A DNA stretch of 64,000 nucleotides from Kiritimatiellia bacterium (GTDB lineage Bacteria > Verrucomicrobiota > Kiritimatiellia > CAIVKH01), in the NCBI GenBank assembly GCA_035327665.1, contig DAOLCW010000006.1, positions 165 to 64,164 on the forward strand. Reading direction: 5' to 3'. Both the position numbers and the translations under genes were made by a program. Positions 1-64,000 of this stretch are shown piece by piece (positions within the stretch are counted from its first letter, which is position 1; each line of letters starts with the position of its first letter). The notes under the pieces were generated by a model. The model made no database searches. It saw nothing but the letters and a program-made list of their open reading frames with translations, and had not been told where the DNA came from.

Positions 1-737
1 TCCGCATCACCGGCGGCAGTGTCGCAAACAACATCAAGGACGGACTCAAGCTCGATGGGAAGAAACACGTCAAGACGGGTCATGTCACCCTGCTGAAGCG
101 CACCGTGTTTGTAAACAACGGCGGCAACGGCGTGCATATTTCATCGTCGGAAGACGACGCGGAATGCCGGGTGGTGATTGAGCACTCGCACCTCAACGGC
201 AACGCCGAAAGTGGACTTCACCTCGAAACCACCCATCCCGGCTCTGTCGCCGCGCTTTCCTGGCTCAATAGCCACGCCAGCCACAACGATCTCAGCGGCA
301 TCGTCGTCACCGGTTCGGTGGGCACCGGCAAGGGGTCCGTCACCATTCGCGGCGGCGACTGCGACGACAGCAATGCGCACGGCATCGTCATCGCCCATCC
401 GGAAATCAATGCCGGCCTCATCACCGGCATGTCGGTCGCCCGCAACGGCGGGTCGGGCATCGTCTCGGCGGGCCAGTCCATCTCCATCGTCGGCAACCTC
501 GTCGCCGGCAACACCGCCGCCGGCATCCGGGTCGAGGGTGACAACCATTTCCTCGACGACAACCGGTGCGTCAACAATGCCGTCGGCATCGAACTCGCCG
601 GCAACAACAACGCCTTGGCTAAGAATGTGTACGGAGGACCGCAAATTCCGTTCATCGACTTCACCGGCACCAATCCCTCCGCCCCGATCCAGGACGTATC
701 CGTGGGCGTGAACCCGCTGGGAAACATCATTTATTGA
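1..737 (+). CDS. right-handed parallel beta-helix repeat protein (5' end outside window)
   Basis: Frame 3 is open from nt 3 with no upstream stop, to the stop at 735-737. Tandem Gly/Asn/Ile-rich ~22-aa turns (HLNGNAESGLHLETT, GIVVTGSVGTG, HGIVIAHPEINAG, GIVSAGQSISIVGN, AAGIRVEGDN, NAVGIELAGNNN) are typical of PbH1/NosD-like beta-helices. Confidence 0.7.
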   Translation, partial: RITGGSVANNIKDGLKLDGKKHVKTGHVTLLKRTVFVNNGGNGVHISSSEDDAECRVVIEHSHLNGNAESGLHLETTHPGSVAALSWLNSHASHNDLSGIVVTGSVGTGKGSVTIRGGDCDDSNAHGIVIAHPEINAGLITGMSVARNGGSGIVSAGQSISIVGNLVAGNTAAGIRVEGDNHFLDDNRCVNNAVGIELAGNNNALAKNVYGGPQIPFIDFTGTNPSAPIQDVSVGVNPLGNIIY

Positions 738-761
738 GGCACACCAAAGAGATCACCGACC

Positions 762-1631
762 ATGTACAAAACATTGCATTACGCGCTCATCACGACCTTC
801 GTCGCTTTATCCGCCCACGCCACCTCCATCAACCCGGTCAACCGGCACGGCTACGGTGCCAACATCGGCTGGCTGAACTTCCAGGGTGACCTCGCCAACG
901 GTGCGGTCATCGGCCTCTACTACTCCACTGGCTACGTGTGGAGCGCCAACGCGGGCTGGATCAGCCTCGGATCCGGCACTCCCGCCAACGGATACAGTTA
1001 CGCCAACAACACCGCCTCCGACTGGGGCGTAAACCTCGTCATGCCCGGCGGCTACCTCCGCGGCATGGCCTATGGCGCGAACATCGGCTGGATCAACTTC
1101 GAAACCAACGGCAATGCCCGGGTGGATCTCGTCACCGGGAACCTCGACGGCTACGCCTACGGCGCGAATGTCGGATGGATCAGCCTCAGCAACAGTCAGG
1201 CCTTCGTCCAGACCGACTACCTCGGCTGGGGTCCCGACTCCGACGGCGACGGCATTCCCGACGCCTACGAATTCAAAACCACCGGTGATCTCACTACCCT
1301 CGGCCCCTATCCCAATGATGCCGACGTCGACGGATCTCCCGACCTCGACGAATTCCTCGCCGACACCGACCCCCTCGACGGCGGGAGCGTCTTGGAAATC
1401 ACCGCGTTGAGCCGGTCCAATCCCACCAACCACGTCACGTGGACCGTCCAACCCACTCGTTTTTACCGCCTTGAACAAGCCACCTCGGCGACCAATCAAG
1501 CCGTCTGGACCGACACCGGCCTCGGCATCCTGCCCCCCGGCGCTGGCCCCACCCTTACCGGCCTCGTCCCCGACCCCACCGCCACCACCCGCTTCTACCG
1601 CGCCACCGCTATCGTACCCCTCGCGCCATGA
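762..1631 (+). CDS. secreted repeat protein with four G(Y/A)GANIGW(L/I)(N/S)(F/L) repeats and an Asp-rich Ca-binding-like segment
   Basis: True ATG at 762. N-terminal signal-like hydrophobic stretch (LITTFVALSAHA). Four copies of an ~40-aa repeat with the core GANIGWxNF. A DSDGDGIPDAYE...DADVDGSPDLDEF segment resembles thrombospondin-type-3/EF-like Asp motifs. The C-terminal tail has two RFYR motifs. Confidence 0.7.
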   Translation: MYKTLHYALITTFVALSAHATSINPVNRHGYGANIGWLNFQGDLANGAVIGLYYSTGYVWSANAGWISLGSGTPANGYSYANNTASDWGVNLVMPGGYLRGMAYGANIGWINFETNGNARVDLVTGNLDGYAYGANVGWISLSNSQAFVQTDYLGWGPDSDGDGIPDAYEFKTTGDLTTLGPYPNDADVDGSPDLDEFLADTDPLDGGSVLEITALSRSNPTNHVTWTVQPTRFYRLEQATSATNQAVWTDTGLGILPPGAGPTLTGLVPDPTATTRFYRATAIVPLAP

Positions 1632-1816
1632 TCATAGATGAACGCCTCACAGATGCTCCCATCCAAGATGGGAACTGCGCAAAGCCGAAATCCACACCGC
1701 GCACCAGTAAAAAGCGTAGCGCCGAAATCCGTTCGGCGCCTCATCAGCGCACGCCCTTCGGAGAGACACCTACAGCCAGGGATGTCCGGTCACCCAAAAG
1801 AGAGAGAGAAACCAAC

Positions 1817-2899
1817 ATGAAAAAGACACCGATATCGATCATCATCTCGCTGACATCGGTGCTCACCTCCCTCGCCCAAGGCCCACTCACCCCGCCCGGC
1901 GCCCCCGCGCCGACGATGAAGACGTTGGACCAGATCGAGCCGCGCACGCCGATTTCCAGTCTACCTTATGTGATTGGCCAGTCAGGATCGTATTTTGTGG
2001 CTGGCAGTTTAACCGGTGCGCCGAGCCAAAGCGGCATCACCATAACCAATGACAATGTTACCGTGGATCTCATGGGGTTTGAGTTGGTAGGTAACTCGGG
2101 GTTGGGCTCCGGAATCACCGTATCCGGCACAAGGTCCAATATTGTCATCAAAAATGGCACCCTTCGCGGGTGGACGAACGACGGAATCAATATGGGAAGC
2201 ACATCGACCGATTGTCGCTTTGAGAACATGAATCTGGTTGGAAACGGCGGGACCGGATTAAGGCCAGGCCACCGAAGCATCGTGAGGAACTGTACGGCGA
2301 TCCATAACGGTTCGTCTGGTTTTTTTGCCGAAGCAAACCAAACCGTGATGTTTATTGACTGCATGGCAGCGGATAATGGGTCCACGGGCATTGGCACCGG
2401 GATCGAAAGTACCATTTCCCGTTGCTTCGCTTTGCGCAATATTGGATTCGGAATCCACGCGAATGGAGGGAGATCAACGGTCCGGGAAAGCACCGCCCAC
2501 CGAAACACTGGTATCGGCATTCACGTCGGCCCAGGCGGGGAAGTCTACCGCTGCACAGTGACCAGCAATACCTCCCATGGGATCAGAGTGGTCAGCGAAT
2601 CACGTGTCGAAAGCAATCACGTCGCCTACAACGTTGATAACGGAATTTTTGCTATGGGTTTTGGCAACCTCCTCAAAAACAACACCCTCGTCCATAATCA
2701 CATCGGCCTGGTAACCGCTTCCCAAAACTTGATCACGGGCAACATGGCAAGAAACAGTCTTTCCGGGACAAACTACAATATCGCCGCGAACTGTAAAGTC
2801 GGGGTTATTGTCGCGGCCCCCAACAGCCCCGCCATTGCAGGTAACAGCGGAGGCGCCGGCCTCGGCACCACCGACCCCTGGGCTAATTTTTCGTATTAA
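1817..2899 (+). CDS. secreted right-handed beta-helix repeat protein, paralog family member 1
   Basis: The ORF-track frame 1628..2899 has an internal ATG at 1817 (MKKTPISIIISLTSVLTSLAQG signal peptide) preceded by a purine-rich stretch. A conserved module AQGPLTPPGAPAPTMKTLDQIEPRTPISSLPYVI is followed by beta-helix repeats (NGGTGL, GIHANGG, NTGIGIHVGPGG, SHGIRVV). Confidence 0.75.
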   Translation: MKKTPISIIISLTSVLTSLAQGPLTPPGAPAPTMKTLDQIEPRTPISSLPYVIGQSGSYFVAGSLTGAPSQSGITITNDNVTVDLMGFELVGNSGLGSGITVSGTRSNIVIKNGTLRGWTNDGINMGSTSTDCRFENMNLVGNGGTGLRPGHRSIVRNCTAIHNGSSGFFAEANQTVMFIDCMAADNGSTGIGTGIESTISRCFALRNIGFGIHANGGRSTVRESTAHRNTGIGIHVGPGGEVYRCTVTSNTSHGIRVVSESRVESNHVAYNVDNGIFAMGFGNLLKNNTLVHNHIGLVTASQNLITGNMARNSLSGTNYNIAANCKVGVIVAAPNSPAIAGNSGGAGLGTTDPWANFSY

Positions 2900-2912
2900 A
2901 CCGGCAGACAAT

Positions 2913-4259
2913 ATGATCCATCTACGCAATCTGATCATAACGTTCAGCTTCTTGCTGATCCCTATCGGAACCGCCTACGCAAATACCTTTACTGTCGTCA
3001 ATTCCGGCAACAACGATTACCTCATCAACGACGTCGCCGATCCCGCCCTCACCCTCTATCGCGGGCGTACCTACATTTTCACCATCAATGCCTCCGGGCA
3101 TCCGTTCTGGATCAAGACGAATGCCGTGACCGGGACAGGAAGCGCCTACACCAACGGCGTAACAGGGAACGGCACCGCCGTCGGTACCCTCACCTTTGTC
3201 GTGCCCACCAACGCGCCAAACACCCTGCATTATATCTGCCAGTCCCACTCCGCGATGACCGGCACGTTCAACATCTCAAACTCGCCCCAGCGCGCCTGGT
3301 GGCGATTTGAGGACATCGGCCCCCACGTTTTAGACTACTCCGGTCGATCCATGAACGGCGTAATCACCAATATGAATCCTGGAGTGGATGACGGAATCTC
3401 CGGCTATTCGACCGATGTTCCGGGCGCCCTCATCGTGGACGGCAATCTAACCAACGCAAATGTATACAGTTTGCGTTTCAGCAATACCGGAGGTGTGGTT
3501 CGCATCCTGAACCCCTCGCTTCTCGCTCTGACCAACCATCCCGCCTCGGTCACCATCGAGGCCTTTGTAAAGCTTAACCGCGAAAAACATCCCATGCGCA
3601 TTCTCGATGCGCGCCTCACCAATGCGCCACCACCCACCTTCCGCACCACCCTGACCCCGTTCTTTGCTTTTACCGGCACCGGGCAGCGCCCGAGAATTTC
3701 CCTCATTGCCCAATCGGATTTCACCACCAATGTCGGAGTGACCGTTTCGGGTAGCGTGCTCATCAACCCTTCTCCGATCGCCCTCCGCCATTGGCATCAC
3801 GTCGCCTTCGTTCTGGATAACTCCACCATCTCGTTTTATGTGGACTATCAATTGATGGATTCATATTCAATGTTGGCCTTTGGGTATGTTCCGGGACCGT
3901 ATGGATTGATCAACCAAGTGTCCTTGGGCGGTATTCCTACAGATCCTTTCGCTAACTTCGAAGGACTGATCGACGAAATACGCATCAGCGACCGCGCTCT
4001 CGCTCCCACCCAGTTTCTTCGTGTGGTCAACGGGCTTGCCCCCGGTATTCGCGCCTTTCCATCTCCCGAAGCCCCAGCCTCCGTGACCGTGGTTACCGAA
4101 CAGGGGATACGTTATCAAGTCCAAGGTACATCCCACCTCCTCCCTCCATCCCCCATCTGGACGAACATCGGAACCGTTATCACCGGAAGTTTGTTCTACA
4201 CCACCATTTCCACCCCCGGCGCTCCGGCTCTAATTTACCGTGCCATCAGAAATCCATAA
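2913..4259 (+). CDS. secreted cupredoxin-like + LamG (laminin G/concanavalin-like) domain protein
   Basis: Internal ATG at 2913 (MIHLRNLIITFSFLLIPIGTAYA signal peptide). The N-terminal ~100 aa carry the type-1 copper-site-like pattern H(PFWIKT)...YICQSHSAMTG (C-x2-H-x2-M as in amicyanin/pseudoazurin). The central part has LamG hallmarks (ALRHWHHVAFVLDNSTISFYVDYQLMD...GLIDEIRISDRALAP). The C-terminus ends ...PALIYRAIRNP. Confidence 0.7.
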   Translation: MIHLRNLIITFSFLLIPIGTAYANTFTVVNSGNNDYLINDVADPALTLYRGRTYIFTINASGHPFWIKTNAVTGTGSAYTNGVTGNGTAVGTLTFVVPTNAPNTLHYICQSHSAMTGTFNISNSPQRAWWRFEDIGPHVLDYSGRSMNGVITNMNPGVDDGISGYSTDVPGALIVDGNLTNANVYSLRFSNTGGVVRILNPSLLALTNHPASVTIEAFVKLNREKHPMRILDARLTNAPPPTFRTTLTPFFAFTGTGQRPRISLIAQSDFTTNVGVTVSGSVLINPSPIALRHWHHVAFVLDNSTISFYVDYQLMDSYSMLAFGYVPGPYGLINQVSLGGIPTDPFANFEGLIDEIRISDRALAPTQFLRVVNGLAPGIRAFPSPEAPASVTVVTEQGIRYQVQGTSHLLPPSPIWTNIGTVITGSLFYTTISTPGAPALIYRAIRNP

Positions 4260-4277
4260 ACCCGCCAAGACCAAGAA

Positions 4278-5885
4278 ATGAAAACATTACCAATCATGAT
4301 AGGATGCCTCCTCGCGTTTGGCCATTCCACCATCGCCCAAGGCCCGCTGGATCCGCCCGGCGCCCCCGAGCCTAACTACCGCACCCTAGACCAAGTCCGG
4401 CCCGGCCAACCCCTGCCCAGCCTTGACCCCGCCGATGCCAACCTCTTCACCCTCCCTATCACCATCATCGAGCCCGGCAGTTATTACCTTACCCGCGATC
4501 TCATCGCGCCATCGGCGTACCCCGGCCCGGCCATCGTCATCCAAACCGACGGCGTCACCCTCGACCTCAACGGGTTCGCCATTGAAAAGCGGGGCTCCCC
4601 GAGCGGCTCACCTGCCATCGCCGAAACCGATGCCGGAAACCGCTACGTGGTCATTCGCAATGGACGCATCCTCGGTCCATGGATCGGCGGTATTGACATG
4701 CCAAAGTCTTCCCGGCTGGTCTTGGAACATCTCACCATTCAAGGCCCCTTGAACTACGGGATTCGGATCAACGAAGCGAACCGCATCCATAACTGCCGCG
4801 TTCTCTCCGCCCCCGACGAGCCGGTGGCTTTCCTCGGCCTTGAAGCCGGACAAGCGCTTTTGGTCACCGACAGCGAATGGCGCGGATCAAGGGTTCTCGG
4901 GCAACGCATCATGCTTTGGCGCGACAACCTCTTCGATGGCGCAGGCGTGACCTATAACGCCCGGCCATTTTGGTATTCGTTGGATTTCACCAACAACTAT
5001 CTCGGGCGCAGTATCGTTCACAAGTCCGACTTCCGGAATATCACCCCGCCTGCCGCGACCCACGTCATCGATCCCCCAAGCAAAACCTTGTTCAACGAAG
5101 TCACCATGGAAAACATCACCGGCGTGGGGATGTTCACCTTCGGAGACGTGAACATCCATCATTCCACCTTCAAAGACATCACCGGTAGCGCCATTCATTC
5201 CTGGGGCATCATCCAGGTATTCGACAGCGAGTTCTCCGACATCAACGAAACCGCCATTCAGCCCGCCATCGAGAGCGTCATCCTCGACAACTCCTTCCGC
5301 CGCATCGGGACGGCTGTCGGGGGAACCCTCGCCAACCGCCTTCTTGTCATGCGCAACCACATCTTCGATGCCATCTACGGGCTCCAACTGCTCTCCAGCA
5401 GCTTCGTATTCGACAACCGGATCTCCGACACCGTGGAAAACGGCATCGAAATGGGCGGGGCAAATTACCTTTACCGCAACCAGATTCTCCGGTCCCGGAC
5501 CGGCATTCGCACCACGGGTGGCGCCAACCGGATCGATGCCAATCACATCTCGACCTTCCAAACCTTCGGGGTCGAACTCGGCGGTGACAACAATACCGTC
5601 ATGGAAAACAGGATTGAAGATAACGTCGGACCCGGACTCCCTGAAGCGGCCATCTACTCCGAATACGGGCGCAACCTCATCCTCGACAACACCCTTAGCG
5701 CCGTGCTGGGTGTTGGCGTCCAGCTTCGCGATGGCACCAACAACGTCATCGTCGGCAATTCCGCCTGGTATGGCGCCCCCCCCTACAACTTTGATACCGG
5801 CGAAAACTATTACGGGACCCTCCTCACCGATCAGGGCCCCTACAACGCATCCCGCTGGGTCAACATTGGAAAGGGCGTGCCATGA
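4278..5885 (+). CDS. secreted right-handed beta-helix repeat protein, paralog family member 2
   Basis: ATG at 4278. The signal peptide MKTLPIMIGCLLAFGHSTIA is followed by QGPLDPPGAPEPNYRTLDQVRPGQPLPSLDP, which is homologous to the N-termini of 1817..2899 and 5882..7549. A long beta-helix-like repeat region follows. The stop overlaps the next gene's start (ATGA). Confidence 0.75.
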   Translation: MKTLPIMIGCLLAFGHSTIAQGPLDPPGAPEPNYRTLDQVRPGQPLPSLDPADANLFTLPITIIEPGSYYLTRDLIAPSAYPGPAIVIQTDGVTLDLNGFAIEKRGSPSGSPAIAETDAGNRYVVIRNGRILGPWIGGIDMPKSSRLVLEHLTIQGPLNYGIRINEANRIHNCRVLSAPDEPVAFLGLEAGQALLVTDSEWRGSRVLGQRIMLWRDNLFDGAGVTYNARPFWYSLDFTNNYLGRSIVHKSDFRNITPPAATHVIDPPSKTLFNEVTMENITGVGMFTFGDVNIHHSTFKDITGSAIHSWGIIQVFDSEFSDINETAIQPAIESVILDNSFRRIGTAVGGTLANRLLVMRNHIFDAIYGLQLLSSSFVFDNRISDTVENGIEMGGANYLYRNQILRSRTGIRTTGGANRIDANHISTFQTFGVELGGDNNTVMENRIEDNVGPGLPEAAIYSEYGRNLILDNTLSAVLGVGVQLRDGTNNVIVGNSAWYGAPPYNFDTGENYYGTLLTDQGPYNASRWVNIGKGVP

Positions 5886-7549
5886 TCCGTAACCTCCGCA
5901 TCCTCCCTTCTTTCGCCTTCGCAACCGTGGTCGGCGTTCAGGTTCTTTTCGCCCAGGGGCCGCTGGTCCCCGGCGCGGCGCCCGCTCCCACCATGAAAAC
6001 CCTTCAACAGGTCCAACCCGCCCAACCCATCCCGTCTCCGGATCCCTTCCTCAACCTGCAAAGTCCCCCTTATATCCTCGATAAACCCGGGCGATACATC
6101 CTTACCCAAAACCTTCACCATCCCACCAACACCCTCCTTCCCGTCATCATCATTAACCAGCCCGGGGTTGAACTCGATCTCGGTGGCTTCTCCATCTACA
6201 ATGCCGACTCCAGCCTAACCCTTGCCCCCACCGCCGCCGTGCGGGCCATCGAGGTCAATGTCGACGGCTTCACCCGACCCCCGCCCGTCACCATCCGCAA
6301 CGGCATGATCTGGGGCGCCATCGCCCCCGCCATCACCGTTCAAGGCGTGGACCTCATTCTCGAAGACATGATCATCGATACCGTCGGCGCGGTCACCACC
6401 GACCGCGACCTCATCACCCGGCGCGCCACCTTGTTTGGCAACTGGTCCCACGCCGCCGAAACCGTTGGCTGGACCGCCAAGGACACCATCATCCGCGGCG
6501 GCGCGACGAGCACCTATCAAGCGTGGACCGATGTCGTTTGCTACCCCGCCGTCCATTTCGGAATCAACGCCTTCTACGCCAATCAGTTCACCGGCATCCA
6601 TGTGACCGACAAGGCCGAGTGGGAAAGGGTCATTTACGCCGGCATGAATGGCAATGATCGCTTCGGATCGGGAAGTTTTGATCTCCACGTCGGCCCCGGC
6701 TCCCGAATTCGCCAGTCCGTGCTCGATCACCACGACATCGATTTCGCAATCGATAGTCCCAAAGTGCGCAGCCTGTGGTTTGACGACTCACTCACCCTTG
6801 AGCGTTCCTACCTCAACAACTTCCGTATCGCCTCCGTGACCAACAGCGTGCACCCCCAATCGCGCATCGTGATCGACCGGTCTAACGCCAAAAACCTGAT
6901 CGTCGACATCGGCCCCTCGAACCTACTCGAGTCCGCCCGGTCGCGCATCCACGTCGCCTACCTCCGCAGCGCGTTGTGGGATGTCGAGGAATCCATCATC
7001 CGAATCGGGTGGAGCGTTCCCGACATCCACTACCAGCGCATCAACCGCAGCCTCGCCCATCACGAAGGAAACAATGTATCCCCCCATGCCCATCGCCTCA
7101 TCGGTTCGGCCAGCCGATCCCAGTTTTCCGCCGACAACGAACAAGCGCCCTTTGGCTCCTTCCTCTACACCCTCGCGCTCGGTTCAGGAGCCACCGTTCA
7201 GGATTCCTTTGTTTCCGGCTACAACGCGATCTCCGTTACCAACAACATCCTCTTTGCCACCATCGCCCGCAACAATGTCTTCGGCGGCAACAGCGGGATC
7301 AACCTCTCTTTTGAATCCCCGCCGCCTCAGATGACCGTCATTCGCGACAACGCGGTCTGGGTCACCGGCTCCGGGGACGGCACCCCTTGGACCATCACCA
7401 ACAACGGCACCAACACCGTCATGCGCGGTAACATCGCCTTCGGCGCCCCCATCAACACCAATGTACTCGGCGGAGGCTTTTACGGAACCATCCATGAGGG
7501 CCCCGGCGAAGTCACCGTGGGAGGCATGGGAAACATCCGAACCCGCTGA
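5882..7549 (+). CDS. secreted right-handed beta-helix repeat protein, paralog family member 3
   Basis: ATG at 5882 overlaps the upstream stop by 4 nt. Signal-like N-terminus (ILPSFAFATVVGVQVLFAQG) then PLVPGAAPAPTMKTLQQVQPAQPIPSPDP, the same module as the two paralogs. Confidence 0.75.
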   Translation: MIRNLRILPSFAFATVVGVQVLFAQGPLVPGAAPAPTMKTLQQVQPAQPIPSPDPFLNLQSPPYILDKPGRYILTQNLHHPTNTLLPVIIINQPGVELDLGGFSIYNADSSLTLAPTAAVRAIEVNVDGFTRPPPVTIRNGMIWGAIAPAITVQGVDLILEDMIIDTVGAVTTDRDLITRRATLFGNWSHAAETVGWTAKDTIIRGGATSTYQAWTDVVCYPAVHFGINAFYANQFTGIHVTDKAEWERVIYAGMNGNDRFGSGSFDLHVGPGSRIRQSVLDHHDIDFAIDSPKVRSLWFDDSLTLERSYLNNFRIASVTNSVHPQSRIVIDRSNAKNLIVDIGPSNLLESARSRIHVAYLRSALWDVEESIIRIGWSVPDIHYQRINRSLAHHEGNNVSPHAHRLIGSASRSQFSADNEQAPFGSFLYTLALGSGATVQDSFVSGYNAISVTNNILFATIARNNVFGGNSGINLSFESPPPQMTVIRDNAVWVTGSGDGTPWTITNNGTNTVMRGNIAFGAPINTNVLGGGFYGTIHEGPGEVTVGGMGNIRTR

Positions 7550-7601
7550 CCCCCCGCAACCTTGCCGACAGTGGAGACGCGGTGCCCCCACCCGCCTTCA
7601 T

Positions 7602-7622
7602 CCCGCCCCCTTCGGGTCGGGA
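7602..7622. terminator. weak GC-rich stem-loop between convergent genes
   Basis: CCCGCCCC-CTTC-GGGTCGGG gives a 7/8 bp stem between the 3' ends of 5882..7549(+) and 7708..8214(-). No U-tract is present. Confidence 0.2.
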
Positions 7623-7707
7623 CGACGGCGCGGCACGACCTGCACGAAGCGCTCCTCCGACCCCGCATATCCCGCATCCCCTTCCCACCCCGAACCGCGT
7701 TCGACGC

Positions 7708-8214
7708 CTATTCCACCAGGGCGGGACGACTCGGTTGCCGGGAAGGTTGGAGCTGCTGCATGACCTCCATCATGCGCGGCATCACCTCGGACATCCGCTT
7801 CATGCTGATCTCCTGACTCCGCGCGGTAAGCTCCGGCATTTTCCGCACAAATTCACGACCCACCTCGGATTGATAAAACGCGAGCAGACCTTTGAGGGTC
7901 GGCGCGTCAAACAACGTGCTGTAAAGATCAATAAAATCGTCCCGGACCGCATCCCAGCTCATCGACTCCTCGATGATCCCAAGAATCTTCTCCTGAGCTT
8001 CCGCGATGTCCGCCCCCGGAGATGCCCGTGACATCATCGCCATCTGCTCCACAAAATTTTCCTTCATCGCAGCGATGTTCTCCTTGAGCAACTGCTCCGC
8101 CTCCATCGCAATGATCACCTCGGCAGCAAGCTCCCGCCGGTCATCCGATTCAGCCCGCACAGCAACCGCCGTGCTCGCGAGCGCGGCAATCACAATGAGC
8201 ATTTTCTTCTTCAT
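7708..8214 (-). CDS. small secreted alpha-helical protein (possibly DUF2059-like)
   Basis: True ATG at 8214 (MKKKMLIVIAALASTAVAVRA signal peptide). The ~145-aa mature part is Glu/Met/Ala-rich and helical. The family call is from memory of DUF2059-type periplasmic proteins and is tentative. Confidence 0.5.
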   Translation of the reverse strand: MKKKMLIVIAALASTAVAVRAESDDRRELAAEVIIAMEAEQLLKENIAAMKENFVEQMAMMSRASPGADIAEAQEKILGIIEESMSWDAVRDDFIDLYSTLFDAPTLKGLLAFYQSEVGREFVRKMPELTARSQEISMKRMSEVMPRMMEVMQQLQPSRQPSRPALVE

Positions 8215-8256
8215 GGTCTTCTCCTTTTACGCCGCAAGGTGCGGTCACAGATGGGT

Positions 8257-9090
8257 TCAAGGTGTTCCAAAATACTCCGGGTCATACGGGGTCAGGCTTT
8301 CAAATCCTCCCTCGGTGACCACAAGCGTCTGTTCAAATTGCGCCGATAACGACCCGTCCCGGGTCACCGCCGTCCAACCGTCATCGAGCACCTTGGTCTC
8401 ATGCCGGCCGAGATTGATCATCGGTTCGATGGTGAAGACCATTCCGGGGATCAACCGCAAGCCGGTTCCTTTGCGGCCAAAATGGGTGACTTGGGGCGGC
8501 TCATGAAACTCCAGTCCGATCCCATGCCCTACAAAATCACGCACCACCGAACATCCCTCCGACTCCGCATAGCTTTGAATCGCATGACCGATGTCGCCAA
8601 GGGTATTCCCCGGCTTGACCGCCCACATCCCCCGCTTGAGGCTTTCCCGTGTCACTGCGACCAGCCGCCGGGCCTCCGCTGAAGCCTCCCCCACCAAAAA
8701 GGTCTTGTTCGCATCCGCAAAAAACCCACCCACGATCGGTGTCACATCCACATTCACGAGATCGCCTTCCTGTAGAATGCGATCACCGGGGATGCCATGA
8801 CACACCACTTCGTTGATCGAAATACACGTATGACGGGGATACCCACGATAGTTCAAACACGCAGAAAGCGCTCCCCGCTCCGCGGTGCGGTCGGCCACCG
8901 CAGAGTCGATTTCCACCGTGGTCATCCCCGGACGAATCATCGATTCGGCCAGATCAAGCAAGTCCAACACCAGCTCCCCCGCCTTGCGGATTCCTTCGAT
9001 CTGCTCCGGAGTTTTCACCCGGATGCCATGCCGTTTCAGGTAATGTTGGGCCTGATTCATCAAGCCGGGTATCATTCGCATACGCTTCAT
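8257..9090 (-). CDS. map: methionine aminopeptidase type I
   Basis: VKTPEQIEGIRKAG...SACLNYRGYPRHTCISINEVVCHGIPGDRILQEGDLVNVDVT...FVGHGIGLEFHEPPQV...GMVFTIEPMINLG...LSAQFEQTLVVTEGG aligns along its full length with E. coli MetAP and has the metal-binding D, D, H, E, E positions. The start is set at the internal ATG 9090 (MKRMRMIPG); 9075 and 9060 are alternatives. Confidence 0.9.
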   Translation of the reverse strand: MKRMRMIPGLMNQAQHYLKRHGIRVKTPEQIEGIRKAGELVLDLLDLAESMIRPGMTTVEIDSAVADRTAERGALSACLNYRGYPRHTCISINEVVCHGIPGDRILQEGDLVNVDVTPIVGGFFADANKTFLVGEASAEARRLVAVTRESLKRGMWAVKPGNTLGDIGHAIQSYAESEGCSVVRDFVGHGIGLEFHEPPQVTHFGRKGTGLRLIPGMVFTIEPMINLGRHETKVLDDGWTAVTRDGSLSAQFEQTLVVTEGGFESLTPYDPEYFGTP

Positions 9091-10181
9091 CCGTGGGTGG
9101 AAAGGGTTCGGGACGGGGACGACCCCCGCAGGGTCGCCGCGGCGGCGAGAAGCAACGCCTCGGTTTCTTCCCAGCCAAGACACGCATCGGTGATCGAAAC
9201 CCCGTACTGAAGGGTCGACACATCGGCGGGCAACGGCTGATTGCCCGATTCAAGATGGCTTTCCAGCATCGCCCCCATAATCCCCCGGCAACCTGCTTCA
9301 CGCTGGCTCAAAATATCCTTCCACACCTCCACCTGCTTTCGCGGGTCCTTATTGGAGTTGGCATGGCTACAATCAATCATAACGCGTGGACTGAGGCTGT
9401 GCTTCTGCAGAAGGGACAAGGAAGCTTGGATCTGTTCAGCCTGATAGTTCGGCCCCTGAATGCCGCCACGCAAAACAATGTGGCAATCGGAATTTCCCAG
9501 TGTCTTGATCACACTGGTCCGGCCATCCTGGTCAATCCCCAGAAAACTGTGCGAGCGGGAAGCCGACATCAACGCATCCACCGCCGTCTGAATCCGTCCA
9601 TCCGTCCCGTTCTTGAACCCCACCGGCATCGACAGCCCGCTTGCCATCTCCCGGTGCGTCTGAGACTCGGTCGTGCGGGCTCCAATCGCCGCCCAGGTTA
9701 TGAGATCACCAAGGTACTGGGGAACGATCGGATCGAGAAACTCCGTTGCCACCGGCAACCCCATTTCCCCGAGGTCAACAATCAGCTTGCGCGCAGTTTG
9801 GAGCCCTTTGACGATGTCGCACGAATCGTCAAGGTCGGGATCGTTTATTAAACCCTTCCAGCCCACCGTGGTTCGTGGCTTCTCGAAATAAACCCGCATC
9901 ACCACAAACAGCTCATCGGAAATCTGCTCCCGGAGCTTGATCAGCCGTTGACCATAGTCCACGGCACTCACCGGATCATGAATCGAACAGGGACCCACGA
10001 CGGCAAGAAAACGAGGATCCTCTCCCGCCAGAATCCGCGAGACCGTCTCCCGCGATTCGGCCACCCTCGCTCGCAAGCGCTCACCGGCCGGAATCGACTC
10101 CTTGATCTGCCGGGGCGAAACCAGAGCTTGGGCTGCGGCCACCCGAAGGTTCTCTACATGCAATTCTGTCCGTTCTGTCAT
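9087..10181 (-). CDS. aroG: 3-deoxy-7-phosphoheptulonate (DAHP) synthase, class I (AroG/F/H type)
   Basis: VVGPCSIHDP...VMRVYFEKPRTTVGWKGLINDP...GARTTESQTHREMASGLSMPVGFKNGTDG...GNSDCHIVLRGG...MIDCSHANS...ESHLESGNQ...YGVSITDACLGWEETEALL matches E. coli AroG almost block for block. The start is the internal ATG at 10181 (MTERTELHVENL); the track ORF extends further upstream, antisense-like. The stop overlaps the map start (ATGA). Confidence 0.9.
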   Translation of the reverse strand: MTERTELHVENLRVAAAQALVSPRQIKESIPAGERLRARVAESRETVSRILAGEDPRFLAVVGPCSIHDPVSAVDYGQRLIKLREQISDELFVVMRVYFEKPRTTVGWKGLINDPDLDDSCDIVKGLQTARKLIVDLGEMGLPVATEFLDPIVPQYLGDLITWAAIGARTTESQTHREMASGLSMPVGFKNGTDGRIQTAVDALMSASRSHSFLGIDQDGRTSVIKTLGNSDCHIVLRGGIQGPNYQAEQIQASLSLLQKHSLSPRVMIDCSHANSNKDPRKQVEVWKDILSQREAGCRGIMGAMLESHLESGNQPLPADVSTLQYGVSITDACLGWEETEALLLAAAATLRGSSPSRTLSTHG

Positions 10182-10308
10182 AACGCCATTCAAGTTCGAT
10201 TCAGGTCCGACGAGCCGGACCGTAGACCGGGAAAGGGCGTAACCTAACGCAAACCCTCCCCCCGGATCAAGTCCGGGGAACCGCTGAACGAACAAATTAA
10301 AAAACCGG

Positions 10309-12117
10309 TCAACGATCCTGCCGCCGCGCCGGCGTGGCCGGAAAAACCAAACTGTGCGTTTCCGATACATTACCCACCACATCCACCGCACGGTAATGCA
10401 ATGTGTACTCCGCATACGATCCAATCTCCAACGGATCAACATAGACGCTAAACGGCTTCTCGTTCAGGCGATACTCAACGCGGTCGACCCCCGTCCCGTC
10501 CTCGGCGCTCAACGAAACCCGAAACCAGCTAACATCATCCTTGGTTCGGCGGGGCGGGCTAATCGCCACCCCGATCTCCGGTGGCGTCGCATCCACCTCC
10601 ACCTCGATCTGACCCTCTGGCCCGAGCGCTCCGTCCGCGCCAACCCCCCGAAACCGCAAGGTGTTCACACCTTCGCTCCGGAACACCACTGGACCCGTCA
10701 GCGATTGGTACTCGCCCCCGTTCAAACGAACGAGAAAATCCACCACACTCGTATCCTCCCGGGCCGGGCGCGGCGTAAACTGGTAGTGCGGACTGACGAT
10801 CGAACGTCCCTCATGACTCACCACCGGTCGGTTTACCCCCAGCTTTACCTCAAGATCCCGTTCAATCGTTAACCGGCCCTCCGGCCCCGGTGCCCCCTGC
10901 AATCCATCGGGCGTCAAACTCGAAATCCGCCAGAGAAAATTCCCGGGATCCAACACTTCCGACACCCAGCCCGTGTCCCGCACCACCTGATCCTGCACAA
11001 TCCTCGTGAACTCCGGGTCCCGGGCAATCTCTACCCGGTACGCCGCTGTGATCCCCTCCCGAGGATCCGGCGACCACACCAAGCGGAGCCGCTGCACCGC
11101 CGTGGTCAACCCCGGCCCGGGGACACTCACCAACGGCGGCGCCGGCAACAGAATCGGCGGAGAGGGCGGGCGGTTATCCCTCACCAGTGAACCAAACGAC
11201 TCCGGCAACACCACCCGCGAACCCGCAGACCCCAGCTCGGCCTCCCCCTCCAACACCGAGACCCGCGTCGTGTTCCGGTCGTCCGCCCCTACCCGCAAAC
11301 GCGTCCCCCGAATCGCCGTTACCGAACCGAGCGAACGGATATGAAACTGGGAATTGCTATGCACCCGGGGGGTGATCTCCCCCAAAATTTCACCCATCAA
11401 CACATCGAGCCGTGACGTGCGCAGTTCGTTGCGACGGTCCCGCAAAAACGTCGCCACCCTCATTTCGGTTTCCGACTGAATCTGCAGCGTGCTCCCGTCC
11501 GCAAGCCCCAGATCTGCCCGCGCCTCCGGCCCCGTGCGCAGCCGATGGGTGACCTCAACCCGATCCCCCTCGCCGACCACGCTCCACGTCCGACCGTCGT
11601 CCGCCGAGCGCTCCACCTTCCCATGCACCTGGAGAATCGTCGCCGGTTCCTCCACCGGAGCAACCCGGTCCGCCTCCGCCACCGCTTGAGCCGCCAGCGT
11701 CTTTGCCAGATCGGCCTGAGCCGTCGCTTGCTCATAGATCGCGTCCTTCCGGTTCCGCCGAGCAGACTCCAGCAAGGAGGACGCCCGCTCGTAAAGCCGG
11801 GTCGCAAAAACATCCGCTCCTGCCGCGCCCGCCCGGCCCACCGCCTGCTCCGCCTCGCTCAACGCCGACAACGCCGACGCCCGAACCCCCACCGGAATCG
11901 CCAGCACAAATCCGGGAACCACATCCGCTTCATCGGTCAAATCGTTGAAACGAAGAATCTCATCCCCACTCTCCGCGTCGCCCAAATACCTGACCGCAAG
12001 CGATACCACGGTCTCCCCTTCCTCCACCACATGGGTTCGAAACGGGGGCGAGGCGCTAACCTGAACGCCCCCTGCCCATAAGCAGGTCAACATCAACATT
12101 CCCTGAAAAAACTTCAT
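10309..12117 (-). CDS. secreted LysM–FecR-domain protein with C-terminal Ig/FN3-like beta domains
   Basis: ATG at 12117 (MKFFQGMLMLTCLWAGGVQVSA signal). LysM-like HVVEEGETVVSLAVRYLGD. FecR-like block ILQVHGKVERSADDGRTWSVVGEGDRVEVTH...LADGSTLQIQSETEMRV. Beta-rich repeats follow. The gene starts 2 nt after the upstream kinase gene ends. Confidence 0.65.
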   Translation of the reverse strand: MKFFQGMLMLTCLWAGGVQVSASPPFRTHVVEEGETVVSLAVRYLGDAESGDEILRFNDLTDEADVVPGFVLAIPVGVRASALSALSEAEQAVGRAGAAGADVFATRLYERASSLLESARRNRKDAIYEQATAQADLAKTLAAQAVAEADRVAPVEEPATILQVHGKVERSADDGRTWSVVGEGDRVEVTHRLRTGPEARADLGLADGSTLQIQSETEMRVATFLRDRRNELRTSRLDVLMGEILGEITPRVHSNSQFHIRSLGSVTAIRGTRLRVGADDRNTTRVSVLEGEAELGSAGSRVVLPESFGSLVRDNRPPSPPILLPAPPLVSVPGPGLTTAVQRLRLVWSPDPREGITAAYRVEIARDPEFTRIVQDQVVRDTGWVSEVLDPGNFLWRISSLTPDGLQGAPGPEGRLTIERDLEVKLGVNRPVVSHEGRSIVSPHYQFTPRPAREDTSVVDFLVRLNGGEYQSLTGPVVFRSEGVNTLRFRGVGADGALGPEGQIEVEVDATPPEIGVAISPPRRTKDDVSWFRVSLSAEDGTGVDRVEYRLNEKPFSVYVDPLEIGSYAEYTLHYRAVDVVGNVSETHSLVFPATPARRQDR

Positions 12118-12118
12118 A

Positions 12119-14065
12119 TCATAACACCTTGGGTTCACTCGATTCATCACATTCGTTTAGCACGCGGGCCAGAGGAAGATACACATGCACGGCCACACCA
12201 TCCCCCGAGGACGTCCAAGGCGACTCCACCTCGATCCGTCCCCAATGCGCTTCCGCCACCATCCGGCATAAGGTCAAACCCAACCCTGTGCCCCGATGGT
12301 CCGAATCACCTCCCGCTTCTTCAAACGGGCGAAACATCCCTGCTCGCACCCGATCGTCCAAAGCCCTCCCCTGATTCCTGACCGAAACTAGACCATAACC
12401 GGAACGTTCCGTCACCTTCAACTCGATCCCGCTTCCCGGAGGGCTGAATTTTAATCCGTTATGAAGAAGATTCCCTACCAACCGGCCCAGCAGCGCCCGG
12501 TCCCCCCACACCGTCACCGGCCCCTCTCCCGGGACTTCCACCACCATCCCCACCTCTACCACCTCGGCCGCTGCCATATAATCCCGGCCCAACTCCCGGA
12601 CCAGATCGCCAAGATCCACCTCCCCTGGCGTTAGTTTCATCCGGCCTTCCTCCAGCTTCCGGATGTCCAACAGTGACCCCACCTCCAGGGCCATTTGTTG
12701 AAGACTGGCCGATGCCACCTGAAGCGGCTCCCGCGCCGCCCCCGGAACATCCCCGGTCAGCCGGCCCAGCGTCCGTAAACTCATCTGGACCGCCGATACC
12801 CGGTTGCGAAGATCATGCACCAGCATGTCGGTAAACCGCTGCTTCGCCTCTTCGAGCCGCTGCAAATGAATTCGTTGACGGCGGTCCACATCCCAACGCA
12901 GCGCCAGCAAGCCGGTCACGCTCAACGCCGCGCCCAGCCCCGGCATCACCACCGGAACCATCCACCCCGCGCCCCAACTGATCACATGCACCACCCCCAC
13001 AAATAAAACCAGGGTCAGCGCCGCTTGACTTAAAAACATCCACGGACGCTCCCCCCGGAAGAAAAACGGCAACCCCGCCACCCACAATGTCATCCCCGCA
13101 GCCAGCCACCAACCGCCCACCCGGTACTGACGATTCGACAACAAATTGTCCACCGCCGTCGCCGCAATCACCACCCCCGCCTCGCTCTGTTTCATCGAGG
13201 TGACCTCCCGGTCCAACGGCAACCCCGTCGCCAGCGAGCCAATCAATACAATCTTCCCTGAAAACCACTCCCGCCCGACCACCGGAACCTCCCCCCGGCG
13301 CTCCGCCTGCCAAGACTCCAACACATCCACCAGCGAAAACATCGTCGGCAAACGCGAACCCGGCATCAGGTAGAACCCATCCCCCAACGCTAACGCCGGC
13401 AGCTCCGACCGATACAACCGCGCCACCTCCACCGAAAACGAATACACCGCCTCCCCCTCCGGTCGTATCACCGGAACGTGCCGGCGCACCACCCCGTCCG
13501 CCTCCGGCCACACATGCGTGTGACCGATTCCCCGCAGACCCCCCGCAAGTTCGGCAAACGGACGCGCCAGGCGCAGCATCGCCGGATCCCAAAATGCCGC
13601 CCCTACCACCCGGCCATGAGCCGCAACCGCCTCCGCCAAGGCAAGATCGCTATCCCGCCCCTGCAAATCCCCCTCAACAAACAGAATATCCAGCCCCACC
13701 ACCGCCGCCTCGGATAGATAATCGATTACCGGCGCAAACACCGCCCGCGGCCACGGCCATCGACCCAACGAACCCTCCAGCCGGGCCAGACTTTCATCAT
13801 CCAACGCCACCACCACCAACTCCACCGAAGGTTCCACCCCTGTCGCATTCCAGCGTACCCGAAGATCGTACCACTGGCTTTCCAGTCGCTTCATCGGCGT
13901 GGTCACTCCCGCCCCCAAAGCCAACCCTACCGACCCCGCCCAAATCCACCAGCGAAACCAGCCCGCCCCCCTACCCCGCGCGTCCACGACGCGCCGTTGC
14001 GGCTTGGGATTGCCAGCCGCCCCGACACCGCTTAGGGTGGAGCCGTCATTTTCGCGAACCGTCAC
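12119..14065 (-). CDS. CHASE2-domain sensor histidine kinase
   Basis: TM1 (WFRWWIWAGSVGLALGAGV), a ~270-aa periplasmic domain (…AVVGLDILFVEGDLQGRDSD…) and three TM helices form the CHASE2 topology. Then HisKA (FTDMLVHDLRNRVSAVQMSL) and HATPase_c (LVGNLLHNGLKFSPPGSGIEL…GTGLGLTLCRMV). The 5' codon at 14065 is a non-ATG start in the track, so the true start is uncertain. Confidence 0.75.
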   Translation of the reverse strand: MTVRENDGSTLSGVGAAGNPKPQRRVVDARGRGAGWFRWWIWAGSVGLALGAGVTTPMKRLESQWYDLRVRWNATGVEPSVELVVVALDDESLARLEGSLGRWPWPRAVFAPVIDYLSEAAVVGLDILFVEGDLQGRDSDLALAEAVAAHGRVVGAAFWDPAMLRLARPFAELAGGLRGIGHTHVWPEADGVVRRHVPVIRPEGEAVYSFSVEVARLYRSELPALALGDGFYLMPGSRLPTMFSLVDVLESWQAERRGEVPVVGREWFSGKIVLIGSLATGLPLDREVTSMKQSEAGVVIAATAVDNLLSNRQYRVGGWWLAAGMTLWVAGLPFFFRGERPWMFLSQAALTLVLFVGVVHVISWGAGWMVPVVMPGLGAALSVTGLLALRWDVDRRQRIHLQRLEEAKQRFTDMLVHDLRNRVSAVQMSLRTLGRLTGDVPGAAREPLQVASASLQQMALEVGSLLDIRKLEEGRMKLTPGEVDLGDLVRELGRDYMAAAEVVEVGMVVEVPGEGPVTVWGDRALLGRLVGNLLHNGLKFSPPGSGIELKVTERSGYGLVSVRNQGRALDDRVRAGMFRPFEEAGGDSDHRGTGLGLTLCRMVAEAHWGRIEVESPWTSSGDGVAVHVYLPLARVLNECDESSEPKVL

Positions 14066-14085
14066 GTCACGTCACCTTCCATTCC

Positions 14086-15435
14086 ATGTACACCGAACAT
14101 ATTCTCCTCATCGAAGACGACCCCCTCATGGCCAAAGCCATGACCGCCACCATTTCCGCATGGGGCATGCGCGTCGAACGAACCCCCTCGGCCGAAGAAG
14201 CCCTCCAACGCCTCGAAGACACCGCGTACGATCTGGTCATCACCGATGTATGCCTCCCCGGAAAATCCGGATTCGAGGTCCTCGACACCGTCCTGTCCGA
14301 ATACAGCCAACTTCCTGTTATCCTCGTTACCGGTCACGGCAACGTCCCCCAAGCCGTCGATGCCATTCGGCGCGGTGCCTTCGACTACATTCTCAAACCC
14401 ATCGATCCCGATGAGTTCGAAATCACCGTTCGACGTGCCCTGAATCATGGACGTCTCCATCGCGAAAATCAAACCCTTCGGCAGGAACTTGCCTCCTTTG
14501 GCGTCGAGGACCACCTCATGATCGGCCGAAGCCCCCCCATGCAGGACGTCTATACCCGCATCGACAAAATCGCCGCCACCGACACCACCACCCTGATCCT
14601 CGGCGAAACCGGCACCGGCAAGGAGCTCGTCGCCCGCGCCGTCCATCGGCGAAGCCGCCGCGCCCACCAACCCTTCATTGCCTGCAACTGCGCCGCCTTT
14701 CATGCCTCCCTCCTCGAAAGCGAATTGTTCGGCCATGAAAAAGGCGCTTTCACCGGCGCCGCCTCCACTCGACGCGGACGATTTGAAGAAGCCGACGGCG
14801 GAACCCTTTTCCTCGATGAAATCGGCGAAACCACCAACGAATTCCAAGCCAAACTTCTTCGCGCCCTCCAGGAGCGCGTCATCGAACGCGTCGGCAGTTC
14901 CCATCCCATTCCCGTAAATGTCCGGGTCATCGCCTCCACCAATCGTGACCTCAAACGCGAAGTCGCCGAAAAGCGCTTCCGTTCCGACCTCTTTTACCGC
15001 ATCAACGTCGTGCCCATCCTCCTCCCTCCCCTTCGCAACCGCGGCGACGACATCCTCGAACTTGCCCACTACTTCATCCGCGAAAACGCCGAGGTCCTCG
15101 GCAAACCCATCCCCCGGCTCAACCTCGACGGCCGCGACTTCCTTCGTTCCTACCCATGGCCCGGCAATGTCCGCGAATTGAAAAACGCCATCGAACGCGC
15201 CGTGATCCTCTCCTCCTCCGATGCGCTCGGCGCTTCCGACTTCGAAGTCGGCGATGTCAAAACCGCGCCCCCCATCCGCACCCTTGCCGACGCCACCGCC
15301 GAAGCGACCCGCCAGCAGGTGCTCGCCGCCCTCCAACACTCCGGTGGAGAACGAAAAGCCGCCGCCGAGCGCCTCGGCATTGACCGGGTCACCCTCTACC
15401 GGCTCATGAAAAAGCTCAACCTTGCCTACCCGTAA
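14086..15435 (+). CDS. sigma-54-dependent two-component response regulator (NtrC family)
   Basis: Internal ATG at 14086 (MYTEHILLIEDDPLMAK). REC domain (DLVITDVCLPGKSGFE). Sigma54-activator AAA+ domain (GETGTGKELVARAVH, ESELFGHEKGAFTGA, GGTLFLDEIGE). C-terminal Fis-type HTH (AAAERLGIDRVTLYRLMKK). The upstream 164 codons of the track ORF are Pro-rich antisense translation of the kinase gene. Confidence 0.85.
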   Translation: MYTEHILLIEDDPLMAKAMTATISAWGMRVERTPSAEEALQRLEDTAYDLVITDVCLPGKSGFEVLDTVLSEYSQLPVILVTGHGNVPQAVDAIRRGAFDYILKPIDPDEFEITVRRALNHGRLHRENQTLRQELASFGVEDHLMIGRSPPMQDVYTRIDKIAATDTTTLILGETGTGKELVARAVHRRSRRAHQPFIACNCAAFHASLLESELFGHEKGAFTGAASTRRGRFEEADGGTLFLDEIGETTNEFQAKLLRALQERVIERVGSSHPIPVNVRVIASTNRDLKREVAEKRFRSDLFYRINVVPILLPPLRNRGDDILELAHYFIRENAEVLGKPIPRLNLDGRDFLRSYPWPGNVRELKNAIERAVILSSSDALGASDFEVGDVKTAPPIRTLADATAEATRQQVLAALQHSGGERKAAAERLGIDRVTLYRLMKKLNLAYP

Positions 15436-15473
15436 CCTCCCTGAACCCCGCCCTCCCGGTGCCCGAACCGGCT

Positions 15474-15983
15474 TCATGTCAGGTAGGAATCCACCCCAAC
15501 CAGACGCGATACATCCCCGCCCCATAACCGGGGTTGCTCAATCAATATCTGGAAGGTCGAAAGACTAAACGGCTTGGCCAGAAACGACAAATGATCATCC
15601 CGCATCAGGTAAGGTGCCAACAATCCGCCAAACGCGCCCGCCGACATCATGATCACCGGAAAATCCGCCGAAAACGAGCGGATGATATGATAGACCTCCA
15701 ACCCGTTCCCATCCTCAAGCTCGATATCCAAAAACGCCGCGCGCCAATGCGCAAGGATATCCCCGTTCCCGATCAAGGATCGCGCCTCCTCCACAGACCG
15801 CGCAGGCGCAGGCATGTAACCTGACATCACCACCGCCTGCTCCATGAGCGAAAGAATCGCCGGATAATCCTCTAGCAGAAGTATCCCGGCCAACTTCGGC
15901 TCGGAAGCGTAACCAATGGACTCAGAAAATTCGAATTCAGATGGAGGGAAAGGATTCATCCCTCGTTTGATCGCAAGGTTCAT
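15474..15983 (-). CDS. stand-alone response-regulator receiver (REC) protein
   Basis: ILLLEDYPAILSLM…ARSVEEA…FLDIELEDGNGLEVYHIIRS…PVIMMSA matches the CheY-like acidic pocket and phospho-Asp context. The start is uncertain: internal ATGs lie at 15983 and 15959. Confidence 0.65.
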   Translation of the reverse strand: MNLAIKRGMNPFPPSEFEFSESIGYASEPKLAGILLLEDYPAILSLMEQAVVMSGYMPAPARSVEEARSLIGNGDILAHWRAAFLDIELEDGNGLEVYHIIRSFSADFPVIMMSAGAFGGLLAPYLMRDDHLSFLAKPFSLSTFQILIEQPRLWGGDVSRLVGVDSYLT

Positions 15984-15989
15984 GCCAAA
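15972..15989 (-). promoter_or_regulatory. candidate sigma-54 (-24/-12) promoter
   Basis: The minus strand reads TGGCATGAACCTTGCG, with GG and GC separated by exactly 10 nt; the consensus is TGGCAC-N5-TTGCW. It sits at the 5' end of the REC gene, next to the NtrC-type activator gene. It overlaps the candidate ATG codons, which is a caveat. Confidence 0.3.
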
Positions 15990-16249
15990 CCCCGCGCGTT
16001 GTTGCCAATCCACCGCAGATTCTCATATTCAGCCGGTTTTCCAACCCCCTTCAAACACCAACACCTCGAACCCGCACACCCGGACGCTGCACACACGCAA
16101 CCCGCGTTGCCACACTGCAACACGCTCCTCATTCCAAGTCCCATGAATGGATCGGGCATTCTCCTACCCCTTGTCAGGAAATGACTACAAACCACCCCAT
16201 TGATTTCTCCCGCCGCTTTCTCCCATCCTTGAGCCAAGGAGAGAGTACC

Positions 16250-16627
16250 ATGAATAAACGCATCTTGATTGTGGACGACGAAGCAGGCTTCACCCGACTC
16301 ATGGCCATGAACCTCGAAGAGGCCGGAAACTATGAAATCAAGGAGGTCAACGATCCCGCCGAAGCCACCCGGGCCATCCATTTCTTTAAACCGGACGTCT
16401 GTGTGCTGGACATCCTCATGCCTGGGAAAAGTGGACTTCAGCTCGCCGAAGAATGGATGCATGACCCCCGCCACAGCAAAGTACCCATCCTGTTTCTGAC
16501 CGCCGCCGTCTCCAAGGACCAACCCGGCCTCGAGCACCCCTTGCTCGAACAACACCGCGTACTCGTCAAGCCCATCCGCTTCGATGAACTCCTCGCCGCC
16601 ATCGAAGACGCTCTCAAATCAAGCTGA
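16250..16627 (+). CDS. stand-alone response-regulator receiver (REC) protein
   Basis: Internal ATG at 16250 (MNKRILIVDDEAGFTRLMAMNLEEAGNYEI…PDVCVLDILMPGKSGLQL…VPILFLTAAVS…LVKPIRFDEL) is a canonical CheY-like domain. Confidence 0.85.
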   Translation: MNKRILIVDDEAGFTRLMAMNLEEAGNYEIKEVNDPAEATRAIHFFKPDVCVLDILMPGKSGLQLAEEWMHDPRHSKVPILFLTAAVSKDQPGLEHPLLEQHRVLVKPIRFDELLAAIEDALKSS

Positions 16628-16638
16628 CATCCACCATC

Positions 16639-17919
16639 ATGCAGGGCCTAGTCGTCACGCCGGAAAATGCGATCCTCTCCGATTCCGATACCATCGGAAA
16701 ACATCATGTTCCTTCCCGTGATCACCCCTACCGGGTGCTTCATATCGAGGATGAAGACATGCCCGCAGAAGTCGTCAACGTTCGCCTCCGGCATGACGAC
16801 CCCGGTCTCTTCGAACTTCAGCGCGCGGCCACCCTCGCCGAAGCCATCCGTCTCATCAACCCCGACCACCTTCCTGATTGCGTGCTGCTCGACCTCAATC
16901 TCCCCGACAGCCAGGGATGGGAAACCTTCAGCCAGATCCGCCAACGCGTAGATGGTGTGCCGATTGTCATTCTCACCGGGGAGTCCGACGAGGCCTTCGC
17001 CACCCAGCTTATTGAAGCAGGCGCCCAGGACTTCCTCTTCAAGCAAGACCTGAAATTCCGGGGCATGCTCAGCCGGACCCTCTGCCACTCCATGTTTCGC
17101 GCAAAAACCCTTCGCATGCTCGAAGAATCCAACCAGCGGCTCAAAAACCAGCGTATCCAACTCGAACAGACCATCACCCACCTTCATCAAACCCAACTTG
17201 CCCTCGCCGAAGCGGAAAAAGTCAAAACCATTGGCCGGCTTGCCGCCGGCATCGCCCACGAAGTCAAAAACCCCCTGGCCATCATCTCCATGGGCCTCGA
17301 CTACCTCGAACGGGCCAAACCGGAGAACCTCCACCGGGCCCGTGAACGCATCCTCCCCGAACTGGAACTAGCCGTCAGCCGAGCCAATACCATCATCTCC
17401 GAATTGTTGAGCTATGCCGCACCTCGCCCCATTCACGTCGAACCCTCCTCGCTCAACACCGTCGTCAGCGAGGTCATTGGCTTCCTTCGCCCCATGTTTC
17501 AGGAAGCCTCCCTGACCCTGGAATGCCACCTCTGCCCCACCCTCCCCGACCTACCCCTCGATGCCCAGAAAATCACCCAAGTCCTCATCAATCTTGTCGC
17601 CAACGCCATCCATGCCACCCCCCCCGGCGGCACCATCACCATCACCACCCACGATACCGAGATTCAACTCGAAGAAGACACACCCGAAGCCCCTTCCCTT
17701 CCCGCCATCCTCCTTGAGGTCCGCGACACCGGACCCGGGATCCCCGACGAGCTTGTCGATCAGATCTACGAACCCTTCTTCACCACCAAACAAAATCGAG
17801 GGGGAACCGGGCTTGGCCTCTGTGTTTCCCGCATGATCATGGAGTTACATGGCGGACGACTGATCGTCGCCAATCACCCGGAAGGCGGCGCTTCCGCCCG
17901 TATGATGTTTCTTGTCTGA
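16639..17919 (+). CDS. hybrid histidine kinase with N-terminal receiver domain
   Basis: ATG at 16639. REC (VLHIEDEDMP…CVLLDLNLPDSQGWE…PIVILTGESD…DFLFK). Coiled linker. HisKA (RLAAGIAHEVKNPLAII). HATPase_c (ILLEVRDTGPGIPDELVDQIYEPFFTTKQNRGGTGLGLCVSRMI). Confidence 0.85.
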   Translation: MQGLVVTPENAILSDSDTIGKHHVPSRDHPYRVLHIEDEDMPAEVVNVRLRHDDPGLFELQRAATLAEAIRLINPDHLPDCVLLDLNLPDSQGWETFSQIRQRVDGVPIVILTGESDEAFATQLIEAGAQDFLFKQDLKFRGMLSRTLCHSMFRAKTLRMLEESNQRLKNQRIQLEQTITHLHQTQLALAEAEKVKTIGRLAAGIAHEVKNPLAIISMGLDYLERAKPENLHRARERILPELELAVSRANTIISELLSYAAPRPIHVEPSSLNTVVSEVIGFLRPMFQEASLTLECHLCPTLPDLPLDAQKITQVLINLVANAIHATPPGGTITITTHDTEIQLEEDTPEAPSLPAILLEVRDTGPGIPDELVDQIYEPFFTTKQNRGGTGLGLCVSRMIMELHGGRLIVANHPEGGASARMMFLV

Positions 17920-17933
17920 TAAAGGAGAATACC

Positions 17934-19226
17934 ATGAAGTCCCACGCCACCATTCAAGCCGCCCGCCTGTTGTCCATACAACATCGCATCCTGCTCGCCG
18001 TCCTGTCCTGCATCCCCCCCGTCATCCTCCTTGTCCTCGCCATGGCCGGATGGGGTGCCGGCATGGCCGTCCCCGGACTCTATTTCACCCTCATCAAGAC
18101 CATGACCTTCGCCACCGGAATCGTCATCGCCATCCTCTGTTTCCTGCAGCTTGCCGAAACCGGCCAATTGTTAAAAGCGGTCATCGCAACCCCCCTCCTC
18201 GTCGGTGGCATCCTTTCCCTCGTTCAGGTCCTCGCCGCCGAGCAAGTCCTTCCCTACACCATGCCCAGCGCCGGGATCGTCATCGCCACCTGGCATGTCT
18301 CGGAAATCCTTGTCCTGACCTTCCTCTCCATTCTGTCTGCCATCTTCCTCATGTCCGACTCCATCAAAGGCCGTACCCGCCAGCAAAAGGCCTTTCTCCT
18401 CGTCACCGGACTTGGCACCGCCCTCTCCCTCCTCGGTGTCATGATCCTCTATTTCGTCGCCAACCACCCGGCCCTGATCGCTCCGTTCGCCGAAGAAGGA
18501 GCCTGGCTACCTCCCGTTCTCGGGTGGGCCGCCCTTGCCCTCATCCTCGCCCTTGCCTTTGTCATCCTACCCACCTACATGCTCTGGCAACCCAGCGCAT
18601 TCCTGCAGCTCACCCTGCTCGCCTGCCTTCCCCTTGCGCTTGCCCATGGCATCATGGCCATCACCCCCACCCTCGACCATGGGCTCGTCTTCGCCGCCGT
18701 AAACACTGCCATCTTCACCGCCTACTTGCTCCCCGCCGTCGGACTGATCCTCGACTACCGTTGGACCTATCAAGCCACTCAACTCGCCAACCAAACCCTC
18801 CGTAATGAATGCTTCCTCGCCAACCAGCTCCAAGCCACCTCGAACTTCCAGGAACAACGCCTCAATGCCCTCGTCGACAACATTCTCCAACCCGTCTTCT
18901 ACTTCGACACCTCCTTCCACCTCGTTAAGGTAAACCGGCTCGGTGCCAAGATCGGACTGAACAACCCTGACGCCAACCCCATCGGCCGCACCCCCCGCGA
19001 CATTCTCAAACCCGGCCTCGCCGAAGTCATTCTCGAAGGCGGGCACGAACTTCTTGCTGGCCAGAAGGGCCTCAGCCTTTCCGACGACTGGATATCCAAT
19101 GGCAAGGACAATCCGCGCACCACCTACCGCTGGCACTTTCACGCCATCTACAGCGAAGAGCAGAATGCGGTGGGACTCATGGTCCTCGGCGAAGAAATCG
19201 GAGCCCCCGCCCCTGTACTCGCATAA
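17934..19226 (+). CDS. polytopic membrane protein with C-terminal PAS-like domain and no output domain
   Basis: ATG at 17934 with AAAGGAG 8 nt upstream. About 8 predicted TM helices. The C-terminal 130 aa look PAS-like (LVDNILQPVFYFDTSFHLVKVNRLGAKIGLN…GRTPRDIL…TTYRWHFHAIYSEEQNAVGLMVLGEEI). Confidence 0.65.
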   Translation: MKSHATIQAARLLSIQHRILLAVLSCIPPVILLVLAMAGWGAGMAVPGLYFTLIKTMTFATGIVIAILCFLQLAETGQLLKAVIATPLLVGGILSLVQVLAAEQVLPYTMPSAGIVIATWHVSEILVLTFLSILSAIFLMSDSIKGRTRQQKAFLLVTGLGTALSLLGVMILYFVANHPALIAPFAEEGAWLPPVLGWAALALILALAFVILPTYMLWQPSAFLQLTLLACLPLALAHGIMAITPTLDHGLVFAAVNTAIFTAYLLPAVGLILDYRWTYQATQLANQTLRNECFLANQLQATSNFQEQRLNALVDNILQPVFYFDTSFHLVKVNRLGAKIGLNNPDANPIGRTPRDILKPGLAEVILEGGHELLAGQKGLSLSDDWISNGKDNPRTTYRWHFHAIYSEEQNAVGLMVLGEEIGAPAPVLA

Positions 19227-19278
19227 CTCAACCTTGAGGTGAAAAAAACGGCGCAATCCATCCGCGTGACCGGACAAT

Positions 19279-19659
19279 CTACACCGTAGCATGCTCCTTC
19301 AATTGCTCCAGCGAAACATACGCCAAAACCATCCGCCCCGTCGCCCGCAAAATCACCGGGGGTGCCACCCCCGCCTCGTACGCCTCCTTCCAACGTCCGG
19401 CGCATACGCACCAGCGATCTCCCGGCTTCAATCCCGGAAAACCGTACTCTGGCCGCGGCGTGGAAAGATCGTTTCCCCGCTCCGCGCTGAACCGCAGAAA
19501 GACCTCCGTCATCTCCGCGCATACCGCATGACACCCCACATCCCCTTCCGGCGTTTCACAACACCCGCTCCGCAAAAAGCCCGTCAGCGGATCGAGACTG
19601 CAAGATACCAAAGGGCCACCCAAAACATTCGTAGCCGAACCATCATCACCAGGTTTCAT
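19279..19659 (-). CDS. DUF2237 family protein
   Basis: NVLGGPLVSCSLDPLTGFLRSGCCETPEGDVGCHAVCAEMTEVFLRFSAERGNDLSTPRPEYGFPGLKPGDRWCVCAGRWKEAYEAG matches the DUF2237 consensus closely, recalled from memory. The start is the internal ATG at 19659 (MKPGDDG). Confidence 0.7.
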   Translation of the reverse strand: MKPGDDGSATNVLGGPLVSCSLDPLTGFLRSGCCETPEGDVGCHAVCAEMTEVFLRFSAERGNDLSTPRPEYGFPGLKPGDRWCVCAGRWKEAYEAGVAPPVILRATGRMVLAYVSLEQLKEHATV

Positions 19660-19893
19660 GTCATCATCAAAAAGTCCGGCCCCATTCCTTGTCAAGAAAA
19701 GCTGCATGAAATCTCCCCATATCACTCCCCCCTCGCAATGAACCAACCGCGATATGAAAGCCGAACCTTTCCGACGCCGTATTCGGGACGAGAGAAAACC
19801 ATCGGAGAGGCGCCCTCTCGCCAATGAAACCCCAGAACCATGCGTTGACCTAACCCGCGCGAAACTTTAACATACGACAAGAACAGATTGAGC

Positions 19894-21120
19894 ATGTCGG
19901 CGATCCCGCAATCAACATCCGGCGAACCGCTCTTCACTGTTCGCCAACGGACACCTTACGTTATGCGCATTGAACAAACACGCTGGACCCAAGCCTCCGG
20001 CTGGCGACCTCATCCCCCCGGACAACGTAACCTTGATGCCTCGCTAGTGCTCGTCTTCGGAGGAAGCGCCCTCTTTCGCGAAGCCGCGTTCTTCGGATCG
20101 CTGTCCGCCATCTATCCCCAAGCCCTCATCGTCGGATGCTCAACCGCCGGGGAAATTTGTGGCACGGATGTCACCGATGATAGCCTCGTCTGCACCGCAG
20201 TCCAATTCGAACAGGCAACCTGCCGGGGTGCCATGTCCGCGATTCCATCTCCTGATCAAAGCCGGGTAGTCGGGCAGAGTCTCGCCCGCCAGGTACTCGC
20301 CGAAGATCTTCGCCATGTGCTCGTGTTTTCCGACGGTCTGGGGGTGAACGGCTCCGAACTGGTCGCCGGCCTCCGCGATGTCTTGCCAGCCTCGGTAAGC
20401 CTCACCGGCGGACTCGCTGGCGATGGCGACCGCTTTCAGGAAACGTATGTCGTCTGGCGCGCCTTCCCCCAGCGCAACAACGTCGTCGCTCTTGGCCTTT
20501 ACGGCCACTCCCTGTCCATCGGTTACGGCTCCCTCGGAGGCTGGGATGCCTTCGGCCCCGAACGCATCGTCACCCGCTCCGCTGGCAATGTCCTCTACGA
20601 GCTCGACGGCATATCCGCCCTCGAACTCTATCGCAAATACCTAGGGGAACACGCACAAGGACTTCCCGCAACCGGTCTCCTCTTCCCTCTCGCCATCCGC
20701 ACCGACCACACCAGCCCCGACCTTGTCCGCACCATCCTTTCCGTAAACGAGCATGACCAAAGCATGACCTTCGCTGGCGATATTCCCGAAGGTGCGTATG
20801 CCCGGCTTATGAAGGCCAACTTCGACCGTTTGATCGACGGCGCCGTCGGGGCGGCTTCGGCCTGCCGCTCCCTCCTAGGCCTCAACCGTCCTGAACTTGC
20901 CATTCTCATCAGTTGCGTCGGAAGAAAAATGGTCCTTAAACAACGAATCGAAGAAGAGGTCGAAGGCGTCCGCGATGTCATCGGCGCATCCACCCCCCTC
21001 ACTGGATTCTACTCCTATGGAGAAATCTCCCCGGCTGGCCCCTTGAATGGCTGTGAACTCCACAACCAAACCATGACCATCACCGCTTTCGCCGAGGCCA
21101 CGCGTGAAGAACAGGCATAG
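19894..21120 (+). CDS. FIST-domain sensory protein (FIST_N + FIST_C)
   Basis: The first ATG is at 19894; the track start at 19888 is TTG. LVLVFGGSALF…LIVGCSTAGEI…HVLVFSDGLGVNGSELVAGL…LTGGLAGDGDRFQETYVV… then ILISCVGRKMVLKQRIEEEVEGV…GFYSYGEISP match the FIST N/C architecture. Confidence 0.7.
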   Translation: MSAIPQSTSGEPLFTVRQRTPYVMRIEQTRWTQASGWRPHPPGQRNLDASLVLVFGGSALFREAAFFGSLSAIYPQALIVGCSTAGEICGTDVTDDSLVCTAVQFEQATCRGAMSAIPSPDQSRVVGQSLARQVLAEDLRHVLVFSDGLGVNGSELVAGLRDVLPASVSLTGGLAGDGDRFQETYVVWRAFPQRNNVVALGLYGHSLSIGYGSLGGWDAFGPERIVTRSAGNVLYELDGISALELYRKYLGEHAQGLPATGLLFPLAIRTDHTSPDLVRTILSVNEHDQSMTFAGDIPEGAYARLMKANFDRLIDGAVGAASACRSLLGLNRPELAILISCVGRKMVLKQRIEEEVEGVRDVIGASTPLTGFYSYGEISPAGPLNGCELHNQTMTITAFAEATREEQA

Positions 21121-22822
21121 CCTTCTTCAACGCCAACTCCGAAAACTTTTCGGAGACACCCAACCTGTGCCTGCGTCATGGGAACCCATCCTCAACATGG
21201 TCGATCAAGCCTACCATGAATTCGACCGCGATCGTCACATGATCGAGCGCTCCATGGAGATCAGCGCCCAGGAGCTCCTCGAAGCCAATGCCGACATCCG
21301 CGCCGTTCTCGAAGGACTTGTCGACCTGTTCCTCCGTATTGATGAAGCTGGCATCATCCTCAATTGCCGGAGCCGCCATACCGGAAACCTGCTCAACATT
21401 GGTCCTCGCACCGTCGGCTTGTTTTTACCCGATGTCGTCCCTCCCGAACTCCGCCAAACCTTCGACAACCTCGTCGCCGACATTCGCTGTCAGCCCTCCT
21501 TCTTTCAAACCGAAATTTCCACCGGGCAAGGCCCCTCCCGACACACCTACGACCTTCGCGTCATTCCCGCCCACCACCGCCAAGTAAACATCATTCTTCG
21601 CGACATCACTGAAGCCAAACGGGCCGAAGAACGCAACCGGGACCTTGAAAGCAAACTCGCCCGCTCGGAAAAAATGGAGTCCCTCGGACTTCTCGCCGGG
21701 GGCGTCGCTCACGACCTCAACAACATTCTCGCCCCCCTCGTCACCTACCCCGAAATCATTCTCGAAGATCTTCACGACCAGCCCGAAACACGGAAGCTCG
21801 TCGAGAAAATCGAACAATCCGCCACCCGCGCCTCCGCCATCATTCAGGATCTCCTGACCCTCGCTCGCCGCGGGAACCGCCTTCTTGAACCCCTCTGTCT
21901 GAACCAGGCCATCCGGGATTACCTCGGCTCCGCCGAGCACGAACACCTCGCCACCCGCTATCCTAACCATCGACTCACCGTGACCCTCGAGGAATCCCTC
22001 CCCCTGATTTTCGCATCCCCGCCTCATGTCTCGCAAACCATCATGAATCTTGTCACCAATGCCTATGAGGCCAATCCTTACGAAGGCAACATCACCATCG
22101 CCACCTCACGCTTTGCCCAAACCAATCAAGCTGGACCAACATCCGACCAGGGGACCTTTTGCCTCCTCAAAATCAGCGACGATGGCGTCGGCATGACCCC
22201 TGAAGAAACCACCAAAATCTTCGACCCTTTCTATTCCACCAAAAAACCCGGAGCCAGCGGCACCGGACTGGGACTCTCCGTGGTCTACGGGACCATCAAG
22301 GATGCCAAAGGCTGCATCGACGTCCGGTCCTCCCCCGGCAACGGCTCCACCTTTGATCTTTACTTTCCCGCCCTCCTCGAACCCGTGTCCGAAGACGACG
22401 CAACCCGCATTCCCGATTCGGGCGTCACTACGAATACGGCAACCATTCTCACCGTGGACGATCAGTCCGAACAACGGGAAATGGTCGAAATGATCCTCAA
22501 GCGCTCCGGCTACAATGTCGTCTGTGCCGCCAATGGACGCGAAGGGGTTCACCTCCTCTCCTCCCACCCCGTCGACCTTGTCCTCCTCGACATGATTATG
22601 GAGCCCGACTACGACGGATTGCAGGCCTATCTCGATATGAAGGCCATCCGCCCCAACCTCCCCTGCCTCATCGTCACCGGCTACGCCGAAACCGACCGCG
22701 TCCGCCAAGTCATGGAAGCGGGCGCCGCTGGACTCATCGCCAAACCCTACACCAGCAAGTCCCTCCTCTCCGAAATCGAAAAGATTCTCCACGCCCGAAG
22801 CGGGCGCTCATCCGCCACGTAA
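21104..22822 (+). CDS. hybrid histidine kinase with C-terminal receiver domain
   Basis: HisKA (SEKMESLGLLAGGVAHDLNNILAPL). HATPase_c (LLKISDDGVGMTPEETTKIFDPFYSTKKPGASGTGLGLSVVYG). REC (ILTVDDQSEQREMVEMIL…VDLVLLDMIMEPDYDGLQ…LIVTGYAE…LIAKPY). The 5' codon at 21104 is GTG and overlaps the FIST gene by 17 nt; the first ATG is at 21197. Confidence 0.8.
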   Translation: MKNRHSLLQRQLRKLFGDTQPVPASWEPILNMVDQAYHEFDRDRHMIERSMEISAQELLEANADIRAVLEGLVDLFLRIDEAGIILNCRSRHTGNLLNIGPRTVGLFLPDVVPPELRQTFDNLVADIRCQPSFFQTEISTGQGPSRHTYDLRVIPAHHRQVNIILRDITEAKRAEERNRDLESKLARSEKMESLGLLAGGVAHDLNNILAPLVTYPEIILEDLHDQPETRKLVEKIEQSATRASAIIQDLLTLARRGNRLLEPLCLNQAIRDYLGSAEHEHLATRYPNHRLTVTLEESLPLIFASPPHVSQTIMNLVTNAYEANPYEGNITIATSRFAQTNQAGPTSDQGTFCLLKISDDGVGMTPEETTKIFDPFYSTKKPGASGTGLGLSVVYGTIKDAKGCIDVRSSPGNGSTFDLYFPALLEPVSEDDATRIPDSGVTTNTATILTVDDQSEQREMVEMILKRSGYNVVCAANGREGVHLLSSHPVDLVLLDMIMEPDYDGLQAYLDMKAIRPNLPCLIVTGYAETDRVRQVMEAGAAGLIAKPYTSKSLLSEIEKILHARSGRSSAT

Positions 22823-22861
22823 GAACGCAAAGAGTATACTTGTTCAAGTCGCCCAAGGTGA

Positions 22862-22880
22862 TGCGGGCTTCCAGCCCGCA
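22862..22880. terminator. perfect 8-bp GC stem-loop between convergent genes (candidate bidirectional terminator)
   Basis: TGCGGGCT-TCC-AGCCCGCA lies in the 85-nt gap between the kinase gene (+) and gatB (-). Confidence 0.35.
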
Positions 22881-22907
22881 ACCCCGCCTTTAGCCAACCG
22901 ACCAGAT

Positions 22908-24323
22908 TTACCCCAACTTGGAAAGAAGAAGCTCCCTCACCATCGGAGGATTGGCCTTGCCCCGGCTCAACTTCATCACCTGGCCGATCAAAAACTGAAG
23001 CGCCGCTTGTTTGCCCGCCCGGTAGTCCGCCACCACACTCCCGTTCCCCGCGATCACCTCATCCACAAACCCCTCAATCGCCGACGTGTCGCTCACCTGA
23101 GCCAGCCCCTTCTCCTTCACGATCGCCTGCGGATCACCTCCCTGCTCAAACAACACCGCGAACACCTCCCGCGCCCCCGGCATATTCAACACCTTCCCAT
23201 CCACCAGCTTGATCAGTTCCCCCAGCATCGCGGGCGTGATCGCCACCGCCCCGATGTCCTTCCCCTGCTCGGAAAGGCACTTCATCATCTCCACCATCAC
23301 CCAGTTCGATGCCGCCTTCGCGTTCCCGCACCCCTTCGCCGTCGCCTCGAAAAAGTCCGCCACCATCCGGTCCGCCGCCAAAACCCCTGCATCATACTCG
23401 GGAATGCCATACTCCCTCACCATCCGGTCCCGCCGGTCCGCCGGCTTTTCCGGAAGCTCCCCACGCCACGCGTCCACATCCTCCTGCTTCAACACCACCG
23501 GAAGCAGATCCGGCTCAGGAAAATAACGGTAATCGTGGGCATACTCCTTCGACCTCATCGAAAGCGTCACCCCCGCCTCGTCATCCCACCGCCGCGTCTC
23601 CTGCACGATCAAACGGCCCTTCTCCACCTCCCGGATCTGGCGCTGCAGTTCATAACTCAGCGCCCGGTGAACCCCCTTGAAGGTGTTCATGTTCTTGATC
23701 TCGGTTTTCGTGCCCAGCGGATCCCGCACCGTCGGTCGCACACTGCAATTGATGTCGCAACGGATGTTGCCCTGTTCGAGATTGCAGTCGCTAATCCCTC
23801 CATACTGCAGGATCTGTTTCAGGGCTTGAAGAAACGCGAACGCCTCATCCGCCGAATGCAATTCCGGCTCGGTCACGATCTCCATCAGCGGCGTACCCGC
23901 CCGGTTGAAGTCCACCCCGCTTGCATCCGCAAAATGGATGTTCTTCGCCACATCTTCTTCCAAATGAATTCGCGTCAGCCCCACCACCCGCTTCTCCCCG
24001 CCCACCACAATCTCCACCCCCCCGCCCGAACATAACGGCTGATCATACTGCGAGATCTGGTAGTTCTTCGCCTGATCCGGATAAAAATAATTCTTCCGGT
24101 CAAACTTGCTCTGCAAGTTGATCCGGCATCCCAGCAACAAACCTGCCATCACCGTCAACCGGATCGCCTCCCCGTTCATCACCGGCAACGCCCCCGGATA
24201 TCCCAGGCAAACCGGACACACCAGCGTGTTCGGATCATCCCCAAACCGGTTCGGACATCCGCAAAACATCTTCGTCCGCGTCCGCAACTGAACATGAACT
24301 TCCAAACCAATCGAGGGGATCAT
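22908..24323 (-). CDS. gatB: Asp/Glu-tRNA(Asn/Gln) amidotransferase subunit B
   Basis: [50 protein letters not shown]… and the C-terminal GatB/YqeY-like region. The start is the internal ATG at 24323. Confidence 0.9.
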
Positions 24324-25795
24324 GCCGCACCTCCCGCACCCAGCGAGGGCTTCGCATCCTTCCACGCCGTCGCCTGCTCATACCCATGACCCACCCGTAG
24401 AATCGTTGCCTCCCCAAACGCCGGACCCAGAATCTGCAATCCCACCGGCAAACCTTCTCCCGTGAATCCACACGGCACCGAAAGCCCGCAAATCCCCGCC
24501 AGGTTCGCCGTCACCGTAAAAATATCCCCCAGATACATCTTCAGCGGATCCGACGTGTGTTCCCCCAACCGGTACGCCGCCGTCGGAGCCACCGGCGTCA
24601 ACAATCCATCGCATCTCCCGAACGCCTCCTCAAAATCCCTCCGGATCAACGTCCGCACCTTTTGCGCCCGCAGGTAATACGCATCATAATACCCGCTGCT
24701 CAACACATACGTGCCGAGAATAATTCGCCGTTTCACCTCTGGCCCGAACCCTCGCGATCGCGTCTTCCCATACACATCGATCGCATCCTCCCCCTCCACC
24801 CGCGCACCGTAACGGATCCCGTCAAATCGGGCCAGGTTCGCCGACGCCTCCGCCGTCGCGACAATGTAGTACGTCCCCACCGCATACCGCGTGTGCGGCA
24901 GTGAAACCTCCACAATCTCCGCCCCCAGCTTCTCGCACACCGCCACCGCTTCCCTTACCCGCGCTTCCACCTCCGGATCCATCCCCTCGATGAAATACTC
25001 CTTCGGCAAACCCAGACGCAGCCCCTCCAACGAACCCGTCAGCCCCGCCCGGTAATCCGGCACCGGCTCCCGCACCGACGTCGAATCATACGGGTCATAA
25101 CCCGCCAAAGCCCCCAGCAGCCACGCCGCATCCTCCACCGTCTTCGTGATCGGCCCGATTTGATCTAGCGACGAAGCATACGCCGTCAATCCATACCTCG
25201 ACACCCGACCATACGTCGGCTTCAACCCCACACACCCGCAAAACGAAGCCGGCTGGCGGATCGATCCCCCCGTATCCGTCCCCAGCGCCGCCAGCGCCAA
25301 ATCCGCGCTCACCGCTGCCGCCGAGCCCCCCGACGATCCCCCCGGCACCCGGTCCGTGTTCCACGGATTGCGGGTTGGACCAAACGCCGACGCCTCATTG
25401 CTCGACCCCATCGCGAACTCGTCCATGTTCACCCGGCCCAGCGGAAACGCTCCTCCCGCTTTCAGCCGCGCCACCACCGTCGCATCGTAAGGCGATTGAT
25501 ACCCCTCCAAAATCCTCGATCCGCACGTGCAAGGCTGACCCCTCACATTAAGCAAATCCTTCATCGCCACCGGCAGCCCCGTCATCGGTCCTGCCTCCCC
25601 CCGCACCCGCGCCGCATCTGCCGCCGCCGCAAACCCCAACGCCTGTTCTGCATCCACATGCACAAACGCCCCAACCCCCGGGTCCACCCTCTCCACCCGT
25701 TCCAGCAGCGCCTTCACCAGCTCCACCGAGGAAATCCCCCCGGAACCAAGTTCCGCCGCCGCCCTCGTCAATGTCCAACCTGTCGGATCGCTCAT
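24320..25795 (-). CDS. gatA: Glu-tRNA(Gln) amidotransferase subunit A (amidase signature family)
   Basis: Amidase signature [36 protein letters not shown]. The start is the internal ATG at 25795 (MSDPTGW). There is a 4-nt overlap with gatB. Confidence 0.9.
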
Positions 25796-25799
25796 CGTC

Positions 25800-26093
25800 T
25801 TACTCGATAATCCTTGGCACCAAAAACTGCCCCGAACGACTCGCTGGCGCATTTCGCATCACCGCGTCATGCTCCAAGCCCGCCCGGACGACATCCTCCC
25901 GGAACACATTCGTCACCGGCACCGCATGCGAAGTCGGCTCCACCCCTTCCACGTCCAGACCACTTAGCTCCTGAACATAGCTAAGAATGTCATTCAGCTG
26001 CCGGCCAAACGTCGCCTTCTCCTCCTCGCTCAGGAAAATCCGGGCCAGCTTCGCCACATAATCCACATCAAACGTCTCATCTGCGTTTTGCAT
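25800..26093 (-). CDS. gatC: Glu-tRNA(Gln) amidotransferase subunit C
   Basis: [56 protein letters not shown] is typical GatC. The start is the internal ATG at 26093. Confidence 0.8.
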
Positions 26094-26295
26094 GCCATCC
26101 TTATACGTTTCTCCTCCCCGGTGCGCAAGCCGTTGTCTGAAAATCGGGCGCACCCCCACATGGCAAGGCTGTCACCCTTTATGGAGGGCGGAGCTCCGCG
26201 ACGCCGCAGTCGGAACAAGATGAACAAATCGGAGATCCGCTCCTGAACATCCACTTGCTCAATGCGCCCTTCCCGCGTAGCATCCCCCGCCAATC

Positions 26296-27387
26296 ATGTT
26301 GGATCACGCCTACATCGAACGCATCGCCTCCCGCCTCCAGGAACTCGAACGGGAACTCTCCCTCCCCGAAACCTCCGCCCAGCCCGCCATCTATCGCGAC
26401 CGCGTCCGCGAACATCAGCGCCTTCAGGACATCCTCGCCAAAGGCCGCGCTACCCTCTCCCTCAAGGACCGCCTCAACGAAGCCCGCGAACTCAAAGACC
26501 ACCACGACACCGACCCCGACCTCCGCACCATGGCCATCGAGGAAATCAAATCCATCGAAAGCCAACTCCCCGAAGCCGAGCGCCAGGCCATGATCGCCCT
26601 CATCCCTCCCGACCCCGACGACAGCCGAAACACCATCGTCGAAATCCGCGCCGGCACCGGAGGCGAGGAAGCCGCCCTCTTCGCCGCCGACCTCTACCGC
26701 ATGTACCAGCGCTACGCCGAAAGCCGTGGCTGGACCATTCGCCTCATCGATGTCAGCTATGCCGGCCAAGGTGGCTTCAAGGAAATCGTCTTCCAGGTCG
26801 AAGGTGAGGACGTTTACCGCACCCTCCGCTACGAAAGTGGAGGACACCGCGTACAGCGTATTCCCGTCACCGAAGCTGGCGGGCGCATTCATACCTCCGC
26901 CGCCACCGTCGCCGTCCTCCCCGAAGCCGAGGAAATCGACGACGTCAACATCCGCCCCGAAGACATCCGCATCGACCTCTACCGCGCCTCCGGGCCCGGC
27001 GGACAGAAAGTCAACAAAACCGAGTCCGCCGTCCGCATCACCCACCTCCCCACCGGAATCGTCGCCCAAAGCCAGGACGAACGCTCCCAGCACAGCAATC
27101 GCGACCGCGCCATGGTCGTTCTCAAAACCCGTATCCTCGACAAAATCCGCTCCGAAGACGCCGCCTCCAAGGCCAGCGAACGCAAATCACAAGTCGGTTC
27201 CGGCGACCGCAGCGAGCGCATCCGCACCTACAACTTCCCTCAAAATCGCGTCACCGATCACCGCATCAACCTCACCCTCTACAACCTCTCCCAAATCATC
27301 GAGGGCGACCTCTCCGAACTCGTCTCCGCCCTCCAGGACCGCCACATCCAGGAAAAACTCGCCGCCATCTTCCAGCACGGCGCCTGA
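26296..27387 (+). CDS. prfA: peptide chain release factor 1
   Basis: ATG at 26296. [29 protein letters not shown]…VQRIPVTE…[25 protein letters not shown] contains the GGQ motif and RF1-type tripeptide-recognition region. Confidence 0.9.
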
Positions 27388-27420
27388 CCACGCTGTCGCT
27401 ACAGCTTATCTTAAACTGCC

Positions 27421-28218
27421 CTAATCATCCTCCCCTGCCACCGCCGACTTCGCGCAAATTCCCCGCTCCGATCCCTCCACAAACTCCAGCACCTCCAGCG
27501 CCGGCCCCTCCGTGAACTCCGCCTTCATCTTCTTCAGCGCCTGCGACACATTCAGCCCCGACCGGTAAAGCAAATCGAACGCCCGCCGGACCTCCTTGCG
27601 CTGTTCCGGCGCAAACCCCGCCCGGCGCAGCCCCACCACATTCAAACCCACGATCAAATTCACATCCCCGCTCCGCGTCATGCAAAACGGTGGCACATCC
27701 TTCCCGATCGCGCTCAACCCCCCCAGCATTGCCAACCGCCCAATCCGCACAAATTGATGCACCACACAATTCCCGCTTAAAAACGCACCATCCCCCACCA
27801 CCACATACCCCGCCAGCAAAACCCCATTCGCCAGGATCACCTTCTCGCCAAGCTCAACATTATGGGCCAGATGCGAATTCGCCATCAGATAACACCCCCG
27901 CCCCACCACCGTCTTCGTCCCCCCCTTCGTTCCCCGGTGGATCGTCACCGCCTCCCGGATCACGCAGTCATCTCCGATCTCCACAAAACTCGTCACCGGT
28001 TTGAACACCAAATCCTGCGGCGTATCCCCCACTACCGCATGCGCATGAATCTCGCACCCCTTCCCGATCCGCGTGTGAGGATGAATCACCACATGGGGCC
28101 CGATCCGCGTCTTCTCCCCCACCTCCACATCCCCCTCAATCACCGCATACGGCCCCACCACCACCCCCGCCCCAAGTTTCGCGCCCGGATCAACAACCGC
28201 CGTAGGATGAATCGACAT
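27421..28218 (-). CDS. lpxA: acyl-ACP–UDP-N-acetylglucosamine O-acyltransferase
   Basis: MSIHPTAVVDPGAKLGAGVVVGPYAVIEGDVEVGEKTRIGPHVVIHPHTRIG… hexapeptide repeats plus the LpxA C-terminal helical domain. The first ATG is at 28218; the track start at 28224 is TTG. Confidence 0.85.
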   Translation of the reverse strand: MSIHPTAVVDPGAKLGAGVVVGPYAVIEGDVEVGEKTRIGPHVVIHPHTRIGKGCEIHAHAVVGDTPQDLVFKPVTSFVEIGDDCVIREAVTIHRGTKGGTKTVVGRGCYLMANSHLAHNVELGEKVILANGVLLAGYVVVGDGAFLSGNCVVHQFVRIGRLAMLGGLSAIGKDVPPFCMTRSGDVNLIVGLNVVGLRRAGFAPEQRKEVRRAFDLLYRSGLNVSQALKKMKAEFTEGPALEVLEFVEGSERGICAKSAVAGEDD

Positions 28219-28381
28219 AAACAAGTCTCCAAGTCCCCATCATGGGGATGAGAAAAACTATCATTCCCCCATATCGTCCCTCAACAACGATTTCCAATCC
28301 GGCCCAAACGAGCGACAAAAAAAGGATTCAAGTGCATCTCATCTCGAGTACCCATTTTTCCTATCCTCTGATTGCCCAATC

Positions 28382-29107
28382 CTAAAACCCTACCAGCCCG
28401 CTCTCCCGCAGGCTGATAAAATCCACCGACCGGTCCTCCGTCCGCTGGCCCATGATGATATGATCCAGCACCTGAATATCCACAATCTTCCCCGCCTCGA
28501 TCAATTGCCGGGTGATCCGCAAATCCTCCGCCGACGGAGTCGGATCTCCCGACGGATGATTATGTACCATCACAATCGCCGCGCTGCACGACCGGATCGC
28601 CTCCTTGAACACATCCCGCGGATGAACCAGGCACGCATCCAGCGTCCCCTTCCCGATCTCCTGCGGCGGTCGCCGCAGCCGGTACTTCGTATCCAGCAGC
28701 AACACCCAGAACGACTCCGTATCCCGCCCCATCGTACGCTCCCGGATCACCTGGGCCGCCGCTTCCGGCGTCCGTACATCCGGCGCCGTCTGCACCGGGT
28801 TCCGGATCATCCTCCGCCCCAGCTCCAGGGCTGCCTTCACCACCTGGGCCCGCACCTTCCCCACCCCGCTCACCCCCGCCAGCTCGTCCACCGACACCCG
28901 CGACATCTCCTGCAGCGTCCCATACCGCAGCAGCAAATCCTCCGCCACATCCACCACGCTCTTCCCCCGGATCCCGCTCCGCAGCACAATCGACAGCAGC
29001 ACCCGGTCGTTCACCTGCTCCGCCCCCAGCTCGTCCATCAACTCCCGCGGCCGCTCCGCCATCGGCAAGTCCTGGATCCGGCGCGCGCTAATCTCATACG
29101 TGGCCAT
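28382..29107 (-). CDS. radC: RadC-like JAB-domain protein
   Basis: N-terminal HhH region (ELLAILLRSG-like: LLSIVLRSGIRGKSVVDVAEDLL) and JAB/MPN motif HNHPSGDPTPSAEDLRITRQL. ATG at 29107. Confidence 0.85.
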   Translation of the reverse strand: MATYEISARRIQDLPMAERPRELMDELGAEQVNDRVLLSIVLRSGIRGKSVVDVAEDLLLRYGTLQEMSRVSVDELAGVSGVGKVRAQVVKAALELGRRMIRNPVQTAPDVRTPEAAAQVIRERTMGRDTESFWVLLLDTKYRLRRPPQEIGKGTLDACLVHPRDVFKEAIRSCSAAIVMVHNHPSGDPTPSAEDLRITRQLIEAGKIVDIQVLDHIIMGQRTEDRSVDFISLRESGLVGF

Positions 29108-30428
29108 CGTTCTCCTCCATCTCCTCCTCCCATGCGTCCTCTGCCAAACCCTCCGTCACATAAGGACGGCACATCCCGATCATCCGGACGGGAATCGCCG
29201 CGTCGATCACCGCCGCCCCCTCGTCATCATACTCCAACTGAAAAATCGTCGCGCTCGCCTTCAGCGCCGCCAGCGTCTTGCCCTCTCCCGGCGGCACCTT
29301 CATCCCCACCCGCACATGCCGCTTCCGCAACGCATCCGCCAGCCCGTTCCGCAACTCCTCCAGCCCTTCCCCCGTCGCCGCCGAGATCGCCACCGCATCC
29401 GGAAACCGGAACCGCAAATGATGCGCCTGCTCCCGCGCCGCCTCAAGATCCATCTTGTTCAACACCGCCAGCACCGGCTTGTTCTCCGCCCCCAACTCCT
29501 TCAACACCTGCTCCACCGCATCTACTTGCTGATGAACCTGCGGATGCGACCCGTCGATCACATGCACCAGTAAATCCGCCTCCACCACCTCCTCCAGTGT
29601 CGCCCGGAACGAATCCACCAAATGATGCGGTAGTTTGCGAATAAACCCCACCGTATCCGTCAGCAACACCTGCTGGTGATTCGGCAACTTCATCTGACGC
29701 GTCGTCGGATCCAGCGTCGCAAACAACTTGTCATACGCCAGCACCCCCGCCTCGGTCAGCGCATTGATCAACGTCGACTTCCCCGCATTCGTGTACCCCA
29801 CCAGCGAGACCAAAGCCCACCCATGCCGACGCCGGCCCCGCCTCTGCTCATGCCGCCGCGCGCTCACCAACGCGAGGCGGCTCTTGTACCGTGACATCGT
29901 CTCCAGAATCCGACGCCGGTCCATCTCCAACTGCTTTTCCCCCGGACCGTGCATCCCGATCCCCCCTCGCTGCCGTTCCAGATGCGTCCACATCCGCCGC
30001 AAGCGCGGCAGCAAGTACTCCATCTGGGCCAGCTCGATCTGCATCTGACCCTCCCGCGTCCGCGCATGCTGCGCAAAAATATCAAGAATCACCTGCGTCC
30101 GGTCCACCACCTTCGTCTGAATCACCTTCTCCAGATTTCGCCCCTGAGCCGGACTCAGTTCATCATCGAACACCACCGTCGAAATCCGACCCGCCTTCAC
30201 CCGCTCCGCGATCTCCTCCGCCTTTCCCGTCCCGATCAACGTCCCCGGATGCGCCTTCACCACCCGGCACAACATCCGGTCCGCCACCTCCGCCCCCGCC
30301 GTCTCGCACAACGCGCAAAGCTCATCCAGCGAATTCCGGGCCTCCACTTCCTCCTCCCGGTCGCCGAACGTCCCCACCAGCAGAACCGTTTCGATCGATG
30401 TATCAGAGGTCGAGTACGTGACAGTCAT
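29094..30428 (-). CDS. hflX: GTPase HflX
   Basis: The N-terminal HflX domain (…VVFDDELSPAQGRNLEKVIQTKVVDRTQVILDIFAQHARTREGQMQIELAQ…) plus G-domain (GYTNAGKSTLINALT, DTVGFI, NKMD) aligns with E. coli HflX. Confidence 0.9.
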   Translation of the reverse strand: MTVTYSTSDTSIETVLLVGTFGDREEEVEARNSLDELCALCETAGAEVADRMLCRVVKAHPGTLIGTGKAEEIAERVKAGRISTVVFDDELSPAQGRNLEKVIQTKVVDRTQVILDIFAQHARTREGQMQIELAQMEYLLPRLRRMWTHLERQRGGIGMHGPGEKQLEMDRRRILETMSRYKSRLALVSARRHEQRRGRRRHGWALVSLVGYTNAGKSTLINALTEAGVLAYDKLFATLDPTTRQMKLPNHQQVLLTDTVGFIRKLPHHLVDSFRATLEEVVEADLLVHVIDGSHPQVHQQVDAVEQVLKELGAENKPVLAVLNKMDLEAAREQAHHLRFRFPDAVAISAATGEGLEELRNGLADALRKRHVRVGMKVPPGEGKTLAALKASATIFQLEYDDEGAAVIDAAIPVRMIGMCRPYVTEGLAEDAWEEEMEENDGHV

Positions 30429-31332
30429 GATGCAATAAACATTCTTCCAATTGTTTCACCGTGGTAAACGTCGCGTCAGCCTCCCCGGCCAAAATCCACT
30501 CCACCGCGACCTGATGACGAAACCACGTCCGTTGACGCTTGGCAAGCTGCCGTGTTCGCCTTACCACCTCCGCAAACGCCTCCGCCTCCGTCAACCGTCC
30601 CTCCAGCATCCCCAACGCTTCCCGGTATCCGATCGCCTGCCCCGCCGTCTCCGACCAGTGCGGATACCGCTCCCGCAACCCCCTCGCCTCCTCCACCAAC
30701 CCCTCCTCGAACATCCTTCGCGCCCGCGCCTCGATTCGCCTCCCCAAATCCTCCCGGCTCCGGTCCAAACCCGCCACCGGGGCCAACTCCTTCATCTCCC
30801 GCCACGACCGGTCCGGTTCCGTCCCCGCCCGCGCCTGCTCCATCGCCCGCATCAACCGGCGCGGATTCGACCCGTCCGCCAGCGATTCCAACACCCCCGG
30901 AGCCTGCTCCCGGCACAACGCCTGCAACCCCGCCACCCCTTTTTCCTCCACCACCCCCCGCAACATCGTCCGGTACTCCACATCCGGCGGAGCCTGCTCC
31001 TTCAGCCCCCGCAAGAGCCCGCTCACATACAACCCCGTTCCCCCCGCCACAATCGGAGGCGTCGCCCACAAATCCGCCGGAAGCGACCTCACATGATCAA
31101 GGTATCGGCTCAAACTAAACGACTCATCCGGCTCCGCCACATCCACCCCCTCATACCGGATCTCCTCCCGCTGCCGCCGCGTCGGCTTCGCCGTCCCCAC
31201 ATCCATCCCCCGGTAAACCAGCATCGAATCCGCCGAAAGAATCCACGTTCCCCACGCCCGCGCCAGCTCATGCACCACCTCGGTTTTCCCCGCCGCGGTC
31301 GGACCGACCACCATCCACCCCTTGCGAATCAT
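30403..31332 (-). CDS. miaA: tRNA dimethylallyltransferase
   Basis: MIRKGWMVVGPTAAGKTEVVHELA…ILSADSMLVYRGMDVGTAKPT… with the P-loop and the MiaA core. The start is the internal ATG at 31332. Confidence 0.85.
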   Translation of the reverse strand: MIRKGWMVVGPTAAGKTEVVHELARAWGTWILSADSMLVYRGMDVGTAKPTRRQREEIRYEGVDVAEPDESFSLSRYLDHVRSLPADLWATPPIVAGGTGLYVSGLLRGLKEQAPPDVEYRTMLRGVVEEKGVAGLQALCREQAPGVLESLADGSNPRRLMRAMEQARAGTEPDRSWREMKELAPVAGLDRSREDLGRRIEARARRMFEEGLVEEARGLRERYPHWSETAGQAIGYREALGMLEGRLTEAEAFAEVVRRTRQLAKRQRTWFRHQVAVEWILAGEADATFTTVKQLEECLLHHDCHVLDL

Positions 31333-31793
31333 GCCGCCTGCTGCGCCGGAGGCTGGGCCTTGAACGCCGTCACAAAATAAATCCCCACCCCCACGCAAAT
31401 CGCCGCATCCGCAATATTAAAACACGGCCAGTGCCACGTCCCCAGGTAGAAATCGAACATATCCGTCACCCACCCCTGCCGGATCCGGTCCAGCACATTC
31501 CCCAAAATCCCCCCCACCATCAATCCCAACGCAATCCGGTGCAACAGCGTGTCATTCAAAAACGACCGCCGGAAAATCACCATCAGCACCAGCATCACCA
31601 GCGAAATCACCGTCAACGCCGTGTTCTGCCCCCCGAACATCCCCCACGCCGCCCCCGTGTTACGCACATACGTCAGGTTAAAAAAACCCTCGATCACCGG
31701 GCGCGACTCCCCCAGCGCAAACTCCATACGCACCACATGCTTCGTCCACTGATCAAGCACCGTGAACACGATCGCAAGCAACAGCGGCAGCAT
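31329..31793 (-). CDS. lspA: lipoprotein signal peptidase II
   Basis: MLPLLLAIVFTVLDQWTKHVV…FFNLTYVRNTGAAWGMFGG…FNIADAAICVGV contains the conserved LspA Asp residues and motifs. ATG at 31793. Confidence 0.9.
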   Translation of the reverse strand: MLPLLLAIVFTVLDQWTKHVVRMEFALGESRPVIEGFFNLTYVRNTGAAWGMFGGQNTALTVISLVMLVLMVIFRRSFLNDTLLHRIALGLMVGGILGNVLDRIRQGWVTDMFDFYLGTWHWPCFNIADAAICVGVGIYFVTAFKAQPPAQQAA

Positions 31794-31810
31794 TCAACCC
31801 TCCCCGGCCA

Positions 31811-32689
31811 TTACCCCATCGACGAAAAATCCGCGCCCTGCAAACCCGTCCGACGGAACGGCTGATGGCGCGGCTTCCTCTTCTCGATCTCCGATTGCGC
31901 CGCCACGCTGCACCGGGCAAACGGCAGCGCCTTCAAACGCTCCCGCTCAATCTGTTCCCCACTGACCTCGCACACCCCATACGCCCCCTGCTCGATCCGC
32001 CGCAGCGCCTCGTCGATCTCGTACAACACATCGTATTCCGTGTTCAACAAACTCGCCGCGAACTCCCGGTCAAAATTGTCCGTACCCTGGTCCGCCATGT
32101 GCAAACTGTAACTCGACAAATCCCCCGAAGACTCCTTCGACGACTTGTTCAAATTATCATTCGCCAAAAACCCGATTTCATCAATCACCCGGTCCCGCAG
32201 CTCAAGCAGCAGCTTCTTGTAAACCTCAAGCTCCTTCGCCGTCAGCGGCTTCAAATGCGACGTCTTCTTCGCCAACTGCTTCACCGTAGGACGTCCCAGC
32301 AGCTCATCCACCGACTTTGGCAACTGCGCGCTCAACGGCGGCGGCGCCGACGAAATCGTCACCTTCCCCACCTTCACCCCTGCCGGAGGCTTCGGAGCCG
32401 CCACCTTTTTCGCCGGCTTCGCCGCCGGTTTGGCTTTCCCTTTTACCGGAGCCGCGGCCTTCTTCGCGGCAACCTTCTTGACCGGGGCTGCTTTCTTCGC
32501 CACCGCCTTCACCGCCTTCGCCTTCACCGCAGGAACTGGCTTCTTCGCTTTTGCCGCAGGCTTCTTCGCCGCAGGCTTTTTCGCAGGAGCCGACTTCTTG
32601 GCCGGAGCGGCTTTCTTCGTTGCCGTCGGCTTCCCTTTCGCCGCAGGCTTTTTCGCTGATTTCGTCGATTTCTTTGATTTCGAAGCCAT
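31811..32689 (-). CDS. DksA/TraR-family protein with ~130-aa N-terminal histone-H1-like Lys/Ala/Pro-rich tail
   Basis: Internal ATG at 32689 (MASKSKKSTKSAKKPAAKGKPTATKKAAPAKK…). The C-terminal part has DksA-like coiled-coil and zinc-finger region (…YEIDEALRRIEQGAYGVCEVSGEQIERERLKALPFARCSV) with only two Cys. Confidence 0.75.
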   Translation of the reverse strand: MASKSKKSTKSAKKPAAKGKPTATKKAAPAKKSAPAKKPAAKKPAAKAKKPVPAVKAKAVKAVAKKAAPVKKVAAKKAAAPVKGKAKPAAKPAKKVAAPKPPAGVKVGKVTISSAPPPLSAQLPKSVDELLGRPTVKQLAKKTSHLKPLTAKELEVYKKLLLELRDRVIDEIGFLANDNLNKSSKESSGDLSSYSLHMADQGTDNFDREFAASLLNTEYDVLYEIDEALRRIEQGAYGVCEVSGEQIERERLKALPFARCSVAAQSEIEKRKPRHQPFRRTGLQGADFSSMG

Positions 32690-32810
32690 AACGTTAACCG
32701 CTCCCTTGTGCAAAAATTCCTTGGGTCGTCCAAGGCGCCTTAAAAGGCAAGTGGCGGTGGGTACCATACCCCCCCTCCCCTGTCAATTCACTTTGGGCGG
32801 AATCCGCGTC

Positions 32811-32904
32811 CAACGTCCAAAGCTTGGAAACCCAAAACCCGCACGTTTCCAAGGTTTGGAAACCAAATCGACCCCATTTTCCAAGGTTTGGAAACCAACT
32901 TGCG
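32811..32904. promoter_or_regulatory. three direct copies of a near-palindromic ~18-bp motif (TCCAARGYTTGGAAACC), operator-like array
   Basis: The copies are GTCCAAAGCTTGGAAACCC (32811-32830), TTTCCAAGGTTTGGAAACCAA (32851-32872) and TTTTCCAAGGTTTGGAAACCAA (32883-32904). Each is an imperfect inverted repeat (TTCCAA..TTGGAA). The array sits 120-215 nt upstream of the dksA-like start. Confidence 0.45.
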
Positions 32905-32909
32905 GGGGG

Positions 32910-33128
32910 TCAGGCCATGACCGCGACCTGCTCGGCATCATGCCGGGCCGCGGGAATCCTTCGCCACGAAGCCTGCAAGTCCTCGATGTGCAGGGCAACG
33001 GCCTCCCGGATCAACTTCCGGACCTCGGCTTCCGTCCGCCCGGCCGCAACACAGCCGGGAAGATCGGGCACGTACGCCCCCCACGAGGAGGTTCCGCGCT
33101 CGATGATCACTGTATAGCTTCTCGTCAT
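32910..33128 (-). CDS. hicB: HicB-like (UPF0150) antitoxin-family protein, apparently orphan
   Basis: MTRSYTVIIERGTSSWGAYVPDLPGCVAAGRTEAEVRKLIREAVALHIEDL matches the HicB N-terminal fold signature (YxVIIE…PDLPGC…EA…LH). The start is the internal ATG at 33128. No HicA partner was recognised nearby. Confidence 0.6.
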   Translation of the reverse strand: MTRSYTVIIERGTSSWGAYVPDLPGCVAAGRTEAEVRKLIREAVALHIEDLQASWRRIPAARHDAEQVAVMA

Positions 33129-33249
33129 GTGTCCAATCCTGCCTGCCTGAGAACGCTTTTCAAGGGGCCCGGCGGAATGTCGATCCCTGATTGCCCGGAC
33201 ACCGTGACCGTACCCGGCGTCTACGAATGGCGATACTGGCGGTGACTGC

Positions 33250-33841
33250 CCTAAGGCAATCGAAATCGCGCTTGAGTTCAAAAAAGCATCGGGCGCCGGG
33301 ACGCAAGGCTTGCTGACCGACAAGCGAGCACGCCACATCATCGCCGCTATCTACTCCATCGCCAACAGCGACCACCAACAAGTATCTCAAGATTAGCCGG
33401 GTGATTTGGAATGACGCTTGCCGGGATTCAGTGGCGTCCGACAATCCTTTCGCCAAGGACAAAGTATTGGGCACGGAAAAGCACAGTTGCAAGGGATTCA
33501 CCCTTGACCAAGTGAGGGACATTTATGCGTTGGCATGGGATTCATGGCGCGGAATGATCCTTCTGGGTTTCTACATCGGCCAGCGTATTGGAGACCTTGC
33601 CCGGTTGACGTGGCAGAACGTTGACTTGGCGAAAGAGGAAATCCGGTTGACCACCGCAAAACCGGGCAGAGATATGATGATTCCAATGGCAGGTCCGCTT
33701 GTCGATTACTTCACCACCCTACCCGCGTCCGATGATCCTACCGCCCCGGTATTCCCCGACCTTGCCAAACTACGCAGGGGAACCCTGTCCGGTAAGTTTT
33801 CCGCACTGGTAGCCGATGCCGGTTTTGGCACTACAATATGA
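33250..33841 (+). pseudogene. degenerate tyrosine-recombinase (phage-type integrase) remnant
   Basis: The 33401..33841 frame encodes …MILLGFYIGQRIGDLARLTWQNVDLAKEEIRLTTAKPGRDMMIPM…, the integrase catalytic-domain start with Arg-I and the conserved Lys. It stops before the H-x-x-R/Tyr region. An upstream out-of-frame segment (…TDKRARHIIAAIYSIAN…) looks like the core-binding region interrupted by a stop. The stretch is lower in GC than the neighbourhood. Confidence 0.55.
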
Positions 33842-33945
33842 CCCGAAAAATACAGCCTTTGATATTCAACGGGTTACGAAGCTTTTTTTACTTTATCAAC
33901 GACTTACAGAAAAAATGAGGCGTTGAATAAGAAACTTGGGTTCAT

Positions 33946-34109
33946 CTGGTTGAAACCATCATGAGACCTTCAAAAAGTTCTCTTTAAATCTGGCTCAGAT
34001 TTCGCGCCGGCCTGAAAAATCACAACGCAACAGTTTTAAGTATAAGTTAAACTGTGAACCCGTCAGAACGCCCGGTGCAGGAGGCGAGGCGGCATGCCGA
34101 TGAGCGGTT
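33946..34109. repeat. ~165-bp direct repeat, copy A (3' flank of the giant gene)
   Basis: About 85% identical to 60320..60485. It starts CTGGTTGAAACC…ATGAGACCTTCAAA and has an identical 26-mer GTCAGAACGCCCGGTGCAGGAGGCGA. On the minus strand it contains the 10-codon mini-ORF MPPRLLHRAF (34063..34095). On the plus strand an AGGAGG is 9 nt before an ATG at the repeat end. Confidence 0.85.
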
Positions 34110-34181
34110 CTACATCGGGCATAATTCCAAAAAATCGTGAAGGTAGGACAGCATCCGTTGCCTGTGCGGGCCGGAATCTTT

Positions 34182-37100
34182 TCACTCCGGCAATGCCGTT
34201 TCGGCCTGCAGGCGCAGGAATTGCATTTGTTGCTGAACGGGAATAGACGCTTTCCACAATTCGCGTTGTTGTGCATCCGTTTGGCCCGTGAAGATGTTTT
34301 CAATCCCATGGACGGTCCAGTCGTCATTAACCGCTGTCGCCTTGGCAGGATCGAGGTAAACATTCACAGCGCGCGGATTCTTATAGTAGAGCATGATCAG
34401 CTTCATCGTGCCGTTTTCCGCCTCAATCGAACTGCTAAACAGATCAGCGGTGGCACAAGCCTCCATCGCATCGAGTCCGGCGGCAAATTTCATAAGGTTG
34501 GGTATTCCGTCTCCCATTGGAGAATCTTTAGCTCCGCGTAGATTTGGATCGGGGATGGATTCTGCCCACTCCGAAAAGGTCGTCGTTAGTTCGGCCGAGT
34601 CATATGAAAAACGAAGTCGCATGTGGGCCTTGGGCCCGGTAAGTGGCAGGCGCGCCTCCCAAACCTGATAGTCATCCGTCTCTTCAGCCTCCAGGTGATG
34701 CCGCTCAATGCCGGCTTGGCGCCAGAGCGGCGACACCAGTGATCCCGACCATTCCGGCAGGATAAACACATCAACTGCCTGCTTTGATTTCCTATAGCGT
34801 AGGATCAGATAATTGCCTTCCGATCGACTCACGAACAGGTCATCAGCTTTATGCGCTTCGGTCGGGGACAGGCCGACTGCATATTTGGCTAGGTTCGGAA
34901 TCTGATCGTCCATCGGACTGTCATAAGGCCCCCTTTGGGTTGAATCTACGATTTGCCTCGCCCACCTCTCGTAAGCCGTCAGATCGCTTTGATTTGTCAC
35001 CGTCAGGAAGATCGACTTGGTCGATTCACGGTTACCGGCCCTGTCGACACTGTAATAACTCAGTGAATAGATCCCGGGCGTATCATAGGTAATCACCCCC
35101 GCATAGTCGATCCATGTGTTCTGGCCATCATAACTGACCAAGATCTGATCGATCCCACTGGCATCATCCGTAGCGGTGAGATGGATCATGACGCCATCCA
35201 AGTAGGCCCCGCTGGACAATCGGGTTCCTTCAATCGCGTAGGCAGTGACCGGTGCGAGCCAGTCGGTGCGCGCCTCATAAATCACAGAATCGGAGGGCTC
35301 GCTGGCATTGCCCGCCGCATCGATGGCAACCGCGGTAAGCTCGTAATCCCCGTAAATAAGTTTGAGCTCGGAGGTGGTGAACAGGCCATTGGTACCGGTC
35401 ATTGCGGTTGCGATCAGAACCCCGTTGCTGTTGCTTATATAAACCTTCGTGCCGATTTCCGCCGCTCCGGTCAGGACGACGGTTCCGTTGCTTGATACAT
35501 GTAGCTGCAAGGTCGGCGGGGAAGGTGGGGTGAAATCAACCACGACGAAAAAGGTGAAGGGATGCTCGACATTCGCGCCGGTTACGGCATCTTCGCCCGT
35601 AACCGTAACATCCATCGAGTACGATCCATCGGCAGCGTTATCGGCCAAGTCAATGTTTACGCCAAGTCGTAGTCGCCCTCCGGCGGCGATTTGTTCCACC
35701 CCGTCCTCAAACGCGAAAACCAACAGTTCGGTAGCAAGCAAGTCGCCCGCAGCGGTGACCAAATCGCCCGCCATGATGTTCATATTGGTCACGCCATGCG
35801 TGCCGCCAACCTCAAGAATATCGGCTTGGATCAACACATTGCCTCGGCCAGTGAGCATGCCGTATACCGAATGACGCGTGTGCAGGCGGGCCTCAGCATC
35901 CTGCAGTTCTGAGGCGATCAGGGCAAACTGATCGGACGGATGCACGCGTACTCCGTTAACGTTTACCGTCCAGACCGATCCCGCTTTCACATTGCGAATC
36001 GTCACGAGCTGGCAGCGGCTGTCTGGGCCGGTAAACATAGCGTTGGGTATCTCGACCACCACGGCACCGGCATCGCTGTCATAGCCGGCATGGTGCCCGG
36101 CAGAATCATGCACATGTAAATCCATCACAGCGGCGGGATCATGCAGGAGCATAAAACGCAACGCACCGTCCTGGGTCGCGGTATACGTCACCGTGTGCAT
36201 CGTATCGGTGCCAAAATCCTGCTGTAAAAGGTGTCTCGGGATCGAGTCGGCCAATCCGTTCAGCCGCAATTCTGTTGCACTCTGAACCGTGGTGACCCAC
36301 GGCCCGTAGGAAGCCCGTGAAAGCGTGTCCTCTTCCCACAGTTCAAGCATGAGCTCAACATCGAATCCGAAGAGACTGTAGGTTTGCGCGTCCGGAAGCA
36401 GGATCCCGAAAGAAAGCGTTCCCGCATCGCCTGCGTCAAGTTTGATGTTTGGAAACTCCAGCGACAGCACCTTGCGTCCATCGGCGTAAAGATTGATGAG
36501 CGGGCGACCACTCCAGTCCAGCGTTCCATTGTTGGCCAGCGTGATTACTCCGGGGGTTAGCCTCATGCCGCGCTCATCCGGGAGAATCGCATTTGCGATT
36601 TCAAAGGAGAGGACTTCAACCGAGAGAACGGGGTCAATCGGCCGGTGTTCAATCAGGTACTGGATGTGTCCGGAGAAATCGCGCATGAAGGACCAAACCA
36701 CTCCAGCTTCCTGCTGATGGGCGGCGGTGTAGTCTTGGATGTCCCGGAAGAGGATTCTCAGGCCGATGCGCTCGGCCTCCTTCATGGAACTCATCGCCTG
36801 TTTATAGATTTCCATCGCCTCATTGACGGAGCTTTGGACCGAGTTGTTCACATGTCCGGCCATCTCTCCGAGGATGCCCCCACCCATGCCACCGACCATG
36901 CCGAGAGAGTCAAAAATGAATTTGGTCATGCTCAGTTCGGTGTATTCGGCGACCAATTCGGCATGGAACGCGATGTTATCCCACTGCATCTGCAAGTGCT
37001 TATAACTCCGGTAGAGCAGCGCCTTCACTTCACCGAGTTCATGCGCTTCCATAATCGGCGTGTTCCAATAGGGCGATGCGGTTCCCATGGCATACCAGAA

Positions 37101-40100
37101 TACCTGGGCGCGGTCTTCGGCATTTTCAAGCCCCGGAGTGGTCACCGTATTTGGCGTATACGGCGATCCACTGCGTTTCCCAGGATCATAGCTCACCAGG
37201 GTGGCGGTCATGCTGTGCAACTCTTGATAGAGAAGATCTATTGGGAAAATGGCGGAAACCTTGCTTTGCTGGAGGCTCCACAACTGAGATCGCAGGATCA
37301 TTCCCAGTGAGTCAATCGCGGCCAAATACATATCTAGCCCCGCGACTTTTTGTCCGGCGCCAAGGTGCCGCAACAACTGATAATCATTAAGGTCTTCCGG
37401 GAGGTTGTTGTGCATCGCGATGTATTCCATAAGACGACGGTAGTATTCGCGCGAATCAACAGAAGCATATTCGAGCTGTTTGCGAATTTCCTCCGTAGTT
37501 GGCGGCGTAGCATTGTTTAAGGTCGCCTGGGCGAGTCGTCCCAGGTTCTCCGTGAGATTCTCTTGGATCTGCTTCTGCGCGTGGAGGAGATCAACCATCG
37601 CGAGCAATTCCGAGTTCAATTTCACAACCGAATCGCCAACACTGGCAAAGCCAAGAAGATCGATCGATTTCAACGCGTCGTAATAACTCATGTCACCGCC
37701 ACCACTCGGATTGTTCATCTCCTCGCCATACTTGTTGGCGATTTCGCGACGTGCTTGCTCGGTGGCTTTTTCCAACAAAGAGAGCACTTTGTTCTCTTCA
37801 TCGTAGAATTCGGTTATGTCTTTGGCAAATGAGTGGATACCGAACACAAGGTCCTTGATCGAATAGATCACCGAAATCATCTGGTTGACGGTTTCCGTGA
37901 CGATTTGTAATTGGCCGAGATAGGCCATTTCATGAATGATGTCTTCGGTTTCCGAGTAGATTTGCGCAAGGTGCCAGAATTCGTTTTCAACCTTGTTTTC
38001 AAGGGCGCGGATCAAGTCGTCTACCAGATCCAGCAGTTCGGCAATGGTGTGTTCGGTGCGAAATTCGTGGGTAACCGGGGCCTGAATCCATTCACCCTGC
38101 TCCCCGAGCATCATCGGACTGAATGTCTTGATCTGGCTGAGCACCTCGGTGGCGTGCAGATCGCTGCTGAAGGTGAGATTCCAGGTAAACTCCGCAGTTT
38201 CGTTTGGAGCCAGCACGTCAACCGTTCGCGAGGAGCTTGTGGCGGTATCGCTGATCACGGCATCCCGCATCGCGGGAAGTTCTATCTTCACGTTGTACGC
38301 ATTTCCTTGCCCGCTGTTGGTGACGCGGGCGGTGAGCGTACCGCTGCGGTTTCCGGTTTGTTTAAACGAATAACTGATCTGAATGGAGGGTGACGGCTGC
38401 ACGACGAACCCAACGTTCTGCTCATAGGGAATCCGTGCGTTGCCAAAAAGGGTGACGCCTTCAATGCGCGCGGTGTAAGGCGTCCCGCCGGATGTTCCGT
38501 CGGCGAGTGAGGGGTCGTTCACCAGCACCTTCCAAGCCGACCGCCGCGACTGCATGGCCGGAATGGCCTCTGCAGTGATATCGGACTGCTGCTGGATGCG
38601 GAAACGATGAGTCACCTCCACGCCGTTCGCATCATAGATCCGCAGGATACAGCTTTCCACCTGCAACGCCTGATCCGGCATCTGGTTGCGCACGGCGCTT
38701 TCCAGGATGAAGGACTGGCCGGCGGCGAGTACCTTTTGGCTGATCGAAGCCATCAGTCCGGCCTCTTCGGTTCCGTCGATTGCCGCCGCATTTTCCCGAT
38801 CCAAGCCGAGCCAGAGCGGGAGCGTATCCATGCCGACCGGGCAGCGGCGACCCATCCAATCGGTATAAAAGACGTATTCGTACGGTACACCGTTCTGCCT
38901 GTCGAAGGTGTCGGCAAGGCGTATCCGGATGTGATAGTTTGCCTCGAAGCCTTGCAACGTGAAGATGTGGATGATCCCGTCGAGAACCAAGTCTTTTCCG
39001 GCCTGTGCCTGCAGGGCCAGCAATCCGTTCACATCCAGATCCCAATTGATCACGGTGGTGGCGCGCGGAGCCATCATGAGGTGCAGCAGGTTGCCCTCAA
39101 TAAATGTGTTGCGAATGTGGATGTAGGGGGCCAGCTCGCCCTTCAAGACCAGCGCGACACCGATCAGGTACTCATCGCTATCGTTCGAGAAGGAGAACTG
39201 TCCGCGCTGGTTGAAGCGATCAAACTCCGGCACTAGCTCATCCATTTCCGCTGGCACCCCTGCCCCACCGAGAATCAGGGCAAACTCGCGCCCTGGGCGG
39301 TAAAGCCTCAGCGGATTTACCGCATTGCCTTCCAGCACCAGATTCAGACGGGCTTCGCCATAGCTTTCAAGCTCCTGTGAAGCCGTCCTCTGCAGTGTGA
39401 TGCCGAACGGTTCAACCCTCACAACAATGTCGTGTGTTTCGGTTTCTCCAGTTACGAAGAAGCTTCCTTCCAAGCCACTGTAGGGATAGGCGCTGCCGAT
39501 CAGTACGTTGTAGGCGCAACGGCCTGGTGGCAGATTCATCATTACCGTTCCCTTCGCGACGGTGGTGGTTCCAGTGCGCTCCACACCTCCGGAGCGGAAC
39601 AGGATGCGCTGTCCAGGCAGCGGATTCTCAAATTGATCCACCAGGCGGCAAAGGACATAATATTCGTGGGCGGGCGATTTCAACCGCAGCTCCAGCGGCT
39701 GTTCGGCACGATAGCCTTCGCCGGATTCGGCCGTGAGCTTCATCGGATACGTCGCTCCGCTTACCGATGATCTGAAGGTTTCCAGTTCGAGGCGGGCCAC
39801 CGCCGCCTGCCCGGGGGCAATATTTCCAAGTTTGCTGGGCGTGATGACGATCCATGGGTAATTGGTGCATACCAGCTCAACGTTGGTCAGCACCTCATCG
39901 GTATGGTTCGTAACCACCACATCGATGAGCACCTTGCGTTCGGCGCCAACGGTCAAACTATCCGTGTACGCCTCTTTCGGAATCGTGTGATCCAACATCG
40001 TCCCGTTAAAGATCAGGGCATCCTGCAACTCGATACCCAGCGTCTTGCGCTCAGTCGCAGAGAAGACGAACCAGGCCGACGTGGTCAGGTTGCTTTCCCC

Positions 40101-43100
40101 GATGCGGCAGGCCATACGGGCTTCAACCAACAGGTGGCCGCAAACCTGCGTGCTTGTGACCGTTCCGCTGAAAATACGGGTCTCGCCATCGGGGATCAAT
40201 CCGGACGGAACAACGGCATCCAGATTCGCCACAACGCCATCCGCACCCATTCCTTCCGGATCGGGTATGAAAGCGACACTCTCGATCTGCACGTCGGCTC
40301 CCACCGCTTCAACGGTCAGGCTGAAGGGCGCCGCTTCGTTCAAATGCCCTGCGATCACCATTGGCGAAACCAGGCTCTCCAGTCCAAACACCATGGCGGT
40401 CTGACTGCTGGAGCGGAAGATCATCCCCAGAAGATCCGCGCCAACCGCCTGCGCGGAGATGCCCAGCTCACCGGCCAGCGCTTTCGTGGCCTGTAGCGTC
40501 ACCTCGAAATTCCCTGACGCATCGGTAATCGCCGGTAGGAAAATCGGCTCGTTGGTACTGACCGGTTCGACACGGACAAACACCGAGCGGGAGCTTTGCC
40601 CCTGTCCCCCAATCGTTGAAACACGACCGGTGATGGCGAAGGCTTCACCCAGAAGAACCCGTTCCGGCGCTGCGCATTCAACCACCAGTTCTTCGACCAG
40701 AACCAGCGACCGGGATGCGGAAACATACGTTTTCCCGTCACCACGCGCCACCGCCTGGACCCCATACTTGCCCGCGTCAATCCCGGCCGTGGGGAGCATT
40801 GCGCTCCACCCGTTATCAAAGGCCCCCGAGACAATCTGCATATCCGTCCCGTTGGCATCGCGCATCACCACGGAGACCGCAACATTCGCGGCCGGCACGC
40901 GCTGCATGGTTTTGGTATCAAGGACATCAATGACAACCTCAACCACATCGCCGGGCAGGCTCACGGTTTTGTCGAGGTCCATGACCACCTTCAGGCCCTG
41001 TTCAATGAGAACCGACGCTTCATAGCTGTTATTGGTTTCATCGCTTTCATCGATTTCATCCAGCGTATCGACTTCGACACGAAGGGTCACCGTATTGCCC
41101 GCCATGGTTTCGTCGGCCACCCAGACCGGATTCCACCAAAACGTTTGTCCCGGAAGCAGCAGCAGATTGAATCGTTCAACCGCAACCGGTTGTTCATCGG
41201 CAAAGAGCCTCGCGTTGAACGGTTTGCTGATCCTTCCGAGGCCTCGATTGGCGATATTGATGCCCAGGCGCGTCTCCACGCCCGCGCTCGCAGCCGGCGG
41301 AACAACAACCTGGCGGACCGTCAGATCGCCCTGGGTGATACTGAAGGTTTTTTTCACAAGCAGCACATTGTCGGAGACATCGGTTTCGTACCAGAGTCGG
41401 CCGGGATCGAGGGACACCTTGATGTCATGGGTCCCCGGCCACGGATCGTTCCATGTCAGCAATGCGGCGGTGAAGTGGCCGGCCGCGATCGGGGCGACCG
41501 CGCGGCGGGCGACCGTCTGCCCGTTGACGGTCATGACCACCTCGGAACCAAACGGCAGGCTCACGGCCGAGTGGTTGAAGATCGAGGCCGTCACCAGCAC
41601 CGGAACACCGGAAGCCAACTGGCCATTTTCCGGTTCGAACGTGAGTTGCTGCAACACCAGGTTGGGCAAGATGAGATTGAGATTGTTTTTGTTGACGGTG
41701 AGCGCCGCGCGATTGTTGTTTTCATTGCTTTCGCGAATATGGCTATGCGGCCAGTCGGCGATCACCTCGACAAGGTGCTCACCCGGCGTCGGCACCCAGG
41801 TAAACGAGACCGTTTCCGTGGCGTTGGTTTCCAGTTGATCCAGCGCGCTGTGGCCAAGGTATATTCCGTCCACATACGCACTGATGCGGAACGGTTTGTC
41901 GGCATTGATGTCGCCCCGGTTTCCGATGTCGGCCAAAACCTGAATCGGTCGACCCCAGTTGACCGGCTCGCCGGGAGCCACACTGAGGCGAACATTTTCA
42001 GCGACCAAATCGGCGAATACCACCTGATCTGCAAAGATCGCCAGGGTATCCACGTTGTTCCATTCGTTTGCTTCATTGACCCGGCTTCCCATATCGTCAA
42101 GGACCACCGTCAGGAACGGCTCAGACATGGAAGCGATATAATCAAAACTGATCGTCCCGGTCTGCCCGGCGGGCAGACCGCCTGTGACCAGCCGGGTATC
42201 AACCAGTTTTTCCCCCGCGTAGAGACTGACATAGAATTTGGCATCCGGCGGCAAGTCTTCGGCCGCGTTGCCGATCCCCACCGAGACGGTCAGCAACTGA
42301 CCATCCAGCACCTCCGCCTGGCCATGCCCGAAGGAGGCGACATAGAGATCGGGACGTGTCTCTTCAACCGTGACCAGCATCTTGTCCTCTTCCATCGCCC
42401 CGTCGTAGTCGGTGACCACCAGCAACACCTTATAGGTTCCCGAATCCGCAAATGTGTAGGACGGGACGGGACCGGCGATCCATTTTCCGCCGGTCTCCTT
42501 GCCGTCGACGTCCAGCCTGCGGTCGTCCATGTACCACTGGTAATTGACGACCACACCGTCCGGATCGTAACTGCGCGAACTGTTGAACCGAACCGGCTTG
42601 CCGAGTTTTACCGTCTGGTCCAAGCCCGCATCGGAAACCGGACGGGCGTTGATGCGGAATTGCCGTGAGGCATTGCCCTCGGTGCGCGTATCCAGGAAAC
42701 GTACTTCCAACGTATAAAGGCCATCCGTCGTTGTATCAAACACCAGTTCAACTGTCTGCGTGCGATAGGAACGCAATTCCTCGACTTGGGCCGTGGCCAC
42801 CAGGGTTTCCCCCCCCTGCGCGTCGATCAGATAAACGCCGATGTCCCCGGACTCGGGACTAACGCCGCGATTATACAACTCAATCCGCACCCCGCCTTCA
42901 TCGCCGGCGATAATCGGGAGCGGGCTGTTATACAGCGGCACCTTGTTTGCAATTGATCCAAGTCCATACTCGATCACACCGAAGCCATCATCGTCACGGT
43001 AATCCTCCCACCAGTGCGTTTGTGCGTATCTTCCCAGAGTCTTATCATCCGCATTGGCCATCAGGGTGTTAAACACGAAGGTCCCGATTTCCAGTTTGCG

Positions 43101-46100
43101 GATTTCGAGTGCGGACTGGTAGTCAATCACATACGTAACCGGCATGCCTACGGGCTGTCCGTTGACGATTTGACCGATACGGTCAACGATGTAGAGGATT
43201 TCGCCATCGCGCCAGAAATTGTTTCCGGAGAGTTGGTGAATAGCGCCGGATCCATCGAGGTGATGCCGCTGAATGCCGCGGATATTGATCGAGACCAGCG
43301 GATCGTTGAGCACCATGCAGACAAACCCGTTGGTGGCGGGAATGGTGAAGGTCATCTGCGGCGCTTCGATCGTCGGCGCCTGCGTCACCTGGAGTTCGTC
43401 CGGGACGATAATGTCCTGTCGCAGTCCGGTATGGAGATTGATCAGATAATCTGGAATTCCATTGTCGTCCCGGTCAATCAGGCTGAACGAATTGTTCGGA
43501 TCAATCTCGTCGGCAAAGAGGAAATCGCCCAGGATAATCTCGGTGTGCACCGCGGTAATGAGCGGATTGAGCTGCACGCCCTTGAACGGCAGATGCACCA
43601 GCTCCGCGGTGAATTCGGTTACTGTGGCATCGAGATTGCATCGCGTAATCCAGTATCCGCGAGCCCATCCGAGTGCGGCAACATCGCCGAACTCAACCGC
43701 CCACTCCTTGGTTTCAACATTTCCCGCGCCAAAGCTGCTGCCGACGATTTCCATTTGGAGCGGGACCCCGCTTTCATTCTCGGTAATCTTGGGCTGGCCG
43801 GATTTGATTCGGAAGTTTTTGGCTTCACCGAAGCCGTGGTTTTCGACAAAGACGCCCAACCGGAACGGGGTGTTGGCCAGAATCTTCTCCGGCAGGTAGT
43901 AGAACAGCTCCAGCAAGGGCTGCGGATGAACCGTGATCTCTTCGCTGTGGGTGTTGAACTCCCTGAACTGCCCCGCCTGCGAATAGGTGGCTGCCGCTTC
44001 AACATAATATTTCTTTCCGGCCGGGTCTTCGCCGCCGAGACCTACGCCCGGCACCAGGATCCAGCTCGCGGTAAACTCGGTTCCCCCGGCCAGGGTCTGT
44101 GACCCGTCCGCCGCACTCAGCCCGCCGCTCAAACTGGGCTGTACAATATAGAATGCGCTGGTCACGTCGCGGTTCGCGGCATCGAACACGCGCGGAGCCA
44201 CACTGAAGCCGACGAGGTCGTCGCTGAGCCCGTTGCGGAAAGTCAGCACCGCCTCGAAGCCTTCGCGTTCAAGCGTGGCTTCCTGTGGAATCTGCAGTTT
44301 CACCGCCACAGAAACCCTGTCGGAATCCTCATCCTGAAGTTTAGGCAGTCCATCAAATTCCTGCTCCCCATCTCCAAAGTCTGGCATTTTCACCTTTTCA
44401 TCCTGGAAGCCGGGAACGCGAATCGTCGCGGTACGATCCGCGGCCGGATTGTAGATCGGTACCTGATTGGTGACCCCGAAATCGGCAAATTCACCGGTCT
44501 TTTGATCAAGTGCCCGATACGTTCCGGTCAGCTTGAACCTGCTGCCGCCTTTCAAGTCTTCATACGTGCCGGGGGCAATATAATACGCAAGCTGGACTGA
44601 TTCGCCGGCCTCGATGATGCCAATATCACCGCCCCCCGCCAGTGAAAGGCTGTTGATCAATTTGGGGTCACCGATCACCTCCACGCGTACATTGCGCAAC
44701 GCAAGATCGCCCTGATTTACAAAGATCAGGCGGTCGCTGTAGCCCTGCTCAACCGTCTGGGCAATCGTTGCCCACGGCGGCAGGGAAACGATCGACGGCT
44801 TGTTGAGGTTGTCGATGCGCAGGGAGATGTCCAGAATGATCTCATACCGGTCTTCGATGGTGATTGGCGTAACCGACCACGTATAGGTGATCGGCGTAGC
44901 GGTAAGTGTTTCGCTGATCAGAACCGGCAGGCTGGACGGCATGATCTCCACCTCGCCCTTCACCGATTCATGGCCGCTGCTGTTGATCGAATAGGTGTAG
45001 GCGCCGGTCGGGATGTCTTCAAACATGACCCGCCCCGCCGCATCGGTGCGGTCAATAAACACCTCATAGCGTTGACCGGCGGTGGAACCGTCCGGATTGA
45101 TGACCGGCGTGGTTTCCTTGCTGATTAGACGAACCTCGGCACGTTCGATCAGGCGGCCGGCATCGTTGCCAACGGTAAAACTGACACCGCCCCGCGTTGC
45201 GCTGGTCAACTCGATCTCGATGCCCATTCGGAAGGAGATGTTGTTTTCGTCGGACAGCGTGATGTAGTCGCGGTAGAGTCCCAACCCGGTGGCCGCATAA
45301 GGCTGGACAACCACTTCGAGTTCGAGGGCGGCCCCCGGCTCAAGATTCCGGATCCCCGAATAGTTCACGGTGACCCACGGCAGGTTCGGCGCTCCACTGA
45401 CCGTAAAGTTCTTCAGCGTGCCCAGCCCTCGGTTGGTGGCGGTAACCCGCCGGAACAGGGTATCGCCGGGGTTCATTCCGAGCTTGAGCATGCTTTCGCT
45501 GAAGCGGATCGACGGCCCGCTGTCGAGCAGCGTCACGTTCAGGTCATACGTCCGCTCGATACCCTCGTTACAACTGAACGACAGCCGGAATTGCCCCGCA
45601 TCATCGGCCACTTCCTCTGCTTCAAGCACGACGGTTAGCTGAACCGCCTGACCCGCGCTCAGCACCGAGGGCACGCTTGAAACAAGACGCGCCTCGATCC
45701 CGTTCGCGGCCACCACCTCGCTCAAGTCCACCCGCACATTGGTCAGCGCGCGGATCGAACTGTTTCTCAGGGTGACGGTTTTCGAGTGGGTATAGTTTTT
45801 CGGCATCGTGATATTCGCGCCGGGCGAGTCAAAGCCTGCGTTGAGAATCTCGAAATTGCAGGTGCCGGAGGCCGCCACCACGGAACTGATCAGATAGCCG
45901 GTAACCGTGTACATGCCGGACTGACCGCGCAGGGTGCGGTGCAGATAGGTGAATTCGCCGGTCGGACTTGTTTTCACTTTCGCGGTGGTGACATCGCTGG
46001 CCATATTCGCCAATGCGGCCAGCGCCGGGTTGGCCATGTCTCCAAAGCCGTCCTCCCCCTCAAAGATGGCGAGCAGAAGGGTCTCATCGGCAATGGGAAG

Positions 46101-49100
46101 GCCTTGCAGATCCAGAACGCGTCCGCTTATGACAAGTCGTTCTCCGGCCAGGACCCGCGGGGAACTGGGTTCCATGTGAATCGTGCAGTCTTGAATCACC
46201 ATAAACGGCAGCGTCTGCGAGCGCGAAAGCGCACCGTCGTTATAGGTGATACGAACACTGTAGTTGCCCGTTTCATTAAACGACGCCAGCGGCAATTCGA
46301 GATTGAACCGCGACGCAAGCAGGTCGTAGAGCATGGGCACGTCATCATACAAGGTCTCGGGATCCGGGTAATAAGGCAGCTCGCCAGGCTGGATCACCAC
46401 CCCCGGTGTATAAATCAACGAAAGGGTCATCGTTTGTCCGGCGCTGGTATCCAGCCAGGCCTTCGGCGCCGAGGCATAGCTCGCCCGGGCGCTGACACGG
46501 CAGGTTTCCGAAGAGATATAAATGGGAATCCCGAACACCTCGTCAGCTTCACGATCCAGTTTTGCATCCACAATCAGGCCGTCTTGAATGGAAAGTTGAA
46601 TCGCCGCCGTCGCAATATTGTTTGCCTCATTCTCTTCGGGAATCACATTTTCCGGGTCCACCTGGACCGCGAGGGTATGCGACACCGTCGGGTCGACATC
46701 CACGTTCTTCCACATCAAGCCGGTTTGCACCGTTTCATAACCCCGGATCGAACCGATTTCCAGCTTGCTGACCTGCCTGCCGTTGACCAGCAGGATCACC
46801 GAGCTGCGAGCATAACTGGAGACTAGCGAAAGGTTCGAAAGATTAAAGGTCACGATCAACGAATCCCCATATTTTACCGGTCCGCCGTGTTGGGTAAACC
46901 AGGAGACATTGCCGACGGTCAGATCGCTATACAAGATCCGGATCTCTTTCGTGGTGTGGCGTTGTTCATTGTTGGAATAGTCGGATTCTGCAATCGTCTG
47001 ATTCTCGTTGACGACCACACGGATTTCATGAACCCCCTCCGTAGCCAACACCTGGAAGGCGACGGTTTTCGACGCGCCGGGAGCCAGATGGCGTATCTCG
47101 CGGGTACCGACCCGGCGTCCGTTCACATAGAAATCAACCGGGGCGGTTTGAAGCAGCCCGACCGCAGAAAGGTTTTTCACGGTCGCGCTCATATCGATCC
47201 AGCTTCCGTGCGCCATTTCCTCCTCATCGGGTTGAACCGTCAGTTCTAGCTGCAAATCCGGGTGTTCGACGGTCAGGTCGCCCAGCTCCAGGGTATAGCT
47301 GTTGTTCGTCTCATCGCTCTCCACAATCAGCGAAACCGGGCCATCCACCATGGCGGTCAGGGTATTGGTGCCATTCACCGGCATGACATCAAACGTAGTG
47401 GTCAGCGTTCCCGAGGCGGCCAGATCCGGCAGCGGTTTGCGGGAGATCATCTTGCCATTCTGATACAGCGCAACAAAGATTTTTTCGGCATCCGCCGTTC
47501 CGGCATTTTGCACGGTAAGGGTCGCTTTCAGCGCCTCTTGACTGGTGATGACCGCCGGCACGGGGCAAGTCATCTCCGCAATCAGCAGATCGGGAAAATG
47601 AATCTGCTGGAATGTCATGTGAACCTGGTTGTCGTTGTTCACTTCCGAGAGTTCGTTCACCGCGTTGATCAGATCGTCGGCCACCACTTTTACCGTATGC
47701 AGCCCCTTGAGCGCCGTCCACCGGAAGGTCACGTCCACCGCGTCGCCGGCCGCGATCCGGTCATGAACAATCACATAGCCATGATAAACGCCGCTGATGT
47801 AATAGGTGGCAAAGAACGCATTCCGGGTCGGGCCGTTCCCTTGGTTGCGGATTGTGGCGATAATGGTAATTTCGTCCCCCTCTTCCGGCTCCCCGGGCAT
47901 CCAGGTGATCTTTTCAACGATCAAATCGGCACGGGTATCGGCCACGGTCACCAGGATCGAATCCGTCGAAGAAACACCCCGGTCATCCGTAACCGTCAAC
48001 GTCACGGTATGGACCCCGACCGCTTCATAGCGGTGAACCACATTCATGCCGCGCTTGGTCTTGCCGTCGCCTAAGGTCCAGAGATATTCCATGATGCGGC
48101 CATCCGCATCGCTGCTGCCCGAACCGTCAAAAGCCAGTTCCTCATACCAGTCCACTGAGCGGTCGCTACCGGCCATGGCCACCGGGGGATGGTTTACCAG
48201 CACTTCACGCGAGAGCTCGTTGTCACCGGGAGTCGGATCCAACGCCGGCGCAACGACCACCGCCACCGCACGGATGGTCTGCGACCCGCCGTTTTGGGGA
48301 ATCCACGGACATCTCACATCCGCCGAGGCCAGTCCATTCAACCAGAGATGCTGGATGCCGACTTGCTCTTCGGCCCCACCATTCGAAACATAAAAGCGAA
48401 CCGTAACCTGCGCACGCGCCGGTCCCCGGTTGAGCACCCGGGCAACGATATGGCCCAGCCGGCCCTGCGCCGGCGTACGTGGATCGAATACGAGCGACTG
48501 GATGGTCAGGTCGGCTCGCGTGGTTGTTGCGAGTTCACTGATGTCGGACAACGGTGATTCATTGCCGGCCAGATCCACCGCGGAAACGGCGAATTGATAG
48601 GCTTGATCGCTCTGCAGCGACTCAACGGTGAAGGACTCGGAGGAGGAGGAACCGGCCGGTTGCCATCCGCTTTCACCGGACACCCGCCGGTATATCCGGT
48701 AGTGCGCCAAGTCGCTCTCGCCATTGGCCGACCAGCTCAACTGGATGGAACTGCCGGTCTGCGGGTCGGTTGCGCTCAATCCCTGCGGTGCGGCGGGTGC
48801 CTCGGTGTCGCGGACGAGGATAAAGGTGGTTTCCAGGCTGTTATTCGAACGGTCTTCCGCCCGCGCCCGGATTTCAATCTCTCCATCCGGCAGCCCGTCG
48901 GGATTCCACGTTTGCTGGATCCTCCAGTGCCTCTGTTCGGCCTGCCAAAGGGCCTGCGGCGTGCCGCTGCATTCGAGCCAGTTCGCATTGCCAACCAGGC
49001 GATACCAGAAGGCTCCGGTGGCAATCGCGTCATTATCCTTGGCCAGCAAGGCCAGGTTGATGGCTCCGCTATGGCGCGACCACGCCTGCGGCATCACGCC

Positions 49101-52100
49101 CACCAGGATCGGAGCGGTGGTATCGCTCAACGTCGTCACCGCCGGGCTGTCGGATGGAGCGCCGAATTGACCAAGCATATCCTCGGCCTCCACACGGTAC
49201 GCGTAAAGCACGTCCGGTTGCAGGTTCATATCCACATACAGCGTGGAGGTCAGGCGTTCCTTCAGAACCGTGAACGCCCCGCCGTTGACCTGGCGCGAAA
49301 GGCGGTAGCCGACCAGATCGGAATCGCCCGGCGAATTCCAGGCCACCGCCAGCGCCAGCTCGCGGCGTTGAATCGTGACCGCGCCCACCGATCCCGGCGG
49401 TTGGTGATCCACCAGGTAGGTCCGCACCAGCGAACTGCTCAGTCCCGCCGCGTCCCAGGCGGTCAGGCGAATCAGATAACGCCCGGTCGGCAGCTCGGTC
49501 ACATCCCAATCGCAGGACATGGCCGTCCCCTCGCAAAGGTTGGTCCAGATCAGGTCCGACAACGCATACGAACCGGCGGGCCTTTCGGTGAACTCATAGC
49601 GAACCAAGGTCACGCCCACATTGTCCCGGATGTCGGCCAACAAGTGGATGATCGCATTGTGCGCACTGTTTTCCGCCGGAGACAGACTGCGGATTTCCGG
49701 CGGCGACTGATCACCATTCGGCGTGACCGTCACCACATTGCTGTCGTCACTCACATTTCCGGCCACATCATAAGCCCGAACCACATAACTGTAGGACATA
49801 CCGGGCGACAACGGCCTGTCCGTATAGCTCGACTGCGAGTAAATGGTAGCGTTAAGCTGGACAAATGGCCCTTCCGGGGATGCTGCGCGGAAGATGCGAC
49901 AGAACGAATAGTCACTTTCGGCCGGCTTCGTCCAGTTCAGGACCGCACCGAACTCAATCGGTTGAGCGGAGAGAGTCACGGCCGCAGGCGGCGTATTATC
50001 CACCGTCACCCTGTGCGTGACCTGCTGAATATTTCCTTTCGTGTCCTCTGCGCTGAACCGGACCGCATACACGCCGTCGGCCAGCACCGTCGTATCCCAA
50101 CTGCCGGTCCCGGCCGCACCCTCATGCAGGGTGGTCCAGAAAAGTTCGTCCAGGGAAGATTCAATCTGATATCGGCTGATGCCGGAGATGTCGGTTGCCG
50201 CGACATGGAGCGCGAACACGCCCCGGATACGTTGTCCATTGCCCGGAACCAGACTGGTGAAGGTCGGAGGCAAGGTGTCCTGAATCGGGTCTAGGGAGAT
50301 TTGCACCACATTGTTCGTGCGGTTGATCTCGGAGATCTTGCCGTGCCGGTCGGCGACGATTTCGACCGAATGGGGTCCGGGGGTCGCCGTCCACTCGAGG
50401 ACGAGCGATTCGGTCCGGTTCCCAAACGGTCCACGGATGCGGTCCGAGGCCACCCAGGCGCCATCCACGTTCAAGTGCACATCCACATCCCGCGCTGTTG
50501 CGCCGCCGAGGTTGGTGACGTCAAAGAAGAACCGGACCTTTTCGCCCTCATTGATGGATTCCGGCAGCCAGCTCGCATGGGTCACCGCAATGTCCGGCAC
50601 AAGGATCTCCGCCAGCGTTTCACTCAGGCTGTTGTTGTCCTCGCGGCTCTCTTGGACCTGGTTCAGGTAATCCGCCCGCACCTCGATCGTATGGGTGCCG
50701 GGCACCGCCGTCCAGATCCGTTCCACCCAGGCATACTGGCCTTTCGGCAACGTGGAGGAGGAAATCCACTGGTTGCCGATAAAGTTCCCGTTCACATAGA
50801 ATCCTACATAGATACCCTGCAACAAATCGCCGCCACCGATGTTGTCGATGCGGGCGCGCAAACGCACCGCTGCGCCTTCCATCGGGGCAAGCGACGGCAG
50901 TTCAAGCTGCGTCACTGTCACATCCGGCCGGTCGAAGGTGTAAATGGTGAAGGACCGGCGGGCCTCCGATTCGCCATCACTGACCACGACGTCCATCGTA
51001 TACTCACCGGGGATCTGTGCCCCCGTCGGCGTCCACGTGAAATAGCCCGATGAGGTCATTGCCGCACCCGCAGGCACATTCCCTTCAAGGCGATAAGTCA
51101 GACTCTGCTGGAGGTCGCCGGCGGAAATATCCGGATCACTCCCAACCGCCTGGAACGACAGGGCCGTTTCCCCCTGAATGGTTCGGTCGGGAATCGCGTT
51201 CAGGGTCGGCGGCCGATTCACTTCCAGCACATCAATCGTCACCGTCTGGATGGCATGTCCCAGTCCGTCATCAAGCCGTACGCCGAAGGTATAACTCCCC
51301 GGACCCTGGCGCTCGCTCGGCGTCCAGGAAAAGAGACCGCTTTGCGGATGAATTGCCGCCCCGGCCGGCGCGGCCGTCAGCGAGAAGACCAACGGGTTGC
51401 CGGGGACGCCATCGGCACCCTGCGCGGGAAACTCAAAGAGAACCAACTCGTTGATTTCCGTCGGCAGGTCGGGCAGCGTGAGGGTGGGTGGCGTCCCATG
51501 GACCACAAACGTCCAGACGTTCGTCGGTTCCATCGGCACCCCATAGTTATCCCGGGCGCCTGAAACCGTCAGATCGTATTCGCCGTCGTCGGCCGGAACC
51601 AAGGTCAGTGGATCATAGCGATACGCGTCTTGTGTAGTATAAATGTTCAGCCACTGGCCCCCTTGGGTTGAAAGCACCCGCTCGGCGCTATCACTCCGAC
51701 GCCGCATCACCGCCAGCGGGATCTCTCCGGTGTCCATCGTACGGTCAAAGACGAGGGTCACCACTTGGGTATCGGTCGCGGGAACCGGGCTGTCAAATGT
51801 CCGCCTTACTTCCCGCACCGCCGGGCTCATGTCGTAGACCTGATATTCGGCCTGCACCAGCACCACCGCCGGATCGGCCCGCGTCAAGGTCCAGTTCCAG
51901 GTGGACTGGTTCGAAGCATGCGTCCCGTTGCGGGTAAACCTTTGGAAGACATAACGCTGATCGTCCTTGAGAATCATCGCCGGCGCGACGAAGGTCGCCG
52001 TCTGCCCGTTGGTCCAGGTCCCGGCCCCGGGAATCATCGCCAAACCGGGCGGCAGGGTCGCCGTCGTGACCTCATGCTCCTTGACGTCTTCCTCGAACAC

Positions 52101-55100
52101 CGCCACCAAATGCCGTGAAGCAATGACCGAAAAGGTGTAAGACGGTGAAGTGGACACAACCTCGTCCGTGGCCCCTTCGCGCCACTCCACAAAACTGCAG
52201 TACGCCGCCGGATTGGCGGTCAGCGTGCCGGCGATCCCGTAGGACCACAACCCCGCTCCGCTGACCGTGCCGAGACCCGCAGGCGATATCGTCACCGTCA
52301 CCGCGAACTGGGTCCGTTCGAACTCCGCCACGAGTGTTCCGCTGCCCTGTACCGCGAACGAATGGCTCGGTGAATAACTCACCACCTGACCGTTGAATAG
52401 CCACCTCCGGAAAACATACTTTTCCGGATCCCCGACCGTGGCCATCGCCGAAAAATACTCGTTTCCATAAAGCGAGGCGCCCGGCGTGACACTCCCGGCA
52501 TCCGGCGGCTGCACCGCCGTTTCGATCGTGTAGAGCGTCATCTCGCTGGGAAGCTCGGGAGCCTGCACCACCCGGAAGGTTGCGGTGCGCCCGGCCCCCG
52601 CGACCACGATCCACGCCATCCGCTCGGCGCTGGTATCGTTCAAATCCAGACTGTAGGTCAACGTCCCGCTGCCTGTTCCCGACGCGCCGCCGGTGATCGT
52701 GAGCCATGGCGCCGTCTTCGTGGCGGTCCAGCCGTGGTTGCTCTCGACCTCGAGCGCGTTTCCGGCGGAGGCTGCGCCGACGTGCTCGCGGTAGTGCGGC
52801 GCCACCGAGAGAAACGCCGGTGCGCCAGCCTGCCGGATCGCCACCGTGCGACTCAGCCCGCCTCCCGCAATCGTCACCACGCCATCGCGCGCATCCAGCG
52901 ACGGGTTCGGCTGGACCCGGTAATGCACAGTACCCGCTCCGGAACCGGTCGTATCACCGGTCAGTTCCAACCAGGCCGCACTACTCGACGCAGTCCACTC
53001 CACGTTGCCGCATACTTCGATAACGTGTCCCCCCGAGGCGGAGGCGTCGTGATCACCTTGCTCGGGGACAACCACTAACAAGGCGCGCTGCTCGATCTGG
53101 AAGACGCGCACCGCCCCCGCGCCGGCGATCACCGTGATCGTTCCACTGCGCGGCGCGCCGAAGGTGTTTGCGGCCAGGCTGAACCGAACGACCCCGTCGC
53201 CGACGCCGCTCGCATTCCCGTCAATCGTGATCCATCCGGAACTGGCGGTTGCCGTCCATGTCATGTTTCCGGTCACGCGCAGCGATTGCCCGGTCACGGC
53301 GGCGTTGCCAAAGGCGCGGTGGCTTTCCGCCAGTGCGATCGTCCGGGGCGTGTCGCGGTGATACGGATAGCTCTGCCCGGCATCAATCGTCCAGACATCC
53401 ACAAAATTCCAGCCGCTAAAGGTCCCCGCCTGTTGCAGCGCTTCGGTCGCCAGTCCCGTGCCGCCGCCCGAGCTGCTCTCCTGCCCCGAGGTGCCCGTGT
53501 CCCAGAAACAATCCGTGATGTTTCCGGTGTGGCGGTAGCCAATTAATCCACCCAACCCGGACGACCCGCTCACCGCGCCAAAACTGAAGCCGCGATCCAC
53601 GTTGCCCCAGTACCCCCCACTACCCCCCGCATACCCCACCAGCCCGCCGACATTGTAACCACCCCCGACTGCGGCCCCGCTGTAGCAGTCCGCGATCGTT
53701 CCCTGACGATGCCAACCGACCAGCCCGCCCGCCGTTTCGGTAAACGCCCGCACCCGCCCCAGACTGTAGCACTGGGACAGGATCGGCGAACTGAAGGTAT
53801 AGCCTACCAGGCCGCCCACATATCGCCCGCCGCCGACCTCCATGATCGCCGAGACGCGACGGACTTGCGCCGTTTGCAGATCGCCGATCACGCCACCGAT
53901 GTTGTCCGTCTGCCCGCGAACCGTGGCCGTCACGGCGACGTCCTCCACCAGTCCCGCACCGGTCATCTGACCGGCCAGCGCGCCGAGCGTGGACAGCCCG
54001 TGAACGTGCGCGTTTTCCAGACGCAACGAGCGCACGGTCGCGGCCCCGAGGTAGCCGAAGAGTCCCTGCCCGGCGGAAACCGGACGGTTGATCGTCAGAT
54101 TGCGGAGCGCGAACCCGGCCCCGTCCAAGGTGCCCGTGAAACGCGCTTCGGACGTCCCCACCGGCAGCCAGCCCTGCCCGGCATTCCAGATCGTGGTGTC
54201 CGCCAGGTCGATGTCCTGCGCCAGCCGATAGTGCGCCCCGGGCGCCAGCCGCATCGCGTTCAGTTCCGAGGCATTGTGCAGCACATAAGGACTGAGCTCG
54301 GTGCCCTGACCTTGCAGGTCTTCCAGCGCAACCGCATCGGGCGGGACATAACCCCTGAAATCCTGAAACGCCGGGTAGCCCTCGCCCCCATCTATCCGCC
54401 AGACCGTGTCAAAATTGAAGAAGGCGTAGTTCTCGCGCGTCCACATTGCCGTCGTCGTGCGACCCTGTGCGCCGCTCCCTCCCGCGCTGGTCTCCCGTCC
54501 TGAGGTCTCGGTATCCCAGAAGCTGTCCGTGACGTTGCCGGTGTGATGGGTGCCAATCAGACCGCCAACACTGGATCCACCACTGACTGCGCCGACACTG
54601 AAGCAGCGATGCATATTGCCCCAGTATCCCGAATTGCCACCCCAGCCCACCAGTCCGCCGACATTCGCTGGACCCGTAACGTCCGCGCCGCTGTAGCAGT
54701 CCGCAAGCGTCCCGGAACGATGATAACCGGAAAGCCCACCGATCGTGTTTCCGGTGCCCGCCACCTGACCGAACGCGGCGCTGTGGCGGACCTGAACTCC
54801 GCCATCCGTGTATCCGACCAACCCGCCCACATGGGAGACACCCTGCACGCGGACGTCCGCGGTCGCTCGATGGATTGTGCCTCCGTTCACATACCCCACC
54901 AATCCGCCGATTTCGCTGTTGTGCCCGCGGACGAGTCCTGCGACCGACACGTTATCGATCGTGCTGGTGTCCGCGCGTCCAGCGAGGATACCGACATAGC
55001 GGTTGCCATAGACCGTCACCCCCTCCAGCCGGAGGTCGCGCACGGTTGCGTTCTGCAGATAACCAAAGTATCCCTGATAATCCGACTCGGGCCGGTTGAT

Positions 55101-58100
55101 CGTCAGGTTGCGGATCGCGTAGCCCCCGCCATCGAAGGTGCCGGTGAAGGGGGCGCTCGACGTCCCGATCGGAATCCAGCCGGAGCCCGCGTTCCAGATC
55201 GTTGAATCCGAAAGGTCGAGGTCGCCTCCGAGGCGGTAGTGGGCGGCAAGGTTCTGGCCCATCGCCCGCAACGCCGCCGGCGTCGTGATTAGATAGGGGT
55301 CTTCGACCGTGCCGGCGCCGTCCAAATCGCCCAGCGCCACCTCGGGCGGCTCCACATATCCCGCGATGCGCTGCAGCGTCGGATAGTCAATGCCTTCCTC
55401 GATCCGCCAGATGCTCTGGAAGTTGAAGACCCCATAGGTGGCCTGCTGCTTCATCTGCTCGGTGGTGCGGGCCGCTCCGCCCGCACTAACGCTCAAACCC
55501 GACACCATTTCATCCCAGAACCCGTCCGCCTCGGTGCTGCCGTAGTTTCGCCCGACATACCCGCCCACATTACTGTTGCCCGAGACGGGTCCGGCGCTGT
55601 AGCCGCGCCGCAGGCGGCTGTAGTAGAGATAGCCGACCAGCCCGCCCACATCGCTCGCACCGGTAACCGCCGCCCGGCTGTAACAGTCGCTGACGATCTG
55701 ACCATACTGATACCCCACCACGCCCCCGACCTGATTGCGCCCCGTCACCGACCCCCGTGCAGAACTCTGGATCAGCGAACCGGCGCTACTCGACATATAA
55801 CCAACCAGCCCGCCCACCCGGTCACGCCCCCGCACCGAGGCACCCACCGATGAGGCAAACAGCCTTCCTCCATTGAGCCGTCCCACCACTCCGCCCCCGT
55901 CATCCACGGTATTCACCTGCCCAACCCCGTCAATTCGCGCCAGAGCGCAATTCTCCGCCCACCCCACCAGCGCCGCCGTGTAGTGCTGCCCCTGCACAGA
56001 CGCCTGCTCAAAGACCACCCCCTCGATCACGGCATCCTGCGCATAGGCGAACAACCCCTGGTAATCCGTCGTGGACCGGTTGATCGCGAGATTGCGCAGA
56101 ATGAATCCGGCGCCATTAAACCGACCCCGAAAGCGGTCCGCCGCCGCAGACCCGCCGACCGGCGTCCAACCCCGACCACCATCCCAGGCGACCGTGGCGG
56201 TCAGGTCGATATTCGCCGCCAACTGGTAGTGCGCATGCAGGCCGTGACGCATGGCATCCAGTTCCTGAACATTGGTGATCAGGTACGGCGAAGCAGCCGT
56301 GCCCTCCCCTTGCAGCGCAGCGGTCGTCAGATTCTGCCGTCTGGCCAAAGAACTCAAGTCGTTCAACTCCGGGTAGCCCGCGCCCTCTTCGATCGACCAG
56401 AGCGTGAAGAAATTCCAATTCCGGAACGTGACGCGCTGGCGGAGCATAGCGCTCGGCAAACCGGCTCCGGCCGGACTCGTCTCCCTGCCCGAGGTACCCG
56501 TGTCCCAGTAGCAGTCAGCTTCCGAACCCCCGTAATTGCGCCCCACGAAACCCCCGATATCCGATCCCGTGCCAGTCACCAGCCCTGAACTGTAGCTCCG
56601 CCGCACCGGGGCATAGTACAAATACCCAATCAACCCGCCGACGATGCTGCCGCCCTCGACCTCCGCCCAACTGAAGCAATCGGAAACCATGGCATAATTG
56701 GCTTGCACTCCGACCAGACCTCCAACGGAGGACGTACCGCGGACCGCGCCTTTGGCGGCGCTGTGATAGAGCGTCACCGCGGATCCATCAAGACGCCCTG
56801 CGACGCCTCCGATCTCAGTTGATCCCTGGACGGTCGCATCAACCATCACCCCGTGCAGCGCGCTGCTGCCCCCCGCATGTCCGATTGCGCCGCCGGTGTA
56901 GGTGCCGCCCTGCACCGCACCCGTGACCGTCACCCGGTCTACCAGGCTGGCCCCCGTGGTCGCGCCCGCCAGCGCTCCCACGTAGGCCGCTCCCTGCACG
57001 GCGGCATCCTCCAGTGCCAGATGCTGCACAACCGCCCCGTTCAAAACGCCGAACAGTCCCTGGTAGTTGGTGCCCGGGCGCGCAATGGTCAGCCCCTGAA
57101 TCGCATGCCCATTCCCGTTCAGCCGACCATGGAAAGCGTTTGCGGAGGTCCCGACCGGAACCCACCCCGCGCCCTCGTTCCAGGGGGCGATACCAAGGTC
57201 GATATCCTCGACCAACCGGAAATGCTGCTCCCAGAACACCGAGCCCAGAAACTCCCGCAGGTTGTTCAACTGCGCCGGCGTCGCGATCTGCCAGGGATTT
57301 TCTTCCCGCCCCGTCCCATCCAGAAACAGGTGCACCGCGCCACGCGGCACATCGGCCCGACCCGCAGTGTCGCGCACCGTGACCTCGAACTTCAGAAACC
57401 GCCCCGCGTCCGCCTCAGTCTGCACCCAGGTCGCGCCGGTGGCTCCGGGGATCAGATCGAAGGGACCGTTCGCGGCCAGCCCCCGGTACCACTGGAAGGT
57501 CGTGCCCAACTCGGTGTCGCCGGCATCGCCCGGATGGTAGACGTAGTGTCCGGTGAGCGTGTTGCCGACACCATCGCGTCCCGTCACCCGCACCGGATGG
57601 GCCCACGGCGCTACGAGGGACACCCCGACGATGTGCCCGGACTCGCCCGCGAGCAGGTACGGCTCGCTGTACTGGCCCTCGTGACCAATACCCCAGGTCG
57701 TCGCGAAATCCCAGCCCACGTAGGTCGACTGCAGCACCATTTGCTCCGCCGGCTTGCCCCCGTGGCCGCCGTCGCCGGCGCTCGTGGTCCGACCCGAGGT
57801 CGTCACGTTCCAGTAGGAGCGCTCGATCCGCGTGCCCGCCGTGGCCGACCCGACCAGCCCGCCTACGTTGTTCGCGCCACTGACTGCCCCGACGCTGTAG
57901 CACTCAATCACGCGACCGCCGGCCAGGCTCCCGACAAGCCCACCGATCAGCCCCGTGCCCTGTGCCGCTCCACGCGCGTAGCTCTGCTCGACCCAGGCCC
58001 GGTCTCCGGCCATCTCGCCAACCAGCCCGCCCACGCGCTGCGCCCCCGTAGCCGATCCCAACGCGAGCGAGCGCAACACCTGGCTGTTCTCGTGGTACCC

Positions 58101-60263
58101 GACCAACCCGCCGACACTATTGCCCGTGCCGGTCACCGCGCCCGTGGCGTAGCTATCCACGATGCGGCCATTGATGTTGTGATTGCCGACGAGCCCCCCG
58201 ACGAGCGTCGTGCCGCTGACGTCGCCCGTGGCGAAGCACTCGACCACCTGGCAATCCTCCCAACTCTGCCCGGCAAGTCCGCCGATGCGCTCGCTCGACC
58301 CAATGACCGTCGCGCTGGAGGAACTGAACTCGATACGGCTCCCATATTGCGATGCCCCCACCAGCCCGCCAGAGCGGGTCCGCGCCGAAATCGTCCCGGC
58401 CGACGTACATCCCGATACGACACCGCCGTACTCGATCTGGCCCGCCAGCCCGCCGCTGCGGTCGCGCGCGTTAATGTCGAATCCGACGACGTGCAGCCGC
58501 TCAAGGCGCCCGCCGTTGACGTACCCGAACAGCCCCTGAAAATCGGTCGTAGCCCGGTTGATGAACAATCCGGAGACCGAGAAGCCGTCCCCGTCATAGG
58601 TCCCCAGGAACCCGGCGGTACTCGTCCCGATCGGCACCCACCCCTCGCCCTCGTTCCAGGGCGCGACTCCAAGATCGACGTCGGCGGTTTGCCGGAAATG
58701 GGCGCTGGGATTGTAACGAACCGCGTTGAGATGTTTCGCGCTGGCCACGAGATACGGACTCTCGACGCTGCCGTTGCCGCCCGCGAATCCCGCTGCACCA
58801 GGCGACGAAGCAAGGTTGTACAAATGGAGAATTTCTACCTCGCTTAAAGGCCGGTCGTAAATGCGTATATCATCGATGACGCCGTCAAACATATAGGTGG
58901 ACGAACTGCCCGCGTGTGCGGTGGCAATATACAGGGGCAAGCTCGAGCAGGTCAGCGAACCCGTTCGATTGGTGGTCGAGGAAAGCACGCCATTCACGTA
59001 AAGCCGTATCTGAGTGCCGTCATAGGTCGCGGTGACAAGGTGCCATTCGCTGGCATCGTGGGTGCTCGTGGAGCCCAGTCCGGTTTGTGTCCCGTCCAGT
59101 GTCATCCGCGTGAACGGCTGCTTGGTGTTCCGGGCGTACTCGAGAAGATAGGTCGTGTAGGGGGACGCGGTGTTGTGAAATCTCTTTTCGATGATCCGGC
59201 CGTTCGCATTCCCGCCCGAGGGTTTGATCCACGCGGATAGGGTAAGATGTTCCGGACAGAGCGCGGCGTCGTTCGTGACAACCATGTAGTCGCTGACCCC
59301 GTTGAACAGAAAGGCTGAACCAGGATTACCAAAACGGTCGGCAACAAGCTGCGGAGCGCCAATAACCGTCGCGTGGCGTCCGTTTCCACTCGCATCCTGA
59401 GTATTCCCGTCAAAGGGTAAATGGACAATCAGCCCCTCGTTCACATTGGTGCTCCCCGGCCCTTGGGCGGGTCCCCGCACAACGGCAACCGAATCCGCGA
59501 CGGACTGCCCGGCGCTGTTGGTGCCGGAGGCGGTGATGACGTTGGTGCCGACAGCGAGCAGGCTGGAGAAGGACCACGAGGACGCCACCGCCACTGCGCC
59601 ATTCGCGCCGTTCAGGTTGTTGGTCCAGCGGATCTGTCCAGTGAGGTTGGAGGAGATGCCGCCGATGGTCAGGTTGCTGATGCTGTGGCCGACGCTCTGG
59701 TTGGCGTTGGTGATGTCGAGATAGGGCGTCGTTGGCGGGGGCGACTCGGCGATCATTTTATCCAACGGGTCAGAATCCATACCGCCGCTGCCCAGGTCAT
59801 ATTCCGTAGGTGGTGACATCGGTGGGTTCCAGGCAGCCTCGAGCAGAGGACCATCGTAATAAAATTCGCCGGGCACAGGCATCATGCTTTCAAAGACCCG
59901 TCCGAAGACTACGGTCGTAGTGTTAGGTCCGGACGCGGAATAGAGGCCGTAAATACCGTTTGCCAAAGGGCTAAAACCAAAAATACTCAGGGTAGCCGAC
60001 GACAACAGGATGTCGTCGCCGCCCAGCCAACCCTCCGGGTTGGCGGGGTCGACCGGATCAATCTCGCCGTTGAGGCCGGCATCGATGAGTTGCGCGACCA
60101 CCGGACCTTCCATCAAAAGCGGGGTAACACCATCCGATTTGTAGAAACCCAACATGCTTCCCCATAAGATGGAAATCTCGTTTTGGGCGCATACCGGATA
60201 GATGCCCACCCCTGTGCCAAAAAGTATAAACAACCCAGCGAGTTTGATCCAGCGAGCGTTCAT
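34182..60263 (-). CDS. giant secreted multidomain adhesin-like protein (8,693 aa)
   Basis: A single ORF with no stop, starting at ATG 60263 with AAGGAGG 8 nt upstream, and a signal peptide (MNARWIKLAGLFILFGTGVGIYPVCAQ). By eye the architecture is: an N-terminal Ig-like region; a LamG domain (~58.8–59.4 kb: LIVHLPFDG…WHLVTATYDGTQIRLYVNG…FDGVIDDIRIYDRPLS); five ~340-aa modules rich in GLUG-type (V/I)GGLVG repeats, each opening with a conserved PY(L/V)I…L…A…HY(R/Q)L…D(I/L)DL…W…GWxP(V/I)G…F.G.(F/L)(D/N)G.G head (~53.4–58.8 kb); three BACON-like domains (~52.3–53.3 kb); InlB-B-repeat-like domains (~51.6–52.3 kb); a He_PIG/cadherin-like region (~51.0–51.5 kb); a long run of CARDB, FN3, PKD and Ig-like domains (~38.1–50.9 kb); an ~470-aa alpha-helical segment (~36.6–38.1 kb); and C-terminal Ig-like domains ending in two tandem DSPM(D/G)DxIPNLxK(Y/F)A(V/A)GL modules (~34.2–34.9 kb). 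Confidence 0.9.
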   Translation of the reverse strand: MNARWIKLAGLFILFGTGVGIYPVCAQNEISILWGSMLGFYKSDGVTPLLMEGPVVAQLIDAGLNGEIDPVDPANPEGWLGGDDILLSSATLSIFGFSPLANGIYGLYSASGPNTTTVVFGRVFESMMPVPGEFYYDGPLLEAAWNPPMSPPTEYDLGSGGMDSDPLDKMIAESPPPTTPYLDITNANQSVGHSISNLTIGGISSNLTGQIRWTNNLNGANGAVAVASSWSFSSLLAVGTNVITASGTNSAGQSVADSVAVVRGPAQGPGSTNVNEGLIVHLPFDGNTQDASGNGRHATVIGAPQLVADRFGNPGSAFLFNGVSDYMVVTNDAALCPEHLTLSAWIKPSGGNANGRIIEKRFHNTASPYTTYLLEYARNTKQPFTRMTLDGTQTGLGSTSTHDASEWHLVTATYDGTQIRLYVNGVLSSTTNRTGSLTCSSLPLYIATAHAGSSSTYMFDGVIDDIRIYDRPLSEVEILHLYNLASSPGAAGFAGGNGSVESPYLVASAKHLNAVRYNPSAHFRQTADVDLGVAPWNEGEGWVPIGTSTAGFLGTYDGDGFSVSGLFINRATTDFQGLFGYVNGGRLERLHVVGFDINARDRSGGLAGQIEYGGVVSGCTSAGTISARTRSGGLVGASQYGSRIEFSSSSATVIGSSERIGGLAGQSWEDCQVVECFATGDVSGTTLVGGLVGNHNINGRIVDSYATGAVTGTGNSVGGLVGYHENSQVLRSLALGSATGAQRVGGLVGEMAGDRAWVEQSYARGAAQGTGLIGGLVGSLAGGRVIECYSVGAVSGANNVGGLVGSATAGTRIERSYWNVTTSGRTTSAGDGGHGGKPAEQMVLQSTYVGWDFATTWGIGHEGQYSEPYLLAGESGHIVGVSLVAPWAHPVRVTGRDGVGNTLTGHYVYHPGDAGDTELGTTFQWYRGLAANGPFDLIPGATGATWVQTEADAGRFLKFEVTVRDTAGRADVPRGAVHLFLDGTGREENPWQIATPAQLNNLREFLGSVFWEQHFRLVEDIDLGIAPWNEGAGWVPVGTSANAFHGRLNGNGHAIQGLTIARPGTNYQGLFGVLNGAVVQHLALEDAAVQGAAYVGALAGATTGASLVDRVTVTGAVQGGTYTGGAIGHAGGSSALHGVMVDATVQGSTEIGGVAGRLDGSAVTLYHSAAKGAVRGTSSVGGLVGVQANYAMVSDCFSWAEVEGGSIVGGLIGYLYYAPVRRSYSSGLVTGTGSDIGGFVGRNYGGSEADCYWDTGTSGRETSPAGAGLPSAMLRQRVTFRNWNFFTLWSIEEGAGYPELNDLSSLARRQNLTTAALQGEGTAASPYLITNVQELDAMRHGLHAHYQLAANIDLTATVAWDGGRGWTPVGGSAAADRFRGRFNGAGFILRNLAINRSTTDYQGLFAYAQDAVIEGVVFEQASVQGQHYTAALVGWAENCALARIDGVGQVNTVDDGGGVVGRLNGGRLFASSVGASVRGRDRVGGLVGYMSSSAGSLIQSSARGSVTGRNQVGGVVGYQYGQIVSDCYSRAAVTGASDVGGLVGYLYYSRLRRGYSAGPVSGNSNVGGYVGRNYGSTEADGFWDEMVSGLSVSAGGAARTTEQMKQQATYGVFNFQSIWRIEEGIDYPTLQRIAGYVEPPEVALGDLDGAGTVEDPYLITTPAALRAMGQNLAAHYRLGGDLDLSDSTIWNAGSGWIPIGTSSAPFTGTFDGGGYAIRNLTINRPESDYQGYFGYLQNATVRDLRLEGVTVYGNRYVGILAGRADTSTIDNVSVAGLVRGHNSEIGGLVGYVNGGTIHRATADVRVQGVSHVGGLVGYTDGGVQVRHSAAFGQVAGTGNTIGGLSGYHRSGTLADCYSGADVTGPANVGGLVGWGGNSGYWGNMHRCFSVGAVSGGSSVGGLIGTHHTGNVTDSFWDTETSGRETSAGGSGAQGRTTTAMWTRENYAFFNFDTVWRIDGGEGYPAFQDFRGYVPPDAVALEDLQGQGTELSPYVLHNASELNAMRLAPGAHYRLAQDIDLADTTIWNAGQGWLPVGTSEARFTGTLDGAGFALRNLTINRPVSAGQGLFGYLGAATVRSLRLENAHVHGLSTLGALAGQMTGAGLVEDVAVTATVRGQTDNIGGVIGDLQTAQVRRVSAIMEVGGGRYVGGLVGYTFSSPILSQCYSLGRVRAFTETAGGLVGWHRQGTIADCYSGAAVGGGYNVGGLVGYAGGSGGYWGNVDRGFSFGAVSGSSGLGGLIGYRHTGNITDCFWDTGTSGQESSSGGGTGLATEALQQAGTFSGWNFVDVWTIDAGQSYPYHRDTPRTIALAESHRAFGNAAVTGQSLRVTGNMTWTATASSGWITIDGNASGVGDGVVRFSLAANTFGAPRSGTITVIAGAGAVRVFQIEQRALLVVVPEQGDHDASASGGHVIEVCGNVEWTASSSAAWLELTGDTTGSGAGTVHYRVQPNPSLDARDGVVTIAGGGLSRTVAIRQAGAPAFLSVAPHYREHVGAASAGNALEVESNHGWTATKTAPWLTITGGASGTGSGTLTYSLDLNDTSAERMAWIVVAGAGRTATFRVVQAPELPSEMTLYTIETAVQPPDAGSVTPGASLYGNEYFSAMATVGDPEKYVFRRWLFNGQVVSYSPSHSFAVQGSGTLVAEFERTQFAVTVTISPAGLGTVSGAGLWSYGIAGTLTANPAAYCSFVEWREGATDEVVSTSPSYTFSVIASRHLVAVFEEDVKEHEVTTATLPPGLAMIPGAGTWTNGQTATFVAPAMILKDDQRYVFQRFTRNGTHASNQSTWNWTLTRADPAVVLVQAEYQVYDMSPAVREVRRTFDSPVPATDTQVVTLVFDRTMDTGEIPLAVMRRRSDSAERVLSTQGGQWLNIYTTQDAYRYDPLTLVPADDGEYDLTVSGARDNYGVPMEPTNVWTFVVHGTPPTLTLPDLPTEINELVLFEFPAQGADGVPGNPLVFSLTAAPAGAAIHPQSGLFSWTPSERQGPGSYTFGVRLDDGLGHAIQTVTIDVLEVNRPPTLNAIPDRTIQGETALSFQAVGSDPDISAGDLQQSLTYRLEGNVPAGAAMTSSGYFTWTPTGAQIPGEYTMDVVVSDGESEARRSFTIYTFDRPDVTVTQLELPSLAPMEGAAVRLRARIDNIGGGDLLQGIYVGFYVNGNFIGNQWISSSTLPKGQYAWVERIWTAVPGTHTIEVRADYLNQVQESREDNNSLSETLAEILVPDIAVTHASWLPESINEGEKVRFFFDVTNLGGATARDVDVHLNVDGAWVASDRIRGPFGNRTESLVLEWTATPGPHSVEIVADRHGKISEINRTNNVVQISLDPIQDTLPPTFTSLVPGNGQRIRGVFALHVAATDISGISRYQIESSLDELFWTTLHEGAAGTGSWDTTVLADGVYAVRFSAEDTKGNIQQVTHRVTVDNTPPAAVTLSAQPIEFGAVLNWTKPAESDYSFCRIFRAASPEGPFVQLNATIYSQSSYTDRPLSPGMSYSYVVRAYDVAGNVSDDSNVVTVTPNGDQSPPEIRSLSPAENSAHNAIIHLLADIRDNVGVTLVRYEFTERPAGSYALSDLIWTNLCEGTAMSCDWDVTELPTGRYLIRLTAWDAAGLSSSLVRTYLVDHQPPGSVGAVTIQRRELALAVAWNSPGDSDLVGYRLSRQVNGGAFTVLKERLTSTLYVDMNLQPDVLYAYRVEAEDMLGQFGAPSDSPAVTTLSDTTAPILVGVMPQAWSRHSGAINLALLAKDNDAIATGAFWYRLVGNANWLECSGTPQALWQAEQRHWRIQQTWNPDGLPDGEIEIRARAEDRSNNSLETTFILVRDTEAPAAPQGLSATDPQTGSSIQLSWSANGESDLAHYRIYRRVSGESGWQPAGSSSSESFTVESLQSDQAYQFAVSAVDLAGNESPLSDISELATTTRADLTIQSLVFDPRTPAQGRLGHIVARVLNRGPARAQVTVRFYVSNGGAEEQVGIQHLWLNGLASADVRCPWIPQNGGSQTIRAVAVVVAPALDPTPGDNELSREVLVNHPPVAMAGSDRSVDWYEELAFDGSGSSDADGRIMEYLWTLGDGKTKRGMNVVHRYEAVGVHTVTLTVTDDRGVSSTDSILVTVADTRADLIVEKITWMPGEPEEGDEITIIATIRNQGNGPTRNAFFATYYISGVYHGYVIVHDRIAAGDAVDVTFRWTALKGLHTVKVVADDLINAVNELSEVNNDNQVHMTFQQIHFPDLLIAEMTCPVPAVITSQEALKATLTVQNAGTADAEKIFVALYQNGKMISRKPLPDLAASGTLTTTFDVMPVNGTNTLTAMVDGPVSLIVESDETNNSYTLELGDLTVEHPDLQLELTVQPDEEEMAHGSWIDMSATVKNLSAVGLLQTAPVDFYVNGRRVGTREIRHLAPGASKTVAFQVLATEGVHEIRVVVNENQTIAESDYSNNEQRHTTKEIRILYSDLTVGNVSWFTQHGGPVKYGDSLIVTFNLSNLSLVSSYARSSVILLVNGRQVSKLEIGSIRGYETVQTGLMWKNVDVDPTVSHTLAVQVDPENVIPEENEANNIATAAIQLSIQDGLIVDAKLDREADEVFGIPIYISSETCRVSARASYASAPKAWLDTSAGQTMTLSLIYTPGVVIQPGELPYYPDPETLYDDVPMLYDLLASRFNLELPLASFNETGNYSVRITYNDGALSRSQTLPFMVIQDCTIHMEPSSPRVLAGERLVISGRVLDLQGLPIADETLLLAIFEGEDGFGDMANPALAALANMASDVTTAKVKTSPTGEFTYLHRTLRGQSGMYTVTGYLISSVVAASGTCNFEILNAGFDSPGANITMPKNYTHSKTVTLRNSSIRALTNVRVDLSEVVAANGIEARLVSSVPSVLSAGQAVQLTVVLEAEEVADDAGQFRLSFSCNEGIERTYDLNVTLLDSGPSIRFSESMLKLGMNPGDTLFRRVTATNRGLGTLKNFTVSGAPNLPWVTVNYSGIRNLEPGAALELEVVVQPYAATGLGLYRDYITLSDENNISFRMGIEIELTSATRGGVSFTVGNDAGRLIERAEVRLISKETTPVINPDGSTAGQRYEVFIDRTDAAGRVMFEDIPTGAYTYSINSSGHESVKGEVEIMPSSLPVLISETLTATPITYTWSVTPITIEDRYEIILDISLRIDNLNKPSIVSLPPWATIAQTVEQGYSDRLIFVNQGDLALRNVRVEVIGDPKLINSLSLAGGGDIGIIEAGESVQLAYYIAPGTYEDLKGGSRFKLTGTYRALDQKTGEFADFGVTNQVPIYNPAADRTATIRVPGFQDEKVKMPDFGDGEQEFDGLPKLQDEDSDRVSVAVKLQIPQEATLEREGFEAVLTFRNGLSDDLVGFSVAPRVFDAANRDVTSAFYIVQPSLSGGLSAADGSQTLAGGTEFTASWILVPGVGLGGEDPAGKKYYVEAAATYSQAGQFREFNTHSEEITVHPQPLLELFYYLPEKILANTPFRLGVFVENHGFGEAKNFRIKSGQPKITENESGVPLQMEIVGSSFGAGNVETKEWAVEFGDVAALGWARGYWITRCNLDATVTEFTAELVHLPFKGVQLNPLITAVHTEIILGDFLFADEIDPNNSFSLIDRDDNGIPDYLINLHTGLRQDIIVPDELQVTQAPTIEAPQMTFTIPATNGFVCMVLNDPLVSINIRGIQRHHLDGSGAIHQLSGNNFWRDGEILYIVDRIGQIVNGQPVGMPVTYVIDYQSALEIRKLEIGTFVFNTLMANADDKTLGRYAQTHWWEDYRDDDGFGVIEYGLGSIANKVPLYNSPLPIIAGDEGGVRIELYNRGVSPESGDIGVYLIDAQGGETLVATAQVEELRSYRTQTVELVFDTTTDGLYTLEVRFLDTRTEGNASRQFRINARPVSDAGLDQTVKLGKPVRFNSSRSYDPDGVVVNYQWYMDDRRLDVDGKETGGKWIAGPVPSYTFADSGTYKVLLVVTDYDGAMEEDKMLVTVEETRPDLYVASFGHGQAEVLDGQLLTVSVGIGNAAEDLPPDAKFYVSLYAGEKLVDTRLVTGGLPAGQTGTISFDYIASMSEPFLTVVLDDMGSRVNEANEWNNVDTLAIFADQVVFADLVAENVRLSVAPGEPVNWGRPIQVLADIGNRGDINADKPFRISAYVDGIYLGHSALDQLETNATETVSFTWVPTPGEHLVEVIADWPHSHIRESNENNNRAALTVNKNNLNLILPNLVLQQLTFEPENGQLASGVPVLVTASIFNHSAVSLPFGSEVVMTVNGQTVARRAVAPIAAGHFTAALLTWNDPWPGTHDIKVSLDPGRLWYETDVSDNVLLVKKTFSITQGDLTVRQVVVPPAASAGVETRLGINIANRGLGRISKPFNARLFADEQPVAVERFNLLLLPGQTFWWNPVWVADETMAGNTVTLRVEVDTLDEIDESDETNNSYEASVLIEQGLKVVMDLDKTVSLPGDVVEVVIDVLDTKTMQRVPAANVAVSVVMRDANGTDMQIVSGAFDNGWSAMLPTAGIDAGKYGVQAVARGDGKTYVSASRSLVLVEELVVECAAPERVLLGEAFAITGRVSTIGGQGQSSRSVFVRVEPVSTNEPIFLPAITDASGNFEVTLQATKALAGELGISAQAVGADLLGMIFRSSSQTAMVFGLESLVSPMVIAGHLNEAAPFSLTVEAVGADVQIESVAFIPDPEGMGADGVVANLDAVVPSGLIPDGETRIFSGTVTSTQVCGHLLVEARMACRIGESNLTTSAWFVFSATERKTLGIELQDALIFNGTMLDHTIPKEAYTDSLTVGAERKVLIDVVVTNHTDEVLTNVELVCTNYPWIVITPSKLGNIAPGQAAVARLELETFRSSVSGATYPMKLTAESGEGYRAEQPLELRLKSPAHEYYVLCRLVDQFENPLPGQRILFRSGGVERTGTTTVAKGTVMMNLPPGRCAYNVLIGSAYPYSGLEGSFFVTGETETHDIVVRVEPFGITLQRTASQELESYGEARLNLVLEGNAVNPLRLYRPGREFALILGGAGVPAEMDELVPEFDRFNQRGQFSFSNDSDEYLIGVALVLKGELAPYIHIRNTFIEGNLLHLMMAPRATTVINWDLDVNGLLALQAQAGKDLVLDGIIHIFTLQGFEANYHIRIRLADTFDRQNGVPYEYVFYTDWMGRRCPVGMDTLPLWLGLDRENAAAIDGTEEAGLMASISQKVLAAGQSFILESAVRNQMPDQALQVESCILRIYDANGVEVTHRFRIQQQSDITAEAIPAMQSRRSAWKVLVNDPSLADGTSGGTPYTARIEGVTLFGNARIPYEQNVGFVVQPSPSIQISYSFKQTGNRSGTLTARVTNSGQGNAYNVKIELPAMRDAVISDTATSSSRTVDVLAPNETAEFTWNLTFSSDLHATEVLSQIKTFSPMMLGEQGEWIQAPVTHEFRTEHTIAELLDLVDDLIRALENKVENEFWHLAQIYSETEDIIHEMAYLGQLQIVTETVNQMISVIYSIKDLVFGIHSFAKDITEFYDEENKVLSLLEKATEQARREIANKYGEEMNNPSGGGDMSYYDALKSIDLLGFASVGDSVVKLNSELLAMVDLLHAQKQIQENLTENLGRLAQATLNNATPPTTEEIRKQLEYASVDSREYYRRLMEYIAMHNNLPEDLNDYQLLRHLGAGQKVAGLDMYLAAIDSLGMILRSQLWSLQQSKVSAIFPIDLLYQELHSMTATLVSYDPGKRSGSPYTPNTVTTPGLENAEDRAQVFWYAMGTASPYWNTPIMEAHELGEVKALLYRSYKHLQMQWDNIAFHAELVAEYTELSMTKFIFDSLGMVGGMGGGILGEMAGHVNNSVQSSVNEAMEIYKQAMSSMKEAERIGLRILFRDIQDYTAAHQQEAGVVWSFMRDFSGHIQYLIEHRPIDPVLSVEVLSFEIANAILPDERGMRLTPGVITLANNGTLDWSGRPLINLYADGRKVLSLEFPNIKLDAGDAGTLSFGILLPDAQTYSLFGFDVELMLELWEEDTLSRASYGPWVTTVQSATELRLNGLADSIPRHLLQQDFGTDTMHTVTYTATQDGALRFMLLHDPAAVMDLHVHDSAGHHAGYDSDAGAVVVEIPNAMFTGPDSRCQLVTIRNVKAGSVWTVNVNGVRVHPSDQFALIASELQDAEARLHTRHSVYGMLTGRGNVLIQADILEVGGTHGVTNMNIMAGDLVTAAGDLLATELLVFAFEDGVEQIAAGGRLRLGVNIDLADNAADGSYSMDVTVTGEDAVTGANVEHPFTFFVVVDFTPPSPPTLQLHVSSNGTVVLTGAAEIGTKVYISNSNGVLIATAMTGTNGLFTTSELKLIYGDYELTAVAIDAAGNASEPSDSVIYEARTDWLAPVTAYAIEGTRLSSGAYLDGVMIHLTATDDASGIDQILVSYDGQNTWIDYAGVITYDTPGIYSLSYYSVDRAGNRESTKSIFLTVTNQSDLTAYERWARQIVDSTQRGPYDSPMDDQIPNLAKYAVGLSPTEAHKADDLFVSRSEGNYLILRYRKSKQAVDVFILPEWSGSLVSPLWRQAGIERHHLEAEETDDYQVWEARLPLTGPKAHMRLRFSYDSAELTTTFSEWAESIPDPNLRGAKDSPMGDGIPNLMKFAAGLDAMEACATADLFSSSIEAENGTMKLIMLYYKNPRAVNVYLDPAKATAVNDDWTVHGIENIFTGQTDAQQRELWKASIPVQQQMQFLRLQAETALPE

Positions 60264-60319
60264 GGCGCGACCTCCTTGGCACGACCGTCGGATCGTTCCG
60301 ACACCTTCCGTGCATTGCC

Positions 60320-60485
60320 CTGGTTGAAACCGTTCATGAGACCTTCAAACCGTTCTCTTTGAATCCGGCTTCAGTTTCGCGCCGCCATGAAAAAGCACAA
60401 CGCGACAGTTTTAACTTTATGTTAAACGATGGAACCGTCAGAACGCCCGGTGCAGGAGGCGACGCGGCATGGTCGATAAGCGGTT
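60320..60485. repeat. ~165-bp direct repeat, copy B (5' leader side of the giant gene)
   Basis: Homologous to 33946..34109, with the same conserved 26-mer at 60436-60461. The minus-strand mini-ORF reads MPRRLLHRAF (60438..60470). The repeat ends 56 nt upstream of the giant gene's start codon. Confidence 0.85.
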
Positions 60486-60498
60486 GGATGGGCGCTGG

Positions 60499-60882
60499 TC
60501 AACACCCAGGCTTGCACATCGGGCAAAATTCCCGACCGGCGCAGATGAGCTGGCAGGGCGAAACGCCAAACAACCGAGACAGCAGGATAAGATTGCCGCC
60601 CGAGGGAAAACGGATGCCATGCTCCCAATCGCTCACCGTGGCGGCGGTTACGGAAAGTTCAAACGCCACCCGCTTGAGCGGCCATCTGCGGCTCGTGCGA
60701 AATCCTTTTAGGCGCCGCCCGATGAGCTGCTCGTATTCTGCGGGCGAGGGACTGAGGGGTTTGGAATCATCCCTGCGGGGCGGGTTTTCGAGAGCCGCGA
60801 CCGGTTGGAGGGTCCCCGGGAGGTTCTCCTGCCGGAAACCTTTTTGGATTTTTATCCCTTCCGCCTTCTTGCCGTTGCTCAT
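60499..60882 (-). CDS. XRE-family (Cro/C1-type HTH) transcriptional regulator
   Basis: ATG at 60882. HTH_XRE signature LIGRRLKGFRTSRRWPLKRVAFELSVTAATVSDWEHGIRFPSGGNLILLSRLFGVSPCQL. A Cys-rich C-terminus follows. It is encoded directly upstream of the giant gene and co-oriented with it. Confidence 0.7.
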   Translation of the reverse strand: MSNGKKAEGIKIQKGFRQENLPGTLQPVAALENPPRRDDSKPLSPSPAEYEQLIGRRLKGFRTSRRWPLKRVAFELSVTAATVSDWEHGIRFPSGGNLILLSRLFGVSPCQLICAGREFCPMCKPGC

Positions 60883-61193
60883 ATATCCGGAGATCCGGGA
60901 GATCCGGTGACTCCTTGTTCTGAATAAATAAAATGATCAAATCCTTCGCGTTGATCAAGTGCTAAAAGTGGGATTTCCCTGACCCGCGTCCACCCTCGCT
61001 TATCGACTTGATAAGATATTGCCATTATCGTTGTACAGGTGGTGGTTGCTAGTGAGCCCTGACCGGGCAGGTACCTGCTGCGCAGTTCAACAGGCCTGCG
61101 GCTGAGCTGGAGGCATTTGATGGCTACCTCGACCATCTGGCGGCGGAGAAGAGGTTTGCTCAGGAGGTTGAGGTCATAAAGTGAGAACGACAA
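60879..61193 (-). CDS. hypothetical protein, 4-nt overlap with the XRE gene
   Basis: A 104-codon ORF in a low-GC patch whose stop overlaps the XRE start. No recognisable motif and the start codon is uncertain. Its arrangement suggests a two-gene cassette with the XRE gene. Confidence 0.35.
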   Translation of the reverse strand: MSFSLYDLNLLSKPLLRRQMVEVAIKCLQLSRRPVELRSRYLPGQGSLATTTCTTIMAISYQVDKRGWTRVREIPLLALDQREGFDHFIYSEQGVTGSPGSPDI

Positions 61194-61237
61194 TCCTCAG
61201 CGGCGCGGCGCCGCGCCGCATCCCTCTGTTCGGCATC

Positions 61238-61570
61238 TTACTGGCTTTCGATTCCGACAGCTATTTCCAAAGCCAGATCAAGCATGTGCATCTTCTTCGA
61301 TGACAGTGAACCGACATAATTGGTTAGCCGGTTTTTGGTTAAACTTACCAACTCATCACAGTGAATACTGCTATCATGCTTGAGCCCTTCGCTTGTTCCG
61401 ACCGGGACTTGGGTGCTAAGTCCATCATGCACCGTGTAGATTGGCGCACAAATGACCGTCGAGAATGTTGAGTCAATCACAACCTGTCTGCCGACAATGA
61501 CAAAGACGCGTGACTTCTTGGGATCTCTTGAACTCGGGTGTTCGACGCGGTAAAGCTCGCCTCTCCTCAT
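61238..61570 (-). CDS. MazF/PemK-family type II toxin (endoribonuclease-like)
   Basis: [46 protein letters not shown]… matches the PemK/MazF pattern (RGDIY.VdL.p..G.E..K.RP.LVvs…v.v.PiTs). ATG at 61570 overlaps the upstream gene's stop. Confidence 0.7.
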
Positions 61571-61797
61571 GTGGACACCTGGAAGTCCAGGACGGCTTCG
61601 GCTTCCTTGTTCATGGCCACAGCTTTTCGGTCAATGATCTCGCGATCACGCCGATCGCTCTCGCTTCGTGACAATTGCGACAGGTAGTTCTTCACCGCGT
61701 TTTCAATGAAATTTGACCGGTTTTTGAATTTGCCGAGATTCCGGTCAATGTTTTTCAACAACTCGTCAGAAAGTGTGATGGATGTCTTTATTTTCAT
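61567..61797 (-). CDS. ribbon-helix-helix (CopG-like) antitoxin
   Basis: Internal ATG at 61797 ([39 protein letters not shown]) has an RHH N-terminus. There is a 4-nt overlap with the toxin gene. Confidence 0.65.
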
Positions 61798-61982
61798 ACC
61801 ACCATTATACCCCGCCAAGCGGATAGGTAAATTACTTTTCTTGCCGAACGCCCATGCTAACGGGCGCGCGGTAGCGAGTACCGTTCAGTGTGTTTGAACC
61901 ATGGACCGGACTTCTCTTGGGGGACAGGTCGCTTTTAGACCAAGATTCACAATAAGCCTGATTCTATGGGTTATTACGAAAC

Positions 61983-62058
61983 TGGCACCCCCAACGGGAT
62001 TCGAACCCGTGTTACTAGGATGAGAACCTAGCGTCCTAGGCCTCTAGACGATGGGGGC
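61983..62058 (-). tRNA. tRNA-Glu (anticodon CUC)
   Basis: The reverse complement GCCCCCATCGTCTAGAGGCCTAGGACGCTAGGTTCTCATCCTAGTAACACGGGTTCGAATCCCGTTGGGGGTGCCA folds as a cloverleaf. Its 5' half is near-identical to E. coli tRNA-Glu, the anticodon loop is TTCTCAT, the T-loop is TTCGAAT, and CCA is encoded. Confidence 0.85.
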
Positions 62059-62078
62059 CTTGTTTGAAAGCCGGGAAA

Positions 62079-62153
62079 TGGCTCCGACGGTAGGGCTCGA
62101 ACCTACAACCTAGTGGTTAACAGCCACCCGCTCTACCATTGAGCTACGTCGGA
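62079..62153 (-). tRNA. tRNA-Asn (anticodon GUU)
   Basis: The reverse complement TCCGACGTAGCTCAATGGTAGAGCGGGTGGCTGTTAACCACTAGGTTGTAGGTTCGAGCCCTACCGTCGGAGCCA has a 7-bp acceptor stem, anticodon loop CTGTTAA, T-loop TTCGAGC and an encoded CCA. U1 is as in E. coli tRNA-Asn. Confidence 0.85.
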
Positions 62154-62228
62154 AGCAGAAAACGGTGGCAAACTATGAATATCCGAAGCTTGAAAGTCAA
62201 GGGGTTTTGCACAACGGTGGGGCCCGTC

Positions 62229-62756
62229 ATGAAACATTCCCACTCCCGTCGTTACGATCATCCCATCCGCTGGCCCCACCCGCCCCTCAACGTGGTCCTC
62301 GTCGAACCGGAAATCCCCCCCAACACCGGAAACATCGCCCGCATGTGCGCCGCCACCGGCTCCCGACTCCACCTCGTCGAACCCCTCGGGTTTTCCATCG
62401 ACGACGCCAAACTCCGCCGCGCCGGCCTCGACTACTGGGACGCCATCGCCCCCATCCTCCATCCCAACCTCGATGCCTTCTTCGCCCGTGAAAATCCCCC
62501 CCGCTTCTTCCTCTACAGCACCGGAGGCTCCCTCCTCTACACCGACATCACCTACCAACCCGGCGACTACCTTCTCTTCGGCTCCGAAACCCGTGGTCTC
62601 CCCGACGACCTCCTCGCCCGCCACCCCCACCTCGTCGCCGGCATTCCCCTCTTGACCCAGCATGTCCGGTCCTTAAACCTCTCCACCGCCGCCGGCATCG
62701 TCGTCTACGAAGCCATTCGTCAACTTCAACTAGGTTTGAACACAGAAAACGGCTAG
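62229..62756 (+). CDS. trmL: tRNA (cytidine/uridine-2'-O)-methyltransferase TrmL (SpoU/TrmH family)
   Basis: LNVVLVEPEIPPNTGNIARMCAATGSRLHLVEPLGFSIDDAKLRRAGLDYWD…GDYLLFGSETRGLP…SLNLSTAAGIVVYEAIRQL aligns throughout with E. coli TrmL. The start is set at the internal ATG 62229; ATG 62175 is possible. The track start at 62139 would overlap tRNA-Asn. Confidence 0.85.
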   Translation: MKHSHSRRYDHPIRWPHPPLNVVLVEPEIPPNTGNIARMCAATGSRLHLVEPLGFSIDDAKLRRAGLDYWDAIAPILHPNLDAFFARENPPRFFLYSTGGSLLYTDITYQPGDYLLFGSETRGLPDDLLARHPHLVAGIPLLTQHVRSLNLSTAAGIVVYEAIRQLQLGLNTENG

Positions 62757-62790
62757 CCGTCTAAACCCACCAATTGAAAGGAGCCATTGT

Positions 62791-63780
<990 letters not shown>

Positions 63781-63823
63781 CCCCCAACCTGGAGGGGCGC
63801 CCTCCCCCGCCCCCGAGACGGCC

Positions 63824-64000
63824 ATGATCCCAGCGGAAATCCTCAAAAAGATTCAGCAGATCCAGATCCGCACCCGCGGCGTCGTCACCGACGCCTTCGC
63901 CGGGCAATACCACAGCGTCTTCAAGGGCCAGGGCATGGAGTTCGAGGAAGTCCGCGAATACGTCCCCGGCGACGACATTCGCACCATCGACTGGAACGTC
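63824..64000 (+). CDS. DUF58-family protein (MoxR partner), 3' end outside window
   Basis: ATG at 63824. MIPAEILKKIQQIQIRTRGVVTDAFAGQYHSVFKGQGMEFEEVREYVPGDDIRTIDWNV is the conserved DUF58 N-terminus usually found downstream of moxR. Confidence 0.75.
   Translation, partial: MIPAEILKKIQQIQIRTRGVVTDAFAGQYHSVFKGQGMEFEEVREYVPGDDIRTIDWNV

Follow-up and report, generated by a model that had tools for sequence, protein, structure and literature searches.

A giant multidomain protein of a Kiritimatiellia bacterium and a PVC-wide C-terminal domain as candidate for its sorting or anchoring

How could a protein of nearly nine thousand residues, in which the commonly sought sorting signals are absent, be placed and held at the surface of a diderm cell, and is a reading frame of that size real at all? 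Both questions are raised by the giant ORF in the window, i.e., the whole 64,000-nt stretch of DNA analysed here (Table 1). Kiritimatiellia are diderm bacteria of the PVC group (Planctomycetes-Verrucomicrobia-Chlamydiae). The reading that we prefer, and consider rather probable judging from the sequence, is that the gene encodes a non-enzymatic, Sec-exported multidomain binding protein of ~0.93-1.0 MDa, acquired with a genomic island and sorted or anchored by its C-terminal domain (CTD); the true gene most likely carries seven GLUG modules.

Table 1. Features of the giant gene and its surroundings (positions are those of the window; aa, residues of the giant protein; AF2, AlphaFold2).
Feature	Position	Strand	Residues (aa)	Remarks
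Compositionally foreign island, ~29 kb	32907..61982			GC3 skew, Logan contig breaks
HicB-like gene	32910-33128/33341	minus		in island
Integrase remnant	33401/33431-33841	plus		136-146 aa; in island
~165-nt direct repeat, downstream copy	33946..34109	minus		73 nt after giant stop; 86% identity
Giant ORF	34182..60263	minus		8,693 aa + stop, ATG start, 933 kDa, pI 4.7
CTD copy 2, terminal type	34185..34598	minus	8556-8693	AF2 pLDDT 95.5
CTD copy 1, internal type	34599..34991	minus	8425-8555	
Beta region of no assigned family, then Big_6, then OmpL47-type beta-barrel domain	35013..36593	minus	7891-8252; 8253-8325; 8358-8417	
Orphan all-alpha block	36594..38096	minus	7390-7890	~500 aa; AF2 secondary structure, helices only
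Beta-rich region B	38097..41021	minus	6415-7389	weak CARDB/NPCBM_assoc-like matches, no family assigned
Central beta-domain array	41022..50927	minus		CARDB, Big_13/FN3, PKD, CarboxypepD_reg, beta-rich stretch
Two He_PIG/Big_9 cadherin-like Ig domains	50943..51491	minus	~2925-3107	Pfam
InlB-B-like (Flg_new_2) repeats	51834..52556	minus	~2570-2810	Pfam; copy number three read from sequence
Three BACON domains	52584..53288	minus	2326-2560	Pfam
Five GLUG modules	53331..58760	minus	502-2311	~320-490 aa each
R2, 188 nt	54712..54899	minus		1 copy in window; 2 copies 1,008 nt apart in ENA contig; second (336-codon) deletion junction
R1, 56 nt	56686..56741	minus		1 copy in window; 2 copies 918 nt apart in ENA contig; first (306-codon) deletion junction
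LamG/Laminin_G_3	58830..59300	minus	322-478	Pfam, E=3e-27
Sec-type signal peptide	60186..60263	minus	1-26	predicted cleavage VCA|QN, inferred from -3/-1 rule
Shine-Dalgarno AAGGAGG	about 60271-60277			7 nt upstream of ATG
~165-nt direct repeat, upstream copy	60320..60485	minus		between XRE gene and giant ATG
XRE HTH gene	60499-60882	minus		in island
MazF/PemK	61238-61570	minus		in island
RHH antitoxin	61567-61818	minus		in island
tRNA-Glu(CTC)	61983..62058	minus		3' end abuts island
tRNA-Asn	62079-62153			next after tRNA-Glu

The translation of the giant ORF has its terminal stop as the sole one, compared with ~295 in-frame stops expected in 8,693 codons of the same base composition (log10 P of none = -130); the other two frames of the same strand contain 313 and 264 stops, and the GC content of the gene by codon position is 0.61/0.46/0.72. 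The start codon is preceded by ...GCCAAGGAGGTCGCGCC-ATG, in which the Shine-Dalgarno sequence stands at a spacer of 7 nt, and the protein begins with MNARWIKLAGLFILFGTGVGIYPVCA|QNE, with V-x-A at -3/-1. Residues 8-26 form the only 19-aa hydrophobic window of the whole protein, and no lipobox was found at the signal peptide. The single uninterrupted frame (open in both assemblies discussed below), the ribosome-binding site and the signal peptide claimed in the first-pass annotation are thus borne out. Close relatives are few: the exact 8,693-aa sequence has no copy in a collection of 15 billion proteins, the N-terminal 500 aa had no matches in a metagenome scan, and the C-terminal 972 aa, used as a query in a scan of genome contigs, had none either, while no more than three or four relatives of the C-terminal 1,300 aa, all fragmentary, were found among 5.8 billion proteins. 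One orthologue contains an in-frame TAA.

The length of the product depends on the assembly. In a second assembly of the same strain (ENA ERZ794930, NODE_122) the gene call at this locus gives a product of 9,335 aa that contains seven GLUG modules, and the gene in the window equals the ENA gene minus two in-frame deletions of 918 and 1,008 nt (306 + 336 codons), the junctions of which sit at exact 56- and 188-nt repeats (R1 and R2 in Table 1). Module W2 of the window is a chimera of ENA modules E2/E3, and W4 one of E5/E6. Over >20 kb of flanking sequence the two assemblies agree at 100% identity; identity of the middle 11.4 kb of the ENA gene is deduced only from the length difference, 1,926 = 918 + 1,008. 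The Logan graph is built with k=31, and Logan contig L006 ends exactly 30 nt into R1, which fits such a graph with two left contexts of R1 in the reads. The 9,335-aa ENA product was not among the matches of word-indexed protein searches. As the window gene is the ENA gene minus deletions at exact repeats, it represents either a repeat collapsed in assembly or a variant formed by deletion; probably 8,693 aa is not the true length, or at least not the only one, and most likely the true gene has seven GLUG modules (9,335 aa), the shorter form being collapsed or deleted. The GLUG region is either recombination-prone or hard to assemble. The first-pass annotation had named an assembly-collapsed repeat, with a frameshift or stop, as what might overturn the ORF: two GLUG modules are indeed missing relative to the ENA assembly, but the frame is open either way.

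There is some chance, smaller than even, that the population really contains the 8,693-aa form, as a deletion variant alongside the long one, homologous recombination between the 56-nt and 188-nt intragenic repeats changing the number of GLUG modules much as repeat numbers vary in surface proteins. Both deletions are exactly in frame and leave the chimeric modules intact, in run SRR2107180 the graph has a branch point at R1, as would be expected of a repeat and equally of a mixed population, and the CTD copy number differs among orthologues (2, 3 or 4), so that a change in module number is a feature of this giant-gene family. However, identical flanks of such length are explained most simply by one genome assembled twice, and de Bruijn graph assemblies are well known for taking a shortcut past the sequence that lies between two exact repeats; R2 exceeds typical short reads and is therefore unresolvable without pairing information, and modules in register make in-frame junctions automatic. 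That one gene differs by 642 residues in two assemblies whose flanks are otherwise identical means that lengths of giant repeat-rich ORFs in metagenome-assembled genomes (MAGs) should not be taken at face value.

All eight Pfam families named in the first-pass annotation exceeded their gathering thresholds in HMM searches, and the list of domains stands: Laminin_G_3 (PF13385, 101.3 vs 27.6 bits), Glug (PF07581, 98.1 vs 20.5), BACON (PF13004, 63.6 vs 25), Flg_new_2 (PF18998, 27.9 vs 23.6, and 32.3 in a second search), He_PIG (PF05345, 38.5 vs 24), CARDB (PF07705, 282.8 vs 22.7), fn3 (PF00041, 78 vs 25) and PKD (PF00801, 57.5 vs 23.5). PKD_4, Big_6, Big_13 and BACON_2 were likewise over their thresholds, CarboxypepD_reg on a long fragment only (35.7 vs 32.3 bits). 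Residues 27-321, ahead of the LamG domain, had no family match. The five GLUG modules announced earlier are present in the window, starting at aa 502, 989, 1325, 1655 and 1991. The central array contains 12 CARDB repeats (aa 3113-3320, 3917-4009, 4112-4551, 5774-5867, and 5971-6414), a block in which Big_13 and FN3 alternate (aa 3330-3910), two PKD domains (aa 4024-4107 and 5872-5963), a CarboxypepD_reg domain (aa ~5030-5108), and a beta-rich stretch without family assignment (aa 4552-5773). No PDB sequence relative was found for aa 4540-5880, nor any PDB sequence match for the family-less regions of the protein; ~2,500 aa of beta-rich sequence and the ~500-aa helical block are without assignable function.

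No catalytic domain was found among the Pfam and NCBIfam matches, and the HEXXH motif is absent from the whole protein, on which ground a zincin protease was rejected. The GLUG modules resemble the non-catalytic N-terminal region of ZmpA/M26: as in pneumococcal ZmpA/IgA1 protease (M26), they have a match to Peptidase_M26_N at E=1e-20, and they also match the non-catalytic part of the NCBIfam model for ZmpA. Unlike ZmpA, the giant protein lacks the M26 catalytic domain as well as HEXXH, and its modules are repeated five to seven times. We infer an adhesin function from the binding-type domains. In the proposed mechanism, the signal peptide would carry the chain across the inner membrane; the array of LamG, beta-helix-like GLUG, BACON, InlB-B, He_PIG, CARDB, FN3 and PKD domains would form an extended stalk, and glycan- or protein-binding heads would let the cell adhere to particles, polysaccharide or other cells, both roles being read from the domain types only. 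Finally, the two copies of the PVC-specific ~130-aa CTD would bring the protein to the surface, retain it at that site, or both, as suggested by the strict end position of this domain in hundreds of unrelated signal-peptide-bearing proteins.

The orphan block (aa 7390-7890), described in the first-pass annotation as alpha-helical, is all-alpha in the AF2 secondary structure, at low confidence (pLDDT 37 for a model built from a 3-sequence alignment). It had no PDB sequence match and no match in phage or plasmid collections. The block belongs to the best-conserved parts of the protein across orthologues (65-68% identity, many invariant columns) and holds a conserved Gly-rich hydrophobic segment, FIFDSLGMVGGMGGGILGEMAG. 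This conservation, together with the invariant GxxxG-rich character of the segment, could indicate an effector or toxin that is delivered, or part of an apparatus that is contact-dependent or serves predation, the helical block inserting in a membrane and the beta-domains acting as delivery stalk; the position of the gene on a mobile-type island with toxin-antitoxin genes and the link of giant PVC proteins to attack on other cells (10.1101/2023.11.21.568195) point in the same direction. Such a role seems improbable to us, given that no toxin, pore-former or defence family is matched, the model of the block is unusable, the hydrophobic segment stays below a transmembrane-like hydropathy score, and no immunity-like gene pattern adjoins the gene.

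If the protein is a surface-held binding protein, as we prefer to think, the way in which it is anchored has to be sought. The first reading from the sequence had noticed no LPXTG, PEP-CTERM, T9SS CTD or autotransporter signal, and HMM searches with a motif and hydropathy scan led to the same result. Por_Secre_tail, TIGR04183 and TIGR04131 gave no match (Pfam E<=0.1-10, NCBIfam E<=0.01), and a T9SS cargo with type A/B CTD was rejected. A lone LPLTG at aa 8539 lies inside CTD copy 1, is followed by no hydrophobic segment and is not conserved, orthologues having LPRTAT or LPTAST; for these reasons a sortase substrate was rejected. The tail of the protein, ...FLRLQAETALPE, has neither a PEP motif nor a hydrophobic window, and a PEP-CTERM/exosortase substrate was rejected. 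T5SS autotransporters and two-partner secretion were rejected as well, since no autotransporter, TpsA/TPS or beta-barrel translocator family was found in the Pfam and NCBIfam searches.

By size, Ig-like repeat arrays and acidic pI the protein resembles T1SS-secreted RTX/LapA/SiiE-type adhesins or T5SS autotransporters, and a weak Ca_tandemer match that falls short of the family cut-off (E=6e-6) was seen at aa ~8255-8321. Giant, acidic, repeat-rich adhesins of the diderm surface are indeed known among T1SS substrates (SiiE, LapA, MpIBP). In contrast to these, the giant protein has a predicted cleavable Sec signal peptide, not a single GGxGxD nonapeptide or other RTX repeat, and no T1SS operon, ABC, MFP and TolC genes being absent from the island. 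Taken with the lack of T5SS families, this makes secretion by either route very improbable, and a T1SS RTX adhesin was rejected.

The C-terminal tandem module offers a concrete candidate. Its family was defined in the present analysis by a ~133-position profile, and both copies in the window score 134-136 bits against a 35-sequence profile. In the confident AF2 model of copy 2, a helix-loop that carries the motif D-x-P-x-GDGIPNL-K[YF]A-GL leads into a beta-sandwich; in the domain in general the sandwich ends in F-[IM]-R-L. Columns W11, P27, D30, N34, L35, K37, Y38, A39, G41, L42, W94, R129, and L130 are invariant or nearly so. No Pfam or NCBIfam family matched the CTD, and a fold search returned generic Ig/FN3 sandwiches, including a CBM21-type match at low Z, with no specific solved relative. 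The profile search found at least 1,097 representatives (protein clusters) at E<=1e-3. A word-indexed search with the 35-sequence profile gave 13 matches only. The module, called novel and tandem in the first-pass annotation, is tandem, with two copies, but is not novel to the giant protein: it belongs to this PVC family of at least 1,097 clusters.

Of 79 CTD loci, 76 belong to records of Kiritimatiellia, Lentisphaerae, Verrucomicrobiota or the 'PVC group', with several loci per genome. The domain ends at most 12 aa from the C-terminus in 135 of the 148 best matches and in 68 of 71 closed ORFs at GTDB genome loci (91-96%); in the window protein, the last copy reaches the final residues. The passengers are diverse (Glug+Flg_new_2, BspA-type LRR, He_PIG) and range in length from 76 to 6,981 aa, and signal-peptide-like N-termini were seen in 73 of 106 full-length carriers by a crude hydropathy test. 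Multi-copy and internal occurrences are rare (7/148). Orthologues of the giant protein keep one terminal-type copy, while the internal copies vary. No dedicated machinery gene is conserved near the 79 loci, the neighbours being antisense-ORF artefacts, generic ABC exporters (6 loci), and abundant PVC prepilin-type proteins. We found no description in the literature of a PVC C-terminal sorting domain. Being a large PVC-wide family of the extreme C-terminus, the CTD is a concrete candidate where anchoring is concerned, and from its sequence the best candidate sorting or anchoring domain of the giant protein.

To our knowledge, no T9SS is known in PVC phyla. The CTD of T9SS cargo in Bacteroidota provides a parallel in its logic, combining a Sec signal peptide, a variable passenger and a conserved terminal beta-sandwich in a domain common to many unrelated cargo proteins per genome (PMC4804311). 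The domain described here differs from it in its size of ~130 aa, an extra N-terminal helix-loop motif (GDGIPNLLKYA) and tandem arrangement in the giant protein, and has no HMM match to T9SS CTD models in Pfam or NCBIfam; no T9SS CTD appeared at the top of fold searches. By analogy, the CTD might tentatively be viewed as the recognition or anchoring signal of an undescribed sorting pathway, common to Kiritimatiellia, Lentisphaerae and Verrucomicrobiota, with a function like that of the T9SS CTD. The acidic D-x-P-x-G-D-G-[IV]-x-N-L loop of the PVC domain, with the helix after it, is reminiscent of Ca-binding dockerin and bacterial thrombospondin-type-3 motifs, which we take as a lead only. Dockerins are similar in their C-terminal location, and docking modules of this kind tether proteins non-covalently; however, the CTD has a single loop, not duplicated, fused to an ~80-aa beta-sandwich, and it matched neither Dockerin_1 nor TSP3_bac in Pfam even at E<=10.

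It is rather unlikely that the CTD is one more Ig-like domain that binds a ligand or acts as a spacer, or else a carbohydrate-binding module, with no part in sorting or anchoring, the protein then being released to the medium or held by another of its parts. The generic fold matches with the weak CBM21-type one, the lack of a conserved adjoining machinery gene, and the tandem copies, unusual for cleaved secretion signals, agree with such a domain, and a terminal position also fits an ordinary binding module that tends to be terminal. A terminal position this strict across passengers diverse in kind and length, with so few internal or multi-copy cases, speaks against it, and the CARDB, PKD and FN3 domains of the giant protein follow no such positional rule.

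The gene itself was probably acquired on the ~29-kb island beside tRNA-Glu. All genes from 32910 to 61818 have a third-position GC skew of ~0, whereas nearly all core genes in the flanks, whichever their strand, range from -0.55 to -0.76. Logan contigs break at 32906 and 62038, and the proteins encoded in the flanks have identical counterparts in a Kiritimatiellia MAG (HMP71984, HMP71986, and HMP71994). Two hallmarks of tRNA-associated islands, adjacency to a tRNA 3' end and deviating composition, are found here. No att-like copy of the tRNA-Glu 3' end was detected at the far island edge above shuffled controls, and the integrase is present as a fragment only, with no intact one in the island. 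The giant gene is flanked by the copies of a direct repeat, the upstream one being its probable promoter/leader region and the downstream one containing a promoter-like CTGACG-16-TATACT. Rfam gave nothing relevant in the downstream repeat region, the leader RNA fold is no more stable than shuffles (z = -0.8), and the 22-nt core of the repeat had no match in a metagenome scan.

Proteins of this size had been called rare, but they are less so in PVC bacteria, from which multidomain surface proteins of >=5,000 aa are known (West-Roberts et al., bioRxiv 10.1101/2023.11.21.568195). Like the protein described here, those giants are encoded by single ORFs of tens of kb in metagenome-assembled PVC genomes, with an N-terminal signal peptide and long Ig-like/beta-sandwich arrays, and fragmentation or collapse in assembly is a recognised problem with them, as in our case. 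The terms Kiritimatiellia, GLUG and CARDB do not occur in that paper (10.1101/2023.11.21.568195). Unlike its giants, ours lacks peptidase or other enzymatic domains, a transmembrane anchor, and adjacent T2SS/pilZ genes.

Giant surface proteins are probably the means by which particle-attached polysaccharide degraders such as Kiritimatiellia hold their substrate. The locus ties a giant, well-defined cargo to a family of end-of-protein domains that is large and uncatalogued; if the CTD does mark an undescribed pathway, the giant protein with its tandem copies would be among the largest cargos of that pathway, and the family, with its many clusters and confidently predicted fold, provides a concrete experimental handle on surface placement in the PVC group.

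The giant gene is a single open frame over a length for which its own base composition predicts about 295 stop codons (log10 probability of none, -130); the remaining two frames of the same strand contain 313 and 264 stops. Its GC content at codon positions 1, 2, and 3 (0.61, 0.46, and 0.72) is a normal coding signature, and a Shine-Dalgarno-like AAGGAGG is located 7 nt upstream of the ATG. Many long antisense ORFs lie opposite the gene (36645-58847, plus strand), among them 56853-58847 and 48594-50294, and reach as much as 664 aa; they are an expected by-product of high GC content, not genes. The predicted product has a mass of 933 kDa and a pI of 4.7. Its N-terminus, MNARWIKLAGLFILFGTGVGIYPVCA/QNE, combines basic residues with a hydrophobic core of 15 residues and has V-x-A at -3/-1; as this segment is the sole hydrophobic 19-residue window across the entire protein, a Sec-type signal peptide without a membrane anchor is predicted.

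The proteins flanking the giant gene exactly match Kiritimatiellia MAG proteins HMP71984, HMP71986, and HMP71994, and the locus also occurs on ENA contig ERZ794930 NODE_122, which is 128,781 nt long, and among the Logan contigs for SRR2107180/1. The ENA gene call is a single 9,335-aa product (28,008 nt) whose start and stop lie in the same context as in the window. Outside the GLUG region, the ENA pieces that were fetched match the window at 100% identity; within it, the window gene corresponds to the ENA gene less two precise deletions that keep the frame, one between two copies of R1 and the other between two copies of R2, which together (1,926 nt) account for exactly the whole length difference. 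Seven GLUG modules are present in the ENA gene versus five in the window. Modules 1, 3, and 5 of the window have exact counterparts (100% identity) in ENA modules 1, 4, and 7, and the remaining two are each a chimera, module 2 of ENA 2/3 and module 4 of ENA 5/6. R1 and each of its 31-mers occur once in the window, and a Logan contig, elsewhere identical to the window, ends 30 nt into R1. The Logan assembly graph uses k=31, and such a graph breaks exactly in this way when R1 has two left contexts in the reads; hence, the extra module sequence is present in the run matching the window. The window gene is probably a repeat-collapsed assembly; that it represents a deletion variant co-existing with the longer form is a less probable explanation. 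As the frame is open in both forms, there is no doubt about the ORF as such.

Pfam scans of the protein (two halves and ten overlapping 1,000-aa pieces) recovered all families listed in the first-pass annotation above gathering thresholds. The GLUG modules also match the non-catalytic Peptidase_M26_N/ZmpA region, and a profile made from the protein's own repeats detected 12 CARDB copies. No catalytic families from Pfam or NCBIfam were found, the HEXXH motif is absent, and about 2,500 aa of beta-rich sequence (aa 4552-5773, 6415-7389, and 7891-8252) matched neither a family nor a PDB sequence. A role in adhesion may be proposed, solely on the grounds that the domains are of binding types and that enzymes are lacking. 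The segment of about 500 aa at aa 7390-7890 was modeled by AF2 as all-helical, with a pLDDT of only 37. This helical block, which holds an invariant Gly-rich hydrophobic segment, had no family or PDB sequence match and is an orphan common only to three or four Kiritimatiellia orthologues. In one orthologue (L001, ENA ERZ23498500 scaffold_34868), an in-frame TAA (L001:782-784, aligned with window aa ~7641) lies inside the block, and the gene caller split the gene there; either this gene is a pseudogene or the TAA stems from a sequencing error.

The giant gene is bracketed by two copies of a direct repeat (86% identity, identical 22-28-nt core), one in the gap between the XRE regulator gene and the ATG, the other beginning 73 nt past the stop. 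The repeat includes a promoter-like CTGACG-16-TATACT and the palindrome GTTTAAC-N5-GTTAAAAC, and probably holds the promoter/leader. It had no Rfam match, no unusual RNA stability, and no copy among JGI metagenome contigs.

Nearly all core genes have a third-position GC skew (plus strand) between -0.55 and -0.76, which amounts to an exceptionally strong asymmetry between the replication strands of this MAG. ORF 14062-15525 (minus strand) is an exception at +0.05, and ORFs 8257-10442 (minus strand) have a weaker skew. The skew is about zero in each of the nine 3-kb chunks that make up the giant gene and in every small gene within 32910-61818; this ~29-kb segment directly adjoins the 3' end of tRNA-Glu(CTC). 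Its cargo includes a MazF/PemK toxin with an RHH antitoxin, the XRE regulator gene that immediately precedes the giant gene, a HicB-like gene, and the remnant of a truncated tyrosine integrase, and the genes outside it are housekeeping (HflX, MiaA, LspA, DksA, GatCAB, RF, MoxR). Both of its edges, 32906 and 62038, are points where Logan contigs break, and no att repeat was detectable. The island is horizontally acquired and no longer obviously mobile. The integrase remnant and the HicB-like gene lie at its edge, and two Logan contigs (L003 and L004) start exactly at 32906. Many short metagenome contigs encode MazF proteins nearly identical to this one, which form a cluster of 10 members. The DksA/TraR zinc-finger protein (31811-32767, minus strand) has a ~150-aa Lys/Ala/Pro-rich, histone-H1-like N-terminal extension.

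Features of the window (nt) and of the giant protein (aa)
Feature	Position	Strand	Remarks
Core genes with strong GC3 skew	1-32767; 62139-64000	both	regardless of orientation
HicB-like antitoxin	32910-33341	-	no recognisable HicA partner
Tyrosine-integrase remnant	33401-33841	+	truncated, about 136-146 aa; first catalytic Arg region only
Direct repeat, ~165 nt, two copies	60320-60485; 33946-34109	-	
Giant ORF	34182..60263	-	ATG start, 8,693 codons + stop
Repeat R2, 188 nt	54712-54899		exact repeat; site of deletion 2 (1,008 nt between its two ENA copies)
Repeat R1, 56 nt	56686-56741		exact repeat; site of deletion 1 (918 nt between its two ENA copies)
MazF/PemK toxin and RHH antitoxin	61238-61818	-	adjoins tRNA-Glu
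Laminin_G_3	aa 322-478		Pfam
GLUG modules, five	starts aa 502, 989, 1325, 1655, 1991		Pfam; ~320-490 aa each
BACON, three	aa 2326-2560		Pfam
InlB-B-like Flg_new_2 repeats	aa about 2570-2810		Pfam
He_PIG/Big_9, two	aa about 2925-3107		Pfam
Big_13/FN3 block	aa 3330-3910		Pfam; alternating
PKD, two	aa 4024-4107, 5872-5963		Pfam
CarboxypepD_reg	aa about 5030-5108		Pfam
Big_6	aa 8253-8325		Pfam
OmpL47-type barrel domain	aa 8358-8417		

The final 269 residues consist of a ~130-aa C-terminal module (CTD) present twice, with 34% identity between the copies. Word-indexed searches with it retrieved orthologue fragments only (Tichowtungia sp. and one ENA contig). Exhaustive HMMER search of 1.84 billion cluster representatives with a 7-module profile yielded 1,097 proteins with E<=1e-3, of which 145 reach E<=1e-10. 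The module, taken as novel in the first-pass annotation, is thus carried in related form by at least 1,097 proteins. Pfam models gave no match to it at a cutoff as loose as E<=10, nor did NCBIfam models at E<=0.01. Among the 148 best matches, it ends within 12 residues of the C-terminus in 135 and is present in more than one copy in only 7. The carriers are 76 to 6,981 aa long with unrelated passengers (GLUG+InlB-B, BspA-type LRR, He_PIG), and signal-peptide-like N-termini were found in 73 of the 106 apparently full-length ones. Screening the GTDB species genomes for one pattern, P[AMD]GDGIPNL, led to 94 relatives that were confirmed, several loci per genome; 76 of the 79 loci kept belong to Kiritimatiellia, Lentisphaerae, Verrucomicrobiota or "PVC group" records, and 68 of 71 closed ORFs stop within 12 residues beyond the module. 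Two matches lie outside PVC-labelled genomes: a complete, terminal one in an Oligoflexales MAG (L074) and a partial, internal one in an Enterobacteriaceae-labelled MAG (L085). Neighbouring CTD-bearing ORFs are paired in several PVC genomes (loci L011, L017, L026, L057, and L061), which suggests local paralogue clusters of CTD cargo. Among orthologues of the giant protein, one terminal-type copy is always retained and the number of internal-type copies differs (in total, two in the window protein, three in P0003, and four in L007).

PVC phyla are documented to encode very large multidomain proteins fairly often (10.1101/2023.11.21.568195), so the size and composition of the giant protein alone are of a known kind. 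What is distinctive is the uncatalogued CTD family and the orphan helical block. No description of the CTD was found in Pfam, NCBIfam or the searchable literature, and one may still exist.

Known sorting signals, reported as absent by the first-pass annotation, were indeed not found when tested for. A single LPLTG within CTD copy 1 is a chance match, as it is not conserved in orthologues and no hydrophobic segment follows it. In its strict terminal position on hundreds of otherwise unrelated exported proteins, confined to one superphylum, the CTD resembles known sorting/anchoring domains (T9SS CTD, dockerin, LPXTG, and PEP-CTERM). No conserved machinery gene neighbours the CTD among the 79 loci, which is in favor of another possible role, that of a terminal binding module; a CTD-dependent sorting pathway shared throughout the PVC group is a tentative and rather unlikely proposition. 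Given its positional resemblance to sorting/anchoring domains, the CTD is the strongest candidate for the element that would bring the giant protein to the cell surface or keep it there.

Follow-up and report, generated by a model that had tools for sequence, protein, structure and literature searches.

The 64,000-nucleotide stretch of DNA from a Kiritimatiellia bacterium that was analyzed here (the window) contains a single giant ORF on the minus strand (34182..60263) encoding a protein of 8,693 aa; all features described below lie on the same strand. The protein begins with what reads as an N-terminal Sec-type signal peptide, MNARWIKLAGLFILFGTGVGIYPVCAQ. In domain searches, LamG, GLUG/M26_N repeats, BACON, He_PIG, many CARDB, PKD, fn3, Big_6 and OmpL47-type domains were identified, and outside of one helical block in the C-terminal part the Pfam matches are to beta families throughout. 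A model of 511 aa sampled from the conserved core (aa 5320-5830) is all-beta, with 37 strands and 0% helix (i.e., no helix of at least 4 residues, only 3-residue helical turns), and its fold matches are pilins, integrin legs and transglutaminase barrels. No cell-wall or membrane anchor was recognised in the giant protein; the homologue P0010 ends with what reads as a PEP-CTERM-like motif, VPEPATLALMAAGALALLARRRR. The gene is located on an island-like segment that carries tRNAs, an integrase fragment and toxin-antitoxin genes and is free of the extraordinary strand skew of the host housekeeping genes. In a comparison of two loci, no conserved partner genes were found flanking the giant gene.

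Among the closest known systems are the fibrillar and giant bacterial surface adhesins, built of tandem beta-sandwich ‘stalk’ domains, in particular CARDB, PKD, fn3, Big and He_PIG (PMC9210967), and the giant proteins of PVC bacteria (bioRxiv 10.1101/2023.11.21.568195). The whole ORF combines a secretion signal with a long array of beta-sandwich stalk domains and is, by this criterion, fibrillar adhesin-like. Like these proteins, it consists of a signal peptide followed by thousands of residues of Ig-like domains, presents a variable N-terminal region of ~2,900 aa on a conserved chain, and comes from PVC bacteria. In contrast to these systems as described, a conserved, 490-aa predicted helical bundle is lodged inside the stalk and, unlike the adhesin stalk domains, it is not covered by any Pfam stalk or adhesive family.

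Homologues of the helical block are rare: 10 were found among the 1.84 billion representatives searched, most of them inside giant proteins, and they come from Tichowtungia, from Kiritimatiellia and Planctomycetota metagenome-assembled genomes, and from Planctomycetes and Phycisphaeraceae. Using BLASTP, aa 2926-8553 of the window protein align with aa 1352-6980 of P0004 at 51% identity, and the block is found at the collinear position in P0004, P0008, P0009 and L007. The giant proteins that share this collinear core are encoded in Kiritimatiellia and Planctomycetota. By contrast, the N-terminal region (aa 1-2925) is variable and lies outside the collinear homology; the gene has a compositional and homology boundary near aa 2926, away from the helical block. 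The comparison of these sequences indicates that the block is ancestral and has been inherited vertically along with the rest of a ~5,500-aa collinear core of rare giant secreted beta-sandwich proteins.

The helical domain (36612..38081; aa 7395-7884) comprises 490 aa including conserved flanks. Directly upstream of it is a beta-sandwich domain (38157..38345; aa 7307-7369), whose NPCBM_assoc/CARDB-like matches are both weak and at most reach the Pfam gathering threshold, and downstream there is a Big_6 Ig-like domain (35289..35507; aa 8253-8325), after which comes an OmpL47-type beta domain. The first-pass annotation had delineated a ~470-aa helical block at 36630-38050, with start and end peptides that correspond to aa 7405 and 7843 (36735..38051); the predicted helices span aa 7407-7873 (36645..38045), in almost exact agreement with that block. 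It had also named secondary-structure prediction as a check: AlphaFold2, run on the domain with an 8-sequence alignment, yields 73% helix and 4.5% strand (pTM 0.69; mean pLDDT 73.9, with values below 50 at domain residues 86-107, 117-146 and 397-407, exactly the proposed head discussed below), compared to 0% helix in the core sample. The suggestion of a discrete alpha-helical domain in beta surroundings is thus borne out by the predicted helicity together with the beta Pfam families elsewhere in the protein: the block is predicted to be a discrete, ~490-aa, 73%-helical domain, and no second helical element turned up in the conserved core.

Compared to the rest of the protein, the block is enriched in E (8.9 vs 5.3%), L (11.8 vs 8.5%), K (4.1 vs 1.4%), M (4.6 vs 1.6%), Q (5.0 vs 3.6%) and Y (5.0 vs 3.3%), as proposed originally, except for Ala, which is slightly depleted (8.2 vs 9.4%). 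The description of the block as having almost no Gly or Pro was overstated: the combined frequency of the two residues is halved (8.7 vs 15.2%), with Gly clustered in two loops.

The lower GC content of the DNA encoding the block, pointed out previously, is confirmed by quantitative analysis (0.511, as against 0.57 for flanks of 1,000 aa and 0.603 for the remainder of the gene), and a windowed comparison agrees, placing the block among the lowest-GC 439-codon windows of the gene (413 windows tested). Combined with the status of the block as the sole helical element found in the conserved core, this dip could be construed as the mark of a module that entered a beta-rich gene by horizontal transfer. 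However, the drop sits in codon positions 1 and 2 (GC2 of 0.335 vs 0.43), and the GC content expected from the amino acids of the block and the local codon usage is 0.523, against the observed 0.511, so that the dip follows from the amino acid composition. The GC3 of the block is 0.64, with 0.665 expected, an equal small residual being present in the whole C-terminal part of the gene; the four-fold-site GC (0.721) matches that of the adjoining segments (0.769 and 0.694), and the coding skew (-0.135, compared to -0.06 and -0.02) was also judged to match. Thus, by GC3, four-fold-site GC and skew, the block does not stand out from its flanks within the gene in codon or synonymous-site composition. 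Furthermore, collinear homologues from two phyla carry the block at this very position, and the boundary in the gene near aa 2926 does not coincide with the block. Given the origin of the GC dip in the amino acid composition, the neighbor-like synonymous sites and the collinear position, the earlier idea of a separately acquired module is unsupported; it is already largely refuted, and we consider it extremely improbable.

No relatives of the helical domain were detected among known families. A Pfam search with the block returned nothing above threshold (the best matches being SEO_N, E-value 0.009-0.011, 15 bits against a cutoff of 27, and Tweety, E-value 0.04), and across 8 members no Pfam family was found in more than one, with no toxin family and no HlyE, Hbl or Nhe; NCBIfam returned nothing. 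The remote-homology search with this segment that the first-pass annotation had suggested was performed against PDB profiles and likewise gave no significant relative; it retrieved designed coiled coils and other coiled-coil proteins, in matches that are compositional and confined to residues ~30-230. Since there was no significant relative in Pfam, NCBIfam, PDB sequences, PDB folds or a viral fold library, the domain is, as far as sequence and predicted fold can tell, a new domain family.

The alpha-helical periodicity of the domain is pronounced. The hydrophobic power at periods of 3.4-3.8 is 46 in the block compared to 15.6 elsewhere (Mann-Whitney p = 2.5e-6), and the two longest helices show a significant amphipathic periodicity (0/500 shuffles). 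The proposed heptad-like spacing holds only as helical periodicity and is not strictly heptad: the periodicity is strongest at 3.44/3.67 in helix 1 and at 3.64 in the last helix. These 77-80-residue amphipathic helices recall the very long helices of cell-surface proteins such as tetrabrachion, trimeric autotransporter stalks and streptococcal M protein, and an inter-chain coiled-coil oligomerisation or stalk module of this kind would hold several giant chains together or keep the distal domains at a distance from the cell. Retrieval of coiled coils in the PDB profile search is in line with such a role, and inter-chain pairing is compatible with the AlphaFold2 prediction, which is of a monomer. 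Unlike in these stalks, there is no continuous heptad (the last helix has a power of 2.0 at period 3.50 vs 98 at 3.60). Loops, a four-stranded sheet and a 4-residue hairpin turn interrupt the helices, which according to the prediction double back within the chain (pTM 0.69), and neither the invariant polar residues nor the WYAxG beta hairpin is typical of a simple stalk; the PDB matches are compositional and limited in extent. Therefore, a coiled-coil stalk in the canonical sense, one of the possibilities raised at the outset, is not supported for this domain, and an oligomerisation role appears unlikely.

The domain starts with helix 1 (37806..38045; domain residues 13-92), which consists of 80 residues, with the invariant K30 and E34 near its start and a charge-poor distal part (residues 61-75). 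It leads into a variable, indel-prone ‘head’ segment (37644..37826; residues 86-146) that is modeled with low confidence and is the fastest-evolving part of the domain, with 17% identity to P0004 (aa 7426-7525) and 29% to L007 (aa 7489-7588); for head and base, respectively, identity is 28% vs 44% to P0004 and 37% vs 58.5% to L007. Next come a 44-residue helix (37518..37649; residues 145-188), the sole long helix with a period near 3.5 residues, and a conserved, mixed alpha/beta ‘base’ subdomain (37035..37496; residues 196-349) of short helices and four strands, with the motifs SAIFPxDLLYxEL and WYAxG...W.P and the invariant residues Y205, G248, L270, K274, A277, F279, P280, D282, L284, W329 and G333. 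The domain is completed by a long helical hairpin (36645..37031) that consists of a helix (351-398), a 4-residue turn and another helix (403-479). In the folded hairpin, the invariant QWDN motif (Q366, N369) would lie opposite the invariant E437, and a conserved polar stripe, HQQEAGVVWSFMRDFSGHIQY (36657..36719), is located near the end of the last helix, with H455, W463, D468, H472 and Y475 invariant in 9 sequences. Altogether, alignments of this family, which include only 8-9 sequences, contain 27 invariant positions, concentrated at residues 2-34 and 205-484.

Nine to ten invariant residues, polar or aromatic, have survived at 20-25% overall identity, which could point to a helical enzyme or a metal- or ligand-binding domain, with a site made up of K30, E34, D282, Q366, N369, E437, H455, D468, H472 and Y475, and inspection of the sequence suggests that E458, D468, H472 and Y475 line up in a single stripe along the last helix. 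However, no enzyme family or fold was matched, and in the model the invariant residues appear to be spread over ~60 Å of helix length, in at least 2 separate layers. Such a distribution suits register-setting polar layers better than a single active site, and hence a catalytic or binding site is, in our estimation, quite unlikely; most likely, the conserved polar layers set the register of the helices rather than catalyze a reaction.

The tip of the hairpin (36822..36956; residues 376-420) is depleted of charge and rich in small residues: the charged fraction is 0.09 compared to a median of 0.20, with 5 charges in 45 aa in the window's own tip, and in 3 of the 9 family members there are charge-free runs of 36-41 aa. 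With a mean Kyte-Doolittle value of 0.07-0.64 and 1-7 charges in 45 aa across members, the tip is mildly hydrophobic. The Gly/Met-rich motif LGMVGGMGGGILGEMA at the hairpin turn (36858..36905) is common to P0001 and P0002 only and is absent from L007 and the more distant members.

Taking together the helix lengths and the conservation, from which this anatomy was deduced rather than read from coordinates, we tentatively propose, with somewhat less than even confidence, that the domain is a projecting contact arm, namely, an antiparallel helical bundle with a conserved base and a variable low-charge tip. The bundle would be ~11-12 nm long, with the 80-residue first helix running out and the 77-residue last helix running back, which would bring both chain termini together at the base; with this geometry, the domain would branch off the beta-sandwich fibre as a side arm instead of serving as an in-line spacer. 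The base, formed by the first 35 residues and the C-terminal half, would hold nearly all the invariant residues and the small beta-sheet, with layers in which K30/E34 would meet H455/E458, and Q366/N369 would meet E437. The distal end would unite the charge-poor segments (residues 61-90 and 369-420) with the indel-prone, fastest-evolving stretch. In such a rigid arm, the conserved base would be fixed to the neighboring beta domains, and the variable, low-charge, Gly/Ala/Met-rich tip would make the contacts, likely with a hydrophobic or partner surface, for example on a target cell, on the cell envelope or on another copy. The small residues near the hairpin turn may simply allow tight helix packing, and relaxed constraint, rather than partner recognition, may account for how fast the head evolves.

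In shape, the proposed arm resembles trypanosome ISG75/VSG and Borrelia OspC, extracellular antiparallel helical bundles with variable distal ends, although the organisms and architectures are unrelated; ISG75 is the third-best fold match (E-value 0.12, TM 0.20-0.24) and OspC appears in the profile search (E-value 0.29), neither being significant. The other resemblance is to the ClyA family (ClyA/HlyE, AhlB, MakA, Hbl/Nhe, YaxAB), where an elongated bundle of long helices also has an uncharged Gly/Ala-rich segment at one end. By this comparison, and in keeping with the membrane-interaction or toxin-like domain suggested in the first-pass annotation, the domain would be a ClyA/Hbl/Ahl-like pore-forming or membrane-inserting module, the bundle of which opens such that the uncharged, Gly/Ala-rich tip enters a target membrane. 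The elongated helical hairpins, the tip that is charge-depleted across the family and charge-free for 36-41 aa in three members, its G/A/S/M/L composition reminiscent of the Gly/Ala-rich tongue in the ClyA sequence, and the presence of MakA and AhlB among the fold matches are all compatible with such a module, and we also counted in its favor the proposal that giant PVC proteins are surface weapons (PMC12057145; bioRxiv 10.1101/2023.11.21.568195). However, the fold matches (MakA, 7p3r, E-value 0.58, TM 0.15-0.21; AhlB, 6grj, E-value 0.73, TM 0.13-0.18) rank 36 and 45 and are not significant, hhalign of the family profile with E. coli HlyE (ClyA) gives a probability of 0.4%, and none of 8 members matches a toxin Pfam family. 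The tip is much less hydrophobic than the 27-aa ClyA tongue (0.07-0.64 vs 1.61), still bears 5 charges per 45 aa in the window protein, and does not keep its Gly-rich motif even in L007. Moreover, the ClyA-family toxins are free proteins, whereas this domain forms part of a giant chain and possesses, in addition, a conserved alpha/beta base. We therefore regard pore formation as improbable.

A mechanical role would follow from the same predicted geometry, given that tension would unzip the bundle if both termini are at the base. As the sole helical domain found in a long beta-sandwich chain, it could act, by analogy with talin or spectrin in principle, as a low-force-unfolding bundle, i.e., an extension reserve or force fuse in a stiff Ig-like chain. 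This is purely an analogy from general knowledge, and neither the sequence nor the fold search revealed any similarity to talin or spectrin, which makes such a role very unlikely. More generally, there seems to be only a small chance that the helical arm is an active device, whether with a membrane-active (pore-forming or fusogenic) tip that inserts into another cell or as a force-unzipping bundle. If so, either version would represent a new functional class of domain in the giant surface proteins of PVC bacteria, one whose fold is not related to that of the known alpha-pore-formers, and the force-unzipping version would release ~170 nm of chain under load.

A single giant ORF on the minus strand (34182..60263) encodes a protein of 8,693 aa that starts with a Sec-type signal peptide, as judged by reading the sequence. 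Pfam identifies only beta-rich modules in this protein (Laminin_G_3, GLUG/Peptidase_M26_N repeats, BACON and He_PIG, along with many CARDB, PKD, fn3 and Big_6 domains and one CarboxypepD_reg-like domain), and NCBIfam adds an OmpL47-type beta domain close to the C-terminus. The first-pass annotation had pointed to an alpha-helical block within this otherwise all-beta protein, and this observation is confirmed, whereas the interpretation attached to it is partly supported. The two peptides quoted there lie at aa 7405 and 7843 (window 36735..38051); conservation widens the limits of the domain to aa 7395-7884 (window 36612..38081). The AlphaFold2 model of the block, built on an 8-sequence family alignment, is 73% helix and 4.5% strand (mean pLDDT 73.9, pTM 0.69), with helices predicted at domain residues 13-92, 99-122, 145-188, 210-224, 231-240, 249-272, 281-297, 351-398 and 403-479, and a small four-stranded sheet. 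By contrast, for a 511-aa sample from the most conserved region of the protein (aa 5320-5830), 37 strands and no helix of at least 4 residues are predicted, and the fold matches are pilins, integrin legs and transglutaminase beta barrels. The hydrophobic power at the alpha-helical periodicity reaches 46 in the block, three times the value of 15.6 for the rest of the protein (p = 2.5e-6).

The compositional description of the block fared less evenly. It is enriched in E, L, K, M, Q and Y as claimed, but not in Ala, and Gly and Pro, said to be almost absent, are halved (8.7% vs 15.2% elsewhere) but still present. Strong amphipathicity is seen in both of the longest helices (0/500 shuffles), but with periods of 3.44/3.67 and 3.64 rather than 3.50, so that the description of the spacing as heptad-like holds only in part. 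The proposal that the block is a coiled-coil stalk is weakened accordingly, given both the lack of heptads and the predicted hairpin topology.

The block represents a domain family that is new and rare, in proteins of a known kind. Neither the block nor any of eight family members has a Pfam match at threshold, NCBIfam gives no match on the block, and sequence and profile searches of the PDB yield only compositional matches to designed coiled coils. A Foldseek comparison with the PDB and the viral fold library BFVD returned nothing better than E 0.02 and TM 0.24, and the match lists are made up of unspecific proteins with long helices (ABC-transporter TM domains, axonemal proteins, tape-measure proteins). 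Two pore-forming toxins, MakA and AhlB, rank no higher than 36 and 45 among the fold matches (E 0.6-0.7), and membership in the ClyA family was rejected by profile comparison with E. coli ClyA/HlyE (probability 0.4%). When 1.84 billion representative proteins were searched exhaustively with HMMER, only 10 homologs were recovered, most of them within giant proteins (P0004, 6,981 aa; P0009, 6,229 aa; P0008, 3,948 aa; P0010, 2,308 aa; P0007, 1,932 aa; P0005, 1,604 aa). Those with a named source come from Tichowtungia sp., a Kiritimatiellia MAG, a Planctomycetota MAG, and Planctomycetes and Phycisphaeraceae bacteria, and the database annotation of the named homologs is ‘hypothetical’ or ‘PKD domain-containing’ throughout. 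A word-indexed search with the block found only P0001 and P0002 and missed P0004, which is 38% identical and was found by the exhaustive search; the same type of search with an 8-sequence profile yielded no additional homolog, and scans of genome and metagenome loci produced only two loci and one duplicate. In the literature, giant proteins of PVC bacteria are treated in general terms, and nothing was found on the helical domain.

The first-pass annotation further suggested that the block, lying in DNA of lower GC content, was a separately acquired module. The lower GC content is real (0.511 vs 0.57 in the flanks), and the block falls within the lowest-GC 439-codon windows of the gene (413 windows tested). 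However, the drop lies in codon positions 1 and 2 (GC2 0.335 vs 0.43), and the amino acid sequence of the block, if encoded with the codon preferences of the third of the gene around it, predicts a GC of 0.523 and a GC3 of 0.665, compared with the observed 0.511 and 0.64. The GC3 residual of -0.025 is common to the entire stretch from aa 7200 to the end and is not specific to the block, and GC at four-fold sites (GC4 0.721) is intermediate between those of the neighboring segments (0.769 and 0.694). Composition thus offers no evidence of a separate origin of the block, and the synonymous sites match the neighbors. More generally, a local GC dip within a gene can arise purely from amino acid composition, which makes for a tempting misreading that is corrected here.

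The homologs also argue against separate acquisition. In BLASTP alignments, aa 2926-8553 of the window protein match aa 1352-6980 of P0004 at 51% identity over 5,664 columns, P0009 is collinear with aa 3101-8430 of the window protein and P0008 with aa 4900-8413, and the homologous locus L007 matches aa 4289-8685 at 62% identity. Because this long collinear homology runs through the block, the block is an old and integral component of a conserved core that measures ~5,500 aa; what is lineage-specific in the protein is its N-terminal stretch of ~2,900 aa. Compared with the core average, the block has evolved somewhat more quickly, with identities of 38% vs 51% for P0004 and 50% vs 64% for L007 (synonymous sites are saturated at 50-64% amino acid identity), and its N-terminal half evolves much faster than the C-terminal half (28% vs 44% for P0004, 37% vs 58.5% for L007).

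The foreign unit in this genome looks like the giant gene and not the helical block. The housekeeping genes around the giant gene display an extraordinary strand asymmetry at four-fold sites, regardless of gene orientation: 165 C and 3 G in RF1 (plus strand), 187 G and 16 C in HflX (minus strand). In six housekeeping genes, the plus-strand four-fold skew ranges from -0.74 to -0.96; the all-site GC skew is -0.2 to -0.43. To our knowledge, such asymmetry lies far outside the usual bacterial range; in the related genome carrying locus L011, the skew is about 0.2-0.6. The skewed region spans 1-32800 and 62100-64000 and includes, for example, the genes at 26296-27387 (+), 29094-30428 (-), 30403-31398 (-), 31811-32767 (-), 62139-62756 (+) and 62791-63780 (+). 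From HicB (32.9 kb) through PemK (61.6 kb), skew is close to zero in all genes and in each segment of the giant gene. This island-like segment (~32900-62150) is bounded by a truncated tyrosine-recombinase gene (33401-33841) and tRNA-Glu/tRNA-Asn (61983-62153, minus) and includes a HicB-like antitoxin (32910-33341), an XRE HTH gene (60499-60882) and a PemK/MazF-like toxin preceded by a small ORF (61238-61818). The ortholog of the giant gene in the P0004 genome has the skew of its neighbors (about +0.5), unlike the near-zero skew of the island, so that in the window genome the giant gene looks like a recent island-borne import. The RF1 flanking the giant gene is 100% identical to one from a Kiritimatiellia MAG. 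Its next best match reaches only 69%, and no other RF1 exceeds this value, yet stretches of the giant protein share 77-92% identity with a Kiritimatiellia MAG, which suggests recent horizontal transfer of the entire giant gene. No conserved gene neighbors of the giant gene were found in the window, L007 and L011/P0004 loci.

Within the domain, 27 positions are invariant in 9 sequences, the most distant of which share only 20-25% identity (P2, V3, F7, K30, E34, Y205, G248, L270, K274, A277, F279, P280, D282, L284, W329, G333, G350, Q366, N369, E437, H455, W463, D468, H472, Y475, D483 and P484, numbered from the start of the block), and none of them lies outside the initial 35 residues and the C-terminal half. 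Charged residues are sparse in two aligned segments, namely residues 61-75 and 369-420 (charged fraction 0.09, median 0.20). The latter segment spans a 4-residue turn that joins the last two helices and, in P0005, P0008 and P0010, includes uncharged stretches of 36-41 aa. Judging from helix lengths, we infer a bundle that would be ~11-12 nm long, with helix 1 running from base to tip and the last helix returning from tip to base. In this arrangement, K30/E34 would be level with H455/E458 and Q366/N369 with E437, forming polar layers, and the two charge-poor segments would meet at the distal end together with the indel-prone, low-confidence residues 86-146 (head pLDDT <50 in the AlphaFold2 model). 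The internal consistency of the layers and the distal segments supports this inferred topology.

Among PVC bacteria, giant surface proteins abound and have hardly been characterized, and the bulk of their length is generic Ig-like filler; hence the rare nonrepetitive conserved elements are the best functional clues. The helical domain is the sole helical element found in the ~5,500-aa core conserved between Kiritimatiellia and Planctomycetota, it has no known relative, and its two-part conservation, with a conserved base and a tip that evolves fast, is clear. As a structurally motivated hypothesis, to which we give slightly less than even credence, we propose a rigid helical arm that would branch off the beta-sandwich fiber, with a conserved base kept in register by buried polar layers and contacts made by the fast-evolving tip, which is low in charge and rich in small residues. 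A membrane-inserting, toxin-like version of the tip is weakened by its hydropathy (KD 0.07-0.64, with 1-7 charges per 45 aa), which is far below that of the 27-aa tongue of ClyA (1.61), and by the restriction of the striking GMVGGMGGGILG motif to the closest relatives. Two further roles, as an enzymatic or metal site and as a mechanical force fuse, are conceivable but lack support. Definition of the domain family would allow such giant proteins to be recognized and compared, and the domain is a compact, expressible 490-aa target for structure work and for binding, membrane or mechanical assays.

Several other features of the locus deserve mention. The most conserved stretch of the giant protein (aa 5326-5726, window 43086-44288) starts with the motif QEATLEREGF, is 74-81% identical to P0004, 82-90% to L007 and ~50% to P0008, and matches nothing in Pfam or among PDB sequences; an all-beta fold (tandem sandwiches) is predicted, with only generic Ig-like fold matches. 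An internal duplication relating aa ~5335-5700 to aa ~7100-7400, each ending in '...P(L/V)(I)T..H(T/E)...', was considered and dropped for lack of BLASTP support. The N-terminal third (aa 1-2925, window 51489-60263) consists of LamG, four or five GLUG/M26_N repeat units and BACON repeats and has a higher GC content than the conserved core (0.62-0.68 vs 0.55-0.60); P0004 lacks its counterpart and has beta-helix-like repeats instead, the apparent pattern being that of a swappable head on a conserved chain. At the C-terminus (aa ~8430-8693, window 34185-34976), there are two tandem copies of a ~130-aa unit (three in the homolog P0003), each ending in F.RL and containing a Ca-binding-like motif, DSPM(D/G)D(Q/G)IPNL.K(Y/F)A.GL; Pfam gives no match to this unit, which may be an anchoring or dockerin/TSP3-like module.

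The homolog P0002 is a stand-alone 306-aa ORF (L001, 7391-8314; also L002-L006) from six Logan metagenome samples of one study. It keeps only the equivalents of giant-protein aa 7376-7656 and 7771-7808, at 61% identity, with an internal deletion and an altered C-terminus, has ~1 kb of non-coding DNA upstream, and lies among unrelated housekeeping genes, between Ank/Sel1 and RadC/RlmN genes; it could be what remains of a lost giant gene or else a fragment that has been domesticated. Elsewhere in the window, a series of genes for probable secreted proteins that carry right-handed beta-helix and LamG domains (1628-7549, plus strand) has a skew of -0.26 to -0.64, intermediate between the housekeeping genes and the island, and the gene at 31811-32767 (minus strand) encodes a DksA/TraR-type C4 zinc-finger protein with a Lys/Ala/Pro-rich, histone-H1-like N-terminal tail of ~120 aa.
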